From Omnitrophica bacterium RIFOXYB12_FULL_50_7 (GTDB lineage Bacteria > Omnitrophota > Omnitrophia > Omnitrophales > Aquincolibacteriaceae): 34,425 bases of DNA. The position numbers were made by a program, and so were the translations under genes. The notes beneath the pieces were generated by a model, which made no database searches, had not been told where the DNA came from, and saw nothing but the letters and a program-made list of their open reading frames with translations. The DNA lies in assembly GCA_001804345.1 (NCBI GenBank), contig MHFU01000056.1, positions 11,034-45,458 on the forward strand, read 5' to 3'. The number at the start of each line of letters is the position of its first letter. Position 1 is the stretch's first letter. Shown one piece after another: positions 1-34,425 of this stretch.

Positions 1-194
1 GGATGGTCGTGCGTTGTCCCGTCAGCCAGATCCGCACGTCCGGACGTAATGCCGTGGGCGTTCATGTCATGCGCCTTAAGGACAAAGACAAGATCGCTTC
101 CGCCACGCGCGTGGTCGCCAAAGAAGAAGAGGCCAATGCGGACCCGCTCGAGCTTTTGGACGACAAAGCCGTAGCGAAGAAAAGTTCCAAATAG
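1..194 (+). CDS. gyrA: DNA gyrase subunit A, C-terminal fragment (5' end outside window)
   Basis: Frame is open from the window edge to TAG 192-194. The tail SGRNAVGVHVMRLKDKDKIASATRV plus an acidic end resembles the last GyrA C-terminal beta-pinwheel blade (GRxxxGV motif). Confidence 0.7.
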   Translation, partial: MVVRCPVSQIRTSGRNAVGVHVMRLKDKDKIASATRVVAKEEEANADPLELLDDKAVAKKSSK

Positions 195-207
195 GAGCCC
201 GCGGCCC

Positions 208-1479
208 GTGCTCGATCTCAAATTCATCCGCGAAAATCCCGACCAGGTTGCCAAAGGCCTTGCTGCCAAGGGTGTTGCTCTCGACCTCGAATCTCTGCTC
301 TCCTTGGACGGCGAACGGCGAACTCTGTTAAAAGAGGTTGAAATCCTGAAGGCCAAAAGGAATGCCGCAAATGACGATATCGCCCGCCTCAAGAAGCAAG
401 GCCAACCAACGGATGCCATAATATCCGAAATGAAGCTATCGTCCCAAAAAATAGCCGATTTTGACTCTAAAGTGGGTGAGATTTCTGGAAAAATAGTAGA
501 AATAGCGCTCTTAATCCCTAATATGCCACTGCCAGAGGTCCCTGTTTGCAAGGGAGCCGAGGGCAATAAAGTGGTCAGGACATGGGGTGAGCCGCGAAAA
601 CTTGGCTTTAAAGCTAAAGATCATCTCGATCTAGCCTCTGAGCTGGGTCTTTTCTCGATGGAAAAGGGGAGCAAGATCACGGGGGCGGGTTTTCCTGTCT
701 ACTTTGGAGAGGGCGCCAGGCTCGAGAGGGTGCTGATAAGCTTCATGATCGACCTTCACGTTAAAAAGCACGGCTATACCGAAGTCTGGGCCCCGGCCAT
801 CGTGAACCGCGCGTCGATGCGGGGCACAGGGCAGATCCCTAAAATGGAAGAGGACATGTACGCGCTGGCGGCGGGGGAAGGCGAAGAAAAGGGTTCTTAT
901 TTTCTTATCCCGACCGCGGAGGTTCCGATCACGAACCTGATGCGCGACGAAACGATCGAAGAGAAAGACCTGCCTGTTAAATACACGGGCTACACGCCGT
1001 GTTTCCGGAAGGAAGCGGGCTCTTATGGGAAAGACACCCGAGGACTTTCGCGCGTCCACCAGTTCGACAAGGTCGAAATGGTGAAGTTCGTCAAACCGGA
1101 AGGTTCAGGGCAGGAGCTGGAAGCTCTCGTCAAAGACGCCGAAGAGGTCCTGCAGGAGCTGGAACTTCCTTATCGCGTTGTGTTGCTCGGAAGCGGGGAC
1201 ATGAGTTTTGCGGCAGCGAAATGTTACGATCTCGAGGTCTGGGCCCCGGCGACGCAGAAATGGTTTGAGGTCTCAAGCTGCAGCCTCTTCACAGATTTTC
1301 AGGCAAGGAGGATGAATATCCGCTACCGGAACGCTACGACCAAAAAACTCGAATTCGTGCACACGCTCAATGGCTCCGGCCTGGCCTTTGCCAGGATCGT
1401 TCTTTGCCTTCTCGAAAACTTTCAGGATTCAAACGGAAAAATCCTTTTCCCGAAAGCCCTGCAGACGTATTTCACGTAA
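208..1479 (+). CDS. serS: seryl-tRNA synthetase
   Basis: 423 aa with a GTG start. N-terminal MLDLKFIRENPD coiled-coil arm. Class II aaRS core motifs (FRKEAGSYGKDTRGLSRVHQFDKVE, NGSGLAFARI). Confidence 0.95.
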   Translation: MLDLKFIRENPDQVAKGLAAKGVALDLESLLSLDGERRTLLKEVEILKAKRNAANDDIARLKKQGQPTDAIISEMKLSSQKIADFDSKVGEISGKIVEIALLIPNMPLPEVPVCKGAEGNKVVRTWGEPRKLGFKAKDHLDLASELGLFSMEKGSKITGAGFPVYFGEGARLERVLISFMIDLHVKKHGYTEVWAPAIVNRASMRGTGQIPKMEEDMYALAAGEGEEKGSYFLIPTAEVPITNLMRDETIEEKDLPVKYTGYTPCFRKEAGSYGKDTRGLSRVHQFDKVEMVKFVKPEGSGQELEALVKDAEEVLQELELPYRVVLLGSGDMSFAAAKCYDLEVWAPATQKWFEVSSCSLFTDFQARRMNIRYRNATTKKLEFVHTLNGSGLAFARIVLCLLENFQDSNGKILFPKALQTYFT

Positions 1480-1544
1480 GCGTAGCGTTTTGATTCCTTG
1501 ACCGTTTTGTCTGAAATAAATAAACTCTAGCGCGCTTTGCGCGC

Positions 1545-1603
1545 GGGGAACGATGAACGGGAAACGGCGAACGAAAAGCGTTAACCGTTCCCCGACGTTT
1601 GCC
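1545..1603. repeat. Imperfect inverted repeat built from tandem heptamers (GGGAACG-type arms)
   Basis: Left arm GGGGAACG ATGAACG GGAAACG GCGAACG, loop AAAAG, right arm CGTTAAC CGTTCCC CGACGTT. Its core closely resembles the element at 20765-20829. Confidence 0.6.
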
Positions 1604-1613
1604 GGTAATTTGC

Positions 1614-1744
1614 GGAGAGGTCGCATAGTCATTTAAAGCGTAGCAAAAAACGATCTCGAGACGCGAAGCGTCGAGAGGCCTTAAAGAAAGATCTCTCACA
1701 CTGCAGAAGCGTTCGAGATCCAAAACTTCAGAAAACAAAATTTT
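1614..1744 (+). mobile_element. ORF-less remnant of the GIY-YIG cassette, starting with a duplicate of the tRNA-Ser 5' end
   Basis: Begins GGAGAGGTCGCATAGTCATT, whose first 15 nt match the tRNA-Ser genes. Shares the hairpin ending GAGAGGCCTT and the tail AGATCTCTC..CAC..AAGCGT..TCGAG.TCCAAAA..TTTT with the unit at 1895-2261, but lacks the ORF. Confidence 0.5.
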
Positions 1745-1833
1745 GGAGAGGTCGCATAGCCTGGTTTAGTGCGCTCGCCTGGAAAGCGGGTAGGCCAAAA
1801 GCCTCGCGAGTTCGAATCTCGCCCTCTCCGCCA
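1745..1833 (+). tRNA. tRNA-Ser(GGA), CCA encoded
   Basis: Acceptor GGAGAGG/CCTCTCC, anticodon loop CTGGAAA, long variable arm, T-loop TTCGAAT, discriminator G followed by CCA. Confidence 0.92.
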
Positions 1834-1849
1834 TAATTTTTTCAGTTTT

Positions 1850-1890
1850 GTCTGTGGTCTATACGTATAGTCTCTGGTCTGCTGTCTAGT
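1850..1890. repeat. Tandem heptamer array (GTCTNNN-type)
   Basis: GTCTGTG GTCTATA CGTATA GTCTCTG GTCTGCT GTCTAGT. Shares a 16-nt identical core, TATAGTCTCTGGTCTG, with the reverse complement of 21563-21591. Confidence 0.6.
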
Positions 1891-1894
1891 TCGT

Positions 1895-2261
1895 GGAGAG
1901 GTCGCATAGTCATTCGCTTCTTGGCGAATGACCTCGAGGCGCATGGCGCCGAGAGGCCTTTGAAATGCTGAAAGATTGGTTTCTCTACATCGTCGAATGT
2001 CGCACGAAAGATCTGTATGTCGGCATCGCTCAAGACGTAGAAAAACGGGTAGCCTTGCATAACAAGGGGCGCGCGTGCCGCTATACGAAGTTTAGGAGGC
2101 CCGCGGCGCCGGTCTATGAAGAGCTTTGCGGCACCTATGCGGCGGCCCGAAAGAGGGAAAAAGACGTTAAAGAGTTTTCCAGAGACAAGAAGTTGGCACT
2201 GAGAGATCTCTCGTCACAGAAAGCGTGACTCGAGGTCCAAAAATTTGCTCTATAAATTTTT
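1895..2261 (+). mobile_element. GIY-YIG cassette prefixed by a duplicated tRNA-Ser 5' end
   Basis: Starts GGAGAGGTCGCATAGTCATT, then a perfect 9-bp hairpin (GTCATTCGC/GCGAATGAC), a second conserved hairpin, the GIY-YIG ORF, and a tail homologous to 1700-1744. It abuts tRNA-Ser(GCU). Confidence 0.55.
1965..2228 (+). CDS. GIY-YIG nuclease family protein (UPF0213-like, 87 aa)
   Basis: WFLYIVECRTKDLYVGIAQDVEKRVALHNKG..RYTKFRRP..VYEE...REKDVKEFSRDKK matches the small GIY-YIG/URI-domain family pattern. Confidence 0.85.
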   Translation: MLKDWFLYIVECRTKDLYVGIAQDVEKRVALHNKGRACRYTKFRRPAAPVYEELCGTYAAARKREKDVKEFSRDKKLALRDLSSQKA

Positions 2262-2352
2262 GGAGAGGTCGCATAGCCCGGTTTAGTGCGGCGGTTTGCT
2301 AAACCGCTGTGGCGCGAAAGCGTCACCGGGGGTTCAAATCCCCCCCTCTCCG
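2262..2352 (+). tRNA. tRNA-Ser(GCU)
   Basis: Same acceptor and D region as the Ser(GGA) gene. Anticodon arm GCGGT TTGCTAA ACCGC, long variable arm, T-loop TTCAAAT. CCA is not encoded. Confidence 0.92.
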
Positions 2353-2568
2353 TTTTTATTTTTACCACCAAAACTGTTAGTTTTTACTTCATTCAGTTTT
2401 TCTCAAGCACGACGTTAACAGTGTCCCACGTCAGACTGAAGCCCACAGACTGCAGCCTGCAGGGAAACATCCGAAAAAGATAAGAACAATTCGCGCGCCG
2501 TAACTGCCGCCAATGACGGAGTCTCGTCGAAAGGCGGAAAAAGCCGCAATAAAAAAAGGAGTCCCGCC

Positions 2569-3333
2569 ATGGAAAACCAAACTAACGACAAATTGAATTT
2601 TCTCAAGAACACTCAGATCATTATTCTCGGGCTTTGTATCGCCGGGGCCACGATCGCATCAAGCATCATTTTTTCAAAAGGCTTTTTATCAGTGACGAAA
2701 TTTATGCGGGAACAGATCACCGTGACAGGCTCGGCGCAAAAAAACATCAAAAGCGATTATGCTGTGTGGGCCGGATCTTTCTCAAGGCGTGAGGTTGATA
2801 TGGCGACAGCTTTTAAAGGTCTCGGTGGAGATCTTGCGAAAGTAAAACAATACCTCACAACCCAGGGGAGCGGGGACAACGAGATTGTCGTTCGGCAGAT
2901 TGAGACCGAGACAATTTATAAAAAGAACGAGAAAGGTAATGCTACCAACGATATCGAGGGATACCGTCTTAAGCAGAATGTGGAGCTACATTCCAAGGAC
3001 GTTTATAAAATCGCCAGAATCTCTCGGGAAGCCACGGGGCTGATCAACGAGGGAATAGAATTTTATTCCGGGAGCCCGGAGTATTTCTATGCAAAGCTCG
3101 ATGAACTCAAGGTCGAAATGCTTGCCAAGGCCACCGAAAACGCCAAGCTTCGGGCGGAGAACATGGTCAAAGCCACAGGCAACAAGATCGGGTTCATGCG
3201 CTCCGCCCGGATGGGAGTCTTCCAGATCACGCCGGTCAACTCCACCGAAATCGCGGACTGGGGCATGAACGACACGAGCTCGCTGGACAAGAAAGTCACC
3301 GCGGTCGTTAACGCCAGTTTCTCGATCGAATAA
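2569..3333 (+). CDS. SIMPL (DUF541) domain protein with N-terminal membrane anchor
   Basis: 254 aa with an AAGGAG RBS. TM segment IIILGLCIAGATIASSIIF. ITVTGSA...and the C-terminal region (ENAKLRAENMVKATGNKIG...VFQITP) resemble the SIMPL/26-kDa periplasmic protein family. Confidence 0.7.
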   Translation: MENQTNDKLNFLKNTQIIILGLCIAGATIASSIIFSKGFLSVTKFMREQITVTGSAQKNIKSDYAVWAGSFSRREVDMATAFKGLGGDLAKVKQYLTTQGSGDNEIVVRQIETETIYKKNEKGNATNDIEGYRLKQNVELHSKDVYKIARISREATGLINEGIEFYSGSPEYFYAKLDELKVEMLAKATENAKLRAENMVKATGNKIGFMRSARMGVFQITPVNSTEIADWGMNDTSSLDKKVTAVVNASFSIE

Positions 3334-3348
3334 TAAAAAGGGATCTTT

Positions 3349-3376
3349 TTGCAATCCCCTCAGAAATGCGTATAAT
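3349..3376 (+). promoter_or_regulatory. Candidate sigma70 promoter upstream of tRNA-Arg
   Basis: TTGCAA (3349-3354), 16-nt spacer, TATAAT (3371-3376). Lies about 175 nt upstream of the tRNA. Confidence 0.45.
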
Positions 3377-3550
3377 GCACCCCTCTGTTCTTTCCGGATG
3401 GACGCCTATTTGACGCGGGGACTTTTCTGGAGAAAATGTCGAAAGAGGGCGTTTTCGTAAGTCGTTTAAAACAAAATGGTTACGACTAATGTGCTCTGAA
3501 CCACAATAGGTTCAGGGCAGCAGTGAGTAGAAGAAAAATTAATGTGGTTT

Positions 3551-3624
3551 GCGCCCGTAGCTCAATTGGATAGAGCACCACACTACGGATGTGGGGGTTG
3601 CAGGTTCAACTCCTGCCGGGCGCG
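3551..3624 (+). tRNA. tRNA-Arg(ACG)
   Basis: Acceptor GCGCCCG/CGGGCGC, D arm GCTC..GAGC, anticodon arm CCACA CTACGGA TGTGG, T arm GCAGG TTCAACT CCTGC. Confidence 0.93.
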
Positions 3625-3628
3625 ATTT

Positions 3629-3670
3629 AAAACGGGTACAGCCTTTCTTAGGGTTGTACCCGTTTTATTT
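3629..3670 (+). terminator. Rho-independent terminator after tRNA-Arg
   Basis: Stem AAACGGGTACA / TGTACCCGTTT followed by a T-rich tract (TTTTATTT). Confidence 0.6.
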
Positions 3671-3690
3671 ATGCTGTTGCAGGAGTTTCT

Positions 3691-3741
3691 GCCACAAAGC
3701 GTTGGCGGATCCGTCCTCTGGTGGAGAAGGGAGCCTCCGCC
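3691..3741. repeat. Dispersed ~50-nt repeat found downstream of tRNA genes (copy 1)
   Basis: GCCACAAAGCGTTGGCGGATCCGTCC...GGTGGAGAAGGGAGCCTCCGCC. A near copy lies at 11191-11244 and a weaker one at 5771-5803. Confidence 0.45.
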
Positions 3742-3804
3742 AAACAAGGAGTTTTTCTTTTTGTGATGACCGCCTTCCAAAAACTCTTATAATAAGCCCC
3801 GCTT

Positions 3805-4308
3805 ATGGAAAAACCTCATCATGATCATTTCATGAAAGAAGCCGTTAAACAGGCCGTGATCGCGCTTGAAAAAGGCGAGGTGCCGGTGGGCGCGGTGGTG
3901 GTCTGGAAACAAAAGATCATTGCCCGCGCGTACAACCAAATGGAAATGCTCCGGGACCCGACAGCACACGCGGAGATGATCGCCCTGACGCAAGCGTCCG
4001 AAACCCTGAGTCAGATGCCGGAGGCGCAGCCCAGGGGGAAAGATCATCGCGGGTCGCTCGAGGGGGCGACTCTTTATGTAACGCTGGAGCCTTGTCCGAT
4101 GTGTGCCGGAGCGCTCGTGATGACCAAGTGTACGAATTTGGTGTATGGCGCCCGCGATGCGAAAGCCGGAGCGTGCCACAGCCTTTTCAGGATTACGGAA
4201 GACGATCGGCTGAACCACCGCTTGAAGGTGACGGGCGGCGTGATGGCGGATGACGCAAAGTTCTTATTGTCCGAGTTTTTTAAGAATCTCAGAAAAGAGA
4301 AACGTTAA
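3805..4308 (+). CDS. tadA: tRNA-specific adenosine deaminase
   Basis: CMP/dCMP deaminase zinc motifs HAEMIAL and LEPCPMCAGAL. 167 aa, with a slightly longer spacer than usual between the two motifs. Confidence 0.9.
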   Translation: MEKPHHDHFMKEAVKQAVIALEKGEVPVGAVVVWKQKIIARAYNQMEMLRDPTAHAEMIALTQASETLSQMPEAQPRGKDHRGSLEGATLYVTLEPCPMCAGALVMTKCTNLVYGARDAKAGACHSLFRITEDDRLNHRLKVTGGVMADDAKFLLSEFFKNLRKEKR

Positions 4309-4335
4309 AAAAACAAGCGAACAGGAGATGCTTCG

Positions 4336-5694
4336 ATGGAAAAAACAGTTCTTTTAGTGGGCGACGCTCAGTTTTTGGCCGAGATGTACGGGGTTCTTTC
4401 TCCCCTAACTGGCGTTGTGGAATCGCTGGGCGACGAAAAGGATGCTTTGAAGAAGATGCGGGGCGAGCACATCAGAACAATGGTTGTGGATGATGATGTC
4501 TGTTCGCGGAAAACTTTTGGGCGGCTACTCGCGCACGCAAAGCGCGTCGGAAAGGACGTGATTGTTCTTTCTTCAGACGCGAGGCATGAAAAGATCCTTG
4601 CGGCTCAAAAGGCCGGCGCAAGCGACTACATTTTGAAGCCGCACCATGTTCGTGAATTCATAGCTCGCTTTAACGCTGTCCGGTACAAAAAAACGAGAAT
4701 CGTCTGCCTCGGAGGAGGCACCGGTCTTTTTAACCTTCTCATAGGACTGAAAGACATTCGCAACACGCTTCTCTTTTCTATCGTGAGCACAACCGACGAC
4801 GGGGGGTCCTCGGGCCGACTGCGCGCCTCTTTCGGGATTCTTCCCCCGGGTGATATCCGGAGAAGTCTTGTGGCTCTTTCGGATGCTCCGGAGCTTATGA
4901 ACCAGCTTATGCAATATCGTTTCACGAAAGGCGGACATTTTGTCGGGCACAACTTCGGGAATCTTTTTCTTACAGCGCTCGCTGAGTTGAGAGGATCCAT
5001 GACCGCAGCGGTCCGTGATATCAGCGACCTCCTTTATCTCCAGGGGATCGTTCTCCCGGCGGTAGAGAACCAGGCAACGCTTTGCGCGCGCTTTAAGAAC
5101 GGCAAGGTCATTAAGGGGGAAAGCGCAATCGATCTTTGCAAGGGACGTGATCCGGAGCTTCTTATCACGAAGGTCTGGCACGAACCCGAGGCGATCTGCA
5201 ACAAGAACCTTTTTCCCGTCCTTATCAACGCCGATCTGGTCCTCATCGGCCCGGGAGATCTTTACACGAGCGTTGTCACGAACCTGCTGGTGAAGGATAT
5301 CCGGAGAGCGTTGGCGATAACCAAAGCGAAAAAAGTTTTTATCTGCAATCTCATGAACAAGCCGGGCGAAACATCCGGGTATGATGCCGCGACACATACT
5401 AAAGAGATCGTCCGCTACATGGGCGGGGATTATCTAGATTATGCGATCTATTCCAGCACCTATCTTTCGTTTTCCGCGATACAGCGGTATGCGGAGAATA
5501 AGCAGACCCTCGTGAGCGTCGGGAATGTGGATGCCTTGAGGCGTATTACCAAAGCCAAGATCATTCTTGACGATGTGAGTCACGAAACCGAGCTTGTTCG
5601 GCATGATAGCGCGAAGATAAGGCGCGAAATAGAAAAGGTCATAGCCGGGAAGACCAACAAGCACGCGCGAAACCTGCCTTTGCAAGGGAGCTAA
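4336..5694 (+). CDS. Response-regulator receiver domain fused to YvcK/CofD-family (UPF0052) domain
   Basis: N-terminal ~120 aa is REC-like (VVDDD, VLSSD, DYILKP). The rest has YvcK hallmarks: CLGGGTGL, TDDGGSSGRLR, PPGDIRRSLVALS, IGPGDLYTSV. Confidence 0.85.
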   Translation: MEKTVLLVGDAQFLAEMYGVLSPLTGVVESLGDEKDALKKMRGEHIRTMVVDDDVCSRKTFGRLLAHAKRVGKDVIVLSSDARHEKILAAQKAGASDYILKPHHVREFIARFNAVRYKKTRIVCLGGGTGLFNLLIGLKDIRNTLLFSIVSTTDDGGSSGRLRASFGILPPGDIRRSLVALSDAPELMNQLMQYRFTKGGHFVGHNFGNLFLTALAELRGSMTAAVRDISDLLYLQGIVLPAVENQATLCARFKNGKVIKGESAIDLCKGRDPELLITKVWHEPEAICNKNLFPVLINADLVLIGPGDLYTSVVTNLLVKDIRRALAITKAKKVFICNLMNKPGETSGYDAATHTKEIVRYMGGDYLDYAIYSSTYLSFSAIQRYAENKQTLVSVGNVDALRRITKAKIILDDVSHETELVRHDSAKIRREIEKVIAGKTNKHARNLPLQGS

Positions 5695-5851
5695 AAACGG
5701 CGATTTTTCCGCCTCCGGCGGAGAAGGCAAGCGGCAGTCTTGCCACCGCCTGCTCCGCCAAAAAACTTGGGACGGATCCGCCCTTCGGCGGAGAAGAGGC
5801 GGGGTCCCGCCTCAGTTGGGCGGGAAAAATCTTGTACTTTTGTTTATGCGT

Positions 5852-5891
5852 GGAGAGGTGGCAGAGCGGTTGAATGCGGCAGTCTTGAAAA
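5852..5891 (+). pseudogene. tRNA-Ser(UGA) 5' half fragment, ending just after the anticodon loop
   Basis: 40 nt (43 with the upstream CGT) identical to 11017-11056 of the intact gene. The match ends one base past the loop CTTGAAA. Confidence 0.85.
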
Positions 5892-6239
5892 ACGCCCTAT
5901 CATCTTTCTGTAACCCATTGAAACTACTACTAAATCGTTCAGCGCCTTCAACTTGTCGCTTTCTTGTTACTTCTTGTCAGCACGTCTGAATCGATGTGAT
6001 TTTGTATCAGAGTAGTCACCCCGTGGTCACCAGGACGAATTTAAATCATTTGCTTTGTGCTGATATTTTGTCGACCAGAACTAATGATTTATCCCCATGC
6101 TTCAACGCGAAATATTTTTGAGAGTGGAATGCGGGTCCTGAAAGGGAGTTTTTGTTTGACGGGCAATCTCCTTAGGTCTAGTCTGTCCCTCGAACCGTTT
6201 TTGCATTTATAACCATTGACCCGCAAGGAGGTTGTGACG

Positions 6240-6986
6240 ATGGCTACGCAAACATTTGTAGAAGGATTATCTGACACTATTGGTAAGTCATTGGCGGATT
6301 TTGTAGATTCCACAAAGAAAGCTTTTGGTGATGATCTGCGGTCGATTATTTTGTATGGTAGTGGGGCGGAGGGCAAATTACGGGCTACTTCGGACGTCAA
6401 CCTTATCGTGGTTCTCTCCGCATTCGACCGATCGAAATCAGACCTGTTGCGTGAACCATTCAGGACGGCTCACGCGGCTATCAATCTTAAAGTTATGCTG
6501 CTTCTTGAAAGCGAGATCAAGTCGGCCATCGAAGCTTTCTCTGTTAAATTTTTTGACATCATCCACCGGTACCGGATTTTATATGGTGCGGATGTCTTTA
6601 CCAACATCACTATCCCGCGAGAAGCAACCATCGCGCGTCTTAAACAGGTTCTTTTGAATCTCTCGCTTCGTTTGCGCGAGCAATATATGTTGTCTAGCTT
6701 GCGCGAAGAGCAGTTAGCGATAATTATCGCCGATTCAACTGGCCCGCTACGCGCATGTGCCGCGACTATTTTGGAACTAAAAGAGAAGATCCAAAAGGCC
6801 CCCAAAGAGGCTCTGCAGCATTTGGTTCACGGTTTTTCCGACACAAAGAATTGGGACGAGGTCCTAATGCATCTATCAGAGGCCAGGGAAACGCGGGCGC
6901 TGCCTCAGGGTGTCGCGGGGCCCACTTTGTTTAAGCTGATAGAACTGGCGAACAGGATGCGGTCACAAATTGAACAGTTGTCTTAG
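6240..6986 (+). CDS. Pol-beta superfamily nucleotidyltransferase domain protein
   Basis: AAGGAGG RBS 7-8 nt upstream of ATG 6240 (the track start at 6216 is a TTG). Motif ILYGSGAEGKLRATSDVNLIVVL matches GS..G.....SD.D. The C-terminal half is helical. Confidence 0.7.
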   Translation: MATQTFVEGLSDTIGKSLADFVDSTKKAFGDDLRSIILYGSGAEGKLRATSDVNLIVVLSAFDRSKSDLLREPFRTAHAAINLKVMLLLESEIKSAIEAFSVKFFDIIHRYRILYGADVFTNITIPREATIARLKQVLLNLSLRLREQYMLSSLREEQLAIIIADSTGPLRACAATILELKEKIQKAPKEALQHLVHGFSDTKNWDEVLMHLSEARETRALPQGVAGPTLFKLIELANRMRSQIEQLS

Positions 6987-6998
6987 GAGGACCGCCCA

Positions 6999-9623
6999 AT
7001 GAACCCGTTTAATTTCTACGGCTCTCAATTCCTTGCTTTTTATGCGGCTCTTTTAGTGATTCTCAGCATCGGGATCATTTATTGGCGGAATATCAAGGAA
7101 TCCTCTTCAGAATCATCACAGAATAATCTTACCGATCCCTATCTTATAGCTTATCTTCGTGGCCGCTGCAACGAGGCGTTGCGCGTGGCGGTTATTGCTC
7201 TCATTGACCGAGGGCTTTTGAAGGTTGACGAAAAAGCCAAGGGGTTGTTTAAAAAGGAATACAAATTAGAAGTGACGAAACAATCCGCGGGTAATTTTGT
7301 CAATCGACCCATTGAAAAGGCGATTATCAAAAAATTCGAGAAATCAGACAAGGCGACAGCTGTCTTTAATGATTCCGAACTTGTTTCGGCCTGCGAGGAT
7401 TACGAAAACGAATTAACGCGCCTGGGGCTGCTCCCGGATGAGGATGTTAAATGGATAAGAATGAACGGCTTTGTTTTTTCGCTTCTTATCGCCTGGGGAT
7501 TCGCGCTCACAAAGATTGTGATCGCTTTGAGCCGGGGGCGGCACAATATTATTTTTCTAATCATACTGGCCGTAGCCTACTCTTTTCTGGCTTACCGGAT
7601 CGCCAACCCTTTCAGGACAAAAAAAGGAGATCGCGCGGTAAGAGATCTGAAGCAGTCATTTTCGGGGCTGAAAGAGAGGGCGAAATCGATTCGTCCGGGT
7701 GGCGTTACCAATGAAGCCGCTCTGCTTGCAGCGGTTTTTGGACTGTCGCTGCTTCCGGCCACAGCTTATCCTTACGTGAAAAAGATGTATCCCAAGGCTT
7801 ATTACTCTCAATCAAATTGGTCATCGAGCTGCGGCAGTTCCGGATGTGGTTTTGGTACTGCCTGTGGTTCGGGGACTTCATGCGGGAGCGGCGGAAGTTG
7901 CGGCGGAGGTGGATGCGGGGGCGGCTGTGGCGGTTGCGGAGGGGAGCCGATGAAAAACCATGTCATTCTTTGCGGTCTTGGGCATATCGGTTTTCGGATT
8001 GCCGAACTTCTTTTGCGCCTTAATGAGCAGGTATCCATCATTACCGACAAGACCAAAGGCGAGTGGAAAGATCAAATAGAATCTAAGGGAATCCAGATTA
8101 TTATCGGAGATGCGTCCGATGACCGACGGCTTATCGAGGCCGGCATTCGGGAGGCTAAAGCCCTTATTGCTGCCACAGACAATGACCTCATTAATGTTTC
8201 GGTAGCTTTGGATGCCAAACGCTTAAATCCCAAGATCAACGTTGTAGTCCGGTTGTTTGATCAGCTGTTAGCTCAGCGTCTGGAGCAACACCTTGATGTC
8301 CGGAAGGTATTCAGCACCTCTCTTTTAGCTGCACCGGAATTTGCCGCGGCTGCTCTCGGCGATGAAATCTTGAGTTCTTTCCAGGAGGGTGATTCCCGTT
8401 TCACGCTTGGTCGTTTTCATGTCGATTCCATAGCCGCCTCTAAATATGCGACGGTAGAAGAGCTCGAAGTGAAAGAAAACGTTGTGGTCATCACACGCCA
8501 AGGTAAAGAGCCGACGATAGGCCAGGTTCAAAAGAAGGATCATGTAGCTGCGGGAGATGATCTTTTAGTTTTAGATACAGCTACGGCGCGTTTTTTGAAA
8601 CCGACCGACGCTCAAAAGCAAAGAATGCGAAGGTCCCGTGCCCTGAATATTGGGGAATCTTTTTTCAAAACGTTTTCCTTCTCTACCTGGATTATTTTCA
8701 CAACGCTTGTTTTGATCGTTTTGATCAGCACCGCGCTTTTTGGGCGCGTTTTGCAGCTGGATCCCGTTACCGCTTTGTATTATGTCATCACAACCATTAC
8801 AACGACGGGGTATGGCGACATCAATTTACTGAACGCCGGCCCCTTTGTTAAACTTTACGGGTGCTTCCTAATGCTTTGCGGCGCCGCCTTTCTTGCGGCC
8901 CTTTTTGGCACGATCACAAACTTTTTCGTTCAAAAACGTCTCGAGCAATTCTTTGGAAAGCATACGGTCCCAAAATCGGGGCATATTGTTGTCATAGGCT
9001 CGGGAAATATCGGCTACAGGGTGATCCAGGAGCTGATCGTGGCTGGTCAGGAAGTCGTCCTGGTCAACCAGGAAGAGAAAGACGAATCGGTCCAGTCCTG
9101 CCGTGAGCTATGTGCCGTTGTTTTGGGAAGCGTTAAGACTCAGGATGTGCTTCTGAAAGCGAACATTACTACTGCGAAAACGATCCTTGCGATTACCGAA
9201 GACGATGTTGCTAATTTAAGTGTGGGGCTCACGGCGAAGGAAATTAATGCGAAGGCCAGGGTCGTGCTCCGGGTTTTTAACCCCGCCCTCGCTGCTAAAG
9301 CCCGCGGCATTTTGAATGTTGATGCAATCCTGAGCACCTCTATGATCTCGGCGCCCGCTTTTGTAGGGGCAGCGCTGTATCCCGATGTGAAAAGCGCAGT
9401 TGTGTCGGGTAATAGTTTGATCCTTTGCCATCACCATGTAATTTCGGAGGGTTCATCGGGGGCGGGGAAAACCTTGTTCGAAATCGGCCAGGGCGAAGAT
9501 CAAAGATGTCTTTTGATTAAAAAAGCCGGGGGAAAATTTGAGCGCGTGAGCCATGATTCGAGAATCAGCGCTGGGCAGGAATGGATCTCCGTCCGGATCA
9601 AACCGCTTACTCCTGTTAAATAA
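6999..9623 (+). CDS. Fusion ORF: TIGR04222-like membrane domain, Cys/Gly-rich tract, RCK-flanked K+ channel
   Basis: N-terminus has DPYLIAYLRGR plus TM helices. The Cys/Gly tract is followed by MKNHVILCGLGHIG (TrkA-N Rossmann), two TM helices around the selectivity filter TTTGYGD, and a second TrkA-N (VVIGSGNIGYRV) with a TrkA-C-like end. Confidence 0.8.
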   Translation: MNPFNFYGSQFLAFYAALLVILSIGIIYWRNIKESSSESSQNNLTDPYLIAYLRGRCNEALRVAVIALIDRGLLKVDEKAKGLFKKEYKLEVTKQSAGNFVNRPIEKAIIKKFEKSDKATAVFNDSELVSACEDYENELTRLGLLPDEDVKWIRMNGFVFSLLIAWGFALTKIVIALSRGRHNIIFLIILAVAYSFLAYRIANPFRTKKGDRAVRDLKQSFSGLKERAKSIRPGGVTNEAALLAAVFGLSLLPATAYPYVKKMYPKAYYSQSNWSSSCGSSGCGFGTACGSGTSCGSGGSCGGGGCGGGCGGCGGEPMKNHVILCGLGHIGFRIAELLLRLNEQVSIITDKTKGEWKDQIESKGIQIIIGDASDDRRLIEAGIREAKALIAATDNDLINVSVALDAKRLNPKINVVVRLFDQLLAQRLEQHLDVRKVFSTSLLAAPEFAAAALGDEILSSFQEGDSRFTLGRFHVDSIAASKYATVEELEVKENVVVITRQGKEPTIGQVQKKDHVAAGDDLLVLDTATARFLKPTDAQKQRMRRSRALNIGESFFKTFSFSTWIIFTTLVLIVLISTALFGRVLQLDPVTALYYVITTITTTGYGDINLLNAGPFVKLYGCFLMLCGAAFLAALFGTITNFFVQKRLEQFFGKHTVPKSGHIVVIGSGNIGYRVIQELIVAGQEVVLVNQEEKDESVQSCRELCAVVLGSVKTQDVLLKANITTAKTILAITEDDVANLSVGLTAKEINAKARVVLRVFNPALAAKARGILNVDAILSTSMISAPAFVGAALYPDVKSAVVSGNSLILCHHHVISEGSSGAGKTLFEIGQGEDQRCLLIKKAGGKFERVSHDSRISAGQEWISVRIKPLTPVK
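7821..7943 (+). other. Low-complexity Cys/Gly/Ser tract (12 Cys in 41 aa) inside the fusion ORF
   Basis: Translation is SSSCGSSGCGFGTACGSGTSCGSGGSCGGGGCGGGCGGCGG. Confidence 0.9.
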
Positions 9624-9633
9624 CTTTTTTCCT

Positions 9634-10665
9634 TCAGAAATTCGCCAAAACTTCTTCGCGTTCAGCCATAAAGCAGTGCGGGTCTTTGTCTTTAAACACA
9701 TCAGATCCTTGGCCGTAAGAGACAGCCAGGCACCCCCCGCATTTTTTTCTTACCGGACACCCCTTGCACGCCTGACACCCCTGCCGATACTGCCTTGCGG
9801 CTTTGGACTCGTAAATGCTATTCATATCATTTTCCAGGATATTGCCGATCCGGGATGGAAATTTCCGGCAAGCGTGAACCTCGCCGTCAGGAAGGAGCGC
9901 AAAGAAATTGAACGCGGCACCGCAGCCGAAGTGGGTGCAACCTCCGAAAAGGGGACGGTGATAATGATGACGGAAAATATTGAAGAGGTTGTCCTTAAAG
10001 CCAAGAATCTTACTTGTGCGGGAAGCAACGAGATATTGCTTCATAAACGAAATGAGCCGGTTTTTAGTGGGGATCTCAAGAGAAGCGCCTTCCCCGACTT
10101 GAGATAGCCGGTTGAAGGTTAGCCGCTCCACGGAACCTGTCAGGCTTTCGGCAAGAGGAATCACCTGATCCATATTATCGCGACTGAGTGTCAACATGAC
10201 ATGTCTTCTGACACCATGCCTGCCTAGGATTTGAAGAAAATGGATTGTCCGGTCAAAATGATCAACGCCACGAATGTAATCGTTATGATCCTTGAGGCCC
10301 TCAAGACTCACTTGAAAGTAAGCGGGTTTTTGGATCGAAACGATTTTCTCTACCAAATCGTCAGAGATGGGGTTCCCGTAGATGGAAATAGGAATGCCTT
10401 TTTTAGAGATTTCCTCATAAAGTTTTATGAGCCCAGCATAGAGGAACGGATTACCGCCGGTGAGAGAGATGTGTCCTTTGATACGGCGTTTCTTGCAAAA
10501 CAGGACAAAACCGTTAAGGATTCGGATTGCTTCGGGAAGATCCAAAGCTGAGGTATTGGAACGATCGTAGCAGTGACGGCAATGTAACTCGCAAGCATTG
10601 GTTAGATGCCATTGGAGAGTAAAAGCGTTCGTCTTTCTTCCGAAAAGCCAGCGATCGCGTAACAT
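9634..10665 (-). CDS. Radical SAM enzyme with SPASM-type C-terminal Cys clusters
   Basis: TNACELHCRHCY (CxxxCxxC). C-terminal GGCTHFGCGA...CRKF...CQACKGCPVRKKCGGCLAVSY. Convergent with the channel gene. Confidence 0.85.
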   Translation of the reverse strand: MLRDRWLFGRKTNAFTLQWHLTNACELHCRHCYDRSNTSALDLPEAIRILNGFVLFCKKRRIKGHISLTGGNPFLYAGLIKLYEEISKKGIPISIYGNPISDDLVEKIVSIQKPAYFQVSLEGLKDHNDYIRGVDHFDRTIHFLQILGRHGVRRHVMLTLSRDNMDQVIPLAESLTGSVERLTFNRLSQVGEGASLEIPTKNRLISFMKQYLVASRTSKILGFKDNLFNIFRHHYHRPLFGGCTHFGCGAAFNFFALLPDGEVHACRKFPSRIGNILENDMNSIYESKAARQYRQGCQACKGCPVRKKCGGCLAVSYGQGSDVFKDKDPHCFMAEREEVLANF

Positions 10666-11016
10666 GGGCTAGATTCTAACGTTGATTGGTCCGAATTCAA
10701 TATAACTTTCCCTCTTGAGATCAGCGATATTAACTTCGCTGAGGATAAGAAGCCGGCTCGGTAATCTCTCCGGAATATAGATTGTGTAAAAATGAGGCGT
10801 TGTTCTATAATTCCCAGCAGCAACGGACAATTAGACTTCCGCAAATGTGTTTGGTGTTCACGTTTCTCTATACGACCGAATGAACTTAAAAAAGTTTTCC
10901 AGAGTTTTTAGCGCGCTAATGGACACCCTTTGGGCACCGAAGGCTGGTGGTATAGAAAAATCTTATGCGGTGTAATGAAACCCAACCCGTTAATGCGCAA
11001 GTAGTTGTAGCATCGT

Positions 11017-11103
11017 GGAGAGGTGGCAGAGCGGTTGAATGCGGCAGTCTTGAAAACTGCTAAGTCCGCAAGGGCTTCGGGGGTTCGAATCCCTCCCTCT
11101 CCG
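11017..11103 (+). tRNA. tRNA-Ser(UGA)
   Basis: Acceptor GGAGAGG/CCTCTCC, anticodon arm GCAGT CTTGAAA ACTGC, long variable arm, T-loop TTCGAAT. Confidence 0.92.
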
Positions 11104-11190
11104 TCTTACCTGTGTAAAACGATGTCGCCGACGAGGTTCAAGGAATACTTCGTACGGTAAACGCCGCCACCTTCGGGGAGGGGATTTTCC

Positions 11191-11244
11191 GCCACACAGC
11201 GTGGGCGGATCCGTCCGAGCATTTTGGCGGAGAAGGGAGCCCCG
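11191..11244. repeat. Dispersed ~50-nt repeat found downstream of tRNA genes (copy 2)
   Basis: GCCACACAGCGTGGGCGGATCCGTCC...GGCGGAGAAGGGAGCCCCG aligns with 3691-3741. Confidence 0.45.
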
Positions 11245-11310
11245 AAGGCGCTTATGACAGGCGTCATAAGTGCGGGGCGGAGGGCCGACCCGGAATGAAA
11301 TGGAGGGCGC

Positions 11311-11394
11311 CGAATCCCTCCCTCTCCGTTTTACCTTTGTAAAACGACGTTGTCGTCGAGGTCTAGGGAAAACCTCGTACGACAGACGCCGCCA
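11311..11394 (+). repeat. Duplicate of the tRNA-Ser(UGA) 3' end plus ~65 nt of downstream flank
   Basis: CGAATCCCTCCCTCTCCGTTTTACCTTTGTAAAACGACG...CGTACGACAGACGCCGCCA aligns with 11086-11169. A third, degenerate copy lies at 11549-11580. Confidence 0.7.
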
Positions 11395-11714
11395 TTTTTT
11401 TCAATAAAAAATGACGGCACCGTGACGATTTAGTGAAATCGTCATGGTGGCAATAAAGGGATTCGAAGCCGACCTGAGCGCCACGGGTTCAAGCGAAGGC
11501 GGCCGGCTTCGGAGGAGGCTTGCGACAGCAGGCCGGAGGAGAAGGAAACCCTCTCTCCGTTTTATTGGTATAAAACGACGTCAAGCGTTTTGGAAAAGTC
11601 CCTCCTTTTGATCCAGAAGCCTGTATTGCTATTTCAAAAAACATGTGTTATCTTCCCGGCACCTGCGCGCTTCTGATTTTTTGCGGGAATCTCTCAAGAA
11701 GGAAAATAAACCCA

Positions 11715-12305
11715 ATGTCTTTTCCAATAGTTCACTCGATGGTCGGCTATTCCGTTTACCGGATGGGAAAGTCCGGAAACAGAAGCTGGAAGGAAGCCGC
11801 CTTTTTCGCTTTTGCCGCAACGGCTGCCGACATCGATTACCTCCCAGGAATTTTAGTGGGGAGCCCCATCCTCTTTCATCAATCCATCACGCATAGCATC
11901 GCCTTCGCTTTTGTTTTCGGGTTGGCGATTGCAGCGGCGGCGAAGGTCTTCAGGAAAAATTCTTTTTTAAAGTCGTTTCTTCTTTCATCCGCCGTCTACG
12001 CGACGCATCCTCTTCTGGATCTGTTCACGTCGCCGGTGGTGTCTCTTTTGTGGCCTTTTCACCCCGTGGATCTTGCTCAGCAATTCGCAACATTTCGGTC
12101 CTTGCCGCTATGTCGGGACGGGGTGAAGGATTTCGCGTGCCAACTGTTCTTGAACTTCTCATGCGTTCAGCGATTCTGGAGGGAGATCTTTCTTTTGGGC
12201 TCCGCTCTGACCTTTTTCTTCTTTCGAGCCGCGCTCCGTCGTCTTTTCGCGTCCACAAAACGTCGCACGATTCTTACAGACGCTCCCGCGCCATGTGCGG
12301 ATTAG
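11715..12305 (+). CDS. Membrane-bound metal-dependent hydrolase (YdjM/DUF457-like)
   Basis: MSFPIVHSMVGY..., ADIDYLPG, HQSITHS and HPLLDLFT His/Asp-rich motifs with several TM helices. I prefer ATG 11715 over the upstream track start. Confidence 0.6.
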   Translation: MSFPIVHSMVGYSVYRMGKSGNRSWKEAAFFAFAATAADIDYLPGILVGSPILFHQSITHSIAFAFVFGLAIAAAAKVFRKNSFLKSFLLSSAVYATHPLLDLFTSPVVSLLWPFHPVDLAQQFATFRSLPLCRDGVKDFACQLFLNFSCVQRFWREIFLLGSALTFFFFRAALRRLFASTKRRTILTDAPAPCAD

Positions 12306-12394
12306 GTGAGAGAAGGAATGTGAAAGAACGTTTTTTCCTGGCGGTGAGTTTTCGGCATTCCCCTCCGAAGCTGTTTTAAAAAGGTAAGATCTCT

Positions 12395-14125
12395 ATGAAC
12401 CTTCTGCTTCTGATCCTGTGTTCCGTGGTCGTGTTGTTCCTGGGTTACCGGCTTTACGGGAATTTTTTAAGCCGGATCCTTCGACTGCGGGATGAAGTTC
12501 CGACCCCGGCGTGCGCGCTCCAGGACGATGTGGATTTTGTTCCGGCGGGGAAATGGTACTTACTGGGGCAACATTTCTCTGCAATCGCCGCGGCGGGGCC
12601 GATTGTGGGGCCCATTCTTGCCGGCATGTGGTTCGGATGGGTGCCGACGCTTCTCTGGATCCTCTTGGGCGGTATTTTCATCGGCGGTGTTCACGACATG
12701 CTTACTGTGGCGGCCTCAGTCCGTCATCAAGGCAAGTCCATCGCGGAAGTTCTCCGGGAATATATGAGCAAGCGCGGCTATATTCTCTTCCTGCTTTTTC
12801 TCTGGTTCTCGCTTGTTTATATCATAACGACATTCATGGATATCACGGCCGGAACCTTTACCGATCCTGTAAGAGGTGCAGGCGTTGCGTCCTCCTCCAT
12901 GATGTACCTTGGGCTTGCCGTCGTGATGGGACTCATTCTCAGGAAATTCAACCCGCCACTTGGAATCACGACGCTTGTTTTTCTGCCCCTGGTTTTTGTA
13001 GCGATCTTCCTTGGTCCGCATTTTCCACTCATCTTGCCTGCTTTGGGGAAGGTGGATCCGCGGGTGATGTGGAATGGAGCGCTTTTAGTCTATTGTTTTA
13101 TCGCGGCGGTGATCCCGATGTGGCTTTTGCTCCAGCCGCGCGGCTATCTGGGTGGTTTTTTCCTTACTCTGATGGTGGGGGTGAGCCTGCTTGGGATTCT
13201 TGTGGGGAATTTTATTCAACCCTTTGTGATTCAATACCCGGCATTTACCGGATGGATCAGTCCGGCCGGTTTCCCGCTTCTGCCGCTCCTTTTCACAACG
13301 GTCGCGTGCGGCGCCTGTTCGGGATTTCACGCCATGGTTTCTTCCGGCACGACCTCCAAACAGATTGCCAGGGAGTCCGACATCAAGTTGGTCGGATATG
13401 GAGGACTTCTTCTCGAGAGCTTTGTGGCCGTGATCGCTCTTGCGACCGTTTTGATCCTCACCGTCTCAAAAGCCAACGCACTGCAAGATCCTAACCAGAT
13501 CTTTGCCAATGGCGTCAGCGCATTCCTGAGCCGTCTGGGGATTCCCACGGAGTTGGCGCTTAATTTCGCTCTTCTCGCGTTTGCTACTTTTGTCTACGAT
13601 ACCCTGGATGTAGCAACGCGTCTCGGACGCTATATTTTTGAGGAGCTGACAGGATGGCGAGGGAAATGGAGCCCTTACGCGGCGGCTTTGATCACGTTGA
13701 TCCTGCCCGCGATCTTTGTAACGACTCGGATAACGGACGCTTCCGGGAACGTGATCCCGGCGTGGAAAATGTTCTGGTCGGTTTTCGGCTCAAGCAACCA
13801 GCTGCTTGCTGCGCTGGTGCTCCTGACCGTAAGCCTCTGGCTCTTTAAGAACAAAATGCGCTACGGGGCAGCCTTTTGGCCGGCGATCTTCATGATGCTT
13901 GTGGCGATGTGCTCGCTTTTCTTCATCCTGAAACCGTGGGTCCAGGAAATGTTTTCACTCGGGAGATTCATTTTTAATCCCATGGGAATCACGGGCGCTC
14001 TGTTGGCGGGGCTCGCCCTCTCACTTTTATTCGAAGGAGTGAGTATTTTTGTAAAGACACGGACCCTAAAGGCCGAAACAGTTATGGACAAACCCCTCGG
14101 GAGTTTTGATGACAAAAAAAATTAA
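12395..14125 (+). CDS. cstA: Carbon starvation protein A family transporter
   Basis: 576 aa polytopic protein. The N-terminal region YRLYGNFLSR...PTPA...DFVPAGKWYLLGQHFSAIAAAGPIVGPILA is typical of CstA. Confidence 0.9.
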   Translation: MNLLLLILCSVVVLFLGYRLYGNFLSRILRLRDEVPTPACALQDDVDFVPAGKWYLLGQHFSAIAAAGPIVGPILAGMWFGWVPTLLWILLGGIFIGGVHDMLTVAASVRHQGKSIAEVLREYMSKRGYILFLLFLWFSLVYIITTFMDITAGTFTDPVRGAGVASSSMMYLGLAVVMGLILRKFNPPLGITTLVFLPLVFVAIFLGPHFPLILPALGKVDPRVMWNGALLVYCFIAAVIPMWLLLQPRGYLGGFFLTLMVGVSLLGILVGNFIQPFVIQYPAFTGWISPAGFPLLPLLFTTVACGACSGFHAMVSSGTTSKQIARESDIKLVGYGGLLLESFVAVIALATVLILTVSKANALQDPNQIFANGVSAFLSRLGIPTELALNFALLAFATFVYDTLDVATRLGRYIFEELTGWRGKWSPYAAALITLILPAIFVTTRITDASGNVIPAWKMFWSVFGSSNQLLAALVLLTVSLWLFKNKMRYGAAFWPAIFMMLVAMCSLFFILKPWVQEMFSLGRFIFNPMGITGALLAGLALSLLFEGVSIFVKTRTLKAETVMDKPLGSFDDKKN

Positions 14126-14474
14126 AGAGTTCAAAGAACGCAGGAAGTTTGCTCGCGCAGACGTTTATGCCGTGGCACGTTATTTTTGCTCTCTTCGCGA
14201 TAGAGAGGTGGGGCTCCAGGCCCGGATCTCCGATATTTCCGAAGGCGGGGCATCGCTTGTGACTTTTATGGAGGGAATTCCCATGGAGGCCTCAGTTAAA
14301 ATTAGCTTTGTAATCCCCGGGGAGACAGGGCCCCTTGTGGCTGTAGAGGGCAAGGTCAAGCATACCGGGATCCTCGAAAGAGATCTGTACCGGTCAGGCG
14401 TTGAATTCCTCAAGGTGAAGAAAAAAGATTTGCAAGCCATTCGCGGATACGTGACTTCGCATAAAAGGAAGTAA
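14109..14474 (+). CDS. PilZ domain protein
   Basis: RRKFAR (RxxxR) and DISEGGASL (DxSxxG) motifs. The start overlaps the cstA 3' end by 17 nt. GGGAG RBS. Confidence 0.8.
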   Translation: MTKKIKEFKERRKFARADVYAVARYFCSLRDREVGLQARISDISEGGASLVTFMEGIPMEASVKISFVIPGETGPLVAVEGKVKHTGILERDLYRSGVEFLKVKKKDLQAIRGYVTSHKRK

Positions 14475-14594
14475 AAAGCCAGAGACTTCGGACAAAAAGA
14501 CGATAAGCGAAGATTTCTCGCTGTTGCCACTGTGGCACGGACCCGAAGCTTCTTTTTTTAGTATGGGGTCTCCGGTCTCAAGTCCGCGGTCTTT

Positions 14595-14963
14595 TCAGGG
14601 CGCTCCGATCATGTCCCGTACGAACTGATCCAACAAAGTTTCCAGGTTGATCGGTTTGGTCAGATACTCTGAAGCGCCAAGTTCGACCATTTTTTTGACG
14701 GTTTCCGTGTCCCGGTGACCGGTGAGGACGATCACGGGCAGGGCGGGGAATAGTTCGTGGATGAGACGCATGACCTCAATCCCGTCCATGCCGGGCATGC
14801 CAATATCCAGGAGGACCAGCGACGGAAGATCCCTTTTGATCATGGCAAGGCCGTCGGGACCGTTCAAAGCAAAGGAAGCAGAGTAGCCCGCATCAAAGAG
14901 AAACTCTGTTACCATCTTGCAAATCTCAGGCTCGTCATCGATGATCAGGATTTTTTTTGGCAT
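14595..14963 (-). CDS. Single-domain CheY-like response regulator
   Basis: KILIIDDEP, LVLLDIGMPGMDG, VIVLTGH, YLTKP. 122 aa. Confidence 0.9.
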   Translation of the reverse strand: MPKKILIIDDEPEICKMVTEFLFDAGYSASFALNGPDGLAMIKRDLPSLVLLDIGMPGMDGIEVMRLIHELFPALPVIVLTGHRDTETVKKMVELGASEYLTKPINLETLLDQFVRDMIGAP

Positions 14964-15199
14964 CTTGTCCTCCCTCGCTATTCCCTCTTATTATAAAACA
15001 AGACCGCTTTTCTCAGGAACAATAATTTCACGGTGAAAACAAAAACCGGACGGAGGAAGGCGGATGACAAAAGACAAAGAACCAAGAGCGTGACGCTATC
15101 TGCCCTCCCCCCTCCATTATCCGGAAAGTGATTTTTTGTGTCGCCAATCCGCGAGGGGATTGGTAAGATAACCACTGTTCGAACACAACGGAGTCTACA

Positions 15200-16177
15200 A
15201 TGATCACAAGTTTTTTTTATAAAAAAGGCGGAGAAATCGAAACGAATCTTTCCCGGGCACGGCTTCTTTCCGCGTTGAGCGAAAAAGGGGGGCTTCTCTG
15301 GGTTGATCTGGAGGAACCCAGCGAATTTGAGAGCGATTCCTTAGTCGAGATCTTCAACTTTCACCCTCTGGCGGTCGAAGACTGCATGACCGACCAATCT
15401 CAACCCAAGCTCGACGACTACGACGAGTATCTTTTTATGGTCGTTCACGCGATCGCCATGCACGACAAAGGCTCGAAAAGAGAGCTTCGAACCGTAGAGC
15501 TTGATATATTTATCGGTGAGAATTTCGTCGTTACCTTCCACAAGGAGCCTCTGGCGAGCGTGACCCAGGTACGCGAGCTTGTGCAAAAAAAGACCTCAGC
15601 GTTGATGGGGAGCGGTCCTGGCCTGCTCGTGCACTCCCTTCTGGATCATTTGGTCGACCGGTACCTTCCGGTTCTGAATGAATATGACGAGAAGATAGAC
15701 TCTCTTGAAAAAGAAATGTTTCGTCACACCACGAAAGATTTTCTGAAGACGTTGCTTCAGGTCAAACAAGACGTTTTTCATCTGCGGCGGATCGTGGGGC
15801 CTCAGAGGGACACTCTTTATTCTCTGACGCGCGATTCCAGCGCTTTTATCCGGACGGAACATTTGATGTATTTTCGCGACGTCTACGATCACCTTTTCAG
15901 GATCTACGGTATGGCCGAGGCATATCACGAGAACCTGAACAACATCCTGCAGGTCTATTTTTCGTATTCCTCTTTCCGGCTCAATGAAGTCCTGAAACAT
16001 TTGACCGTTTTGGCGACTGTCACCATGCCGCCCGTCATTATCGCGAGCATTTACGGCATGAACTTCAAACATTTTCCGGAGCTGGAATGGGCGCTGGGCT
16101 ATCCGTTCGCCATCGGTCTTTGCGTGCTCTCCTCCCTTGTCACGCTTGTCTGGATGAAGTTCAAGAAATGGATCTAG
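15200..16177 (+). CDS. corA: CorA family magnesium/cobalt transporter
   Basis: 325 aa. YGMNF signature (IASIYGMNFKHFPE) followed by a final TM helix and a basic tail. Confidence 0.9.
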   Translation: MITSFFYKKGGEIETNLSRARLLSALSEKGGLLWVDLEEPSEFESDSLVEIFNFHPLAVEDCMTDQSQPKLDDYDEYLFMVVHAIAMHDKGSKRELRTVELDIFIGENFVVTFHKEPLASVTQVRELVQKKTSALMGSGPGLLVHSLLDHLVDRYLPVLNEYDEKIDSLEKEMFRHTTKDFLKTLLQVKQDVFHLRRIVGPQRDTLYSLTRDSSAFIRTEHLMYFRDVYDHLFRIYGMAEAYHENLNNILQVYFSYSSFRLNEVLKHLTVLATVTMPPVIIASIYGMNFKHFPELEWALGYPFAIGLCVLSSLVTLVWMKFKKWI

Positions 16178-16249
16178 CGACGCACAACGAGCAACGAACA
16201 ACACGCATCATGCGACGCAAAGACAAGGCGTTGCGCGTTGACCGTTGAG
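16178..16249. repeat. Heptamer-built inverted repeat (CAACG-type), no cargo
   Basis: Starts directly after the corA TAG. Left arm CGACGCACAACGAGCAACGAACAACACGC, 21-nt loop, right arm GCGTTGCGCGTTGACCGTTGAG. Confidence 0.65.
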
Positions 16250-16262
16250 TAAAAAATCCCCC

Positions 16263-17342
16263 ATGAAAGCTTTATACGGTTCAACTTCCGACGAAATAGA
16301 AACTTTTGTCATAGCCCAAGGCCTTCCCAAATACCGCGCAGCCCAGATCCTGGATTGGATCTACCAGAAGAATGTCCTCGCCTGGGACGAGATCAAGAAC
16401 CTCCCGAAAGACGCCCTCCAAAAACTTTCCGGAGAAATCCGCCTTACCGCCCTTGAACCCGGAGAGGAAAAAAAAGCGGTGGCCGGAGGGCCGACAAAGT
16501 TTCTTTTCAAAACCCCGGATGGACATTTTCTTGAAAGTGTTTTGATCTCGCAAAAGGACGCCCCCGATTCCCGGGAAGGCGAGGAGACAATTCCTCAGGG
16601 GAGGCGGGAGACCGTGTGCGTTTCAACGCAGCTGGGATGCAAGATTCAATGCGCGTTTTGCGCGAGCGGTCAGGGGAAGTTCACCCGCAACCTCACGGCC
16701 GGCGAGATCGTCGAACAGGTCGCAAGAATCAGTCGGATGACAGGAAAAAAGATCACGAATGTTGTTTTTATGGGGATGGGGGAACCGCTCGATAATTATG
16801 AGGCCACGCTCAAGGCGGTCCGTATCTTGATCGAGCCCTGGGGGTTCGCTTTCGGAGCGCGAAGAGTCACGGTCTCGACCTCCGGGATTACCCCGAAGAT
16901 CCTGGAATTTGTAAAAGCCGTGGACGGGCGCGTCCGGCTTTCCGTGTCACTCCATTCCTCGATCGACGAAGTTCGCAGCTCTCTTGTTCCGATCAATCAA
17001 CGTTACCCTCTCAAGGAGCTTGTGAGTGCTTTGAGGAGGATCAATCAGGACCTGAAGCGCGAGATCACGTTCGAATACACGCTAATCGCTGGCGTGAACG
17101 ATTCCGACGAAGAGGCTGAGGGAATTGCCATGATCGCAAAACCCCTTCGTGCCAAGATCAATGTTATTCCTTATAACCCGATCGCGGAATTCCCGCACAA
17201 AGCGCCTACACCCGAAGCAACAGAGCGTTTTTGCGACCAGCTTGAGAGGCGCGGCCTTCGCGTGACGCTCAGGCAGACGGTGGGCCGCGACATTGATGCC
17301 GCGTGCGGGCAGCTCCGGTTGGACAGAATGTCCGCCCGGTAG
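16263..17342 (+). CDS. rlmN: 23S rRNA/tRNA A2503-type C2 methyltransferase, radical SAM
   Basis: YRAAQILDWIY N-terminal motif, CVSTQLGCKIQCAFCASG cluster, GMGEPL, C-terminal DIDAACGQL. I prefer ATG 16263 over the TTG at 16245. Confidence 0.9.
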   Translation: MKALYGSTSDEIETFVIAQGLPKYRAAQILDWIYQKNVLAWDEIKNLPKDALQKLSGEIRLTALEPGEEKKAVAGGPTKFLFKTPDGHFLESVLISQKDAPDSREGEETIPQGRRETVCVSTQLGCKIQCAFCASGQGKFTRNLTAGEIVEQVARISRMTGKKITNVVFMGMGEPLDNYEATLKAVRILIEPWGFAFGARRVTVSTSGITPKILEFVKAVDGRVRLSVSLHSSIDEVRSSLVPINQRYPLKELVSALRRINQDLKREITFEYTLIAGVNDSDEEAEGIAMIAKPLRAKINVIPYNPIAEFPHKAPTPEATERFCDQLERRGLRVTLRQTVGRDIDAACGQLRLDRMSAR

Positions 17343-17373
17343 CGCAACGCGCAACGGTCAACGCTCAACGGTC
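17343..17373. repeat. Left arm of CAACG-type heptamer inverted repeat
   Basis: CGCAACG CGCAACG GTCAACG CTCAACG GTC, starting immediately after the rlmN TAG. Overlaps the stop and last two codons of the four-helix-bundle gene. Confidence 0.65.
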
Positions 17374-17895
17374 TACCTTTTTGTTTAAACTGATGACCAT
17401 CCGCGTTAAATGGTCGACCTCTTCCAGCAAAAAAGACTTGTTTTCATTGGCAAAATAATTTAACTCACTCGAAACAATGATTTGAGTCTCGAGTTCTCCC
17501 AAAGAACCCAGGGCGATATTTAAGAACTGCTGAAATTCCTTAGCGTGCCTGCGGCGATACCCTTCCGCGATGTTCGAAGGAATTGAAACAGCGGCCCGTC
17601 TCATTTGCGCTACAAGGCCATAAATCTCCTCCCTCGGAAAGGCGCTCGTTTTTTGATAGATCATTTTTACCAGAGAAATACCCTTTTGCCATATTGCAAG
17701 ATCTCGGAACGACTTTACCACTTTTTGCGACAAATGTTGTTTTTCGGCGCCGCTTTCTTTGGGAGACAGATTTTTTTGTTGGTTTTCGATGAAGCTCGTC
17801 TTTTCTTCGTTCCATCGTCGGGGCTTATCGTATGGAGAAGGGTTGTTGCGGTGAGTGTTGGGCGTTGCCCGTTGTCCTGAAGTGTTGTTTTCCAT
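17365..17895 (-). CDS. Four-helix-bundle protein (23S rRNA intervening-sequence protein / Avd-like family) with N-terminal extension
   Basis: FRDLAIWQKG...MRRAAVSIPSNIAEGYRR....F..FLNIALGSLGELETQ is the characteristic family signature. About 60 aa of low-complexity extension lies upstream. Confidence 0.85.
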   Translation of the reverse strand: MENNTSGQRATPNTHRNNPSPYDKPRRWNEEKTSFIENQQKNLSPKESGAEKQHLSQKVVKSFRDLAIWQKGISLVKMIYQKTSAFPREEIYGLVAQMRRAAVSIPSNIAEGYRRRHAKEFQQFLNIALGSLGELETQIIVSSELNYFANENKSFLLEEVDHLTRMVISLNKKVDR

Positions 17896-17912
17896 CTTTT
17901 GTTTCTCCTTTT

Positions 17913-19607
17913 TCAGTTCGTTGCGCGTTGTGCGTTGAACGTTGCGCCGTTTTCTTCATCCGAGGATTGATAAAACCATAACTTATTAAACAAGGGCCTT
18001 TTCTCATAAATCCGTTCCAGCCTTTTCGAAAAAAACCCATCCGTTATTGCGTCTAAAAGAGATGTGAGTTCGTCCATGCGCAAAAGATTTTCAAGGTGCT
18101 CCTGTTCGGAGACGGGCGGCGTGAAGACGAGGTCGATCTGAAGGCGCCGGCGCTCGTAATAGATGCGTGTGGCTTCAGAGAGGAGGTCATTGCGGAGCTC
18201 CACCATGAGTTTCTCGCGTGAGTCGATCGAGGTTTGATCAGAACTGTAAACCATGTCGCCAAAGTCCCAGCTGACGTCCGCGTCCCAACCTTTGCCCACA
18301 TCTTCAGGTCCCGTGATGTACTTGCCGCTGTAAGTGCTGATGGAGGTGCTACGATCCAGGTTTTTACCGAACGAAAAGGTCGGCAAAAATCCTGCGAGCC
18401 TTGATTCGGCATGCCAGCGGCGGATCTTGCCGTTCGCGACATCAGCGTATTGAATGACGCATTTGTGAACTTCTCGAGCCGACGGTTCAAGCGCGAGGAG
18501 TTCTTTAAAAAGCGCGAGAGTTTCTTCGGGGGGTTGATAAAGTGTTACACTCGGGCCGGCTTCCGGCACAAACGCGTCAAGGGGGTACTGCACAAAACCC
18601 TCTTCGGTGATCGCAATCAGTTTTTCTTCGTTCAGCACGGCAATGCCTTGCGTGCGGTCTTTGGCTAATCCTTCAAAGAGACCCGTCCATTTTTGCGTAC
18701 GAGCCTCGTAAGCATAAACACCGCGAGGGGTTGCCGCATAAAGAAGCCCTTTTTTTTCTGAATAAGCGAGTTGATAAATAACAGGACTTTGCAAACCGCT
18801 TCTGGAAAGGGGTTCCCAGCGATGCCCGCCGTCGAGGCTTTGAAAGACACCGTTTGTGGTTGCAAGGAACAGTTCCTGCGGGTTGCGTTTCGAGACGAGC
18901 AGATCGTGGATCTTCAGATCAAAAGAGAGCGATTCTTCGGGGGGTTCCGAGTTCTCCTTGTCTGTGGCAGGGGTCTCCGTGCTGGTTTTTGAAAGATCGA
19001 GGACAGGATGCGCGGAACCCTCAGGCAGCGCGAAATAAAGAGTTTTTTCATCCGCCAAGAAAATCCGGTCATGGTCGAAGAGCAAAAGGGGGATGGGACC
19101 TGATGCGTGGAAGATAGCGGAGGGAGCCCAGGTACCTCCGGCGTTCTGTGTTTCCCAAAGGCCCTTTTGGGTTCCCAGGAACCAGCGGTTGGGATCTTTG
19201 GGGTGGACCGCGAAAGCGAGAGGATTTTTTTGGGTGTCTTTGTAGACCACGCGCCAGGAACGGTCTTTCAGGTTTCCCATAAAAACGCTTCGGCTCGTGA
19301 TCGCGAAAACAATGTCCGGCAGAACACCGAAAGAAAAGAGTCGCTTGATCGGCGCGGCCGCGTCGGTTTGGGACCAAAGAGGCTGCCACAAACTCCCCCT
19401 TCCGTTTTCAAAAATTTTATGTCCCGATGCGAGGAGAAATTTCGTCGGATCGAGAGGATGGATAGCGAGGCAGGTGAGGGCGCCGCCAGTCATGGACGGC
19501 TGAAGGGGCTTCTGCCATTCAGCCGGGGCCGGCATTTGAAATCCCAAGAAGCAGAGAAGCGATAGTGTGGCGCCCCAGACGATTGTTTTCTTGTTTATTT
19601 TCAACAC
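17913..19607 (-). CDS. Secreted protein with BNR/Ycf48-like beta-propeller repeats plus an unassigned C-terminal domain
   Basis: GTG start with a GGAGG RBS. Signal peptide KKTIVWGATLSLLCFLGF. Repeated G..W motifs (NAGGTWAPS, DGGHRWEPL, GRGSLWQPL). Confidence 0.55.
   Translation of the reverse strand: MLKINKKTIVWGATLSLLCFLGFQMPAPAEWQKPLQPSMTGGALTCLAIHPLDPTKFLLASGHKIFENGRGSLWQPLWSQTDAAAPIKRLFSFGVLPDIVFAITSRSVFMGNLKDRSWRVVYKDTQKNPLAFAVHPKDPNRWFLGTQKGLWETQNAGGTWAPSAIFHASGPIPLLLFDHDRIFLADEKTLYFALPEGSAHPVLDLSKTSTETPATDKENSEPPEESLSFDLKIHDLLVSKRNPQELFLATTNGVFQSLDGGHRWEPLSRSGLQSPVIYQLAYSEKKGLLYAATPRGVYAYEARTQKWTGLFEGLAKDRTQGIAVLNEEKLIAITEEGFVQYPLDAFVPEAGPSVTLYQPPEETLALFKELLALEPSAREVHKCVIQYADVANGKIRRWHAESRLAGFLPTFSFGKNLDRSTSISTYSGKYITGPEDVGKGWDADVSWDFGDMVYSSDQTSIDSREKLMVELRNDLLSEATRIYYERRRLQIDLVFTPPVSEQEHLENLLRMDELTSLLDAITDGFFSKRLERIYEKRPLFNKLWFYQSSDEENGATFNAQRATN
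17916..17949. repeat. Right arm of CAACG-type heptamer inverted repeat
   Basis: GTTCGTT GCGCGTT GTGCGTT GAACGTT GCGCCG, about 80 percent complementary to 17343-17373 unit by unit. It encodes the C-terminal tail NGATFNAQRATN of the 17913-19607 gene. Confidence 0.65.
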
Positions 19608-19719
19608 GGTTAGGCCTCCTTTTATTCATTATTATCATATAATATATTCATATTTCGTAAAAATGTCAATGTTTTCTCGTGTTTTATTTAAAATACGTCC
19701 TATAAATGAGCCTTCTCCC

Positions 19720-19748
19720 TTGTAAAAGTCCAACAAGGAGGTTATATT
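19720..19748 (+). promoter_or_regulatory. Possible sigma70 promoter for the giant ORF
   Basis: TTGTAA, 17-nt spacer, TATATT within a 285-nt AT-rich divergent intergenic region. AT-rich context makes chance matches likely. Confidence 0.3.
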
Positions 19749-19893
19749 TTCGGAATTATGAGATTTTAGTTTTGGAGAGGTTTCTATTCTGTAAAACTAA
19801 AAATATTCATTTAAAAAGAAGCAAGACTGCAATTTAACGCTTTGCAAAAGATAGTTGTTTGAGAGCAAGCCATTCTTCTCTCCCGCTCGGATC

Positions 19894-22800
19894 ATGAGGA
19901 AGCAAACGCCCAGAAACAAAAAAAGGAACCATAAAGAAAAAATGAGGGAGATTTCTAGTTTCAAGCGAACCATCAGCCTGATCATCGCTGTTTGTTTTCT
20001 GACAACGAATGCGATGGCTATGCCTGGTCAGGAAGCGTGGCTCGGGGAACGTGGAACGGGGAACGTATTCGGATCGAAAGATATTCTCTCGCTTTCTATG
20101 CCCTCGTCTCTTGGAACCGTTGTTGAAACTTATCGTGTGGAACAAAAAAACAGGCGTGGCACCCGTTTCCCGTTCACCGTTTCCCGGCACGACCCCATGG
20201 TCGTGTACATTCAAGACGCGCACGACTCCCTCGAAGCCCAGGAAAATATTGCTGGGATGGTCAAGTATCTTACGGAGCAGAAAGGCGTGCGGACAGTCTA
20301 TGAGGAAGGCTATGAAGGCCCGGTCCCCTCTGACCAACTCTTTGGAAACATCCAAGACACGACGCTTAAAGAAAAACTCTCCTATTACCTCATGGACAAA
20401 CTCCGCGTCAGCGGTGCTGAGTATGCGCACATTAACCGACTAGCGGATAGGGTACAGGGTATAGGGTATAGGAAAAACAAAAACAGTGAAGACCTATCCC
20501 TTAAACCCTATCCCCTAAACCCTGATTGGCAATTAATCGGTGCGGACTCGATCGCACTCCATCTCGAAAACATCCGGGCCTACGAACAAAGCGCCAAGAA
20601 ACGCGGGGATATTACCAAGGACATCCAGCGGATCCGCAAAGAACTTCAAAGGATCATGGACCGGAATTTTCCGAAAGAAATCAAACGGTGGATGGAGTTG
20701 CAGAGACGTTATCAGAATGGCCAATTACCGCTGATGGAATATTTACGCAGAACTTATTTGCTGTGGGAAACGGGAAACGGGAAACGGGCAACGAAAACGT
20801 TCAGCGTTCCCCGTTCCCCGTTCCCCGGGATCGGGGCCCTCTTTTCCGGCGATGAAAAAAAAATCAAACAGATCGATCTTGTGAAGCTGATGAGCGAGAT
20901 TCGCCAGCTCGAGGAAGAGGTGGTCGGAAAAGGACTTCCCGGGGATAGCGACCGGAAAACTTACGGGTATTATCAAAGCGTCCTACTTCTCGAAAAACTC
21001 AACGCGATCCAATTGAGTGCTGAGGAATATGCGGCACTCAAGGAATCACTTGAAAACCTCAAGACAGAAGATCTCGCTCAATTCATTGCCCGTGAAACGG
21101 GTCGGTCGATCGTGCTGTTCCGCTCCTGGGAAGATCTCATTACGGATTCGATCAATTTTTATGAGCTCGCGAAGAAACGTGACGAGGCTCTCGGGAAAAT
21201 TTTAGGGGATAGCGTAGAGGGTATAGGGTATAGGAAAAACAAAAACAGTGAAGATCTGCCTCCTAAACCCTATCCCCTAAACCTTAATGCTTCCATTTTG
21301 GTTTTTGGGGGTTTCCACAAAGAAGCCATCAAAAAGATCCTGAAAGAAAAAGGAATCTCGTACGTCATCCTTTCCCCATCCATTACCTCACCGAGCAAGC
21401 GGCATGAGGATTATTATCAGATGCTGATGAGCGGTGGAAAACACGCTTTCGAAACGCCTTCGGGCTTTTCGAAAAGACCACAGTCCCAATTCCAATCAAT
21501 TGAAGCGAATCGGAAATTGGGGCAGCCCCGACTACCATTCATTAAAAGAAATCAAAAGTTGGGACAGACCAGAGACTATAGACTAAAGACCAAAAGCCTC
21601 CTCTCCCCGCGGGAGAGGGAAGGGGTGAGGGGGAAAAGTCTCCAGTCTCCAGTCTCTAGTCTCCAGTCTGGCGGGAAGAGCGGTAGCGATTCACGACAAA
21701 GCATCGCCCGCGAAAGCACCTGCCCGCAGCGTGCTGTTGCAATGGATTACGCGCCCGTGATGGACCATCTCGCCGAAACCGGCGCGCCATTCCGTTCCGA
21801 AACCCGGGCGAATTTTATTTTGAAAATGGACCACGCCCTGTCGGACGAGCACCAGATTGCACCCTACAAACACCCGGGATTTGTAGGGTCAAACGAGAGC
21901 GCCCGCGCGGAGGTGCGGTCTGAAGTTCGATTGGGATTTCCGCCACTTGCAAAAAAATATCAACGATACATTGCCAAGCATGATTTAGATGCGCGGCCGG
22001 TACAAGCACAGCTGATTCATCCTGCTTTAGTCGGTCACGATATGGCCCAGAAGGACGTCATCAATCCCAATGACAAAGAACTTGCGGCGCTTGTTGCGGG
22101 TCCTAATGTTGATATTTCGAAAGTTTTACTCATGAGCAACGCGACGAAAGCTTTCTTTGTGGGGCATCGTCTGGGATTTCTTAAAGCTGATCGATTGCGG
22201 GATCGCCTCACGGCAACGGATTGGGAAAAACCTATTGAGCTGGAAGAGTATCGAGATCACAAATTCCGTACAGGCAGGGCACCGCTATACGAAGGCGTTA
22301 TTAAGGATGCTGAAACTGCCATTCTTATGGAATTACAAGCAATGCAAGTTGAGAAATCCAGCATTCAAATCTTTGATGATGCTGGAGCTAATGACGGCAA
22401 ACTCGCTGTAAGGATTCGCTTTCAATGGGCTTATCACAATCGCAAAGAGCGGGAATATGAATTTACGTTCTTTGATCATGATATTGAGCAAGGAAACTAC
22501 CCGCCGCTTTTAGAACAAGCGCTTAAAGAGAAAATAGACGTTTATCTTCAGTGGGCGCCTGGAACTCTGAGCGAAGCGTACCGCTATTTTCTGAGGCGCA
22601 TTTTGCCTGCGCTGCGGGAGGGTGGGCATATGGTTACGGATGATCGATATTACCATTCGTTTCTGAATGATGTGATTCATTACAGTATTTGTCCTTTTCT
22701 TGAGGATGATGATTCTAATTGGCAAGCGCGAGGTGTGAAAACGCAACCTTTCCAAAATGACTTTTTTATATTCGCGGCGCAAAAGGGAAACGACGGCACT

Positions 22801-25800
22801 TGGTTTGAACGCATCAGAACCATTTTAAAGTGGACCCTTTTGGAACCCTTCGCAGCGCCATTGCTTAAAGCTATTCAAGCGATTCAGGAAGCCTGGAATC
22901 AATGCTTAAGCAATTATTATCATCGGAATGCACATTCTGGTGATCCGCGCCAAAGGCAAAGAGCTCGATGGTCTCTGAAATTGCCCCTCCATTTCAACTG
23001 GATAAGACATTTTGATCTCAGTCGAAATTTTCATTTATATGGGTGGAATGTCCAAATCAGTCAAAAACAAGGGCCCAAGAGTGTGCGCTATCGTAAGCTG
23101 CCACGCGCAGGATACAAAGATCTAAAAGCGCTCAATCTTCATTTCGGAAAAAATCCTCGAAAAACTATGGAAAAAAGCACCTTGTGGGCAGGGGGCGCAG
23201 CCATTTTATTTTCTGCGGCTATGTATTTTGCAAATGCTGTTTCTGATAATGTAAGCTTTCTTTTCTGCGTGCCATTTTTATCTTCAATCGAATTTTTATT
23301 TTTAGCTCTAACATATATTTTCACGCTTCATTTTCTCCCTCAAGTTATTTATTGTTTTGATACGGAACGACGATATGACGCGTTCTCGCCCGGAACGCAC
23401 AGCCGAATTTATCATCCTGAAAACTACAACAATCTTGAATGGCTCCAACACAAATTTGGCGTGGCCCCGCAGGACCTTCGTGAGGCCTACCATGCCATGA
23501 TAGAAGATGTTTATGAGCGGTTAGTCAATCGCTCGATCACGACCGAGGTATTAACACTAGGTTTCTATGAAGATACGAAGGATTATTTGGAACAAGAAAA
23601 AAAACCTCCCTTCGCTCAAGCGGATATTGATATAGCAAGAAAGCGTTTGTCTATCTATATCAAGGAGAAAGATCCCATAAGACGCAAGCTAAGTTTTGAC
23701 CCGGATCATTTGGAGGCAATGAAAGTCATTGGCCGTAAAGAAGATGGCTCGCAAACACTAGATATTATTCCCTTTATCGCAGGGCAAACAGGAGTTCCCC
23801 TTACTCAGACGTTTAAAGAGTTGCTTCATTCAGCCGAGGCGGGGGGCATGGCTCTTCGCAGACAAGGGAAAGAAAAAATCGTTCTTCTTAAAGAGGCTGA
23901 TGATATTTCGATCTTGACCATTGATAAAAAAGGCAAAGTCTTCGTCTCGGGCGTCAGCCGTGGCGGGACTATTTTGGACTATGCTGACGACAAAGTATTT
24001 TTGGAAGAAGGTGCGAAGCCTGTATTTTGTTATCACTCACATCCATGGGCCTCTCCCTTGACTGAAGAGAGAAGTCTTCCGCAAATACTTGCTCCCAGCG
24101 ATGCTGATGAACGGGGGATCGCAAAGATATCAAAAAAATTCCATAGAGCAATCCCTGAGATTATATGGGCTTATGATAGAGAAAAACACAGGCTGGTCGG
24201 ATGGTTTTATGAGCTAACGGGCGATGATTATGAAAAATTAAACAATCCAACAGAACTTACCGTCACTTTAGCAAAACAGCAGCAATTAGATTTCCAACAA
24301 ACACAACAACCGGATAGCGTCCTCACGGGAGGGGTCAGGACGGAAGCCCGCTCGGAAACGAGGGGAGGGAGTCTAAGGGGTTTTGCCGGTGGGGATATTG
24401 AGAAGGACGCTCGTAAGTTGGCGGCGGGGGATACGGCGGCTGGCGTCAAGGATCTCGATGCCGAACACCCGGCCGTTCTTGGCGATATCCATCATAATGC
24501 CGTCGGACACCTTGCGGGCGTGTTTGATCTTGCCCGTCTGGAACTGGATGTACAACGCATCCGCTTCCCGATCGAACGATATTTTCATAAGGAATTTTTA
24601 ACGGGCGGAGAGGAAATCTTCCCAGGACGTCTCGATGTCCTTGAGAATAGAATTCAAAAGCCCTTTTCCGAGATCTTCGCCTTTGTGAAAAGGAACTACC
24701 GTCGCGCGGCCGTCGGGATGGCGAAAATAAATATGACTGCCTTTCTGGCGGAGGCGTTCAAAACCGAGGCGGGTAAGAATGCGGATGACTTCGGAAGAGC
24801 GGAGAGGAATGAGGCGGGCCATCAGTTGACTTCGATCTCCTGGAGTCCGACAAAATCCATGGGCTTGAAGGAAGACCCCTCGACTTCAAGACATAACTGG
24901 ATGGCCTCTTTCATGCGGGGGATAAGAGTGGTAAGGGATTTTGCCTGCGTGTGGCATCCCCGCAGACTGGGGCACGATCCCACAAAGACACCGTCTTCGT
25001 CTTTTTCAATGATGACCATGAAATTTTTCTTGCGCATTTTTTCACCTCTTTCTGTCCCGGATGATATCCCGTCTCTTTTAGGAAGTCAAGGTTTCGCCAT
25101 GGCAGGAGGCGTTGGTACACCGATGGTTTCTCTATTATTAGCTCGTTCGGAAGCGCGTACCGATCAACCTGTCCCCTTGATGCCTGGTACCATTTCTAAG
25201 ACCCGGCTTTCCACCCTGGACACACCGGGTGTGGACAAGGGGGAGAAGCGTTCCGAGATGCGTGTGCCGAATGTTATGGGTAAGGAGCCGAGAGAGATTG
25301 TGATCCGATGGAGCTCTGAAACGGAAAGTACAGATGAAAAAAAACAACATGTCATTGCAGAAGTATGGGATCCGGCTCTGAAAGAACAATTCGGCGTTGG
25401 AGTGTTTTATGTTGAGGACCAAAAGATCAGGATATCGGCTTATTTTCCCATCGGTAAGATAGATGATCCTTCCGGAAAATGGTTCAGAAACAGAGGGAAA
25501 GGAATCTCTTCCACTTTTTTATTTTGGTTGAGCCATTTTGCCATGGCCAATGGCATACGGGAAATCTACATCCAAAGCGACAAGGCGATTAACATTCCGC
25601 TTTTTCGGAAATATTTTGCCGGTCAGTTTTGCCGTCACCCTCATGGAATGACGGAAGCAGAGGTTTGGCAGGATATGGAAAAGGTCGAAGACCCTGCAAC
25701 CGGCGAGGGGCTTTATTCGGAAGCAGTGTTAGGTGAAATAGGAATCGCCGATCTTGCGACCATGGAGATTACGGCTTATGTACGGCTTTCACGGCTTCCG

Positions 25801-28800
25801 GAGCCGGGCGGGCAGTATCGAGTGGATGGGGTGGAGGACAATGTAGAAAGGCTCAAGCAGTACGCTCGTGAAGACGGATTGAAAGAAAGCTCGGTAGTGG
25901 TGACCTTCCCGAAAGCTTTAAGGCCTGGAGCTTGGCTGGAAATCACCGAGAGAGGCATTGTGAAAATTGAAGGAAAAACCATAGGAATTATCAAAGTCGC
26001 AGCAGGGCCGCACTTTGCCGTGAAAGGGGTGCCACGTTTTCCGGAAGAATTGCGATCACTTTCCGAGAGCTTTTACCAAAAAGAAAACCTTCTATTACCA
26101 ATCTCCCAACCAGAAGACTCTAAAGTTCGCTCCGAGGCAAGGGCGGAACTGCGTTCGAAGGATTTCGAAGAATTTATCACCGGCATCGAAAAATTTGTTA
26201 AACATAAAATTTCAAGGCCGGCCCAGCGGGTATTTTGGAAAACGATTGGCTGGATGCATCGCTACCGTTATTACATCACTCCTGCAGTCGTGGCGATAAC
26301 CGCTCTCGCTTATTACATTTTTCTAAAAGTACAAAATTTTCACGAAAAGAACATCCAAAAACCTCTTCGCATTCAAGAGCAAAAGGATGTCCCGGATTCT
26401 TTTCCATCGAGTGGTGCAACGACTACCGAAAAAAAGTCCAGCCGTTCGGAAGCAAGAAACAATATCGCGCAACCACTTTCAACCTACGCGGTTGAAAGCG
26501 GTTCCCATCCTCGCTCGGAAGAGAGGCGGGACAATATTGAAATAGAAAAACTTTTTCCCGATGATGTTGAGGAGCTTCTAAAGTTTAGAGACAAATATTT
26601 TGTTCCCAGGATTGCCTTGGGACTTGAGAAAGCCAAATGGAAGGAAGTTTTTTACAATATCGCCTATGGAGTTCACACGGATCCGACCATGATTTATCTT
26701 GCCAATGATAAAGAAAAAATTGTGGGCTACGTCACGGCGACGGATTTTTCTTCCTGGGAGAAAAGAAAGGGTGAAGGATGGGTGGGCGAGTTTGCCGTGC
26801 ATCCCGAGTATGAAGATCAAGGACTCGGAACAAACCTTTTTGAAAAGGCGCTGGATTGGCTTAAGGAAAGGGAAGGAGTTCGCGTGATTAAACTGACGGA
26901 TGCCTCCGTCCCAGTAGAGATTGACGGCCAAATGGAGAGCCGGGTTGCCAAAATAGCTCAAAAGTTTGGGTTTGAACTTCCCCCAGGGGAGATAAACGAA
27001 TGGCAATTAGATTTGGGGAAGAGTTCTCAGGTGGACGAATCCGACGAAGACCGGATTTTTTTTGGTGATTGGGGCGATGAAGACGATGATAACGATGAGC
27101 GTTCCGAATTGCGCCGGCCTGTCGGTCAGACAGGGGCCCCCTCAAAATCAGGCGAGACAGCGGTCACAGAGTTGTTTAATGGAATACCTGACAACGAGCG
27201 CAAGCTGATCGGGCCTCAGATGAGGGACGTTATTTTTGGGGACTATAGCGACTTTCAGAGGCAGCTTTTCCGTTCGCAATCCCTTCTGCATATTTATCAA
27301 GAAAACCTTGTTGATTTTTTCCGCCTCCACAAAAAAGACTTTCCCGTTTTGCATCGATATCTCCAGACAATTATCAATAACACCACATACGAAAACTGCT
27401 TACCAACCAACGGCCTCGAGCTTTTGTTTTACCGTGTGGTGCGTGCCCGCTACAGCAAAATAGAGAAGCTTACGGACGCGAGTTTAAAGGCCTTTGACGA
27501 GATTTTGCCAGAATTTGTAAAAACAGTTTCGCTGATATTAGCGAACGCCTATGCAGGTAAAATTAAAACCTCGCCCGCGTTCCGGGAAGCCCTCTTTTTG
27601 AGGGAAGAGATTTTGTACCAAACAAATCCCGAAAAAATCCGGGACATCGGCCGCAGAGTGAAAGAAATTTCAACGAGTCCCTCATGGGATGACGATGGTG
27701 AAGCAAAAAAGCGGGCGGAATTGCGGGAAGAAGATAGAGCAACGGGCACTTCACTCGCCACAACGCGTTGGACGAATCCGCCAACCCTCGAACAGATCCA
27801 GACATTGCGGCAGTTGCAGGAACAGGCGGACATGACTCAGCGGGCATTTGCGAATGCAATCAGAACGCATGAGGCGACTCTCTCTAGGATAAAAGCCGGA
27901 AAAGAATCTGCTCGTTGGGCGGCAGTGCTTATCCAGAGGGCGAAAGAGATTCTCAGGGATAAATTGCAACAGGCGCAGATGCCGGCAACACCGGAACAAA
28001 TCAGGGAATTTCGATCCATTCGGGAGCGTCTGAAGCTTTCTCCGGAGCGGTTCCGGGAGCTTCTTGGGCTTTTGGAGCCCGGAGAGCTATCTTTCAAGAG
28101 AATGGAGGAGCTATTACTAAAAGCAAGGCGGTTGGTTCCGTCTTCTGAAAAAGTTCAAGAATTAATCCGTATCCGGGAAGAAAAAGGATTGAGTCGGCAG
28201 GAGCTGGCTGCCCTGCTAAAAATCCCGGCAGAAACGCTTCTTGCCGCGGAACGAGGAGAAATGATCGCTTCCCAGGTTAAAACTTTGCTCTTGAAACTTA
28301 AACGGAAAAAAGCGTTGCCCAAAGATCCCGATCCGGAAGCGCTGGAAGCCGGAAGACGGTTAAAAACAATACGGGAACAGCATTTCCCGGGTTTGACCCA
28401 GGCGCGATTTGGAAACATGATCAATCCGGACATGAAAAATCCACAGTCCAGCATTTCTATGGCGGAGCGAGGGTTCACCAGCAAGGAAAGGTTCGAGCGG
28501 TTTATTCGATTAGCCCAAGCCCATATAACCGCTCAACCGTCGACTGAAACCGGTCGCGAAATTCGCTCACCCGACAAAGACCCGGTCCTAGGACCGGGTC
28601 TTAGGAAGGGTGAAGGCCGTTCGGAAATTCGTTTTTCAAATTTCCGCACTGAGAGTGGCAAAGCCACCGTGCGTGCGGAGGTGCGTCGCCCCAAGAAGGG
28701 GGGCGGAAAACGGAGGGCAAAAGCTGTGACGCAAAGGAAATCCCAAAAGGCACTTTCTTTATATTCTTTCTTCGGACTTCTGGCAGCCGGAGGTCTTTTT

Positions 28801-31800
28801 CTGGTTGCAGAAAGATTTTTAAACACACCCCTTGAATCTGGCGAGAAAAAACCCGCACCGATCGGTTTAGTTTCCAAAACCGAACGAGCACCGCCTCAAA
28901 GCACGGAGTCTTCATCTGCTGAAAAAGTTGATCCCGTACCTTTTTTCACTCCGGAATCCTTACGAGAAATTTCTCTTGAAAAACTTATCCCGTTGTCCGC
29001 TTTACAGAACTCCTACTTTTGGTTCGATCTTCATTCCGGGGAAAAAGCCGGTGAGCGATTAGCTTCTTTTATCGAACGGATAGCGAAAGAAAAACAAGGA
29101 GCCGATATTTTCCGTATCCGGGTCGTTCGGGAAAATGGCTTTTCTCTTTTAGAAGTTAGAAAAAGAGTCCAAGTGTTGTTTGAAAGAGGAGAGATTTCCG
29201 AGGGTGATTTTAAATGGATAATGAATCTACGCGCTGAAGATTTTAACGATGGAGGAAAGAGAAAAAAAATCGAACGAATCGTTGCCCAGTGTGTGGAACA
29301 AGCCAACGGGGAATGGCCTAGCGAATACCCCTTGGAAAACAAAACTATCTCAGGTGCTACTTTAGAATTTGACCGGGAGCTCCTTGAAAGATTAATAACG
29401 AATGAAGCGTTGGGAAAGAAAATAGTTTTTGTTAATGAAACGGTTCATCTTGAGCCGACGCTTCTCCAGATGGAATATGAACTGCTCAGAGAACAGGCCG
29501 TCAAGGCGCTACTATTCGAAGTGGACGAGAGCCAGGTCTTTGTGGCCTATTTTTCGTTGATCAAGCGATCCATGCAGGCCAAGTACGAGTCACAGGAAAT
29601 TCGGGAAATGAACTATATCCGGGAAAAAATCCTGCCGTTGTTAAAAGATCCCCGACAGGACCAGGATGTTCATGTTTTTCCAAGAGGGACGCAACATTTC
29701 TTTTTACTCGAACATCTTTTCCCTCAGTTGATCGGGGCGCTTTCTTTGCAGCAGCTCTATTTGGTGGAACATGCTTGGGAATATTCCATGGCGGATGTGG
29801 AAAGGATCGGGTTAACGCGGTGGAGAGAAAAACGGTTGGCCGAGGACTTCAGCGAATCCGAGAAAGAAACGCTTCTCAAAGATGCTCTTCATCAACTACT
29901 TCTGATGGTCATGAAGCCGCTTTTTGCCAGCCCGAAGCAGTATGATCCCGAATTGTTTTCGAAAGCGAGCAACTCAGTGCTGAGAAATTTATCAGCCGAG
30001 CAGGTAAAGGAAATTCTAGAAGAGATCCGGTTGCTGAGCCAGCAGATGAAACCTTTACCGGAACCAGAGCAATTCTTTGGTATTTTGGGGTGTGTGACAT
30101 GGGCAAGAATTCAAGATTTGTTGCCGGGTGAATATCGCGATCAATTTATAAAAGTCATCATTGACCGCGAACCGGAACGGCTGAGGATCATTAAGGACCA
30201 TAAAACGGAAGTGAAACCTATTCTTTATTCCGTCCCGCTTGTCCCGCGCTCGGAATTGCGCCTGCCCGCCCAGGAGTCAGTGGCGGGGGCTGCCATTTCG
30301 CCGAAAGCAGAAGGCGATTCGCGCCTCTCAAAAGAAATTCTTAAATATCTTTTAAATTTAGAAAATGCGGCTAAGCGTCCCAATAGCGCTATTCGTCAAA
30401 CCGCTTTTACTATGCGCAGTACGATTCTTGCCGCCTTGGCCGATCAAGGGCGCCGGCTTCCATTGAAGAACAGAGTTTTTGAAACAACCGACGATTTTAG
30501 TATCCGTAACCGCCTGGCGGATTTTGCCGCGTCCATTGATCTTGCGATCACTCTCATCGAACAAGGCCAAACCCCCGACCTTGTTTTTGTTAAAAAGAAA
30601 CTTACTGACCGTGATCCGCGTATTCGCCAAGCCGCTTTTAAGGCCTCGGTTTCTCTTGCGGCGGCCTTGTTCAAAAAAAGTAAAAAACCCAATCTTTCTT
30701 TTTTGAAAAATGCATTACTTGATACGGATCCTTATGTTCGCGCCGATGGCCTTATCGCCTTTAGCATGATTACCGCCACTCTCATTGACCAGAAAAGAAT
30801 CAAACTCCCCGATCCTTACCTGGATGCTGTCGAAGCCGCTAAAGCTGTTGCGCGCACGGTTACAAATTCCTTCACGGATTATGGGCAACCCTCCGAGCCC
30901 TCTCTCTTTGATTTAGCACTTTTCGATAAAGCGACACCCATTTCTCAAGCGATTATTATTGCCCTTGGGAACATCGCGGCCGCTTTGATCAGACATGGCA
31001 GGATTTCCAGCCTTGTTTTTTTTATAGGGAGACTTACCGACCATGATCCGCGTATTCGCCAGGCCGCTGTTACGGCTTTTGGTACTATTACCTGCGCCCG
31101 TATTGACCAGGGTAAACCTCCTCAATTTTCTTTCTTTAATACAGTTCTCAAAGATCCTGATTCGGAAGTTCGCCAAGCCGCTGTCACGGCTTTAGGCGAT
31201 GTTGACACGGCTCTCGGCAAACGAGGCCCAATCCCCAATCTATCTTCTTTTGATACAGCTTTTAATGATTCCAACTCAAGGGTTCGAACGGCGGCCGTTA
31301 CTGCTTTCGGCGCTGTTGCGGCAGCTTCGATCAAGCATCAATACCGGATCCCTGAATTGTCTCTTTTTCATAAGGCCTTTGCTGACACTAATCCTGATGT
31401 TCGCAAAGCCGCTTTCACAGCTTTCAGCACTGTCGCCATTCGCTGCATTAACCAGGGGCAGACTCTTCCTGACCTTTCTCCCTTTAATAATGTTGAAAAC
31501 GATCCAGATGAAAGCGTTTACACGACAGCTCTTATCGCTTTTGATGCCATTGCCGCCGCTTCTATTAGGCGAGGCCAAAATCCTGATCTATCTCCTCTTA
31601 ATAAAGCCCTTTCTGATTTCAGCGGAGATGTTCGGGCTACCGCCCTTATCGCCTTCGGCGCTGTCAGTGCCAGCCGTATCGATCAAGGTCAAACTCCCGA
31701 CTTGTCTCTTTTTCAAAGGAAGCCCAAAGATACCGACCCGCGTATTCAGCAAGCCCTGCTCATTGCCTTGGGTGCTGTAACAGCGGCGGAGATCCGGCAA

Positions 31801-34425
31801 GGTAAATTTTCGGACGAAGATTACGAGAGATATGAACTTTGGCTTCAGGAGCAGTTCCCGAGTTACGAGCCGATCGCGGTCGAGTATTTGGAGGCCAAAG
31901 ATCCACGGGCTTATATTGATTCCATCCGTCTCATTGCTAAGGACAGTATTGCCGGGGGTCCAATATTATTCAAACACCTGGAGCGGCATCACTCCGCGGA
32001 AGAATGGAAAGCGATTCAATCTTTCCATCATATTGTTCATGATAATCTGGGAATGGTTTTACAGGCGCTCACGGTCACCGGTTATCCCCTCAGCCGTTTT
32101 GAAGATTTAAGAAAAGTCCTTCCCTTTAATAATCCACTGACCCGTATTCTCCGGCTGTTGGGGGAGCCGTCGGATATCATTGGCGGCTACGTGGATGTTA
32201 CCAAGAAATTAATTCTTGCCGGTCAATTCAGCTCCTTCTACAGAATTATTCTGGATGTCGCGGAGAAAAGAGGGCGCCTCGCTCCCCAGGAGATTTCCGC
32301 TATGCTGGAACTCTTGCGTGCTACTTCCTTTGAAAGGTGGACCGAAAAGGACTGGAATAAGTTCTACGGAGATATTAGCCGTTACCACGCCGCAGGTTTC
32401 AAGGCCCTGACTCCCGAGCTCTTTAATTTTTTTATCCAAAACGAAAACAAGCCTGCCGTTATTACCCAATTTCATAAAGACGTTACCAGGGAACTCGGCG
32501 TTTCAATTGCCTGGGGTTCTTTCGCGGGTCTTACTCCCGCATTCAGGAGAAAATACAGCGTCTCATCTGCGGGCGAACTCGCCCTTCTTGCCAAATATAT
32601 TCCTATCGCCAATCTCTCGAGCCGGGATTACGAGGGGAAATATCTGGAGATCCAGTCCGCTTTAAACGAAAGACGGGGCTGGAAAGAAGAAGTCCCTCCT
32701 GCTCTCCGGTCTCTTTATTCCATTACCGGAACCCGTGGCAGTGTGTCTTATGAAATCCCGCCTGAAACCGCCTCCAAAGACGAGGCAAACCATCGCGATG
32801 AACTTCACCGCCGGCTTCAGAGCTATACCCAGACTCCTCTCAGAACTTTTGAAGAGCTGATCGGTCTTATGGGTACTTCCGAGTATTCGACTCTCCCAGA
32901 TCTTGAGAAAAAGCGCGCTGTCCTTCAATGGTCTTTTCGAACGGCGAAGCTTGATCCCCGACCCTATTCCCAAATACCAAACTCTGATGCCGAGCTCTTA
33001 GGATGGTTGAATCAGTGGACTTCTTTTTTTCGGGACACCTGGAAACATGACCAGCCCCCGGCCGCGAAAGAGCTTGTCCGTCAGAAAATTCTTTCACTTA
33101 AAGGGCCTCCTCTTGAAACCCTGAAGCAGGAGATGAGGTTGGATCGCTACCAGATGATTCGTCTCCAGGACCCCAAGCGCTTCCTTCCGAGAACGAGTGA
33201 ACTTTATGACATTCTGACGAATCCTTCACTTGCCCCGGGCGACAGAGAACAAAGACTGGCGAGGGAATTCCAAAGCCGGCTTTCTCAGGTTTCCTCAGAG
33301 GACCTTGGCAACGAATCTTTCATGAAAGACTTTTTTGAAAAAACCAAAACCAAAGCCCTGGAAGCGGTTACGCGTCACGCGCTTGACAAGGCAAAAAAAC
33401 CTCTTAGTTTCGAAGAGCTTGACTCTTTTGGCAGCTTGATCGCTTCTGCTCTAGGCGGGAGTTATCAAGCCGTACAAAAGCAGATAAATGGTCAATCGGA
33501 CGAGGACCGTAAACTCGTTATTCTCGCTGATCGTGTCGCCCAGCAGTATCTCACTCTTTTTAGCGAGGATATTCAGGCGACCAGCGAAGAGATTCCCCGA
33601 TACAAGCGGACCGAAACAGCTTCCGAGACAGAATTCCGTGTTGGTTTTTTTGATGACCTGTTGCATCTGATGAGTTTTATGATGACAGGGGTCTGTACCT
33701 GGGTTGAAAGAGACAGACAAGTTTCGGACCGACGTTATCATTTCGGAAAAATAGCACTTAAAGATACCGAGGGCCGCGTCTTAGGCGCAAGTCAGGTCCA
33801 GTTGGCCAAAGTCCACATCAAGGGCGCCGCTCCCAAAACCTCTCCTCAGGGGTGGTCGGTCATGGCGCTTCCGGGGAATAATCTTTTTCAGGGGGAGATC
33901 GGCATTAGTAATGAAAAAGCAATGTTGGCCATTTTAGAATATGCCCAGCGGTCGGCCGAAGAGGCAGGCCTTGAAGGCGCCGTTATCCCTACCGATGCTG
34001 CTATTCACACAAATCAGGAAGGAACCGTCGGTAAAATCATTCAATCTCTTCATGCCAAAGGATGGTTAAGATCCGTTTCTCTTACAGGGTCCATTGTTCT
34101 TTCTGCGGAGTATGCTTACTCGAACGTCTGGCTCATCCAGATCCCGGAAACCGCATTCCAGTTGACTTCCCCCTCTCAGAAAAGACCTCTTTCCGAAAAT
34201 GAGATCGCGGAAAAGGAAATAAAAGCTCAAAAAGAAGGGAAGGTTGTTGCCGGAGGTTTTATAGAAATTGTTCCTCCCCAGGGCGCGCGGGCGGAGGTGC
34301 GGGCAGGACAAGAGATCCAGGCGCTTACCGAGGAAGTCCTCGATACCATGCCGCAACAGGTTGTCCGGCATATTCGTAACTATATCCAGGAATATGATAT
34401 CGAGGTCCGCGTTGTTCCCAATCCG
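19894..34425 (+). CDS. Giant multi-module membrane-anchored protein, 3' end beyond the window (at least 4,844 codons)
   Basis: No stop in frame 1 from the TAG at 19852-19854 to base 34425. First ATG is 19894 (a TTG lies at 19855). N-terminal signal anchor RTISLIIAVCFLTTNAMA. Recognisable GNAT, HTH and HEAT-like modules. No terminated track ORF occupies this frame. Confidence 0.85.
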   Translation, partial: MRKQTPRNKKRNHKEKMREISSFKRTISLIIAVCFLTTNAMAMPGQEAWLGERGTGNVFGSKDILSLSMPSSLGTVVETYRVEQKNRRGTRFPFTVSRHDPMVVYIQDAHDSLEAQENIAGMVKYLTEQKGVRTVYEEGYEGPVPSDQLFGNIQDTTLKEKLSYYLMDKLRVSGAEYAHINRLADRVQGIGYRKNKNSEDLSLKPYPLNPDWQLIGADSIALHLENIRAYEQSAKKRGDITKDIQRIRKELQRIMDRNFPKEIKRWMELQRRYQNGQLPLMEYLRRTYLLWETGNGKRATKTFSVPRSPFPGIGALFSGDEKKIKQIDLVKLMSEIRQLEEEVVGKGLPGDSDRKTYGYYQSVLLLEKLNAIQLSAEEYAALKESLENLKTEDLAQFIARETGRSIVLFRSWEDLITDSINFYELAKKRDEALGKILGDSVEGIGYRKNKNSEDLPPKPYPLNLNASILVFGGFHKEAIKKILKEKGISYVILSPSITSPSKRHEDYYQMLMSGGKHAFETPSGFSKRPQSQFQSIEANRKLGQPRLPFIKRNQKLGQTRDYRLKTKSLLSPREREGVRGKSLQSPVSSLQSGGKSGSDSRQSIARESTCPQRAVAMDYAPVMDHLAETGAPFRSETRANFILKMDHALSDEHQIAPYKHPGFVGSNESARAEVRSEVRLGFPPLAKKYQRYIAKHDLDARPVQAQLIHPALVGHDMAQKDVINPNDKELAALVAGPNVDISKVLLMSNATKAFFVGHRLGFLKADRLRDRLTATDWEKPIELEEYRDHKFRTGRAPLYEGVIKDAETAILMELQAMQVEKSSIQIFDDAGANDGKLAVRIRFQWAYHNRKEREYEFTFFDHDIEQGNYPPLLEQALKEKIDVYLQWAPGTLSEAYRYFLRRILPALREGGHMVTDDRYYHSFLNDVIHYSICPFLEDDDSNWQARGVKTQPFQNDFFIFAAQKGNDGTWFERIRTILKWTLLEPFAAPLLKAIQAIQEAWNQCLSNYYHRNAHSGDPRQRQRARWSLKLPLHFNWIRHFDLSRNFHLYGWNVQISQKQGPKSVRYRKLPRAGYKDLKALNLHFGKNPRKTMEKSTLWAGGAAILFSAAMYFANAVSDNVSFLFCVPFLSSIEFLFLALTYIFTLHFLPQVIYCFDTERRYDAFSPGTHSRIYHPENYNNLEWLQHKFGVAPQDLREAYHAMIEDVYERLVNRSITTEVLTLGFYEDTKDYLEQEKKPPFAQADIDIARKRLSIYIKEKDPIRRKLSFDPDHLEAMKVIGRKEDGSQTLDIIPFIAGQTGVPLTQTFKELLHSAEAGGMALRRQGKEKIVLLKEADDISILTIDKKGKVFVSGVSRGGTILDYADDKVFLEEGAKPVFCYHSHPWASPLTEERSLPQILAPSDADERGIAKISKKFHRAIPEIIWAYDREKHRLVGWFYELTGDDYEKLNNPTELTVTLAKQQQLDFQQTQQPDSVLTGGVRTEARSETRGGSLRGFAGGDIEKDARKLAAGDTAAGVKDLDAEHPAVLGDIHHNAVGHLAGVFDLARLELDVQRIRFPIERYFHKEFLTGGEEIFPGRLDVLENRIQKPFSEIFAFVKRNYRRAAVGMAKINMTAFLAEAFKTEAGKNADDFGRAERNEAGHQLTSISWSPTKSMGLKEDPSTSRHNWMASFMRGIRVVRDFACVWHPRRLGHDPTKTPSSSFSMMTMKFFLRIFSPLSVPDDIPSLLGSQGFAMAGGVGTPMVSLLLARSEARTDQPVPLMPGTISKTRLSTLDTPGVDKGEKRSEMRVPNVMGKEPREIVIRWSSETESTDEKKQHVIAEVWDPALKEQFGVGVFYVEDQKIRISAYFPIGKIDDPSGKWFRNRGKGISSTFLFWLSHFAMANGIREIYIQSDKAINIPLFRKYFAGQFCRHPHGMTEAEVWQDMEKVEDPATGEGLYSEAVLGEIGIADLATMEITAYVRLSRLPEPGGQYRVDGVEDNVERLKQYAREDGLKESSVVVTFPKALRPGAWLEITERGIVKIEGKTIGIIKVAAGPHFAVKGVPRFPEELRSLSESFYQKENLLLPISQPEDSKVRSEARAELRSKDFEEFITGIEKFVKHKISRPAQRVFWKTIGWMHRYRYYITPAVVAITALAYYIFLKVQNFHEKNIQKPLRIQEQKDVPDSFPSSGATTTEKKSSRSEARNNIAQPLSTYAVESGSHPRSEERRDNIEIEKLFPDDVEELLKFRDKYFVPRIALGLEKAKWKEVFYNIAYGVHTDPTMIYLANDKEKIVGYVTATDFSSWEKRKGEGWVGEFAVHPEYEDQGLGTNLFEKALDWLKEREGVRVIKLTDASVPVEIDGQMESRVAKIAQKFGFELPPGEINEWQLDLGKSSQVDESDEDRIFFGDWGDEDDDNDERSELRRPVGQTGAPSKSGETAVTELFNGIPDNERKLIGPQMRDVIFGDYSDFQRQLFRSQSLLHIYQENLVDFFRLHKKDFPVLHRYLQTIINNTTYENCLPTNGLELLFYRVVRARYSKIEKLTDASLKAFDEILPEFVKTVSLILANAYAGKIKTSPAFREALFLREEILYQTNPEKIRDIGRRVKEISTSPSWDDDGEAKKRAELREEDRATGTSLATTRWTNPPTLEQIQTLRQLQEQADMTQRAFANAIRTHEATLSRIKAGKESARWAAVLIQRAKEILRDKLQQAQMPATPEQIREFRSIRERLKLSPERFRELLGLLEPGELSFKRMEELLLKARRLVPSSEKVQELIRIREEKGLSRQELAALLKIPAETLLAAERGEMIASQVKTLLLKLKRKKALPKDPDPEALEAGRRLKTIREQHFPGLTQARFGNMINPDMKNPQSSISMAERGFTSKERFERFIRLAQAHITAQPSTETGREIRSPDKDPVLGPGLRKGEGRSEIRFSNFRTESGKATVRAEVRRPKKGGGKRRAKAVTQRKSQKALSLYSFFGLLAAGGLFLVAERFLNTPLESGEKKPAPIGLVSKTERAPPQSTESSSAEKVDPVPFFTPESLREISLEKLIPLSALQNSYFWFDLHSGEKAGERLASFIERIAKEKQGADIFRIRVVRENGFSLLEVRKRVQVLFERGEISEGDFKWIMNLRAEDFNDGGKRKKIERIVAQCVEQANGEWPSEYPLENKTISGATLEFDRELLERLITNEALGKKIVFVNETVHLEPTLLQMEYELLREQAVKALLFEVDESQVFVAYFSLIKRSMQAKYESQEIREMNYIREKILPLLKDPRQDQDVHVFPRGTQHFFLLEHLFPQLIGALSLQQLYLVEHAWEYSMADVERIGLTRWREKRLAEDFSESEKETLLKDALHQLLLMVMKPLFASPKQYDPELFSKASNSVLRNLSAEQVKEILEEIRLLSQQMKPLPEPEQFFGILGCVTWARIQDLLPGEYRDQFIKVIIDREPERLRIIKDHKTEVKPILYSVPLVPRSELRLPAQESVAGAAISPKAEGDSRLSKEILKYLLNLENAAKRPNSAIRQTAFTMRSTILAALADQGRRLPLKNRVFETTDDFSIRNRLADFAASIDLAITLIEQGQTPDLVFVKKKLTDRDPRIRQAAFKASVSLAAALFKKSKKPNLSFLKNALLDTDPYVRADGLIAFSMITATLIDQKRIKLPDPYLDAVEAAKAVARTVTNSFTDYGQPSEPSLFDLALFDKATPISQAIIIALGNIAAALIRHGRISSLVFFIGRLTDHDPRIRQAAVTAFGTITCARIDQGKPPQFSFFNTVLKDPDSEVRQAAVTALGDVDTALGKRGPIPNLSSFDTAFNDSNSRVRTAAVTAFGAVAAASIKHQYRIPELSLFHKAFADTNPDVRKAAFTAFSTVAIRCINQGQTLPDLSPFNNVENDPDESVYTTALIAFDAIAAASIRRGQNPDLSPLNKALSDFSGDVRATALIAFGAVSASRIDQGQTPDLSLFQRKPKDTDPRIQQALLIALGAVTAAEIRQGKFSDEDYERYELWLQEQFPSYEPIAVEYLEAKDPRAYIDSIRLIAKDSIAGGPILFKHLERHHSAEEWKAIQSFHHIVHDNLGMVLQALTVTGYPLSRFEDLRKVLPFNNPLTRILRLLGEPSDIIGGYVDVTKKLILAGQFSSFYRIILDVAEKRGRLAPQEISAMLELLRATSFERWTEKDWNKFYGDISRYHAAGFKALTPELFNFFIQNENKPAVITQFHKDVTRELGVSIAWGSFAGLTPAFRRKYSVSSAGELALLAKYIPIANLSSRDYEGKYLEIQSALNERRGWKEEVPPALRSLYSITGTRGSVSYEIPPETASKDEANHRDELHRRLQSYTQTPLRTFEELIGLMGTSEYSTLPDLEKKRAVLQWSFRTAKLDPRPYSQIPNSDAELLGWLNQWTSFFRDTWKHDQPPAAKELVRQKILSLKGPPLETLKQEMRLDRYQMIRLQDPKRFLPRTSELYDILTNPSLAPGDREQRLAREFQSRLSQVSSEDLGNESFMKDFFEKTKTKALEAVTRHALDKAKKPLSFEELDSFGSLIASALGGSYQAVQKQINGQSDEDRKLVILADRVAQQYLTLFSEDIQATSEEIPRYKRTETASETEFRVGFFDDLLHLMSFMMTGVCTWVERDRQVSDRRYHFGKIALKDTEGRVLGASQVQLAKVHIKGAAPKTSPQGWSVMALPGNNLFQGEIGISNEKAMLAILEYAQRSAEEAGLEGAVIPTDAAIHTNQEGTVGKIIQSLHAKGWLRSVSLTGSIVLSAEYAYSNVWLIQIPETAFQLTSPSQKRPLSENEIAEKEIKAQKEGKVVAGGFIEIVPPQGARAEVRAGQEIQALTEEVLDTMPQQVVRHIRNYIQEYDIEVRVVPNP
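20044..20187. repeat. In-frame heptamer inverted repeat (GGGAACG-type) with 96-nt interior
   Basis: Left arm GGGGAAC GTGGAAC GGGGAAC G. Right arm CCGTTTC CCGTTCA CCGTTTC CCGG. 144 nt, equal to 48 codons. Confidence 0.6.
20446..20523. repeat. In-frame palindromic element (GGGTATA-type), copy 1
   Basis: GATAGGGTACAGGGTATAGGGTATAGG, then AAAAACAAAAACAGTGAAGA, then CCTATCCCTTAAACCCTATCCCCTAAACCCT. 78 nt, equal to 26 codons. Confidence 0.7.
20765..20829. repeat. In-frame heptamer inverted repeat (GGGAAAC-type)
   Basis: (GGGAAAC)x3 GGGCAACG, loop AAAACGTTCAG, (CGTTCCC)x3 CGGG. Related to 1545-1603. Confidence 0.7.
21208..21285. repeat. In-frame palindromic element (GGGTATA-type), copy 2
   Basis: About 90 percent identical to 20446-20523. 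Located 762 nt (254 codons) downstream in the same frame. Confidence 0.7.
21563..21671. repeat. In-frame heptamer inverted repeat (AGAC/GTCT-type) with inner hairpin
   Basis: Left arm ACAGACC AGAGACT ATAGACT AAAGACC. Inner hairpin CCTCTCC..GGAGAGG. Right arm GTCTCCA GTCTCCA GTCTCTA GTCTCCA GTCTGG. Confidence 0.65.
23995..24130 (+). other. Possible JAB/MPN (RadC-like) metalloprotease motif region in the giant ORF
   Basis: FCYHSHPWASPL...LAPSDADERGI resembles HxHP...S..D, but with a longer spacer than the canonical JAMM motif. Confidence 0.3.
24373..24588 (-). CDS. DUF2283 family protein
   Basis: MKISFDREADALYIQF....GRVFGIEILDASRRI is the characteristic DUF2283 pattern. Lies 9 nt downstream of hicA. 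Confidence 0.85.
   Translation of the reverse strand: MKISFDREADALYIQFQTGKIKHARKVSDGIMMDIAKNGRVFGIEILDASRRIPRRQLTSVLLNIPTGKTP
24598..24822 (-). CDS. hicA: HicA family mRNA interferase toxin
   Basis: SSEVIRILTRLGFERLRQKGSHIYFRHPDGRATVVPFHKGEDLGKGLLNSILKD. Its start overlaps the hicB stop (TGATG). Confidence 0.9.
   Translation of the reverse strand: MARLIPLRSSEVIRILTRLGFERLRQKGSHIYFRHPDGRATVVPFHKGEDLGKGLLNSILKDIETSWEDFLSAR
24822..25037 (-). CDS. hicB: HicB family antitoxin (UPF0150-like)
   Basis: FMVIIEKDEDGVFVGSCPSLRGCHTQAKSLTTLIPRMKEAIQLCLE. AGAGGTGA RBS. Confidence 0.9.
   Translation of the reverse strand: MRKKNFMVIIEKDEDGVFVGSCPSLRGCHTQAKSLTTLIPRMKEAIQLCLEVEGSSFKPMDFVGLQEIEVN
25061..25089 (-). 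promoter_or_regulatory. Candidate sigma70 promoter of the hicB-hicA-DUF2283 operon
   Basis: On the minus strand: TTGACT (25089-25084), 17-nt spacer, TATCAT (25066-25061). About 24 nt upstream of the hicB ATG. Confidence 0.55.
25330..25640 (+). other. Possible GNAT-like module in the giant ORF
   Basis: FRNRGKGISSTFLFWLSHFAMANGIREIYIQ resembles the acetyl-CoA-binding motif A (R/Q-x-x-G-x-G/A). Confidence 0.35.
26536..26994 (+). other. GNAT N-acetyltransferase module in the giant ORF
   Basis: IVGYVTATDF...WVGEFAVHPEYEDQGLGTNLFEKALDWLKEREGVRVIKL...AQKFGFE. Confidence 0.7.
27778..28530 (+). other. Four tandem XRE/Cro-like helix-turn-helix units in the giant ORF
   Basis: Four units: LRQLQEQADMTQRAFANAIRTHEATLSRIKAG; FRSIRERLKLSPERFRELLGL; IRIREEKGLSRQELAALLKIPAETLLAAERG; LKTIREQHFPGLTQARFGNMI...SSISMAERG. 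Confidence 0.6.
28578..28601. repeat. Perfect 24-nt palindrome inside the giant ORF
   Basis: AGACCCGGTCCTAGGACCGGGTCT, translated in frame as KDPVLGPGL, 17 nt upstream of an RSEIR motif. Confidence 0.9.
30328..31805 (+). other. HEAT-like (PBS-lyase type) repeat array, about 11 units, in the giant ORF
   Basis: Recurring D.DP.[IV]R..A..A[FL]G.... units (DPRIRQAAFKAS, DPYVRADGLIAF, DPRIRQAAVTAFG, DSEVRQAAVTALG, NSRVRTAAVTAFG, NPDVRKAAFTAF...). Confidence 0.75.

Follow-up and report, generated by a model that had tools for sequence, protein, structure and literature searches.

Intervening sequences of the S23p type interrupt 23S rRNA genes and are reportedly known from Leptospira, Coxiella burnetii, Brucella and Haemophilus. 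Like the cassette described below, they encode a PF05635 protein, have terminal inverted repeats that pair into a long stem with the ORF in its loop, and are present or absent among relatives. In Coxiella, three to four GACAGAT heptamers precede the S23p ORF, the terminal stem is 28 bp long, and RNase III cleaves at the first repeat (PMC4990558). IVP genes, which encode PF05635/TIGR02436 four-helix-bundle proteins, have also been described scattered within cas operons (PMC3936711) and within CPR 16S and 23S rRNA insertions (10.1101/2024.02.27.582315).

The accessory protein Avd of diversity-generating retroelements (DGRs), as in Bordetella phage BPP-1, shares a homologous four-helix-bundle fold with IVP, and relatives are nucleic-acid-binding pentamers. 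We know of no DGR in which inverted heptamer arrays are a feature. Short dispersed palindromes without an ORF are familiar as REP/BIME sequences, Neisseria Correia elements, Rickettsia palindromic elements (RPE) and MITEs. Tandem heptamers, the feature that makes up the cassette arms, occur as heptanucleotide repeats in bacteria, such as the cyanobacterial STRR and the TAACTGA repeat of Beggiatoaceae, Cyanobacteria and Bacteroidetes; these are arrays of two to six tandem units, mostly intergenic and near start codons, with lineage-specific units and no known function (PMC4679880). Unlike the cassette arms they are described as direct arrays, inverted arrangements being reported as rare (PMC4679880). 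The taxa that carry them overlap with IVP-rich taxa, and no link between STRR or TAACTGA repeats and PF05635 genes is reported in the searchable literature.

An IVP gene between inverted heptamer arrays

The window analysed here is a stretch of 34,425 nt from Omnitrophica bacterium RIFOXYB12_FULL_50_7 (GCA_001804345.1 MHFU01000056.1:11034-45458). A first-pass annotation of this DNA had proposed a stem-bounded cassette that carries a 23S-intervening-sequence-type gene in a protein-coding setting, a claim now supported by relatives, by an empty site and by the layout of the family. We consider it probable that the segment 17343-17949 represents a copy of a widespread, undescribed stem-bounded IVP cassette, a reading that includes RNA processing and spread, both inferred. 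The cassette consists of the IVP gene, its own ribosome-binding site and two inverted arms, each of about four heptamers with five fixed and two free positions. The features of this region are as follows.

16178-16203: left array of an ORF-less hairpin between corA and rlmN, CAACG type
16229-16249: right array of this hairpin, CGTTG type, separated from the left array by a loop of about 25 nt
16178..16249, no strand assigned: the whole ORF-less hairpin in the corA-rlmN gap, of the same family as the cassette arms
16263..17342, plus strand: rlmN, radical SAM 23S rRNA/tRNA methyltransferase, the right-hand host flank
17343..17373, minus strand: cassette 3' arm, CGTTG type on the IVP sense strand
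17365..17895, minus strand: IVP gene, 176 aa, PF05635/TIGR02436 four-helix-bundle protein
17856..17877, minus strand: a fifth array, CGTTG type, within IVP codons ~7-13 and in the orientation of the 5' arm
17905..17910, minus strand: Shine-Dalgarno sequence AAGGAG, 9 nt 5' of the IVP ATG (17895)
17913..19607, minus strand: 564-aa gene, the upstream host flank, function unknown, with weak BNR/Ycf48-like hits
17916..17949, minus strand: cassette 5' arm, GCGCAACGTTCAACGCACAACGCGCAACGAAC on the IVP sense strand, four CAACGNN units

The four-helix-bundle domain occupies IVP residues 64-168, following a poorly conserved, low-complexity extension (residues 1-63). Matches to PF05635 (E 6e-37, 126.6 bits, cut-off 33.8), TIGR02436 (119.3 bits, cut-off 24) and NF008911 (145.7 bits, cut-off 137) all exceed the cut-offs of the models, and the protein matches PDB 2GSC with E 1.5e-25. 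The dN/dS of the domain is 0.07-0.1, which shows, by this measure, that the protein is kept by purifying selection; together with the strong Shine-Dalgarno sequence this sets the cassette apart from the Coxiella ORF, which is decaying and probably untranslated. The Shine-Dalgarno sequence sits between the 5' arm and the ATG, and the same order of arm, Shine-Dalgarno sequence and ATG is repeated in orthologous loci, the four CAACGNN units in the window lying at -52 to -21 relative to the ATG. The 564-aa gene, found in Omnitrophota only, is probably co-transcribed with the IVP gene, for which there are no transcript data; rlmN is convergent with the IVP gene.

Mapping of arrays recovered all four arms that had been annotated, alternating in orientation as described. 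The array at 17856-17877 had been missed; it is also found in the relative L011. Pairing of 17342-17370 with 17919-47 (29 nt, 83% complementary, 548 nt between) agrees with the annotation that the second pair of arms encloses the 176-aa gene, and the terminal stem of the sense transcript is predicted in both the minimum-free-energy and the centroid fold. The left array of the ORF-less hairpin can also pair with the cassette 5' arm (16180-99 with 17916-35, 20 nt, 95% complementary), and its right array with the 3' arm (16229-47 with 17352-70, 19 nt, 95% complementary). The latter would enclose rlmN, as had been suggested; this is possible in the source genome but is not conserved, the corresponding arms in the relative L212 being direct. 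Allowing at most one mismatch, CAACGNNCAACG has 15 matches in the window, 13 of them within 16178-17944, compared with 2.2 +/- 1.7 in 100 shuffles (maximum 7), and a scan for period-7 arrays that is independent of the unit finds 13 in the window and 0.8 in shuffles. An assembly artefact is excluded, because the locus recurs in ENA, NCBI, JGI and Logan assemblies. Rfam matches in the window are limited to four tRNAs, with no rRNA gene present, and with Rfam 15 covariance models neither the window region nor any of eight hairpin loci rises above noise.

The 3' arm overlaps the IVP stop codon and abuts that of rlmN, and about 12 codons at the end of the 564-aa gene are arm sequence, as the first-pass annotation had it. 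The further idea that CAACG arms begin directly after a TAG holds for the corA TAG (16175-77) and the rlmN TAG (17340-42), and for L011, but is not general, because rlmN continues into the arm in L007 and L212.

The same site in relatives and the layout of the family

Six relatives conserve the neighbourhood, with identities of 69-93% for the 564-aa gene, rlmN and a response regulator; corA falls into two allele classes with 57-91% identity. For the close relatives, identity of the flanking genes is 74-90%. Relatives that carry this gene without inverted arms would have refuted the cassette, and none appeared; arms are retained around the IVP gene in all six lineages examined, although their units differ (CAACG, GGGACTC, GGGGAAC and CCACAAG). 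The window, L007 and L011 all have CAACG arms; their IVP domains are 82% identical, and the CAACG cores are maintained on both arms despite dS above 1. IVP identity is 46% in L211, which has GGGACTC arms, and 54% in L212, which has GGGGAAC arms. The empty site that had been proposed as a check exists: the close relative L213 has neither the IVP gene nor the arms, and the neighbouring genes overlap tail to tail.

Homology of both host ORFs is lost exactly at the arm boundaries, at ...ACGQLRLDR in rlmN and at ...LWxYQ in the 564-aa gene, with the last codons read into the arms. Gene callers stretch neighbouring ORFs into arms, and the adjacent C- or N-termini are often artefactual or element-derived. 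Different sets of IVP gene and arms, or neither, lie between conserved flanks, and gene and arms therefore behave as one replaceable unit; the comparison shows that gain, loss and replacement of the IVP gene always involve both arms, while the chromosomal site stays fixed. The replacement at this one site could instead be homologous recombination via the conserved flanks after horizontal transfer. The unit changes on both sides at orthologous arms while the site stays fixed, which hints at active copying or conversion.

A search for PF05635/TIGR02436 returned 6802 clusters, with plasmid hits mostly from Nostoc, Calothrix and Anabaena. Inverted tandem-heptamer arrays enclose 72% of 65 metagenomic IVP ORFs but only 6.7% of 180 neighbouring ORFs (across-gene inverted repeat, Mann-Whitney p = 8e-21), and against permuted flank pairs 68% lie above the 95th percentile. 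An independent sample of IMG/VR viral contigs gave a similar value (20 of 29 enclosed, 69%). The across-gene repeat beats any within-flank hairpin in 68 of 69 loci. The arms have a period of 7 in 61 of the 69 loci and a median length of 27 nt, with about four units (interquartile range 3-4.7) that vary between loci and have five conserved and two variable columns. About 30% of IVP genes lack arms under ungapped scoring. Among arm mismatches, G.U on the sense strand (66) is no more frequent than A.C (75), and many are transversions; with no wobble bias, the mismatches do not demonstrate selection for an RNA stem, and it could be at the DNA level that complementarity is maintained.

Heptamer palindromes without an ORF

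The hairpin between corA and rlmN, annotated as empty, is real, but it is one of a very large population in PVC bacteria, most of which are not beside an IVP gene. Relatives have other units or remnants at its orthologous position. We list at least 118 heptamer-array hairpin loci (L013-L130) from Verrucomicrobiota, Omnitrophota, Lentisphaerota, Planctomycetota and Gemmatimonadota, and among those listed only 2 of 118 have an IVP ORF within 8 kb. The hairpins lie in tandem (42), convergent (12) and divergent (15) gene contexts. A search for other copies shows that the arms are no one-off terminator: at least five different CAACG hairpins with short loops are present at equal depth in the source metagenome. 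Identity as intrinsic terminators, which would be short GC-rich hairpins with a U-run confined to 3' ends, can be rejected, given that a terminator scan is at background level (4 versus 3.2 expected) and that divergent intergenic hairpins (15 of 69) are as frequent as chance predicts. In the loci sampled, 12-mers of a cassette's own arms recur 22 times elsewhere in the same locus, compared with about once for the arms of other loci. The arms are thus part of a population of ORF-less heptamer-array palindromes in the genome, which includes the corA-rlmN hairpin and the palindromes of the giant gene described next.

Similar palindromes lie in frame within a giant gene (start 19942) on the plus strand, in the region 20042..21671.

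20042-20182: palindrome 1, GGGGAAC / GTTTCCC
20441-20525: palindrome 2, GGGTATA
20762-20830: palindrome 3, GGGAAAC / GTTCCCC
21209-21285: palindrome 4, second GGGTATA copy, loop identical to the first
21564-21671: palindrome 5, AGAGACT / AGTCTCC

In being in frame within a protein-coding gene these resemble RPE. They also recall Correia elements in their potential for RNase III cleavage, and MITEs in that ORF-less palindromes are related to a longer, gene-carrying element. Unlike REP, Correia elements, RPE and MITEs, they have tandem-heptamer arms whose unit varies from element to element; the gene-carrying form has no transposase, no target-site duplication can be recognised, and no RAYT gene was seen.

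Mechanism, alternatives and meaning

As part of the explanation that we favour, the cassette is the non-ribosomal counterpart of the S23p-type 23S rRNA intervening sequence, its nearest known relative. Coxiella too has tandem heptamers directly 5' of the ORF and a stem whose 28 bp equal four times seven. The cassette differs in lying outside rRNA, between convergent protein-coding genes whose ORFs end in its arms; with rlmN and the 564-aa gene as flanks, it is not in helix 25 or 45 of a 23S rRNA gene. In addition, its arms occur alongside it in many ORF-less copies. We propose that the cassette would be transcribed from the upstream 564-aa gene, an inference for which only DNA runs contain the locus, and that the two arms would pair in the RNA, closing the IVP message within a long, interrupted stem. 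By analogy with rRNA intervening sequences, for which processing has been shown, RNase III may cut this stem, although there is no transcript evidence here; cleavage would release the IVP mRNA and spare the host transcript any harm from the insertion. Both the cassette and the ORF-less forms derived from it may spread as selfish elements through an unidentified DNA-level mechanism acting on the palindrome. Against this reading, the heptamer unit tracks the host repertoire more than the IVP lineage, and short hairpins seldom lie near an IVP gene. The cassette itself codes for no transposase, integrase or reverse transcriptase, no transposase gene is present in the window, the arm boundaries show no visible direct repeat, and the L213 empty site is too diverged to define a duplication.

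The IVP gene might instead be an ordinary resident that happens to lie between two half-elements, the palindromes being REP-like elements, or mere filler between genes, in PVC bacteria. That the hairpins are so widespread without an IVP gene, occur alike in every gene context and even enter a giant gene is in keeping with such a coincidence. We nevertheless consider it improbable: IVP genes are enclosed by arms far more often than neighbours in the same loci, the two arms stand on either side of the gene and not together in a local hairpin in 68 of 69 loci, the empty-site relative lacks arms as well as gene, and Coxiella has a matching layout. Another possibility, compatible with the cassette reading, is an autoregulatory operator, in which an IVP pentamer binds its own heptamers in mRNA or DNA, about one unit per subunit, with the dispersed hairpins as further targets. 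TRAP and HutP offer a likeness as proteins that bind repeated triplets. About four units per arm would roughly suit the homopentamer reported for the solved homologue 2GSC, five fixed and two free positions resemble a protein-binding repeat, IVP allele and arm unit switch together at the conserved Omnitrophota site, and in L211 and L212 the IVP-arm unit reappears in a giant-gene hairpin. We regard this as unlikely all the same. Only 33% of IVP pairs at 75-90% identity have a 7-mer in common, whereas the L235 IVP, just 42% identical to that of the window, shares CAACGTT with it; there is therefore no simple protein-to-unit code. Moreover, one genome has several different units but only one IVP is seen in the 34-kb window, and there are no binding data.

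The remaining alternatives have very little in their favour. The first-pass annotation had also pointed to the Avd accessory protein of DGRs, and PF05635 is indeed homologous to Avd. The NF033474 match is weak, though (E 1e-4, 22.6 bits against an 80-bit cut-off), while the stand-alone models TIGR02436 and NF008911 pass their own cut-offs; no reverse transcriptase gene was found in the 20.5 kb around the IVP gene (L001) in any of seven versions of the locus, and PADLOC gave no match. With the Avd score below cut-off and no reverse transcriptase nearby, this identity is effectively refuted for the locus. It is equally hard to credit an invertible or phase-variable segment in which the arms mediate flipping of the gene. 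A 29-nt inverted repeat around a 548-bp segment would permit it, but the arms are imperfect, no recombinase gene is nearby, strand-changing joints were not found in four metagenome runs, and gene orientation relative to the flanks is constant in all relatives.

A broader hypothesis, which we put forward only tentatively and think more likely wrong than right, is that PF05635 proteins and tandem-heptamer palindromes are two halves of one widespread, unrecognised system with partner, autonomous, derivative, rRNA and footprint roles. The Avd-like pentamer would bind heptamer arrays, or help to propagate or rewrite them, for which binding data are lacking. Gene-bearing cassettes would be the autonomous form, and ORF-less hairpins, both intergenic and inside giant genes, their derivatives. 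Cassettes that had inserted into hairpin loops of rRNA would account for the intervening sequences there, and heptanucleotide repeats, whose overabundance in cyanobacteria, Bacteroidota, Beggiatoaceae and PVC bacteria has long been noted, would be the footprint of the system.

No function outside DGRs is known for the very large PF05635/TIGR02436 family, and its rRNA intervening sequences have been unexplained since 1993. That about 70% of IVP genes share the enclosed layout in the loci sampled suggests a class of gene cassette that has not been described before and that is acquired, lost and exchanged as a whole. The locus joins three unexplained things, namely intervening sequences in rRNA, Avd-like genes that stand alone and the heptanucleotide repeats of bacteria, and, judging by this locus and its relatives, the normal habitat of the IVP family is a stem-bounded cassette with heptamer-array arms.

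The IVP cassette and its arms at the window locus

Several independent assemblies contain contigs matching this locus, which belongs to a groundwater Candidatus Omnitrophota population. The genes relevant here are the following:

15200-16177, plus strand: corA
16263-17342, plus strand: rlmN
17365-17895, minus strand: gene for the 176-aa four-helix-bundle protein (IVP)
17913-19607, minus strand: 564-aa gene
from 19942, plus strand: giant gene of more than 6700 aa

The IVP is a clear member of PF05635/TIGR02436/NF008911, with the pentameric Xanthomonas protein 2GSC among its homologues; its gene has a strong AAGGAG 9 nt ahead of the ATG. The first-pass annotation had interpreted the gene as a stem-bounded cassette outside rRNA and had associated it with Avd, the accessory protein of diversity-generating retroelements (DGRs). 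The cassette interpretation stands; the association with Avd and DGRs does not, since the protein scores far under the cut-off of the DGR Avd model. No PADLOC defence model matched the protein. Among relatives whose arms share the CAACG unit, the IVP domain has a dN/dS of 0.07-0.1 at dS >1, which shows the protein to be functional. Evolution is faster in the 59 N-terminal residues (dN/dS of 0.34-0.57), despite which their reading frame is open in 15 relatives.

The inverted heptamer arms described earlier around the IVP gene were confirmed, and all of those listed are present at the locus. Allowing at most one mismatch, CAACGNNCAACG has 15 matches in the window versus 2.2 expected, 13 of them within 16178-17944. 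The arms that enclose the gene (17342-17370 and 17919-17947; 29 nt, 83% complementary) make up the terminal stem of the sense transcript in its minimum-energy and centroid folds alike. A fifth array, absent from the earlier list, lies at 17856-17877, within the first codons of the IVP ORF. Within the CAACG group, the CAACG cores are kept on both arms at dS >1, meaning that the arms are maintained rather than relics. We found no inversion or deletion alleles of the locus in the source metagenome, where joints that appeared to skip it were other genomic hairpins with unrelated flanks.

Other features of the window include a period-7 array, GACAAAAGACAAAGAACCAAGA, at 15066-15087, which lies upstream of corA and for which we detected no inverted partner, and four tRNA genes (1745-3624 and 11017-11103) that bear no relation to the cassette. 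In another assembly of the same population (L006, 2877-3932), the corA call comprises 264 aa and a separate 53-aa ORF covering the hairpin; the cause is a frameshift variant or else an error of assembly.

Variation at the orthologous site and in the giant gene

We retrieved the orthologous locus from relatives both through the IVP and through its 564-aa neighbour. Identity across six genomes is 69-93% for the 564-aa gene, rlmN and the response regulator, and the site between the 564-aa gene and rlmN occurs in four states:

States of the site between the 564-aa gene and rlmN (L-numbers denote loci from relatives)
Window, L007 and L011: IVP domain 82% identical; arm unit CAACG
L211: IVP domain 46% identical to the window; arm unit GGGACTC
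L212: IVP domain 54% identical to the window; arm unit GGGGAAC
L213: neither IVP nor arms; tail-to-tail overlap between the two host genes

In L214, a more distant relative, the IVP is different again and its arms are CCACAAG/CTTGTGG. Host-protein homology ends exactly at the arm boundaries (...LWxYQ in the 564-aa protein, ...ACGQLRLDR in RlmN), and the last residues of both proteins are encoded by whichever arm is present, indicating that the cassette is gained, lost or replaced whole. The IVP gene and its arms behave as one unit. The first-pass annotation had held that finding the gene here without inverted arms in related genomes would refute its reading; the outcome favours that reading, with the IVP alleles retaining arms and the empty L213 site lacking both.

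Two allele classes of corA were observed. The window, L007 and L212 form one, at ~90% identity; L011 and L213 form the other, at 82%. Identity between the classes is only 57-60%, while the genes on either side stay at 82-93%, suggesting that a corA allele was replaced beside the hairpin site.

The first-pass annotation missed five in-frame heptamer-array palindromes at 19942-21671 (plus strand), in the first ~580 codons of the giant gene, with units GGGGAAC, GGGTATA (twice), GGGAAAC and AGTCTCC. The in-frame palindromes inside this giant gene resemble the Rickettsia palindromic elements. The orthologous linker sites in relatives have hairpins with other units, or none, and in L211 and L212 one giant-gene hairpin has the unit of that genome's own IVP arms. 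A single genome may carry one unit, or even one entire element, at several sites: the two GGGTATA copies in the window have identical loops, and GTACGGC occurs at three sites in L007. Either the linker sites are hot spots with rapid turnover, or their palindromes are overwritten by a copying process. L213, whose 564-aa gene is 73% identical, lacks the IVP cassette and every giant-gene hairpin of its relatives, and has no more than a weak GAGATTT/GAAATTT array between corA and rlmN. The joint absence of cassette and giant-gene hairpins would fit a functional link, although as a single case it is no more than suggestive.

Heptamer arrays with and without IVP genes

For 80 metagenomic IVP loci, we compared the 220 nt before the gene with the 150 nt after it and scored the best inverted repeat between the two; scoring was ungapped, and the gene models are crude, being simply the longest ORFs of the fetched loci. 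Permuted flank pairs had a median score of 8, versus 15.25 for the IVP loci, 68% of which exceeded the 95th percentile of this null. Seventy-two percent of 65 IVP genes are enclosed by such repeats, versus 6.7% of 180 neighbouring ORFs from the same loci (p = 8e-21), some of which lie next to an IVP cassette and may have been scored on its arms; in an independent sample of viral contigs, 20 of 29 IVP genes are enclosed. In all but one of 69 loci the repeat across the gene is stronger than any single-flank hairpin, so the gene does separate the two arms. The arm period is 7 in 61 of the 69 loci and 8 in the remaining eight, with a median arm length of 27 nt and five conserved plus two variable positions per unit. 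Units vary by locus (for example GTGAAGC, CGTATAT, GAGTATC, AGGCACA, TAGTGAA and AGAGTGG), and 12-mers from a cassette's own arms recur 22 times elsewhere in the same locus, as against ~1 for arms of other loci. A heptamer-array-bounded cassette is thus the usual state of the IVP gene family, with the proviso that these loci, being retrieved through conserved IVP peptides, sample one large subfamily.

The 5' arm contains little C (15%) in most cassettes, a polarity that is reversed in the window's CAACG-type cassette. Cultured bacteria also have such cassettes: on pNPUN02 of Nostoc punctiforme PCC 73102, an annotated "four helix bundle protein" gene (NPUN_RS35280) has four copies of AGGAGTC before it and the complement at its 3' end. 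On plasmid alpha of Nostoc sp. PCC 7120 (L246, 3776-4126), an IVP gene has a 3' array of five CTTCTGC/CCTCTGC units and no visible 5' arm; an annotated transposase gene lies ~550 nt upstream and an IS200/IS605 tnpA downstream.

Similar arrays occur without a gene between them. L011 has such "empty" CAACG hairpins in three ordinary intergenic gaps within 12.5 kb, and when one genome per species was scanned for CAACGNNCAACG-N10-40-CGTTGNNCGTTG, at least 118 stretches matched. The matches listed are overwhelmingly from metagenome-assembled genomes of the PVC superphylum (Verrucomicrobiota including Akkermansia, Omnitrophota, Lentisphaerota and Planctomycetota), plus Gemmatimonadota; Akkermansia muciniphila is among the carriers. 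The source metagenome contains no fewer than five other CAACG hairpins with short loops, at a depth equal to that of the window genome. The scan hairpins consist of 3-6 units, a 10-40 nt loop and the inverse array, always with the CAACG arm first. They occupy intergenic gaps regardless of whether the flanking genes are in tandem, convergent or divergent, and hence are not terminators, a reading ruled out by the gene-context counts together with a terminator scan. There is no enrichment of IVP genes beside short-loop hairpins, with an IVP ORF in two of 118 among the matches listed. Thus, the hairpins do not mark IVP genes, yet arms do. Many verrucomicrobial hairpins are preceded by ATGAAG..AAAACG (L013, L017, L018, L088, L089, L095, L110 and other scan loci), sometimes with GGAG at Shine-Dalgarno distance, such that short ORFs or the N-termini of real genes may start in or cross the arms; ORFs entering these arms may give QRPTSNV-type peptides.

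Rfam had nothing for the hairpins or arms, either at gathering thresholds (the window and eight hairpin loci) or at permissive E-values (16000-18100). A full-text literature search for the arm sequences gave irrelevant matches only, and we found no literature on heptanucleotide repeats in Verrucomicrobia. Tandem heptamer repeats of unknown function have been recorded in cyanobacteria, Beggiatoaceae and Bacteroidota, with no link to the IVP protein (PMC4679880).

Possible roles of the arms and relation to intervening sequences

Our comparisons establish how the cassette is built, that it behaves as a unit, that its protein is under selection and that the arm repertoire is shared; what the arms do is inferred. 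The cassette would be co-transcribed with the 564-aa gene, and no promoter-like site was found between that gene and the IVP gene. The arms would then pair in RNA, and RNase III may cut the interrupted stem as it does in rRNA, which would release the IVP message and insulate the host transcript. We found no RNA runs containing the window sequence. As a test for an RNA stem, we looked for wobble pairs among the arm mismatches and saw no excess of G.U for either strand (66 G.U versus 75 A.C), and closely related IVPs often carry unrelated units, whereas one distant pair shares a unit. Together with the unit changes at the giant-gene linker sites, these observations weigh against a purely RNA-level role. 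A code relating protein sequence to heptamer unit is weak, and is contradicted by several pairs. We found no enzyme encoded in the cassette, so an enzyme of its own does not explain the spread of the cassette or of the ORF-less hairpins.

The closest known relative is the S23p-type intervening sequence (IVS) of 23S rRNA, which shares its anatomy with the window cassette. In Coxiella, three or four GACAGAT heptamers precede the S23p ORF, and the IVS is closed by a 28-bp terminal stem, equal to four heptamers, with RNase III cutting at the first repeat (PMC4990558). Unlike these rRNA insertions, the window cassette sits among protein-coding genes. We found no paper, in open-access text, on non-ribosomal IVP genes enclosed by inverted heptamer arrays. 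IVP genes have been described wedged within cas operons (PMC3936711) and in 16S and 23S insertions of CPR bacteria (10.1101/2024.02.27.582315), placements that fit a promiscuous cassette. Our analysis supports the element being an S23p/IVP cassette that resembles an IVS, is bounded by a stem with heptamer-array arms and lies outside rRNA, and these arms belong to an undescribed and very abundant class of heptamer-array palindromes.

Follow-up and report, generated by a model that had tools for sequence, protein, structure and literature searches.

Does the reading frame that fills the last 14.5 kb of the window (the whole 34,425-nt stretch of DNA analysed here) represent a real gene and, if so, how is the long protein that it encodes divided into units? 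Giant open reading frames (ORFs) are a hallmark of the Omnitrophota. As such, the giant gene described here is not new, being a further Omnitrophota giant ORF that is already present in public assemblies. Its product is punctuated by a short recurrent motif, R-S-E-x-R, which is a possible answer to the long-standing question of where Omnitrophota giant proteins are cut.

Extent and contiguity of the open reading frame

Frame 1 contains no stop codon between the TAG at 19852-19854 and base 34425, i.e. over 14,574 nt or 4,857 codons, and the first ATG, at 19894, opens 4,844 in-window codons (19894..34425, plus strand), as a sequence-only reading of the window had proposed. This segment is the 5' part of the giant ORF, its 3' end being cut by the end of the window. 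Across the window, 429 stops fall in one of the other two plus-strand frames and 473 in the other (~3.9% of codons, with all three stop types represented), and the probability of 4,857 stop-free codons is ~(0.961)^4857, i.e. roughly 1e-85. Coding-type periodicity (GC1 > GC3 > GC2) was observed along the whole open frame, and the five other frames have a normal stop density. Reassignment of a stop codon was ruled out, as all three stop types are plentiful in the other frames and the neighbouring genes terminate normally. The giant ORF is missing from the ORF track because that listing leaves out frames running off an end, and none of the plus-strand ORFs that the track gives after 19894 (20009, 20526, and 31199) lies in its frame; both points had been made in the same reading.

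Positions 7913-29607 of the window are 99.995-100% identical to contigs of six other assemblies, and the first 9.7 kb of the giant ORF are thereby independently reproduced in all six; nt 29607-34425 were covered by one assembly only in this comparison. Other contigs carry the giant ORF to 4,829 and 6,749 aa, respectively. On a 51-kb scaffold (ENA scaffold_151), the ORF of at least 6,749 aa is still unterminated, corresponding to a gene length of at least 20 kb. A near-identical 6,749-aa product was absent from the matches of the protein search, and no exact match to the last 66 nt of the window was found in the genome or metagenome contig collections. The distal 820 aa of the window protein (aa 4025-4844) are colinear, end to end and without frame breaks, with two relatives, P0001 (45% identity) and P0002. 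An origin of the frame by mis-assembly, chimerism, or pseudogene decay could draw on the single-assembly coverage beyond nt 29607 and on one module (aa 1491-1750) of odd composition and without homologues, but it is hardly credible given the chance estimate, the periodicity throughout, the agreement of the six assemblies, the recurrence of the gene on longer contigs, the colinearity of the distal part, and the thousands of family members. The 14.5-kb open frame was thus confirmed as real and as the front part of a larger gene. The frame, the domains, and the lineage (Candidatus Omnitrophota) likewise bear out the earlier description of a giant, multi-module, unterminated gene of a kind known from uncultivated lineages.

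Gene start and genomic neighbourhood

The giant gene is a chromosomal locus amid housekeeping genes. A 286-bp gap separates it from a minus-strand gene of 564 aa, and this gap contains divergent promoter-like sites (19634..19748; plus-strand site, 19720-19748), which are consensus matches only. The second ATG (Met17; 19942..19944, plus strand) is an alternative start codon and probably the true one, because the homologues, as seen at the N-termini of P0003 and P0005, begin with MRE(T/F)FxFKR. A signal anchor or signal peptide, noticed previously at the N-terminus, was reproduced at aa 27-45 (19972..20028, plus strand), where a positively charged n-region is followed by ISLIIAVCFLTTNAMAMPG, and this segment is conserved in the homologues. 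No conserved neighbouring protease, transporter, or recombinase was found at the family loci, and synteny was seen at the lineage level only.

A conserved N-terminal domain defines a large family

Directly behind the signal anchor lies the family-defining N-terminal domain (N-domain) of ~470 aa (aa 60-525; 20071..21468, plus strand). A homologue search yielded 174 matches, all of which are giant proteins of Omnitrophota; their Pfam sets, of 5-19 distinct families, are unrelated, and they have only aa ~50-525 in common with the window protein; 119 of 120 matches align at this position, with 35-57% identity. The domain is present at 162 genomic loci, nearly all of the named ones belonging to Omnitrophota and with several paralogues per genome, and a profile search retrieved 8,477 clusters at 50% identity, the domain being N-terminal in all of the matches listed.

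The invariant residues of the N-domain are D108-A109-H110, E137-E138-G139, E176/H179/R182, R429, G472-G473-x-H475, and H504, and the family motifs are QDAH, EEGYEG, AEYAHINR, and GGFH. Its AF2 model is confident (pLDDT 83.9) and consists of an alpha/beta core with six strands and flanking helices, the core being split by a long helical insertion of ~225 residues. The top Pfam match of the domain consensus was PF04187 (ChaN, Tiki superfamily; E = 0.008) at 16.6 bits, below the gathering score of 27.7; it falls on the R-D...G-G-x-H region and is present in 3 of 28 members. Foldseek gave no significant match in the PDB or BFVD. The best-TM match in the PDB was the Ere-family protein BcR135 (2rad_A), with a TM of only 0.22 (E = 3.2), a low value attributable to the long helical insertion, and a sequence-profile search against the PDB returned noise only. 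These comparisons suggest that the N-domain may be weakly TIKI/ChaN-like. A Pfam search for peptidase domains was negative both for the entire protein (E <= 0.1) and, at the looser cut-off of E <= 1, for its N-terminal 670 aa.

Palindromic DNA insertions are carried in frame in this region (all on the plus strand). An 86-nt element occurs in two copies that are 88% identical (20441..20526 and 21203..21288), the first of which is translated into an extra loop of the N-domain, and a GGGAAACGx3/CGTTCCCCx3 palindrome (20765..20827) encodes ETGNGKRATKTFSVPRSPFPG. The sequence-only reading had correctly listed the signal anchor and provided a sound list of modules; it had overlooked the conserved N-domain, the palindromic insertions, and the recurrent RSExR motif between the modules.

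Complete relatives end in a ~190-aa Rossmann-like C-terminal domain (C-domain) terminating in -[AS]A, which was detected in 108 of 120 homologues and, among closed ORFs, in 23 of 27. In the window, the gene is cut off before its 3' end. A protease or secretion-signal function of the C-domain was rejected, as the fold is generic Rossmann-like, with many unrelated matches at TM 0.3-0.5. Syntenic orthologues of the giant gene have only the N-domain in common with it: their alignment ends at a separator, RAEVRSEVR (aa 671-679; 21904..21930, plus strand), beyond which the module content is completely turned over. Taken together, the open frame is almost certainly the 5' 14.5 kb of an Omnitrophota gene of at least 20 kb, belonging to a large family of membrane-anchored mosaic giants with motif-separated modules. 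With equally high confidence, the family layout comprises a signal anchor, the ~470-aa N-domain, variable unrelated modules, and, in complete members, the C-domain.

Modules along the chain

The modules that follow (plus strand throughout) include much sequence that could not be assigned in a Pfam scan of the protein, as had been anticipated. A module common to P0006 and P0007 (aa 680-~1060; 21931..23073) starts directly after a motif in all three proteins and is followed by a cluster of hydrophobic, TM-like helices recognized from hydrophobicity (aa ~1095-1153; 23176..23352). Internal hydrophobic helices reported previously were recovered at nt 23251-23307, 26269-26325, and 28750-28806. The orphan module of odd composition mentioned above occupies 24364..25143. 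A GNAT acetyltransferase module (aa 2212-2402; 26527..27099) matches Pfam PF00583 at aa 2253-2334 (E = 2e-13), in agreement with the one clear GNAT of the earlier list; the possible second GNAT of that list (aa ~1790-2078) received no Pfam or PDB support. Downstream, four Xre-type HTH units form a module (aa 2612-2908; 27727..28617) that matches HTH_31 and HTH_3, the count of four being made by eye, and the HEAT-like array is supported by Pfam at aa ~3554-3970 (30553..31803). The last module, a large conserved one whose fold is without match (aa 4025-4844+; 31966..34425), runs past the window end and contains an invariant FDDLLHLM..MM.GVCTW core; as a profile, it had no match in the PDB or Pfam. 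For the internal modules at aa 680-3451, no homologue was found at E <= 0.001 in a set of 5.8 billion proteins. A by-eye impression of a JAB/MPN-like metalloprotease at aa ~1380-1405 (H-S-H-P...S-D-A-D) was dropped, as it found no Pfam or PDB support.

The RSExR separator motif

The modules are separated by a motif with the consensus R-[S>A]-E-[V/L/M/A/I]-R, which is 60-fold enriched across the family. In an unbiased family scan, RSE.R was the top gapped 5-mer (626 occurrences vs 10.5 expected); KSExR, RSExK, and RSDxR are near background, indicating that K or D substitutions are not tolerated. As a within-genome control, motif density is 2.09 per 1000 aa in N-domain ORFs vs 0.26 in neighbouring ORFs. 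The window protein contains 17 motif copies in 14 separator positions (0.55 expected), and the other genes of the window contain none within 4,840 aa. Across the family, no Pfam domain straddles a motif, whole enzymes (Cmk and Bac_transf) are bracketed by motifs 12-20 aa away on both sides, the median inter-motif module length is 359 aa, and TM-like segments are ~2-fold enriched within the 80 aa after a motif. The flanks are not conserved, and their content of disorder-promoting residues is only slightly raised (62% vs 56%).

Along the window protein, the first copy is an RSETR at aa 634 (21793..21807, plus strand as for all copies), inside the tail of the N-terminal block, followed by the RAEVRSEVR doublet at which homology with the syntenic orthologues ends. 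Similar doublets, RTEARSETR (aa 1482-1490; 24337..24363) and RSEARAELR (aa 2079-2087; 26128..26154), were identified further on, the latter with a TM-like helix 38 aa later (26269-26325). Closely spaced pairs are formed by RSEAR (aa 1751) and RSEMR (aa 1786) at 25144..25263, by RSEAR (aa 2184) and RSEER (aa 2207) at 26443..26526, and by RSEIR (aa 2909) and RAEVR (aa 2927) at 28618..28686, with spacers of 30, 18, and 13 aa, respectively. The motif scan also located single copies, namely RSELR at aa 2403 (27100..27114), RAELR at aa 2607 (27712..27726), and RSELR at aa 3452 (30247..30261). A final RAEVR at aa 4799 (34288..34302) lies inside the region aligning with P0001 and P0002. Some junctions carry no motif, i.e. 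those within aa 680-1481 (at least two units) and within aa 3457-4798 (HEAT array and large module). After the motif at aa 2927, a run of strongly basic sequence precedes a TM-like helix (28750-28806), an arrangement similar to the start of a separate anchored protein.

Not all family members use the motif equally. P0096, L087, and L092 contain few or none, implying that separators are not obligatory. An alternative separator was found in only one motif-poor relative, P0104, which contains eight RPEAR (0.011 expected) and one RSExR; none was found in L087, L092, P0096, or P0089. Such a lineage-wide switch in P0104 implies a reader that co-evolves with the motif.

Possible roles of the motif

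Selection might act on the DNA instead of the peptide, the ~15-nt CGN-TCN-GAR-NNN-CGN serving as a microhomology or site-specific recombination point at which cassettes are swapped between paralogous giant genes, with the peptide as a by-product. The coincidence of homology breakpoints with the motif (in the orthologues and in shared modules), the extreme cassette turnover with several paralogues per genome, and a TCN codon for the motif Ser in 94% of cases (69% background) are consistent with such a role. We nevertheless regard it as improbable. Only ~9 of the 15 nt are invariant; Ser is encoded by four codons, Arg by six, and Glu by both of its codons, and the x codon is free; it is plainly the amino acid that is selected (R but not K, E but not D); descent and the S/A/T codon neighbourhood can account for the TCN bias; and no recombinase is linked to the family loci. 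A recombination role would also be compatible with a peptide-level function and need not displace it. A simple DNA repeat was ruled out, as synonymous codons differ between motif copies.

At the peptide level, we favour, at somewhat short of even confidence, a polyprotein or cargo carrier that is membrane-anchored and cut at RSExR, perhaps by the N-domain itself, a cleavage that we infer from the sequence. The N-terminal anchor would direct the protein into or through the cytoplasmic membrane; a dedicated endopeptidase would recognize the RSExR motifs and release the modules; and some released modules would then bear their own basic-plus-hydrophobic N-terminal anchor. If the signal exports the N-domain, cytoplasmic-type modules (GNAT and HTH) would need the internal TM segments for return to the cytoplasm. 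The best candidate for the protease is the N-domain, because it is the only universal catalytic-looking part, with invariant His, Glu, and Arg residues and a weak likeness to the TIKI/ChaN/erythromycin-esterase superfamily, some members of which are sequence-specific endopeptidases; this assignment is doubtful, the TIKI link being sub-threshold in both the Pfam (16.6 vs 27.7 bits) and Foldseek comparisons. An extended version, in which thousands of chromosomal Omnitrophota genes, each encoding in one chain as many unrelated enzymes and regulators as an operon would, form a polyprotein system with RSExR cuts by their own TIKI-like N-domains, co-evolution of motif and reader, and cassette exchange at the junctions, is a tentative proposal that we consider rather unlikely as a whole. 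Against cleavage in general stand the motif at aa 4799 within a region conserved in P0001 and P0002, the motif-less junctions, the motif-poor members, the slight extent to which disorder-promoting residues are enriched in the flanks, and the lack of a conserved neighbouring protease or transporter at the family loci.

The main rival, to which we assign a substantial but lower probability, is an uncleaved, membrane-tethered multi-enzyme scaffold resembling beads on a string, of the kind proposed for Archaeovorins, in which RSExR is an inter-module docking, regulatory, or structural motif, e.g. a short Arg/Glu helix to which a partner or lipid binds. Previous literature has handled the Omnitrophota giant ORFs as single membrane-associated proteins, the overlapping doublets such as RAEVRSEVR with their i/i+4 periodicity would fit a short helix, the copy at aa 4799 sits within a conserved module, and any protease for RSExR is still putative. 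The N- and C-domains have stayed together in a single polypeptide in 23 of the 27 closed ORFs, which further suggests that an undivided chain is important during at least part of the protein's life. A passive linker, however, would neither forbid K for R or D for E nor have S replaced by P at every site of a given protein, and a docking motif also requires a reader. In addition, the motif pairs around 13-30-aa spacers and the modules starting with their own basic-plus-hydrophobic anchor look like processing products.

Separation could also occur during translation, with RSExR working within the ribosome as a 'skip' of the viral 2A type or as a signal to stall and restart, and no protease being involved. 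A strictly conserved short peptide without flanking conservation is what such a mechanism would leave, and nothing else speaks for it. RSExR does not have the Pro/Gly chemistry found in 2A peptides, there would be no point to doublets and close motif pairs, and we know of no bacterial precedent for co-translational separation by such a motif; we therefore consider it very improbable.

Returning to processing at RSExR, the motif and the universal hydrolase-like N-domain make the post-translational fate of the giant proteins testable. Exact boundaries of the modules, of use for dissecting them in silico and for structure prediction, follow from the motif as predictions, as do neo-termini that could be found in metaproteomes. 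A polyprotein with its own N-domain protease would represent the first defined cleavage code for Omnitrophota giant proteins; if processing does not occur, the motif would still mark a specific, co-evolving interaction site that organizes them.

Comparison with known systems

Giant ORFs of Omnitrophota have been documented by Seymour et al. 2023 (PMC10066038), by West-Roberts et al. 2023 as 'Archaeovorins' (bioRxiv 10.1101/2023.11.21.568195), and by Nielsen & Lui 2026 as 'class 1 multi-enzyme metabolic clusters' (bioRxiv 10.64898/2026.06.07.730766). Like the protein described here, they belong to the same phylum, carry a signal peptide or TM anchor, are poorly conserved between genomes, and combine many unrelated enzyme-type Pfam domains in one chain (HEAT, GNAT, and HTH in the window protein; methyltransferase, NUDIX, radical SAM, glycosyltransferase, and kinases in its relatives). 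Archaeovorins are characterized by HEAT repeats and multiple TM helices, which the window protein shares (HEAT at aa 3554-3970; four TM-like regions), and by a C39 or S8 peptidase near the N-terminus; such peptidase domains, invoked in the earlier studies, were not found by Pfam in the window protein. The earlier classes also have higher size cut-offs, i.e. >30,000 aa for Archaeovorins, together with homology to the V. archaeovorus giant protein, and at least 10,000 aa, with many distinct Pfam families and none of them dominant, for class 1, in comparison with 4,844 aa in the window (including GNAT, HTH, and HEAT) and at least 6,749 aa on scaffold_151. Post-translational cleavage has been suspected in previous work. 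The cleavage points were stated to be unknown by West-Roberts et al. 2023 (bioRxiv 10.1101/2023.11.21.568195), and the unknown protease motifs were named as an obstacle elsewhere (PMC11573180). The shared N-domain, C-domain, and RSExR separator are not described in the earlier giant-ORF studies; our literature searches found no description of an architecture combining the three and nothing relevant on RSEVR, RSEMR, RSELR, and related strings.

The N-domain weakly resembles the TIKI/TraB-PrgY/ChaN/erythromycin-esterase superfamily in its alpha/beta core, in the motifs at beta-strand ends (x-x-A-H, E-E-G, and R-D...G-G-x-H), and in its invariant His/Glu residues (H110, E137, E138, E176, H179, H475, and H504). 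It differs in the ~225-residue helical insertion that splits its core, and all scores are below significance. Active enzymes of the TIKI superfamily use 2His/2Glu (PMC6254334), and some members (ChaN and PMT) are not proteases.

MARTX toxins likewise possess conserved ends and central interchangeable effector modules that differ between strains, a likeness by analogy only. Their internal protease domain cuts the inter-effector regions and frees the modules (PMC6315884, PMC4453568), and one of their effectors, RRSP, is a site-specific endopeptidase of the TIKI superfamily (PMC6254334). The giant protein is not a MARTX member: the N- and C-terminal domains differ, the MARTX cleavage sites are not RSExR, and no Pfam or NCBIfam match to the glycine-rich RTX repeats of the MARTX ends or to the InsP6-activated cysteine protease domain (CPD) was found in the window protein. 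Polymorphic-toxin cassettes are replaced behind a conserved N-terminal trafficking part (PMC3482391), as are the modules here, which are, in contrast, mostly of metabolic or regulatory enzyme types, with no immunity genes seen. Viral polyproteins also unite several functional units in one chain with short conserved junctions, processing being what we infer here for the giant protein. If such processing takes place, the family would provide a rare polyprotein gene organization in cellular life, in which cassettes turn over to an extent similar to that seen in MARTX or polymorphic toxins.

Open reading frame and contiguity

Frame 1 of the plus strand is free of stop codons between the TAG at 19852–19854 and the final base at 34425, a gap of 14,574 nt that is 10 times as long as the next longest gap in any frame of the window. 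The first start is the ATG at 19894, from which a stop-free translation of 4,844 residues was obtained, in agreement with the coordinates and counts of the sequence-only reading. The two remaining plus frames contain 429 and 473 stops (~3.9% of codons), a frequency at which the probability of 4,857 open codons is ~1e-85; all three stop types occur in these frames, which excludes stop-codon reassignment. Coding-type periodicity (GC1 > GC3 > GC2) extends throughout the giant frame, and the stop density of the five other frames is normal along its entire length. The three listed plus-strand ORFs after 19894 are out of frame and run-off ORFs were omitted by the lister, just as the sequence-only reading had supposed of a track restricted to terminated ORFs.

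Six other assemblies, deposited at ENA and NCBI and derived from different samples, include contigs that match 7913–29607 with 99.995–100% identity; these contigs were found via the adjacent gene of 564 aa, which is transcribed divergently from the giant gene. Contiguity, which the sequence-only reading had left for confirmation, is thus upheld over the initial 9.7 kb of the giant frame. The same gene was called at 4,829 aa on other contigs and at 6,749 aa on a 51-kb scaffold; since every call hits a contig end, the true product must exceed 6,749 aa. Two further giant proteins (45 and 34% identity) align colinearly and without frame breaks with the last 820 aa encoded in the window, which argues against a chimeric 3′ part. 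The giant gene is therefore real, and an artefact in which the open frame is not genuine is unlikely.

Family and neighbouring genes

The 120 listed of 174 protein matches are all 2,700–7,800 aa in length, and every organism-named one among those listed is from Candidatus Omnitrophota. A profile of the conserved domain behind the signal anchor (N-domain) detected 162 loci in species-representative genomes, with several paralogues per genome, and the named loci are nearly all from Omnitrophota. The giant gene is thus a member of a large Omnitrophota family. Publications already describe giant ORFs of this phylum, among them multi-enzyme ORFs that contain HEAT, GNAT, and methyltransferase domains; this bears out the remark that giant genes are known from uncultivated lineages. 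The gene as such is not new: its sequence is already in public assemblies and it is of the same kind as the published ORFs.

The other genes of the window are ordinary bacterial genes: serS, a CofD-like gene, a TrkA-N/K+ channel gene, a radical SAM–SPASM enzyme gene, cstA, corA, rlmN, and four tRNA genes. Three tRNA-Ser genes (1745–1833, 2261–2353, and 11016–11105; anticodons GGA, GCT, and TGA) and one tRNA-Arg gene (3550–3625; ACG) are located near the seryl-tRNA synthetase gene serS (208–1479). Two unusual fusions were identified. At 4336–5694, a weak response-regulator receiver domain lies at the N-terminus of a CofD-like 2-phospho-L-lactate transferase; at 6999–9623, an 874-aa ORF, which is split into two gene calls on another assembly, combines a DUF2207_C membrane region with a TrkA-N/ion-channel protein. 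The radical SAM enzyme (9634–10665, minus strand) carries a SPASM domain of the peptide-maturase type and adjoins a ~1-kb stretch (10666–11642) whose sole content is one tRNA-Ser gene. The 564-aa divergent neighbour (17913–19607, minus strand) shows only a faint BNR/YCF48-like match; it is kept beside orthologous giant genes in eight loci and is not family-wide.

Modular anatomy

The giant protein is a modular mosaic. A signal anchor (basic stretch plus hydrophobic segment, aa 27–45) is followed by the N-domain (aa ~60–525), which is common to 119 of the 120 listed relatives (of 174) at 35–57% identity and is the sole widely shared portion. Next come a module shared with two relatives, P0006 and P0007 (aa 680–~1060), a cluster of TM-like helices (aa ~1095–1153), orphan modules, a TM-like helix (aa 2126–2144), a GNAT domain (aa 2253–2334), four Xre-type HTH units (aa 2612–2908), a basic stretch with a TM-like helix (aa 2953–2971), an orphan module of ~500 aa, a HEAT array (aa ~3554–3970), and a large conserved module with no fold match (aa 4025–4844+; 31966–34425). 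The anchor, the further hydrophobic helices, the clear GNAT domain, the HTH units, and the HEAT-like array had all been recognized in the sequence-only reading; its possible second GNAT module had no support in Pfam or PDB searches. Our own impression of a JAB/MPN (metalloprotease-like) domain was likewise unsupported by searches. No significant relatives of the interior (aa 680–3451) were found among 5.8 billion proteins.

The orphan module at aa 1491–1750 (24364–25143), which is bounded by the separator motif described below, is unusual and non-protein-like in composition, with an abundance of W, C, M, and H, and yielded neither Pfam matches nor homologues; its frame is nonetheless open, and the opposite-strand frames contain fewer stops here than elsewhere. 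The module at aa 4025–4844 (at least 800 aa) has relatives in loci L087–L092 and in P0001 and P0002, with an invariant core, FDDLLHLM..MM.GVCTW.ER..QV....HF.K, that includes invariant Cys, His, and Asp; it is also present in giant ORFs without any RSExR motif.

Conserved terminal domains

The N-domain profile matched 8,477 clusters at 50% identity, 3,090 of them at E ≤ 1e-30, and lies at the extreme N-terminus in all matches listed. No model of this domain is present in Pfam or NCBIfam. Its AF2 model is confident (pLDDT 83.9, pTM 0.82) and shows an alpha/beta core with a long helical insertion; the invariant residues are D108-A109-H110, E137-E138-G139, E176/H179/R182, R429, G472-G473-x-H475, and H504. 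The top Pfam match of the family consensus was PF04187 (ChaN, 'Tiki superfamily'; sub-threshold, E = 0.008), which maps to the R-D...G-G-x-H region, and the PDB match with the best TM-score, which was not significant, was BcR135 of the erythromycin-esterase family. The TIKI fold is common to ChaN, Bcr135, and RRSP; active members have a 2His/2Glu site, and RRSP is a sequence-specific endopeptidase (PMC6254334). Because the first match is sub-threshold and the second non-significant, assignment to the TIKI superfamily is a lead rather than a result.

Two types of small palindromic, hairpin-forming element lie in frame within the N-domain coding region, and both map to low-pLDDT loops of the model. 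The two copies of an 86-nt hairpin element (20441–20526 and 21203–21288) are 88% identical and encode '..GIGYRKNKNSEDL..KPYPLN..', and a GGGAAACGx3/CGTTCCCCx3 palindrome (20765–20827; half-copies at 20036–20071 and 20162–20185) encodes 'ETGNGKRATKTFSVPRSPFPG'. Among 80 related Omnitrophota loci, the latter type was found in 8, with half of the matches inside ORFs and the others outside. These elements resemble the in-frame palindromic elements of Rickettsia.

The window ends upstream of the region of the C-domain, a ~190-aa domain known from complete relatives, which end in it. It is usually preceded by a separator motif, 170–220 aa from the end, and modelling (pLDDT 87.5) gives a generic Rossmann-like sandwich for which structure searches found no specific relative. 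A terminal -[AS]A is present in 108 of the 120 listed matches (of 174) and in 23 of 27 closed ORFs. Complete members (P0001–P0120; closed ORFs L015–L086) nearly always end in hydrophobic-x-x-[AS]-A-COOH (for instance ...VFARAA, ...VIAIAA, ...VISTSA), an ending reminiscent of ssrA/Tsp-type C-terminal recognition tags.

A separator pentapeptide between modules

The pentapeptide R-S/A-E-x-R, first spotted between blocks by reading the translation, occurs 17 times in the giant frame (0.44–0.55 expected from shuffles) and is absent from the other genes of the window, which total 4,840 aa. Most of the 120 listed relatives carry 5–20 copies each, against <0.9 expected. When all gapped 5-mers of the variable regions were scanned without bias, RSE.R ranked top (626 observed, 10.5 expected) and RAE.R was the next independent pattern (133 and 13.5), with conservative variants near background (KSExR 18, RSExK 15, and RSDxR 10). 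Across 80 genomic loci, the motif density was 2.09 per 1000 aa in N-domain ORFs versus 0.26 in neighbouring ORFs. The fourth residue is V, L, M, A, or I, and the flanks are essentially without conservation past ±1. Ribosomal skipping at the motif is unlikely. The 4,929-aa relative P0104 contains eight RPEAR (0.011 expected) and a single RSExR, a concerted switch to RPEAR at every site in one lineage.

No Pfam domain straddles a motif in the window protein and two richly annotated relatives. A full-length cytidylate kinase (profile 1–208 of 211) begins 15 aa past one motif and stops 18 aa short of the next, and Bac_transf (profile 2–177 of 179) lies 19 and 14 aa from its flanking motifs. The median inter-separator distance, 359 aa, is close to the length of a typical bacterial protein. 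The module that the window protein shares with P0006 and P0007 begins immediately behind a motif in each of them; a motif follows its end after ~15 aa in P0006 and after ~60 aa in P0007. Motif pairs also bracket short spacers of 13–30 aa. Within 80 aa downstream of a motif, TM-like segments occur at about twice the expected frequency, and the segment behind the motif at aa 2927 (RPKKGGGKRRAK...LYSFFGLLAAGGLFLV) resembles the N-terminus of an independent anchored protein. The pentapeptide is specific, boundary-marking, and co-evolving.

Cassette turnover between orthologues

Six to eight genomic loci carry the window's upstream genes and were therefore regarded as syntenic orthologues. Their giant ORFs are alignable with the window protein only over the initial 550–700 aa (40–62% identity), the alignments stopping at, or just past, the first RSExR; the next ~3,200 aa are unrelated to the window protein and among the orthologues themselves. 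These results indicate that the N-domain has been kept while the cargo behind it has been replaced. A DNA-level role of the motif in such recombination is improbable, as its codons vary from copy to copy, indicating a peptide-level signal; it might coexist with processing of the protein or with a scaffold function.

Possible role and relation to known systems

A dedicated protein may read the separator motif; most economically, this would be an endopeptidase that frees the modules, which would make the giant protein a polyprotein or cargo carrier. Processing at RSExR is the reading that we tentatively prefer, at somewhat under even chances. Its main rival, a serious possibility to which we give about one chance in three, is that the protein stays uncleaved as a scaffold and that the motif serves as a docking or regulatory site. 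The marking of module boundaries by the motif has exceptions: some module junctions have no motif, the motif at aa 4799 lies inside a conserved module, and motifs are few or absent in a minority of the family. If processing occurs, the endopeptidase could be the giant protein's own N-domain, which is the best protease candidate because it is universal and hydrolase-like; that it is the protease is nevertheless rather doubtful.

No mention of the N-domain, C-domain, or RSExR motif was found in the searchable literature (subscription-only papers lie outside this scope), and the cleavage motifs of giant proteins are stated to be unknown (bioRxiv 10.1101/2023.11.21.568195; PMC11573180); we therefore rate the architecture as a new variation on known giant ORFs. 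For the processing reading, the closest functional analogue would be the MARTX toxins, whose interchangeable effectors, set between conserved ends, are cut apart by a protease that is part of the toxin itself.

Follow-up and report, generated by a model that had tools for sequence, protein, structure and literature searches.

The window analysed here, the whole stretch of 34,425 nucleotides of contig MHFU01000056.1 from Omnitrophica bacterium RIFOXYB12_FULL_50_7, contains the 5' part of a giant open reading frame (ORF) along which one short peptide, R-[S/A]-E-x-R, recurs at intervals, and raises the question of what this peptide marks and what reads it. A search with the regular expression R[SA]E.R gave exactly 16 matches in the giant ORF (Table 1), the same copies at the same positions as those listed in an initial annotation of this DNA. 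The number expected from the composition of the ORF is 0.33 and the mean of 2,000 shuffles is 0.32, in agreement with the earlier estimate of well below one by chance. Two further statements of the annotation hold as well: the codons vary between the copies in this ORF, and the peptide is absent from the other proteins of the window, the remaining 13 genes (5,008 aa) having zero in-frame matches to R[SA]E.R. Public gene calls place the start of the giant ORF at the ATG at 19942, and on a 51-kb ENA contig its product reaches at least 6,749 aa, the end of that contig still interrupting the ORF.

In the 4,857 aa available in the window, we detected HEAT repeats, a GNAT domain, helix-turn-helix (HTH) domains and about 4-5 hydrophobic segments, and found no GT, MT, GH, NUDIX or peptidase domain. 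The arrangement of these elements bears out the proposal that the motifs fall between recognisable domains: motifs at aa 2220 and 2416 frame the GNAT domain (aa 2266-2374), those at aa 2620 and 2922 frame the HTH region (aa 2650-2806), and the distance from a motif to the hydrophobic segment downstream of it is 39 aa for the segment aa 2139-2157 and 22 aa for the segment aa 2966-2984. The "TA cassette" that had been assigned here stood in part, as Xre-type HTH domains are present and a toxin domain was not found. For the ~770 aa preceding the last motif of the window (RAEVR, 34288..34302), BLAST matches to two family members stop 1-2 residues short of it; in both partners, an exact motif is missing near the point where the match ends. 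At the DNA level, a repeat search found merely 18-39-nt similarities around some motifs, at chance level. Word-indexed homologue searches with the body segments aa 641-1503 and 2085-2950, and an initial genome scan with aa 641-1503, gave no matches; the bodies are effectively orphans. A single-sequence AlphaFold model of aa 2085-2950 (homologues lacking) had a mean pLDDT of 37, too low to place the motifs in linkers.

Table 1. Motif copies and other features of the giant ORF, in window coordinates (aa, residue numbers in the ORF).
Feature	Position	Strand	Remarks
Giant ORF, 5' part only	19942..34425	+	Frame open from 19855, 4,857 codons; exits the window end at 34425
Conserved head domain	19942..21534	+	Sole part common to the family
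N-terminal hydrophobic signal/anchor (aa 40-58, ...AMA/MP), with a basic stretch just upstream	19972..20028	+	Hydrophobic segments and reading of the sequence
RSETR, first motif	21793..21807	+	Within the block APF-RSExR-xxFILKMD, kept in syntenic orthologues
RAEVRSEVR, two overlapping motifs	21904..21930	+	Similarity to syntenic orthologues stops here or at most ~80 residues later, depending on the orthologue
RTEAR (near-motif, 24337-24351) overlapping/in tandem with RSETR	24337..24363	+	
RSEAR	25144..25158	+	
RSEMR	25249..25263	+	35 aa past the preceding motif (short spacer)
RSEARAELR, two overlapping motifs	26128..26154	+	Hydrophobic segment 39 aa downstream
Transmembrane-like segment (aa 2139-2157)	26269..26325	+	Hydrophobicity
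RSEAR	26443..26457	+	
RSEER	26512..26526	+	Directly ahead of the GNAT module
GNAT acetyltransferase domain (aa 2266-2374)	26650..26976	+	Whole module aa 2225-2415, motif at each limit
RSELR	27100..27114	+	Directly behind the GNAT module
RAELR	27712..27726	+	Ahead of the HTH module
Xre-type helix-turn-helix domains (aa 2650-2691 and 2772-2806)	27802..28272	+	
RSEIR	28618..28632	+	Behind the HTH module
RAEVR	28672..28686	+	A basic stretch comes directly after it, then a transmembrane-like segment (resembling a signal anchor)
Transmembrane-like segment (aa 2966-2984)	28750..28806	+	Hydrophobicity
RSELR	30247..30261	+	Ahead of the HEAT-repeat module
HEAT repeats (aa 3567-3990)	30553..31824	+	Without internal motif
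RAEVR	34288..34302	+	BLAST

An exhaustive HMMER search found 3,314 family representatives at E<1e-3, matching residues 1-520 of the query alone. What the members share is just a signal-anchored N-terminal head of ~510 aa, after which the modular body is unalignable; giant-protein sequences are nearly unique to each species, and the bodies turn over very fast. The head contains the invariant blocks IQDAHDSLEAQE, TVxEEGYEG, GGAEYAHINR and VFGGFH, all of which are present in the window ORF. Among 80 related loci, all records naming a phylum are Candidatus Omnitrophota/Omnitrophica MAGs, a single record carries the label "uncultured Planctomycetales bacterium", and the remainder are "uncultured bacterium" MAGs. 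The giant ORF belongs to a family that is specific to Candidatus Omnitrophota. The commonest neighbour of the giant gene is an ABC exporter, found at 9 of the 80 loci.

The motif is real and is enriched in this family. In 150 homologues (representatives of clusters at 50% identity), R-[S/A]-E-x-R was observed 923 times versus 27.2 expected, and R[SA]E[MVLAI]R 820 times versus 7.6. The same peptide emerges from an unbiased k-mer scan of the bodies, in which, among the enriched 5-mers, RSEMR (645x), RSEVR (276x) and RSELR (150x) rank first to third and RSEAR (121x) fifth, the fourth place being taken by ARSEM, which overlaps the motif. The original observation is confirmed, and is stronger than initially assumed. 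The motif is also strict: variants with K in place of R, with D or Q in place of E, or with T or G as the second residue occur at chance level. It is confined to head-bearing ORFs: those of at least 600 aa contain 482 motifs in 233,000 aa, a density of 2.07 per 1,000 aa, and the others effectively none, with 0.04 per 1,000 aa in ORFs shorter than 300 aa and five motifs in the 31,700 aa of head-less ORFs with an intact N-terminus. All five lie in one ORF, separated from its head by masked Ns only. A few members have few or variant motifs (P0097, L050 and L064), the variants being RPEAR in P0134 and RTEMR in L064; the ORF at 1-9261 of L064, tried as a motif-free giant-ORF control, was dropped, as it carries RTEMR seven times.

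The motifs lie at module junctions. Starts of homology blocks fall at most 10 aa from a motif in 32% of cases, versus 4.7% under the null, with a peak exactly at the first R, and block ends peak at the last R of the motif. Pfam domains are located between motifs and none spans one, the median spacing between motifs being 292 aa, and doublet motifs flank short low-complexity spacers of 16-45 aa. A transmembrane-like segment is found at +10 to +70 of 81 motifs versus at -70 to -10 of 34 (p = 1e-5), and the flanks of the motifs are enriched in P, S, T and G, with a slightly more unfolded-like score. Among syntenic orthologues, all similarity is gone within ~80 residues past the second motif. Motifs inside homology blocks are positionally unconserved, 40 of 145 aligning to a motif of the partner. 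The idea that the pentapeptide marks module boundaries, put forward for this one protein, is thus supported and generalises to the whole family.

It is as a peptide that the motif is selected, its information amounting to 1-2 bits at the first two positions of the codons and to 0.2-0.3 bits at the wobble positions. The fourth residue follows genome-specific dialects, with a concordance of 0.42 between ORFs of one genome versus 0.18 between genomes. In assembly JAUYMS01, all 36 of the 36 motifs, spread over seven ORFs, read R-S/A-E-L-R (35 RSELR and one RAELR), and they are written with all six Leu codons, six Arg codons and both Ser codon classes; the six head-bearing ORFs of this assembly share the head only, at 40-46% identity. 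Such dialects, held in common by diverged paralogues, point to a protein-level reader shared across a genome.

Based on these features, we propose that R-[S/A]-E-[V/L/M/A/I]-R acts at module junctions as a recognition site read at the protein level and, as the most likely and still tentative reading, would be an endoproteolytic processing site of a polyprotein. A processing site fits best because of the junction position, the strictness, the genome-wide dialects and the short spacers between double sites. The family is built as "head plus cargo", in which enzyme, regulator, repeat and membrane modules follow one another in a hypervariable cargo. The giant ORF would be expressed as a polyprotein with the pentapeptides as endoproteolytic sites, read by one protease common to all giant proteins of a genome, and cutting would free modules of ~300 aa together with the short 16-45 aa spacers, many of the freed modules carrying their own N-terminal membrane anchor. 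What we infer here is the cleavage of the site, the bond cut and the enzyme responsible.

A candidate for this protease is the family's own head, which carries invariant His, Asp and Glu residues and gives a weak fold match to erythromycin esterase. The predicted model of the head has a mean pLDDT of 68.6. In a Foldseek search against the PDB, the top two matches were the EreC chains 6xcq and 6xcs, both weak (E = 0.14-0.21, TM 0.17-0.25), and the best of them (E = 0.14, probability 0.44) is not significant; the tenth match was 2rad, annotated "succinoglycan biosynthesis protein", which we take to be Ere-like. To judge from the sequence, the blocks "strand-QDAHD...E" and "FGGFH" of the head seem to resemble the two His motifs of the Tiki/TraB-PrgY/ChaN/erythromycin-esterase superfamily, from which the head differs by a helical insertion of roughly 250 aa. 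Compared with Pfam, NCBIfam and PDB sequences, the head has no match, including to any protease family, and clustering of the neighbouring ORFs at the 80 loci gave no protease gene conserved beside the giant genes; together with the weakness of the fold match, these results count against processing. Moreover, if the hydrophobic segments are read for topology, the head and the HEAT repeats would be exported and the GNAT and HTH domains presumably cytoplasmic. Motifs would then occur on either side of the membrane, which is awkward for a single compartment-bound protease. Processing is further weakened by the lack of positional conservation of the motifs inside homology blocks, by the members with few or variant motifs, and by wobble positions that are not fully neutral.

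An alternative that we consider possible, if rather on the unlikely side, is that of a short linear motif that is not cleaved: a docking, targeting or assembly signal, present once per module, would be bound by a genome-encoded receptor, e.g., a chaperone, a secretion or membrane-insertion factor, or a scaffold (the HEAT/TPR modules or the head), and the giant protein would stay intact. The strictness, the dialects and the restriction to the head family indicate a specific genome-level reader in this case equally; the tendency of transmembrane segments to come after the motif fits a targeting or insertion cue, and a co-translational cytoplasmic reader could cope with motifs predicted on either side of the membrane. 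Yet, binding motifs have little evident reason to coincide exactly with the limits of homology blocks or to form doublets around low-complexity spacers, and docking comes without a candidate receptor. The interpretation given in the initial annotation is partly supported; the protease processing site and the docking or sorting signal that it offered are both possible. Two other candidates were rejected. As to a C-terminal sorting signal of the LPXTG or PEP-CTERM type, the 16 copies are internal, and a hydrophobic segment follows within 40 aa in 2 of the 16. As to a RiPP precursor of the radical SAM/SPASM enzyme encoded in the window (9634-10665, minus strand), no radical SAM family is conserved beside the giant genes at the 80 loci.

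The wobble positions are not fully neutral: CGY is used for the first Arg in 77% of the motifs (40% in the ORF background) and TCN for the motif Ser in 94% (69% in the background), and 58% of the x codons have G as their last base. This departure from the background speaks for a nascent-chain or translation signal, i.e., a pentapeptide, perhaps with preferred codons, that would pause the ribosome, or affect it in some other way, at module boundaries for stepwise folding, insertion or release of the modules of a very long chain, and the ribosome meets every module whatever its final compartment. We nevertheless regard such a signal as improbable: a genome-specific fourth residue is hard to square with the conserved ribosome as the reader, JAUYMS01 uses all synonymous codons, the information at the wobble positions is small, and the motif is unlike any arrest peptide known to us.

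Less probable again, and close to refuted, is a passive junction scar or generic linker, a functionless product of module shuffling or fusion (e.g., by microhomology-mediated in-frame recombination). Homology between the proteins does begin and end at the motifs, a weak DNA consensus can be written for them (CGY TCC GAR NTG CGG), and the rapid turnover of the bodies would suit this origin. A scar would decay, yet four positions are invariant across the 50%-identity cluster representatives while the wobble positions vary, conservative replacements stay at chance level, and within one genome, paralogues of ancient divergence agree in the fourth residue, which is written with all six Leu codons. 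The junction scar, also offered in the initial annotation, is disfavoured on these grounds, the peptide being kept with scrambled synonymous codons.

A nucleic-acid signal (e.g., an RNA hairpin, a site for an RNase or an internal start of translation) with the peptide conservation as a by-product is very improbable, for although x is enriched for Met, Val and Leu, motif Val codons are GTG in 55% versus 30% in the background, and some RAEVR copies contain GGAGGTG, the information has a strict three-base periodicity and is low at the wobble positions, the sole plausible stem (positions 2 and 11) is without covariation (p = 0.2), start-type codons (ATG, GTG, TTG) make up just 38% of the x codons, and the preference of x for G-ending codons extends to those of Ala, Thr and Ser. 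A Shine-Dalgarno-like sequence directly abutting the x codon is, in addition, too close compared with the usual spacing. Both a hairpin with a CGY...GCG stem, whose would-be pairing wobble positions do not covary, and an internal start codon as the main explanation, given the share of start-type codons and the G-ending bias in Ala, Thr and Ser, were rejected.

The proposed processing of a polyprotein has several parallels. As in viral polyproteins (e.g., flavivirus NS3 and picornavirus 3C sites), unrelated modules are joined in one long ORF with a short, strict site at the junctions, and the sequence of the site changes in step with the genome, suggesting that it has evolved together with a cognate reader. 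Here, in contrast, the host is cellular, several such ORFs occur per genome, and the candidate sites are known from sequence alone; to our knowledge, R-S/A-E-h-R matches no known viral site. MARTX toxins of Vibrio are likewise large bacterial proteins with constant ends and variable, shuffled modules, and processing between the modules by an internal cysteine protease domain (CPD) frees the effectors. MARTX sites are simple Leu-X bonds with no five-residue motif, taxa and secretion machinery differ, and the 4,857 aa of the window ORF are without RTX repeats or a CPD (Pfam, NCBIfam). Gingipain polyproteins (RgpA, Kgp and HagA of Porphyromonas) and fungal KEX2-processed repeat proteins are cut at Arg, Lys or dibasic sites between domains or repeats into several mature products, but these sites consist of one or two basic residues, whereas the Omnitrophota motif needs an invariant Glu and two Arg four apart, and rejects Lys.

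The closest comparison lies within the same phylum, among the Omnitrophota giant proteins, namely Archaeovorins and multi-enzyme giant ORFs (West-Roberts et al. 2023, bioRxiv 10.1101/2023.11.21.568195; Nielsen & Lui 2026, bioRxiv 10.64898/2026.06.07.730766), which like the window ORF are mosaics of HEAT, GNAT, regulator and membrane segments. According to the searched text of these papers, proteins are included according to their Pfam content and a length of over 30,000 aa or of at least 10,000 aa; the window protein has at least 6,749 aa. In the text searched, Archaeovorins are defined by a gene longer than 90 kb, coding for over 30,000 aa, and contain glycosyltransferases, methyltransferases, glycosyl hydrolases, peptidases, radical SAM, NUDIX, HEAT and many transmembrane helices (10.1101/2023.11.21.568195); the window ORF shares their Omnitrophota origin. 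The papers suspect proteolytic processing of these proteins, one of them stating that the cleavage points are unknown (10.1101/2023.11.21.568195), and the searched text of the giant-protein papers mentions neither a shared N-terminal head nor a junction motif. Our literature search returned no paper joining these pentapeptides with bacteria, and nothing relevant for Omnitrophota and polyprotein.

Giant ORFs of Omnitrophota reach 147,155 aa and are among the least understood bacterial genes. Whether their products act as one chain or are cut is a question raised in the published analyses, where, in the text searched, the gap in cleavage points is described as blocking structure prediction and functional dissection (10.1101/2023.11.21.568195). 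The motif provides an objective rule for splitting giant proteins into modules that can then be annotated and submitted to structure prediction, and a first testable map of possible split points. It also defines the exact peptides to seek in existing metaproteomes, namely termini at the motif versus read-through. Combined with the head, it forms a sequence signature uniting thousands of otherwise unalignable giant proteins, and the genome dialects can be used for tracing a co-evolving reader. If cleavage were confirmed, this would be large-scale polyprotein expression by a cellular organism. We can also envisage, as a distinctly doubtful extension, self-processing polyproteins of dozens of enzymes, regulators and membrane proteins that are ordinary in other respects. 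In these, the exported head would be a site-specific protease of a new kind, with a Tiki/erythromycin-esterase-like fold; the head, or one genome-encoded partner, would cut R-S/A-E-h-R, and its specificity pocket would drift between genomes together with the sites of all paralogues. Self-processing of this kind, if true, would be the cellular equivalent of polyprotein expression in viruses and might serve to deliver variable cargo to prey or host cells.

The pentapeptide R-[S/A]-E-x-R recurs along the giant ORF, whose start lies at ATG 19942 in public gene calls and whose product reaches at least 6,749 aa on the 51-kb contig (from an anammox-reactor metagenome), the 3' end being missing there too. 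A pattern search of this ORF returned 16 copies of R[SA]E.R, every one at the coordinates listed in the initial annotation, with codon choice varying among the copies. The chance expectation, roughly put there at well below one, is 0.33 from ORF composition and 0.32 on average over 2,000 shuffles, and the window's 13 remaining genes (5,008 aa) hold no in-frame copy. The domain placement described earlier also agrees, with GNAT and HTH domains each lying between motifs and the HEAT repeats free of them.

Features of the window and of the giant ORF (aa counted from 19855)
Feature	Nucleotides	Strand	aa	Remark
Seryl-tRNA synthetase	208-1479
tRNA genes after seryl-tRNA synthetase	1745-1833, 2261-2353, 3550-3625, 11016-11105
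Radical SAM/SPASM enzyme	9634-10665	minus
564-aa protein	17913-19607	minus		divergent from giant gene
Giant ORF, frame 0	19855 to beyond window end (34425)			4,857 codons
RTEAR near-copy			1495-1503	in tandem with RSETR
Hydrophobic segment			2139-2157	39 residues after a motif
GNAT			2266-2374	motifs at aa 2220 and 2416
Xre-type HTH domains			2650-2806	motifs at aa 2620 and 2922
Hydrophobic segment			2966-2984	22 residues after a motif
HEAT repeats			3567-3990	no motifs inside

Two further segments of this cargo deserve mention. The sequence HSHP...(17 aa)...PSDAD at aa 1394-1418 (24034-24108) resembles, but for its longer spacer, the HxH...SxxD motif of JAB/MPN+ metalloproteases; Pfam gave no match over it, and if real it would represent a protease module within this one cargo. 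The module at aa 1504-1763 (24364-25143) has an odd, low-complexity-looking sequence without family matches, around which lies the top GC skew of the window (0.13, at 24001-26000); its one weak match, in another giant protein, begins 14 aa past a motif there.

At E<1e-3, an exhaustive HMMER search with aa 30-1229 of the giant protein retrieved 3,314 cluster representatives (289 at E<1e-30), most of them 1,000-7,600 aa in length, and all matches were confined to its first ~510 residues; no relatives of the body segments were detected by the homologue searches or the genome scan. The conserved N-terminal domain, hereafter the head, is preceded by a basic stretch and a hydrophobic signal/anchor, and carries the invariant blocks IQDAHDSLEAQE, TVxEEGYEG, GGAEYAHINR, and VFGGFH. 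It has no match among Pfam, NCBIfam, or PDB sequences. Its AlphaFold model (13-sequence alignment, mean pLDDT 68.6) retrieves the erythromycin esterase EreC at ranks 1 and 2 among PDB folds, but weakly (E = 0.14-0.21, TM ~0.2), which is only a hint of kinship, one that agrees with a reading by eye of the head His motifs as Tiki/TraB/ChaN/EreA-like. The genome scan, covering one genome per GTDB species, yielded 154 relatives, of which 80 were kept; those with a named phylum are all Candidatus Omnitrophota/Omnitrophica MAGs, one locus is labelled Planctomycetales, and several genomes hold multiple paralogues. Syntenic orthologues, which have CorA, RlmN, and the 564-aa protein as common neighbours, can be aligned to the window protein no further than aa ~660-770, and the similarity ends at or shortly past the second motif (aa 684-692); the family thus joins a constant head to a modular body that is hypervariable. 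The 564-aa protein itself matches no Pfam family, and conservation of its position is limited to L007-L013, the syntenic orthologous loci.

Within the head, an 86-nt repeat occurs in two copies (20441-20526 and 21203-21288, 88% identical), each an imperfect hairpin (GGGTATAGGGTATAGG...CCTATCCC...) translating in frame to GIGYRKNKNSEDL..KPYPLN. Nested inverted arms made of simple repeats (GGGGAACG and GGGAAACG units) lie at 20043-20065/20805-20827 and 20162-20185/20765-20788. Homologues show other short insertions at the same loop positions, where the AlphaFold pLDDT falls below 50, and the repeats look like hairpin or simple-repeat DNA accommodated in frame by surface loops.

Across the 150 best homologues, each representing a cluster at 50% identity, the motif was observed 923 times versus 27.2 expected. 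In an unbiased k-mer scan of the bodies, the top three 5-mers by enrichment were RSEMR (645x), RSEVR (276x), and RSELR (150x); RSEAR (121x) came fifth behind ARSEM, which overlaps the motif. The logo reads R, S (77%) or A (23%), E, V/L/M/A/I, R, then a weak S/T/N, in flanks rich in P, S, T, and G but otherwise not conserved. Few changes are tolerated: R[SA]E[MVLAI]R was seen 820 times versus 7.6 expected, and forms with K in place of either R, D or Q in place of E, or T or G as second residue occur no more often than chance predicts. Variants do exist, such as RPEAR (eight times in P0134, a family protein of 4,929 aa), RTEMR (seven times within the 21-aa tandem units, RTEMRPVTDVTGLHKSFDSLD, of L064 1-9261), and RxEMR in other lineages. 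Over the 80 Omnitrophota loci, density rises from 0.04 per 1,000 aa in ORFs below 300 aa to 2.0 in those of at least 2,000 aa. When ORFs were sorted with a head-domain HMM, head-bearing ones held 482 motifs in a total of 233,000 aa, versus 5 in 31,700 aa for head-less ones (at least 600 aa, N-terminus intact), all 5 in a single ORF parted from its head by masked Ns only. Ordinary proteins here thus carry the pentapeptide only rarely, which answers the refutation test named in the initial annotation.

The earlier description of the motif as a module-boundary mark proved right, as the limits of homology matches peak on it. Comparing all bodies with one another by BLAST produced 1,137 local matches, each 100 aa or longer. 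Of their starts, 32% fall no more than 10 aa from a motif and 60% no more than 30 aa (null 4.7% and 12%, respectively), with a sharp peak exactly at its first R; match ends peak at its last R (12.5% within 10 aa versus 4.7%). Median inter-motif spacing is 292 aa, and motifs often form doublets around short spacers (16-45 aa) of low complexity. Transmembrane-like segments follow motifs more often than they precede them (81 motifs have one at +10 to +70 versus 34 at -70 to -10, p = 1e-5; body transmembrane clusters have a motif 10-70 aa upstream in 29% and downstream in 11%), so that many modules begin like independent membrane-anchored proteins. Motif flanks score as slightly more unfolded than random positions. 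Single-sequence structure prediction, with a pLDDT of 37, is too poor to bear on the placement of motifs in linkers.

In the 495 motif copies with DNA, the first two codon positions carry 1-2 bits of information and the wobble positions 0.2-0.3 bits, a signature of peptide-level selection. Some codon bias remains (first Arg CGY in 77% versus 40% background, Ser TCN in 94% versus 69%, fourth-residue codon G-ending in 58%), possibly from selection for accurate translation at critical residues or from shared ancestry. Most telling, each genome has a dialect of its own in the fourth residue: the probability that two motifs agree in it is 0.35 within one ORF and 0.42 between different ORFs of the same genome, versus 0.18 between genomes. 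In assembly JAUYMS01 (L069, L070, L075, L076, L080, and L085), all 36 motifs of seven ORFs are RSELR (35) or RAELR (1), spelled with all six Leu codons, six Arg codons, both Glu codons, and Ser codons of either class, and their flanks are unrelated. Its six head-bearing ORFs have the head alone in common (40-46% identity); the seventh, cut at the locus start, matches none of them. This pattern points to a reader whose specificity applies to every giant protein in a genome and drifts from one genome to the next.

The motif would be a junction recognition or cleavage site of a multi-module precursor, carried by an uncharacterised head-plus-cargo family. Our best hypothesis is that the giant ORFs are made as polyproteins with the pentapeptides as putative processing sites, because the sites are short and strict, lie at every module limit, and co-vary with the genome, and also because spacer peptides separate double sites and modules start with their own membrane anchors. 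Polyprotein cleavage sites classically show all of these traits. As a P1 residue, the invariant Glu, the aliphatic residue at position four, or an Arg of the motif would match a known protease specificity class. Since the motif occurs in head-bearing proteins only, the head would be the natural candidate for the enzyme or its recruiting element; a stand-alone head (P0154, 431 aa, locus L087 10001-11296), with signal anchor but neither body nor motif, and followed by ordinary genes (fasciclin, flavodoxin) on a 462-kb contig, may be a free-living form of this presumed reader or enzyme. Against processing, no protease signatures were found, motifs apparently lie on both membrane sides, those within homology blocks keep their position in only 28% of cases, and the family has motif-poor members. 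The likeliest rival is a docking or targeting motif that is not cleaved, followed by a signal in translation or in the nascent chain. A recombination scar, also among the options of the initial annotation beside a processing site and a docking or sorting signal, would be passive and could not give the genome-wide dialect, given the codon-diverse JAUYMS01 copies in unrelated flanks; it is unlikely, and processing stands as the best, if unproven, of those options. Least likely is a nucleic-acid signal, as a motif hairpin is not supported in the copies with DNA.

Elsewhere in the window, three tRNA-Ser genes (GGA, GCT, TGA) and a tRNA-Arg gene (ACG) follow the seryl-tRNA synthetase gene within 11 kb; Ser and Arg are motif residues, with CGY and TCY as preferred motif codons, which is probably a coincidence. 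At 7944-7946 the window has GAG where the otherwise identical public contig L001 has TAG, and two genes are fused there in frame into an 874-aa ORF (6999-9623): one for a DUF2207_C membrane protein (315 aa), the other for a TrkA/ion channel (557 aa), which has a GGAGG and an ATG of its own. The difference may be a sequencing variant or, in a lineage known for giant ORFs, a gene fusion by stop loss caught live. The radical SAM/SPASM enzyme has no obvious precursor peptide gene nearby and is not conserved beside the giant genes of other genomes.

The nearest functional analogues, viral polyproteins, MARTX toxins, and gingipain polyproteins, lack this site, and Pfam and NCBIfam detect no MARTX hallmarks in the giant protein. 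A literature search on the pentapeptides gave nothing relevant. In their accessible text, papers on Omnitrophota giant genes report improbable topologies and a mosaic make-up from HEAT, GNAT, glycosyltransferase, and kinase domains; C39 or S8 domains are suspected of proteolysis, and missing information on cleavage points is said to prevent the splitting of giant proteins (bioRxiv 10.1101/2023.11.21.568195). We found neither a junction motif nor a shared head in the accessible portions of that preprint and of bioRxiv 10.64898/2026.06.07.730766, nor a junction motif in those of the 2023 Nature Microbiology paper. With the motif, whether and where the giant proteins of Omnitrophota are cut becomes a question that existing data can test concretely.

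What the first reader, a model, noticed from the sequence alone, without database searches (positions are those of the whole stretch)
20044..21671. Five palindromic heptamer-repeat elements inserted in frame in the first module of the giant ORF
Within 1.6 kb there are five elements, at 20044-20187, 20446-20523, 20765-20829, 21208-21285 and 21563-21671.
- Each arm is 3-4 tandem 7-nt units: GGGGAAC, GGGTATA, GGGAAAC or GTCTCCA types.
- The two arms of an element are imperfect reverse complements, about 70-85 percent unit by unit.
- None introduces a stop or frameshift.
- They translate into odd low-complexity peptides: GERGTGN..., VQGIGYRKNKNSEDLSLKPYPLNP, WETGNGKRATKTFSVPRSPFPG, QSPVSSLQSGG.
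- Two copies (20446 and 21208) are about 90 percent identical and 254 codons apart.

This resembles the in-frame insertion of palindromic repeats described for Rickettsia palindromic elements. The heptamer-array architecture differs, though, and recalls the cyanobacterial short tandem heptamer repeats (STRR).
Basis: partly seen in the sequence, partly recalled or inferred. Interest (0 to 1): 0.7.

Follow-up and report, generated by a model that had tools for sequence, protein, structure and literature searches.

The report
In-frame heptamer hairpin repeats, Omnitrophota
The start of a giant gene from an uncultured Omnitrophota bacterium carries small hairpin-forming DNA repeats built from 7-base units that are read through as protein loops; related genomes carry them at the same few spots, and they look like gene-less relatives of the "intervening sequence" elements known from ribosomal RNA genes.

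Summary
Window 20043-21671 holds five inverted pairs of tandem-heptamer arrays. All lie in frame in a >4828-codon ORF, and period 7 is the only enriched tandem period.

They are insertions. Four of the five, plus E1's right arm, map to indel hot spots in the protein alignment, and an AlphaFold2 model places them in low-confidence loops.

Across 80 homologous loci (1.3 Mb, all named ones Omnitrophota MAGs), 84 of 111 heptamer arrays lie in this roughly 1.5-kb N-terminal module. That is 31 times the density elsewhere. They cluster at about six sites and use genome-specific units.

In one genome, paralogous modules are 50-60% identical in DNA, yet three carry an 88-94% identical element at the same site. 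This points to recent, site-directed spread.

The same architecture brackets a four-helix-bundle "23S rRNA IVS protein" gene 2 kb upstream. It also brackets such genes in relatives, cyanobacterial plasmids, Riemerella and an Azospirillum 23S rRNA IVS. Coxiella's IVS is reported to carry heptameric repeats.

Best reading: selfish, gene-less IVS/STRR-type palindromes tolerated as translated loops. The Rickettsia-element analogy holds functionally but is not membership. What copies them, and why they concentrate in this module, is unresolved.

The parts
20043..20066 (+). E1 left array, (GGGGAAC)x3 type, encodes GERGTGN. It lies in the variable stretch after the signal or anchor helix.
   Evidence: (I11). 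Its best complement is E3's right arm (96%, I2).
20162..20187 (+). E1 right array, (GTTTCCC)x3.5 type, encodes RFPFTVSR. It sits at a recurrent indel hot spot between 'VEE' and 'YIQDAH'. With E1-left it encloses 95 nt of conserved coding sequence.
   Evidence: I3, I11; -54.5 kcal/mol, z -3.1; 25 of 79 homologues have an insert here; the same arrangement occurs in L008-L013 with other units.
20441..20526 (.). E2, a TAGGGTA-family palindrome with a 27-nt loop, encoding ADRVQGIGYRKNKNSEDLSLKPYPLNP. It is inserted after the conserved 'AEYAHINR'.
   Evidence: D1, I9, I12. (z -3.6 and -3.1); a gap in most homologues; 31 of 79 have an insert here, 16 with arrays; pLDDT below 50 at aa 170-192.
20765..20829 (-). 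E3, a GGGAAAC/GTTCCCC palindrome. On the minus strand it is a continuous 22-bp stem with one G.U pair per unit. It is the same family as E1 in the opposite orientation.
   Evidence: I2, I3. (-46 kcal/mol, z -6.5)..
21203..21288 (.). E4, a direct copy of E2 (88% over 86 nt, with an identical 37-nt core), inserted before the conserved 'VLVFGGFH'.
   Evidence: D1.; 23 of 79 have an insert here, 16 with arrays. L008 has the same family at this site.
21479..21566 (.). E6, an in-frame palindromic element of about 85 nt that is not heptamer-based. It abuts E5.
   Evidence: near-identical peptide at a different place in P0002; read in another frame in L013; copies 78-81% identical over 81-88 nt in L013 (two copies), L014, L017 and L046, plus a 45-nt partial match in L036.
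21563..21671 (-). E5, AGACYAN/GTCTCCA arms around a nested inner palindrome (CCTCTCCC..GGGAGAGG), in the disordered linker after the module.
   Evidence: I7, I10. (-56.7 kcal/mol, z -4.5); 82% identical in L008 and L009 at the corresponding place; the E6+E5 composite sits elsewhere in L014.
1535..1595 (-). Non-coding copy of the GGGRAAC/GTTYCCC palindrome family, downstream of the seryl-tRNA synthetase gene.
   Evidence: z -3.5 on the minus strand.
16177..16248 (.). Non-coding palindrome of the GCGCAAC-like family (CGCACAA.. / GCGTTGC..), between the CorA and RlmN-like genes.
   Evidence: weak, z -1.7 to -1.9.
17342..17947 (-). Gene-carrying form: (GCGCAAC)x4 and (GTTGCGC)x4 arrays bracket a 176-aa four-helix-bundle '23S rRNA IVS protein' gene (17365-17895, minus strand). 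The right arm also encodes the C-terminal tail of the 564-aa gene.
   Evidence: (PF05635, E 6e-37). (TIGR02436); arms pair at -40 to -42 kcal/mol; syntenic cassettes in L009, L010, L012 and L013 with other units.
19942..21500 (+). Host: the conserved N-terminal module (about 510 aa, no known family) of the giant ORF, preceded by an N-terminal hydrophobic helix.

Best explanation
The five elements, plus E6, are copies of small, selfish, hairpin-forming DNA repeats. Their arms are 3-4 tandem 7-nt units. They belong to the same architectural class as two known things:
- cyanobacterial STRR and Xanthomonas heptamer inverted repeats;
- the stems of '23S rRNA intervening sequences' that carry a four-helix-bundle (IVP/S23p) gene.

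A gene-carrying version sits 2 kb upstream in this window. E1-E5 are gene-less miniature versions.

**Shown**
- They entered the coding sequence of the N-terminal module at a handful of positions. These positions encode low-confidence loops between secondary-structure elements.
- Only copies that keep the frame and have lost in-frame stops are seen.
- Families turn over quickly, differ between genomes, and are copied between sites and between paralogous modules within a genome.

**Inferred**
- They are translated as low-complexity loop extensions. No peptide evidence exists.
- They have no essential function for the protein, because many homologues lack them.
- Their concentration in this module reflects directed copying (site or structure preference, or gene conversion between the multi-copy modules) on top of tolerance.

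**Not known**
- The enzyme or process that copies them.
For: - **Real, period-7-specific, hairpin-forming.**
- **Insertions.** The E2 and E4 sites are gaps in most of 26 homologues, and others carry unrelated inserts there. In 79 aligned modules, inserts of at least 6 aa cluster after aa 67, 170, 281-290, 371, 426 and 509.
- **Loops.** The AlphaFold2 low-confidence segments (25-48, 75-81, 170-192, 440-445, 510-653) and a confidence dip at aa 281-290 coincide with the elements, while the core has 227 residues at pLDDT 90 or more.
- **A DNA entity, not a peptide.** E1 and E3 are the same family in opposite orientation (I2 and I3). Hairpins are more stable on the sense strand in 11 cases and on the antisense strand in 18. 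E6 is read in two different frames.
- **Stop removal.** CAG in E2 and GAG in E4 replace the in-frame TAG. Units containing a stop triplet are 7 of 84, against 19% expected.
- **No disruption.** None of 79 modules has a stop; one of 80 loci has a frameshift.
- **Phylum-wide.** 74 period-7 arrays against 0-2 for other periods in 1.3 Mb. 84 of 111 arrays lie in the module: 0.72 per kb against 0.023 per kb outside and 0.011 per kb in the downstream giant ORFs.
- **Genome-specific activity.** 19 genomes have module arrays and 29 have none. The first group has about four times more arrays outside the module.
- **Recent spread.** Paralogues with 50-60% core DNA identity share an E2-site element 88-94% identical. 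E2 and E4 in the window share an identical 37-nt core.
- **A gradient of decay.** 68% of inserts with arrays, 48% of inserts without arrays and 6% of control segments have fold z below -2.5.
- **Link to IVS elements.**
  - The IVP gene is bracketed by inverted heptamer arrays in the window and in L010; L012 shows an array on one side.
  - The same holds for 3 of 3 metagenome contigs that carry an IVP gene.
  - In an independently drawn set of cyanobacterial plasmid IVP genes, 7 of 8 have an adjacent array and all 8 have heptamer-unit flanks. About 6 have complementary arms on both sides.
  - Riemerella and an Azospirillum 23S rRNA IVS show it as well.
  - The Coxiella IVS is reported to have tandem heptameric repeats of variable number in its stem, cut by RNase III (PMC4990558).
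Against: - Tolerance alone does not explain a roughly 60-fold excess over the rest of the same giant ORFs, which contain long disordered linkers. Some targeting or selection must exist and is unidentified.
- No transposase, target-site duplication or defined termini were found.
- DNA conservation of hot-spot flanks is high only at the left side of E2. Flank-guided gene conversion is therefore not a general explanation.
- In the closest relatives the same sites stay occupied while the units change. E1's two arrays enclosing conserved coding sequence recur with co-varying units. A selected structure would show the same pattern.
- An exact 24-nt search for the E2/E4 core in the metagenome collection found nothing. 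That collection evidently does not hold this organism. Genome-wide copy numbers in the source genome were not obtained.
- Translation of the inserts is inferred from frame conservation only.
Confidence: 0.62

Rival explanations
1. The hairpins are selected cis-acting structures that regulate the giant gene. As RNA they could be RNase III targets, as IVS stems are in rRNA, or they could pause transcription or translation just after the N-terminal signal or anchor helix. As DNA they could form cruciforms.
For: - They are concentrated in the first 1.7 kb of giant genes and nearly absent from the remaining 617 kb of those ORFs.
- Sites stay occupied in the closest relatives while the units change and complementarity is kept, including the E1 arms that enclose conserved coding sequence.
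- The stems are very stable, -25 to -65 kcal/mol.
- IVS stems with heptamer repeats are RNase III substrates (PMC4990558).
Against: - Only 28 of 80 modules have arrays, and whole genomes with up to six paralogues have none. The hairpins are therefore dispensable.
- There is no consistent strand polarity relative to the mRNA: 11 sense against 18 antisense.
- Many inserts have lost their pairing, a gradient of decay.
- A non-heptamer element, E6, uses the same sites.
Confidence: 0.17
2. They are contingency or hypervariable loci. Slippage by one 7-nt unit shifts the frame and switches a costly giant gene off and on. Alternatively, element turnover diversifies exposed loops of the module under diversifying selection.
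For: - The unit length is not a multiple of 3, and the arrays lie near the 5' end of the ORF.
- The gene family has several copies per genome.
- One homologue, L015, has a frameshift exactly inside its E2-site element. Gaining one unit would restore the frame.
- The Coxiella IVS shows unit-number variation among strains.
- Element replacement at fixed loops is rapid.
Against: - Arrays have only 3-4 often imperfect units, few for efficient slippage.
- Five independent assemblies of this strain are 100% identical over the region.
- 78 of 80 homologues are in frame.
- The palindromic pairing has no role in this model.
Confidence: 0.1
3. The inverted arrays, 350-750 nt apart within the module, are recombination sites for intragenic DNA inversion (an inverton-like switch).
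For: - E1-left with E3-right are 96% complementary, and E1-right with E3-left 92%, at 580-740 nt apart (I2 and I3).
- Similar long-range partners at 88-96% occur in L010, L013, L017, L030 and L033.
Against: - Long-range complementarity follows automatically when two copies of an imperfect palindrome lie in opposite orientation.
- E2 and E4 are direct copies.
- The domain scans of the window ORFs found no recombinase.
- No assembly shows the inverted arrangement.
Confidence: 0.03
4. It is ordinary low-complexity coding sequence or an assembly artefact, with no DNA-level element.
For: The peptides are low-complexity, and the model has low confidence there.
Against: - Enrichment is specific to period 7.
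- There are non-coding copies and gene-bracketing copies.
- The elements occur in both orientations and are read in different frames.
- The sequence is identical in five independent assemblies, and the same features appear in MAGs from many assemblies.
Confidence: 0.01

Closest known systems
23S rRNA intervening sequences (IVS) carrying the S23p / IVP four-helix-bundle ORF (Coxiella, Leptospira, Azospirillum)
   Same: - A stem is formed by terminal inverted repeats around a loop that may hold an IVP gene.
- The Coxiella stem contains tandem heptameric repeats of variable number (PMC4990558).
- The Azospirillum 23S rRNA IVS arms fetched here show heptamer-like units.
- The window's cassette at 17342-17947 has exactly this build.
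- They insert into a functional gene product at tolerated surface positions.
- Their distribution is sporadic and suggests lateral spread.
   Different: - E1-E5 carry no ORF.
- They lie in a protein-coding gene, not in rRNA.
- They must therefore keep the reading frame, and they are presumably translated, not cut out by RNase III.
- The window's IVP cassette lies between protein genes.
Cyanobacterial STRR and the GGGNATC heptamer repeats of Xanthomonas and Nostoc (Rehm et al. 2015, PMC4692102)
   Same: - Tandem heptanucleotide arrays, typically about four units.
- About 40% occur as convergent inverted pairs able to form stem-loops.
- Some window units (GGGAAAC, GGGGAAC, GGGTATA) are of the same G3N4 type.
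   Different: - Those repeats are reported as over-represented in non-coding DNA and under-represented in coding regions. Here they are in frame in a gene and concentrated there.
- The phylum is different.
- Many units here are not G-rich (GCGCAAC, GTCTCCA, CGTACGG), so quadruplex formation cannot be the common principle.
Rickettsia palindromic elements (RPE)
   Same: Small palindromic repeats inserted in frame in protein-coding genes and read through as extra peptide segments at tolerated positions. This rests on my own knowledge of Ogata et al. 2000; RPEs are mentioned in PMC1779305 and PMC10969869.
   Different: - RPEs are 100-150 bp elements defined by family consensus sequences, not by tandem heptamers.
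- They are scattered over many unrelated genes, not focused on one module.
- The taxon is different.
- No sequence relationship was tested.
MITEs and REP/REPIN elements
   Same: Short, non-autonomous palindromic repeats. Families are genome-specific, and there is a gene-carrying counterpart (here the IVP cassette).
   Different: - No transposase or RAYT gene was seen in the window.
- No target-site duplication or fixed termini were seen.
- The arms are variable-number tandem arrays, not fixed terminal inverted repeats.

Membership tests
Rickettsia palindromic elements | Sequence membership in an RPE consensus family (RPE-1 to RPE-8), in Rickettsia | not tested
   No RPE sequences were on hand. 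The organism is Omnitrophota, and the arms are heptamer arrays, which RPEs are not (own knowledge).
Rickettsia palindromic elements | In-frame insertion into ORFs, present or absent among orthologues | tested here: met
STRR / heptamer SSR inverted repeats | Tandem repeats of a 7-nt unit, a few units per array | tested here: met
STRR / heptamer SSR inverted repeats | Located mainly in non-coding DNA and under-represented in genes | tested here: not met
   84 of 111 arrays lie inside a coding module. Contrast with PMC4692102.
IVS elements (S23p/IVP type) | Stem of terminal inverted repeats enclosing a loop | tested here: met
IVS elements (S23p/IVP type) | IVP (PF05635 / TIGR02436) ORF in the loop | tested here: not met
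   Not met for E1-E5, whose loops are 11-95 nt. Met for the neighbouring cassette at 17342-17947.
IVS elements (S23p/IVP type) | Insertion in a 23S rRNA helix | tested here: not met
   The host is a protein-coding ORF. No rRNA or any other Rfam family match in 19700-21900.
IVS elements (S23p/IVP type) | Excision from the transcript by RNase III | not testable with these tools
   Needs RNA end mapping or an in vitro assay.
MITE | Target-site duplication and derivation from a transposase-encoding IS | tested here: not met
   No direct repeat was seen at the E2 or E4 borders. The domain scans of the window ORFs found no transposase.
Phase-variable contingency locus | Repeat-number polymorphism that shifts the frame | tested here: inconclusive
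   Five assemblies are identical. One homologue, L015, is frameshifted inside an element.

The most novel reading that the evidence does not exclude
Tandem-heptamer palindromes, including cyanobacterial STRR, 23S rRNA IVS stems and these Omnitrophota inserts, would be one widespread and uncharacterised class of mobile element. Its autonomous form would encode only a four-helix-bundle IVP protein, a distant relative of the Avd protein of diversity-generating retroelements. IVP multimers would recognise the heptamer arrays and direct copying of the hairpin, possibly through an RNA intermediate, into structured or pre-occupied targets. In Omnitrophota the gene-less copies would home to about six loops of the leader module of giant genes, continually rewriting those loops.
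Probability: 0.25. Interest if true: 0.85.

Novelty: new variant of a known kind. Interest (0 to 1): 0.68.

Why it matters
- **An unusual coding host.** Hairpin repeats of a type described as largely non-coding are tolerated in frame and concentrated about 31-fold in one protein module across a phylum. This implies an unknown targeting or copying mechanism.
- **A link between two old puzzles.** Heptanucleotide STRR arrays and the 23S rRNA intervening sequences with their orphan S23p/IVP gene may be connected: the arrays appear to be the arms of IVP cassettes. That makes both experimentally approachable, for example by testing IVP binding to heptamer arrays.
- **Practical consequences for Omnitrophota giant genes.**
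  - The inserts distort alignments, domain boundaries and structure predictions of the leader module.
  - They mark that module as a conserved, multi-copy unit worth functional study.
  - The associated R[SA]ExR junction motif is a candidate for the so far unknown processing sites of these giant proteins.

Tried and rejected
- **Population variation.** Five independent assemblies of the same strain are 100% identical over 19801-21900, so nothing can be learned about polymorphism.
- **Metagenome scan for E2/E4.** The exact 24-nt core gave 0 hits. The collection evidently lacks this organism.
- **Metagenome scan for (GGGGAAC)x3.**
  - It found more than 120 contigs with G+C from 0.35 to 0.76, none with the module.
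  - This shows the unit is widespread, but it is a poor test of the module association.
  - The pairing control was weak.
- **Known RNA families.** Rfam gave only sub-threshold generic hairpin (microRNA-precursor) matches.
- **Module function.** There is no Pfam or NCBIfam family and no PDB fold match at E of 0.001 or better.
- **mRNA-strand polarity of the G.U pairs.** No consistent bias, so this was rejected as evidence for an mRNA structure.
- **Hot spots explained by highly conserved DNA flanks (homing by recombination).** Only E2's left flank is strongly conserved, so this is not supported in general.
- **Long-range E1-E3 pairing as a functional helix.** Set aside, because it follows trivially from two copies lying in opposite orientation.
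- **Literature.**
  - Neither Omnitrophota giant-gene preprint contains 'heptam', 'palindrom' or 'inverted repeat'. One of them scanned long-gene coding sequences for tandem nucleotide repeats but does not mention heptamers or repeat periods.
  - No paper in the library was found that links four-helix-bundle genes to STRR.
Full report
**1. What is in the sequence**

An ORF starts at ATG 19942 and stays open to the end of the window, 4828 codons. On a longer contig of the same strain the gene product is 6749 residues.

- Arms are 80-89% complementary.
- E2 (20441-20526) and E4 (21203-21288) are 88% identical over 86 nt and 762 nt (254 codons) apart, with a 37-nt identical core.
- No stop or frameshift occurs.

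This is not chance:
- At a fixed score, period 7 yields 4 arrays in the window. Periods 4-6 and 8-12 yield none, and shuffles yield none to 0.1.
- Unit patterns match 4-11 times against 0.06-0.26 expected.
- Each element folds better than its dinucleotide shuffles.

The mismatch found in each unit is A.C on one strand and G.U on the other. The elements therefore have a polarity. E3 on the minus strand is a continuous 22-bp stem (-46 kcal/mol, z -6.5). E1 is the same family in the other orientation.

- E1's two arrays flank 95 nt of conserved coding sequence.
- A sixth palindromic element that is not heptamer-based (E6, 21479-21566) lies just before E5.
- Heptamer palindromes also occur outside the ORF, at 1535-1595 and 16177-16248. 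A pair of (GCGCAAC)4 / (GTTGCGC)4 arms at 17342-17373 and 17919-17947 brackets a gene.

**2. They are insertions into loops**

The first 653 residues have 46 homologues, and those that carry a name are from Omnitrophota.

*Alignment evidence*
- In a 27-sequence alignment, the E2 and E4 positions are gaps in most sequences. A minority carry unrelated inserts at exactly those positions.
- 80 homologous loci were fetched from species-representative genomes, 1.30 Mb in total; all named ones are Omnitrophota MAGs.
- In those loci, inserts of at least 6 residues cluster after window residues 67, 170, 281-290, 371, 426 and 509.

*Structure model*
- The AlphaFold2 model has a confident core (227 residues at pLDDT 90 or more).
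- Its low-confidence segments are 25-48, 75-81, 170-192, 440-445 and 510-653, with a confidence dip at about 281-290.
- These match the positions of E1-left, E1-right, E2, E4, E5/E6 and E3.

*Module function*
- The module has no Pfam or NCBIfam family and no PDB fold match.

**3. The conserved thing is DNA, not peptide**
- The GGGRAAC family appears in both orientations in the window.
- Over 30 module hairpins in other genomes, 11 are more stable on the sense strand and 18 on the antisense strand.
- E6 recurs at 78-81% identity over 81-88 nt in L013 (two copies), L014, L017 and L046, with a 45-nt partial match in L036.
  - In L013 it sits at two other hot spots.
  - There it is read in a different frame: VPIPINLREAEIG... 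against SQFQSIEANRKLG... in the window.
- In the TAGGGTA array, the single unit whose TAG would fall in frame reads CAG in E2 and GAG in E4. Stops were removed independently in the two copies.
- Units that would give a stop triplet in tandem are 7 of 84, against 19% expected.
- None of 79 aligned modules has a stop. Only one locus (L015) has a frameshift, and it lies inside its E2-site element.

**4. The unexpected part: extreme focus on one module**

In the 1.30 Mb of related loci there are 74 period-7 arrays against 0-2 for every other period from 4 to 12.

At a slightly lower threshold, 84 of 111 arrays lie in the 117 kb occupied by the module:

| Region | Arrays per kb |
|---|---|
| Module | 0.72 |
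| Everything outside the module | 0.023 |
| Remaining 617 kb of the same giant ORFs | 0.011 |

Array offsets form four or five discrete peaks that match E1-E5.

Array presence depends on the genome:
- 19 genomes have module arrays, usually in most of their paralogous modules. They also have about four times more arrays elsewhere.
- 29 genomes have none, including one with six paralogues.

Units differ between genomes but recur within a genome across sites:
- L008 and L011: CGTACGG at E1, E2 and E3.
- L013: GGATGNC at E1, E2 and E3.
- The window: GGGRAAC at E1 and E3, TAGGGTA at E2 and E4.

In Ca. Taenariivivens baikalensis, paralogous modules are 50-60% identical in core DNA. Yet three of them share an E2-site element that is 88-94% identical over 66 nt.

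The window and its nearest relative (71% core identity) have unrelated E2 elements. They share the E4 arm family and E5.

Elements are therefore much younger than the sites they occupy, and they are copied into the same sites.

Of 109 inserts of at least 14 residues at the hot spots:

| Class | Fraction with fold z below -2.5 |
|---|---|
| Inserts with arrays | 68% |
| Inserts without arrays | 48% |
| Control segments | 6% |

This is a gradient of decay, as expected for elements that are not individually maintained.

**5. What class of element is it?**

The gene bracketed by heptamer arms at 17365-17895 is a 23S-rRNA-IVS protein, also called a four-helix-bundle protein (PF05635, E 6e-37; TIGR02436). 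It has weak similarity to the Avd protein of diversity-generating retroelements.

The same syntenic cassette occurs in relatives with other units. In L010 the arms are GGGGAAC arrays that also encode the C-terminal tails of the flanking genes.

All three metagenome contigs that were picked up through a GGGGAAC array and carry an IVP gene have that gene bracketed by inverted arrays.

An independent sample was drawn by protein similarity only, from annotated plasmids:
- **Cyanobacteria.** 7 of 8 IVP genes have an adjacent heptamer array and all 8 have heptamer-unit flanks. About 6 have complementary arms on both sides. Examples are (AGTAGGG)7...(TCCCTAC)5, (AGGGAAC)4...(GTTCCCT)7 and (ACAGGTG)n...(CTGTCAC)4.
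- **Control.** In 50 kb of one such plasmid there are nine arrays, and none of the 42 annotated genes is bracketed by a complementary pair.
- **Other phyla.** A Riemerella copy and an Azospirillum copy show the same build. The flanks of the Azospirillum copy look like 23S rRNA sequence, so I take it to be an rRNA intervening sequence (my reading; the record carries no annotation there).

The literature on the Coxiella 23S IVS describes (PMC4990558):
- a 28-bp terminal stem;
- an S23p ORF in the loop;
- RNase III cleavage in the stem;
- two to three tandem heptameric repeats (GACAGAT), varying between strains, at the 5' side.

Separately, GGGNATC heptamer arrays in Xanthomonas and Nostoc prefer about four units, and about 40% of them sit in convergent inverted pairs. 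They are under-represented in genes (PMC4692102).

I therefore place E1-E5 as gene-less, miniature members of an IVS/STRR-type architectural class. They are analogous to Rickettsia palindromic elements in being translated in frame, but they are not members of that family.

Neither Omnitrophota giant-gene preprint contains 'heptam', 'palindrom' or 'inverted repeat'. One of them scanned long-gene coding sequences for tandem nucleotide repeats but does not mention heptamers or repeat periods. I found no paper linking four-helix-bundle genes with STRR.

**6. How it most likely works**

*Shown*
- Hairpin-forming heptamer palindromes are present in frame at loop-encoding sites.
- They turn over and are copied within genomes.
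- A gene-carrying form exists next door.

*Inferred*
- They are selfish or near-neutral DNA, translated as disordered loop extensions.
- Selection acts only to keep the frame open.

*Unknown*
- What copies them.
- Why this module is preferred about 60-fold over the rest of the same ORFs.

Ideas considered for the preference:
- Insertion into pre-existing hairpins. Nested elements occur in E5 and in L013.
- Gene conversion among the multi-copy modules. Flank conservation supports this only at E2's left side.
- Positive selection for loop variability.

Rivals:
- A regulatory hairpin function is weakened by dispensability, the lack of strand polarity and the decay gradient.
- Phase variation by 7-nt slippage has one anecdotal frameshift in its favour. 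Against it stand five identical assemblies and short, imperfect arrays.
- Intragenic inversion and plain low-complexity coding are poorly supported or refuted.

**7. Verdict**

The finding is richer than described:
- It is a phylum-wide, site-focused colonisation of one protein module by heptamer hairpin repeats.
- It points to a likely general link between such repeats and IVP/IVS elements.

It is a new variant of known kinds, not a new category. The mechanism remains open.

Noticed in passing
window 21793-34302 (aa 618, 655, 1470, 1735, 1770, 2063, 2168, 2191, 2387, 2591, 2893, 2911, 3436, 4783 of the giant ORF); also L008-L087: The peptide motif R-[S/A]-E-x-R occurs 14 times, against 0.34 expected from shuffles (maximum 3). 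Its codons vary, so it is a protein-level signal. In homologues it marks the end of the N-terminal module, after which the downstream modules all differ. In 73 related ORFs there are 442 copies against 20 in shuffles. It is a candidate module junction or processing site; the giant-gene preprint states that cleavage points are unknown.
   Followed up: partly
window 17342-17947; L010 7395-8037; L203, L165, L207; L208-L215, L217, L218: Genes for the four-helix-bundle '23S rRNA IVS protein' are bracketed by inverted tandem-heptamer arrays. This holds in Omnitrophota, unidentified metagenome contigs, cyanobacterial plasmids, Riemerella and an Azospirillum 23S rRNA IVS. It suggests that STRR-type heptamer arrays are the arms of IVP cassettes. 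No description of this link was found in the searched library.
   Followed up: partly
window 21479-21566: A distinct palindromic element of about 85 nt (E6) is in frame. Copies 78-81% identical over 81-88 nt occur in L013 (two copies), L014, L017 and L046, with a 45-nt partial match in L036. They lie in modules, upstream of them and 6.5 kb downstream, and in L013 the element is read in a different frame. In L014 the E6+E5 pair sits at another place in the module.
   Followed up: partly
L193 about 4600-4720 (metagenome contig, G+C 0.66): A GGGGAAC/GTTCCCC palindrome is inserted in frame in what looks like the linker between two ATPase halves of an ABC-type protein, read from conserved ATPase motifs only, in an unrelated high-G+C organism. 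In-frame heptamer palindromes are therefore not confined to Omnitrophota.
   Followed up: no
window 17913-17947 and L010 7395-7422 / 7982-8037: The arms of the IVP cassette run into the 3' ends of the flanking convergent genes and encode their last 8-12 residues (for example ...GATFNAQRATN* and ...SSRGERGTGNG*). The cassette therefore rewrote two C-termini.
   Followed up: no
window 20765-20788: E3's left arm, GGGAAACGGGAAACGGGAAACGGG, fits the four-tract G3N4 motif proposed to form G-quadruplexes for Xanthomonas and Nostoc heptamer repeats. Most other units here are not G-rich.
   Followed up: no
L015 1743-1827: The only frameshifted homologue changes frame exactly inside its E2-site heptamer palindrome. 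Gaining one 7-nt unit would restore the frame. This could be an 'off' phase variant, a pseudogene or an assembly error on a 3.2-kb contig.
   Followed up: partly
L028 and L060, E2/E3 sites of the module: Some hot-spot inserts are a different palindrome type that encodes peptides such as ...SLRGAERQSNPGAEIASLTSFARNDH... and ...PRNDVIASEAKQSQ.... From memory, this resembles a repeat whose translations are common in spurious ORFs of other phyla.
   Followed up: no
window 19834-20430 (minus strand): A 198-codon antisense open frame overlaps the start of the giant ORF and E1. It is probably fortuitous.
   Followed up: no

What the first reader, a model, noticed from the sequence alone, without database searches (positions are those of the whole stretch)
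24346..25158. hicB-hicA-DUF2283 operon embedded antisense in the giant ORF while the sense frame stays open
Three clearly recognisable minus-strand genes lie entirely inside the giant plus-strand frame: hicB (24822-25037), hicA (24598-24822) and a DUF2283 gene (24373-24588). They have their own RBS and a good TTGACT-17-TATCAT promoter at 25061-25089.

I checked codon by codon, and frame 1 has no stop anywhere across this ~800-nt block.
- hicA and the DUF2283 gene are codon-aligned with frame 1, so they must contain no TTA, CTA or TCA codons.
- hicB and the promoter region are in a different register and are also stop-free.
- A random sequence of 265 codons would carry about 12 stops.

The block is bracketed by two copies of the ORF's recurring motif: ARSETR at 24346-24363 and ARSEAR at 25141-25158.

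This looks like a toxin-antitoxin cassette captured as one module of the giant gene, with selection keeping read-through. The alternative is a bidirectionally coding segment.
Basis: partly seen in the sequence, partly recalled or inferred. Interest (0 to 1): 0.85.

Follow-up and report, generated by a model that had tools for sequence, protein, structure and literature searches.

The report
Toxin-antitoxin operon nested backwards in giant gene
A working-looking hicB-hicA toxin-antitoxin operon sits backwards inside a giant bacterial gene whose reading frame runs straight through it, and about twenty related genomes show that natural selection keeps that frame free of stop codons.

Summary
Plus frame 1 is stop-free from 19855 to the window end (4857 codons). 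Inside it, on the minus strand, lie intact DUF2283, HicA and a short HicB-like gene with a sigma-70-type promoter and a Shine-Dalgarno site.

It is not a one-off. The plus-strand translation of the cassette recurs in other giant proteins.
- In every Omnitrophota-type hicBA locus recovered (17 genome-collection loci plus the window, and further metagenome loci) the antisense frame has 0 stops.
- All 56 ordinary hicBA loci from the same scan have 1-10 stops.
- Redrawing synonymous codons gives P(0 stops) of about 0.005 per locus.
- Minus-strand HicA and HicB stay conserved (57-77% and 49-72% identity). One locus has a stop inside the HicA match.
- Synonymous sites show no extra constraint.

So the plus frame is selected only to stay open, not to encode a domain.

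These HicA proteins form one cluster. The cassette is usually bracketed by the host ORF's lineage-specific "punctuation" peptide (R[SA]ExR in the window).

Best reading: a toxin-antitoxin (TA) cassette lineage adapted to live antisense in translated mosaic giant ORFs, read through as a spacer. Cleavage at the punctuation marks and a stabilising role are inferred, not shown. I found no published description.

The parts
19942..34425 (+). Giant mosaic ORF. It is stop-free from 19855. The ATG at 19942 is the start used by the public gene call. It runs off the window and is at least 6749 aa on the source contig.
   Evidence: Stop-free span. Called as a 6749-aa gene cut by the contig end. In-frame Pfam domains: GNAT, HTH and HEAT. 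The N-terminal module has 34-47% identical homologues, two of them named Candidatus Omnitrophica.
24349..24363 (+). Punctuation motif copy RSETR (ARSETR from 24346), 10 nt from the DUF2283 stop codon.
   Evidence: Motif list. Enrichment is 16 observed against 0.34 in shuffles.
24373..24588 (-). DUF2283 gene (71 aa). It is codon-aligned with plus frame 1 and starts 9 nt after the hicA stop. No obvious Shine-Dalgarno site.
   Evidence: PF10049, E 3e-17, 62.8 bits against a cut-off of 23. Codon table and junction. Antisense DUF2283 also sits inside other giant ORFs (P0010, P0026, P0080; L056:8519-8734).
24598..24822 (-). hicA toxin gene (74 aa). It is codon-aligned with plus frame 1 and has no TTA, CTA or TCA codon.
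   Evidence: PF07927, E 1e-21. 1WHZ E 2e-13 with the G-x-H histidine aligned; 4C26 and 6G26 HicA. 50% identity to an annotated HicA on a Desulfosarcina plasmid. Codon counts.
24822..25037 (-). Short hicB-like antitoxin gene (71 aa, no DNA-binding domain). It overlaps hicA by 1 nt (TGATG) and is offset by one base from plus frame 1.
   Evidence: PF15919, E 5e-5, 23.8 bits, below the cut-off of 27. 2YZT/TTHA1756 E 5e-9; HicB 6G1C E 0.72. 49-72% identical orthologues lie next to hicA in all related loci.
25043..25049 (-). Shine-Dalgarno site AGAGGTG, 5 nt upstream of the hicB ATG.
   Evidence: Sequence. An AGGAG-type site is conserved at the same place in related cassettes.
25061..25089 (-). Sigma-70-type promoter of the cassette: TTGACT, 17 nt, TATCAT.
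   Evidence: Consensus scan, 10 of 12. CTTGACTT, about 17 nt, then a TAtAgTAt-like box is conserved in at least 13 of 17 related cassettes. The -35 box reads as the conserved 'SQ' in the plus frame.
25144..25158 (+). Punctuation motif copy RSEAR (ARSEAR from 25141), about 55 nt beyond the -35 box.
25249..25263 (+). A further punctuation copy, RSEMR, 35 aa downstream. Such doublets are common in this ORF. It precedes the next sense-coded module.
   Evidence: The downstream module (about nt 25231-26061) has homologues in other giant proteins (P0005, P0007, P0009, P0011, P0021).

Best explanation
The block is a self-contained hicB-hicA(-DUF2283) toxin-antitoxin operon. It is transcribed from its own promoter on the minus strand. 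It is nested inside a translated, mosaic giant ORF of an Omnitrophota-type bacterium.

It belongs to a clade of hicBA cassettes that live in or directly beside such giant ORFs. Ribosomes translating the giant ORF must pass through the cassette. Any antisense stop would truncate everything downstream, so purifying selection removes them. In hicA this works through synonymous codon choice (no TTA, CTA or TCA). In hicB it works through choice of adjacent codons.

The resulting plus-strand peptide of about 260 aa is a spacer, not a domain. It is delimited on both sides by the ORF's punctuation peptide R[SA]ExR.

Shown here:
- intact TA genes with a conserved promoter and ribosome-binding site;
- the open frame;
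- clade-wide stop avoidance;
- no amino-acid-level constraint on the plus frame;
- bracketing by punctuation motifs.

Inferred:
- the giant ORF really is translated end to end;
- the punctuation marks are processing or linker sites that let the spacer be tolerated or excised;
- the TA cassette acts as an addiction or stabilising (or defence) module for a recombination-prone modular locus, as TA cassettes do in chromosomal integrons.
For: - Genes and signals. Open frame.
- Recurrence: the plus-strand translation of hicA and hicB hits 35-49% identical segments in proteins of 2744-5930 aa. A weaker match to the antisense DUF2283 stretch lies in a 6806-aa protein.
- In 14 genome-collection loci the matched frame is open for 737 to more than 6500 codons.
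- Minus-strand HicA (57-77% identity) and HicB (49-72%) are full length there. The L040 hicA match carries one internal stop.
- Stop counts in the hicA-aligned plus frame: 0 in 18 of 18 Omnitrophota-type loci, against 1-10 in 56 of 56 ordinary loci. The pattern repeats in metagenomes: 18 loci with 0 stops and 52 with 1-7.
- Resampling with each locus's own codon usage gives 1-7 expected stops and a geometric mean P(0) of 0.005.
- Synonymous-codon identity equals the codon-usage expectation (ratio 1.02-1.05). The loci are therefore independent at these sites, and the plus frame is not selected for its sequence.
- The embedded-type HicA proteins form one cluster.
- Promoter and Shine-Dalgarno site are conserved.
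- Punctuation motifs bracket the cassette in most loci and are strongly enriched in each giant ORF.
- Other TA-like genes are nested antisense in related giant ORFs: DUF5615, DUF4258, DUF2283, a second hicBA, and retropepsin-like proteases.
- A tRNA-Ser(TGA) gene is present, so TCA is not avoided for lack of a decoder.
- TA cassettes with their own promoters that maintain cassette arrays are known from chromosomal integrons (PMC13108822).
Against: - There is no direct evidence of translation or transcription on either strand.
- Several clade members lie just outside a giant ORF: at its 3' end in L009, L010 and L015, and at the extreme 5' end in L093 and P0023. They still have an open antisense frame. 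Openness is therefore a property of the cassette lineage and need not reflect current read-through at every site.
- The role of the punctuation marks as cleavage sites is untested. The N-terminal conserved module gave no protease-like fold match.
- In some lineages the punctuation is nearly invariant at the DNA level (L056, L062). This leaves room for a nucleic-acid role.
- HicB falls below the Pfam cut-off and lacks a DNA-binding domain.
- The stabilising role of the TA cassette is by analogy only.
Confidence: 0.7

Rival explanations
1. Chance or neutral insertion. An ordinary TA cassette landed in the giant gene and happened to contain no antisense stops. No selection is involved.
For: For this window alone the probability is not astronomically small. 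P(0) is about 0.02 for the three coding regions and about 0.25 for the leader. The cassette is more GC-rich (0.52-0.57) than its flanks (0.42-0.46), which lowers stop density.
Against: All 18 related loci are stop-free, against none of 56 ordinary loci. Per-locus P(0) has a geometric mean of 0.005, and synonymous sites are saturated.
Confidence: 0.02
2. True bidirectional coding. The plus-strand peptide across the cassette is itself a functional domain or protein, overprinted on hicBA.
For: The plus-frame segment aligns across many proteins with some invariant columns. Stand-alone clade members keep an ORF that just spans the cassette. L015 has AAGGAGAAAGATG at its start.
Against: Plus-frame identity (36-49%) is far below HicA and HicB identity. 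I attribute the invariant plus-frame columns to conserved HicA and HicB residues on the other strand, but did not test this. Synonymous sites of hicA and hicB show no excess conservation over codon usage, exactly as in ordinary loci. Pfam and NCBIfam report no domain over this stretch of the giant ORF.
Confidence: 0.08
3. The giant ORF is not one translation unit here. Two plus-strand genes flank a normal convergent TA locus. The open frame is inherited from a cassette lineage that is selected for openness elsewhere, because it moves between sites.
For: Relatives exist with exactly this unfused layout (L009, L010, L015; L015's giant ORF ends with the family's typical ..AA terminus). Cassettes at the ends of ORFs are still open.
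Against: In the window there is no stop between 19855 and 34425. No sense-strand start signal was looked for after the cassette. The next module follows a punctuation motif, as all the others do. In 14 genome loci plus further metagenome loci the frame is continuous for thousands of codons on both sides.
Confidence: 0.12
4. Assembly artefact. The contig is chimeric at the cassette borders.
For: Metagenome-derived sequence. The cassette GC differs from its flanks.
Against: Two ENA assemblies (L001, L002) carry the same junctions at 100% DNA identity. A JGI contig (L090) encodes an identical cassette at the protein level. The same architecture appears in many unrelated MAGs.
Confidence: 0.01

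Closest known systems
HicAB type II toxin-antitoxin systems (Pfam PF07927 HicA_toxin; PF15919 HicB-like antitoxin; solved examples 1WHZ, 4C26, 6G26, 2YZT)
   Same: A small HicA with the conserved G-x-H histidine. An adjacent, translationally coupled HicB-like partner. Its own sigma-70-type promoter. An operon of about 0.45 kb.
   Different: HicB is the short single-domain form without an RHH or HTH DNA-binding domain. A DUF2283 gene is appended. The whole operon lies antisense inside another ORF, and its codon choice is constrained by that ORF.
TA cassettes in sedentary chromosomal integrons (for example the Vibrio cholerae superintegron; PMC13108822)
   Same: TA operons with their own promoters are interspersed as units in a long modular array. 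There they are held to maintain the array. Here too the unit is delimited by a recurring boundary element.
   Different: No integrase or attC-like sites were found here. The array is a single open reading frame. The boundary element is a short peptide-coding motif. The cassette must stay stop-free on its antisense strand.
Giant genes of Omnitrophota (bioRxiv 10.1101/2023.11.21.568195; 10.64898/2026.06.07.730766)
   Same: A multi-thousand-codon ORF in an Omnitrophota-type genome, with heterogeneous domains, mostly unannotated sequence and some transmembrane segments. Post-translational cleavage into several products has been proposed for such proteins.
   Different: Term searches of those papers for antisense genes, opposite-strand genes and motifs found no mention of nested genes or boundary motifs. 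The window's ORF (at least 6749 aa) has no SecA or peptidase domain detected in the part seen.
Antisense overlapping (nested) genes and 'shadow' ORFs in prokaryotes
   Same: Two reading frames on opposite strands share the same DNA. The codon-aligned antisense frame is the one that is cheapest to keep open.
   Different: Usually the long antisense ORF is a statistical by-product. Here the open antisense frame is demonstrably selected across a clade, but only for the absence of stops.
Viral polyproteins with protease cleavage sites
   Same: One long ORF encodes unrelated functional units separated by a short recurring peptide motif.
   Different: No protease or cleavage has been shown. The host is cellular. 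The motif differs between lineages: R[SA]ExR, GARLA, ASPLA and SSSP-type.

Membership tests
HicA toxin (PF07927) | Profile match above the curated cut-off | tested here: met
   76.9 bits against a cut-off of 27, E 1e-21.
HicA toxin (PF07927) | Sequence similarity to solved HicA-family proteins, with the conserved histidine of the G-x-H motif (catalytic in characterised HicA; own knowledge) | tested here: met
   1WHZ E 2e-13, with query KGSHIYF aligned to KGGHRLY. 4C26 and 6G26 HicA at E 6e-4 to 8e-4.
HicA toxin (PF07927) | Adjacent cognate antitoxin gene in one operon | tested here: met
   hicB overlaps hicA by 1 nt, and one promoter lies upstream. The linkage is conserved in all related loci.
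HicA toxin (PF07927) | mRNA-cleaving toxicity neutralised by HicB | not testable with these tools
   Needs expression and rescue assays.
HicB antitoxin (PF15919) | Profile match above the curated cut-off | tested here: inconclusive
   23.8 bits against a cut-off of 27, E 5e-5. 2YZT/TTHA1756 (short HicB-like protein) E 5e-9. HicB 6G1C only E 0.72.
HicB antitoxin (PF15919) | C-terminal DNA-binding domain (RHH or HTH) for autoregulation, as in canonical HicB (own knowledge) | tested here: not met
   The protein is 71 aa, and only profile positions 1-47 of 123 are matched. It is the short single-domain form.
DUF2283 (PF10049) | Profile match above the curated cut-off | tested here: met
   62.8 bits against a cut-off of 23, covering profile positions 1-49 of 49.
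Omnitrophota giant genes | A multi-thousand-codon ORF in an Omnitrophota genome | tested here: met
   4857 stop-free codons in the window and at least 6749 aa on the contig. N-terminal module homologues are named Candidatus Omnitrophica. Related loci come from Omnitrophota MAGs. The window's own taxonomy is inferred, not read from a record.
Omnitrophota giant genes | Numerous transmembrane regions, divergent SecA helicase domains and peptidase domains (as described in 10.1101/2023.11.21.568195) | tested here: not met
   In the 4857 aa seen there are only two strongly hydrophobic 19-mers and Pfam hits to GNAT, HTH and HEAT only. The remaining 1900 aa or more lie outside the window.
Integron gene cassette | attC recombination site at the cassette border and an integron integrase nearby | tested here: not met
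   No convincing inverted repeats at the borders. No integrase among the window genes.
Polyprotein | Recurring short motif at the boundaries of unrelated units | tested here: met
   R[SA]ExR 16 times against 0.34 expected. Analogous motifs in related giant ORFs, for example 19 against 0.05.
Polyprotein | Proteolytic cleavage at that motif by a dedicated protease | not testable with these tools
   No protease was identified. The N-terminal module model (pLDDT 76) has no significant PDB match.
Functional antisense overlapping gene pair | Purifying selection on the amino-acid sequence of both frames | tested here: not met
   Synonymous-codon identity in hicA and hicB equals the codon-usage expectation (ratio 1.02-1.05), as in ordinary loci. 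Only stop avoidance is selected.

The most novel reading that the evidence does not exclude
Giant ORFs of this Omnitrophota group are in-frame cassette arrays, a protein-coding analogue of an integron. Heterogeneous modules are delimited by a lineage-specific punctuation element that serves both as a processing site in the polyprotein and as a recombination or shuffling boundary. A dedicated lineage of stop-free antisense TA cassettes (hicBA, DUF4258/DUF2283, DUF5615) moves between punctuation sites and stabilises the array. The stop-avoidance signature would then be the first genetic proof that these giant ORFs are translated end to end, and the punctuation motifs would give the long-sought cleavage map.
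Probability: 0.3. Interest if true: 0.92.

Novelty: new variant of a known kind. Interest (0 to 1): 0.85.

Why it matters
1. Translation of giant ORFs. Whether giant bacterial ORFs are translated as single units is an open question, raised explicitly in 10.1101/2023.11.21.568195. Clade-wide selection against stops on the antisense strand of nested, independently functional genes is hard to explain unless ribosomes read through. This gives indirect genetic evidence and a simple test for any giant ORF.

2. Candidate cleavage map. The lineage-specific punctuation motifs that bracket the cassette are concrete candidates for the unknown cleavage or linker points of these proteins. They make proteomic tests straightforward.

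3. A natural dual-constraint experiment. The system is replicated about twenty times in nature. Three small genes keep their protein sequences while their codon choice is dictated by a gene on the other strand. This is relevant to overlapping-gene evolution and to synthetic gene entanglement.

4. TA biology. It points to an undescribed ecological niche for TA cassettes, inside giant genes of ultra-small, possibly predatory bacteria.

Tried and rejected
- Exact look-up of the HicA protein: not on record. I take this to mean that gene callers keep the giant ORF instead.
- Plasmid DNA search with the cassette: no match.
- Word-indexed protein search with giant-ORF aa 1200-2100: no hit. The exhaustive search was needed. 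The profile A1 in the indexed database found only 2 proteins.
- Transposon-like ends: no convincing terminal repeats or target duplication. The 16-nt, 88% inverted pair 24169-24184 / 25127-25142 and the 12-nt direct family at the motifs were judged chance-level or motif-derived.
- Integron model: no attC or integrase.
- N-terminal conserved module as the processing protease: the AF2 model (pLDDT 76) has no significant PDB match. The best relevant hit was ChaN at E 2.1. Pfam at E up to 1 gave nothing.
- tRNA explanation for codon avoidance: rejected, because tRNA-Ser(TGA) is present and the other window genes use TTA, CTA and TCA.
- RNA elements in the cassette: none in Rfam.
- Idea that punctuation motifs of different lineages are one DNA motif read on opposite strands (ASPL versus ERGS, GARLA versus SEARA): noticed, not tested properly, left open (note, DNA).
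- Other minus-strand ORFs of 80 aa or more inside the window's giant ORF looked like by-products by eye. They were not scanned against Pfam.
- Literature searches found no report of TA genes nested antisense in giant ORFs.
Full report
**1. What is in the window**

Positions 1-19600 carry ordinary bacterial genes: SerRS, CofD-like, TrkA, radical SAM, CstA, CorA, RlmN, a 23S-IVS protein and four tRNAs.

From 19855 to the window end, plus frame 1 has no stop for 4857 codons. Public gene calls on the same contig start at the ATG at 19942. They give a product of at least 6749 aa, cut by the contig end.

The frame is genuinely coding in many places. It carries in-frame GNAT, HTH and HEAT domains, and codon statistics favour frame 1 almost throughout. 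Its N-terminal module has 34-47% identical homologues, two of them labelled Candidatus Omnitrophica.

**2. The cassette**

Three genes lie on the minus strand inside this frame:
- DUF2283 at 24373-24588 (E 3e-17);
- HicA at 24598-24822 (E 1e-21);
- a short HicB-like gene at 24822-25037 (E 5e-5, just under the Pfam cut-off).

HicA matches solved HicA-family proteins with the conserved histidine aligned (1WHZ E 2e-13). HicB matches the 67-aa HicB-like TTHA1756 (E 5e-9).

hicB and hicA overlap by one base (TGATG). DUF2283 starts 9 nt after the hicA stop. An AGAGGTG site lies 5 nt before the hicB ATG. A TTGACT-17-TATCAT promoter lies at 25089-25061.

hicA and DUF2283 are codon-aligned with plus frame 1 and use no TTA, CTA or TCA codon. 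hicB is offset. The block is GC-richer (0.52-0.57) than its flanks (0.42-0.46).

The block is bracketed by RSETR (24349) and RSEAR (25144). R[SA]ExR occurs 16 times in the giant ORF against 0.34 in shuffles. It occurs 0 times in the other window genes. Its codons vary synonymously.

The cassette is 100% identical in the two ENA assemblies L001 and L002. A JGI contig (L090) encodes the same cassette.

**3. Is the open frame more than chance?**

From the window alone the case is only moderate. Keeping the three protein sequences and redrawing synonymous codons from host usage gives about 3.6 expected stops and P(0) of about 0.02. With the giant ORF's own usage, P(0) is 0.009 for hicA plus hicB. 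The leader has P(0) of about 0.25.

The comparative data settle it.

**4. The pattern recurs**

An exhaustive search with giant-ORF residues 900-2099 gave 86 hits. Most of them matched the plus-strand translation of hicA and hicB at 35-49% identity. The hits include proteins of 2744, 3117, 4717, 4752, 4999, 5115 and 5930 aa. Others match the antisense DUF2283 stretch, including a weaker match in a 6806-aa protein.

A DNA scan of one genome per species with the alignment of these segments (A1) returned 80 loci.
- In 14 loci the matched frame is open for 737 to more than 6500 codons, often limited by contig ends. These loci are labelled Omnitrophota, 'uncultured Planctomycetia' or 'uncultured bacterium', and one is labelled Elusimicrobia.
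- In about 60 Acidobacteriota and other loci the frame is broken inside the match.

In all 17 Omnitrophota-type loci the minus strand carries full-length HicA (57-77% identical to the window's) and HicB (49-72%). One has a stop inside the HicA match.

The frame codon-aligned with hicA has 0 stops across hicA plus hicB in 18 of 18 such loci (17 plus the window; GC 0.36-0.52). The other two plus frames have 5-16 stops. In 56 of 56 ordinary loci (GC 0.34-0.60) the same frame has 1-10 stops.

Resampling synonymous codons with each locus's own usage predicts 1-7 stops. P(0) ranges from 0.0003 to 0.33, with a geometric mean of 0.005.

The metagenome scan gives the same two classes: 18 loci with 0 stops and 52 with 1-7. 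It adds new giant examples L091, L093, L100, L108 and L151.

**5. What is selected on the plus strand?**

Only openness. At residues conserved between HicA (or HicB) orthologues, the fraction of identical codons equals the codon-usage expectation. The ratio is 1.02-1.05 in the embedded clade and 1.02-1.07 in ordinary loci.

Synonymous sites are therefore saturated, and the loci are effectively independent. The plus-frame amino-acid sequence adds no constraint. Plus-frame identity (36-49%) is well below that of HicA and HicB. This disfavours a functional bidirectionally coded domain. It favours a read-through spacer.

**6. A dedicated cassette lineage**

The embedded-type HicA proteins form one cluster, with mean identity 68% (range 53-81%). 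Identity to other HicAs averages 51%.

Their promoter (CTTGACTT, about 17 nt, then a TAtAgTAt-like box) and AGGAG site are conserved in at least 13 of 17 loci. The -35 box appears as a conserved 'SQ' in the plus frame.

Positions within the giant ORFs and the neighbouring modules differ between loci. Homologues of the window's downstream module occur in other giant proteins without the cassette.

In L009, L010 and L015 the cassette lies just 3' of the natural end of a giant ORF. L015's giant ORF ends in the family-typical ..AA. In L093 and P0023 the cassette lies at the extreme 5' end. In each of these the antisense frame is still open over exactly the cassette. This suggests mobility or recent breaks, and it remains unexplained.

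**7. Punctuation**

Related giant ORFs each have their own strongly enriched short motif:
- R[SA]ExR (P0014, P0035, P0080, P0026);
- GARL[A] (P0015, 19 observed against 0.05 expected);
- [AS]SPLA (P0048, 19 against 0.05);
- SSSP-type (P0021, P0023);
- R[AS]SASG (P0003).

The antisense cassette is bracketed by that motif on both sides in most cases.

The DNA of the motif varies synonymously in the window and in L019. It is nearly invariant in L056 and L062.

A peptide role as a cleavage or linker site is my preferred reading. Post-translational cleavage of Omnitrophota giant proteins has been proposed, with the cleavage points unknown (10.1101/2023.11.21.568195). No protease was identified here.

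**8. Other nested genes**

Related giant ORFs also read through other minus-strand genes:
- DUF5615/Mut7-C (L007:3233-3589, E 5e-18);
- DUF4258 (L056:10994-11305, E 3e-24);
- DUF2283 (L056:8519-8734);
- second, divergent hicBA cassettes (L007 and L014);
- retropepsin-like aspartyl proteases (L007:4331-4843, E 7e-14; L017:4388-4786, E 3e-6).

**9. Mechanism and known systems**

Shown: a self-contained TA operon, a continuous giant frame, and clade-wide selection against antisense stops.

Inferred:
- ribosomes translate the giant ORF through the cassette;
- the roughly 260-aa product is a spacer, tolerated or excised because it lies between punctuation marks;
- the TA operon benefits itself or the locus as an addiction or stabilising (or defence) module.

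The last point is by analogy with TA cassettes that carry their own promoters and maintain chromosomal integron arrays (PMC13108822). Membership of the integron family is not met, because there is no attC site or integrase.

HicA membership is met. HicB is the short form. DUF2283 membership is met.

**10. Novelty**

Term searches of the two Omnitrophota giant-gene papers, and literature searches, found no mention of antisense-nested TA genes, stop avoidance or boundary motifs.

I rate this a new variant of known kinds (a nested antisense gene pair, a TA cassette in a modular array, a giant gene). Interest is high because it bears directly on whether giant ORFs are translated whole and on where they might be cut.

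Noticed in passing
window 21793-34302 (16 sites). Also P0014, P0015, P0035, P0048, P0080 and loci L019, L056, L062: The giant ORF is punctuated by a short motif, R[SA]ExR, often in doublets and lying between recognisable modules. Related giant ORFs use other lineage-specific motifs (GARLA, ASPLA, SSSP-type, R[AS]SASG). These are candidate cleavage or linker sites, or module boundaries. The motif is nearly invariant at the DNA level in L056 and L062.
   Followed up: partly
L007:3233-3589, L007:4331-4843, L017:4388-4786, L056:10994-11305, L056:8519-8734, L007:9324-9760 (all minus strand): Other recognisable genes are nested antisense in related giant ORFs: a DUF5615/Mut7-C-type gene, DUF4258, DUF2283, a second hicBA, and two retropepsin-like aspartyl proteases.
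   Followed up: partly
L009:9816-10252, L010:9995-10431, L015:10019-10449, L093:132-562: Cassettes of the same clade lie just outside a giant ORF, at its 3' or 5' end. Their antisense frame is still open over exactly the cassette. L015 has AAGGAGAAAGATG at the start of that frame.
   Followed up: partly
window 20441-20521 and 21203-21283: An 81-nt direct repeat (90% identity) lies inside the first part of the giant ORF. It encodes GIGYRKNKNSEDL..KPYPLN twice.
   Followed up: no
window 20110-21540; L087:10001-11296: The conserved N-terminal module of the giant ORF (signal peptide, then ..YIQDAHDSLEAQ..) also exists as a stand-alone 431-aa gene in another genome. The AF2 model has pLDDT 76 and no significant PDB fold match.
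   Followed up: partly
C-termini of P0001, P0003, P0009, P0014, P0015, P0026, P0035 and L015:1-9916: Complete giant proteins of this family end in ..AA. In several, a punctuation motif lies 8-10 residues before the end (for example RSEIRTAQAVASAA, GARMAAQAA).
   Followed up: no
P0048 / L056, about nt 7400-12700: Repeated linkers of about 55 aa between ASPLA marks (FGSPISQFASS..RPTGQSFDRLRTLRRRTLSESEVPANRPTNN) look like a translated DNA repeat element absorbed into the ORF.
   Followed up: no
window 1745-1833, 2261-2353, 3550-3625, 11016-11105: Four tRNA genes: Ser-GGA, Ser-GCT, Arg-ACG and Ser-TGA. Three serine tRNAs lie close to the seryl-tRNA synthetase gene.
   Followed up: no
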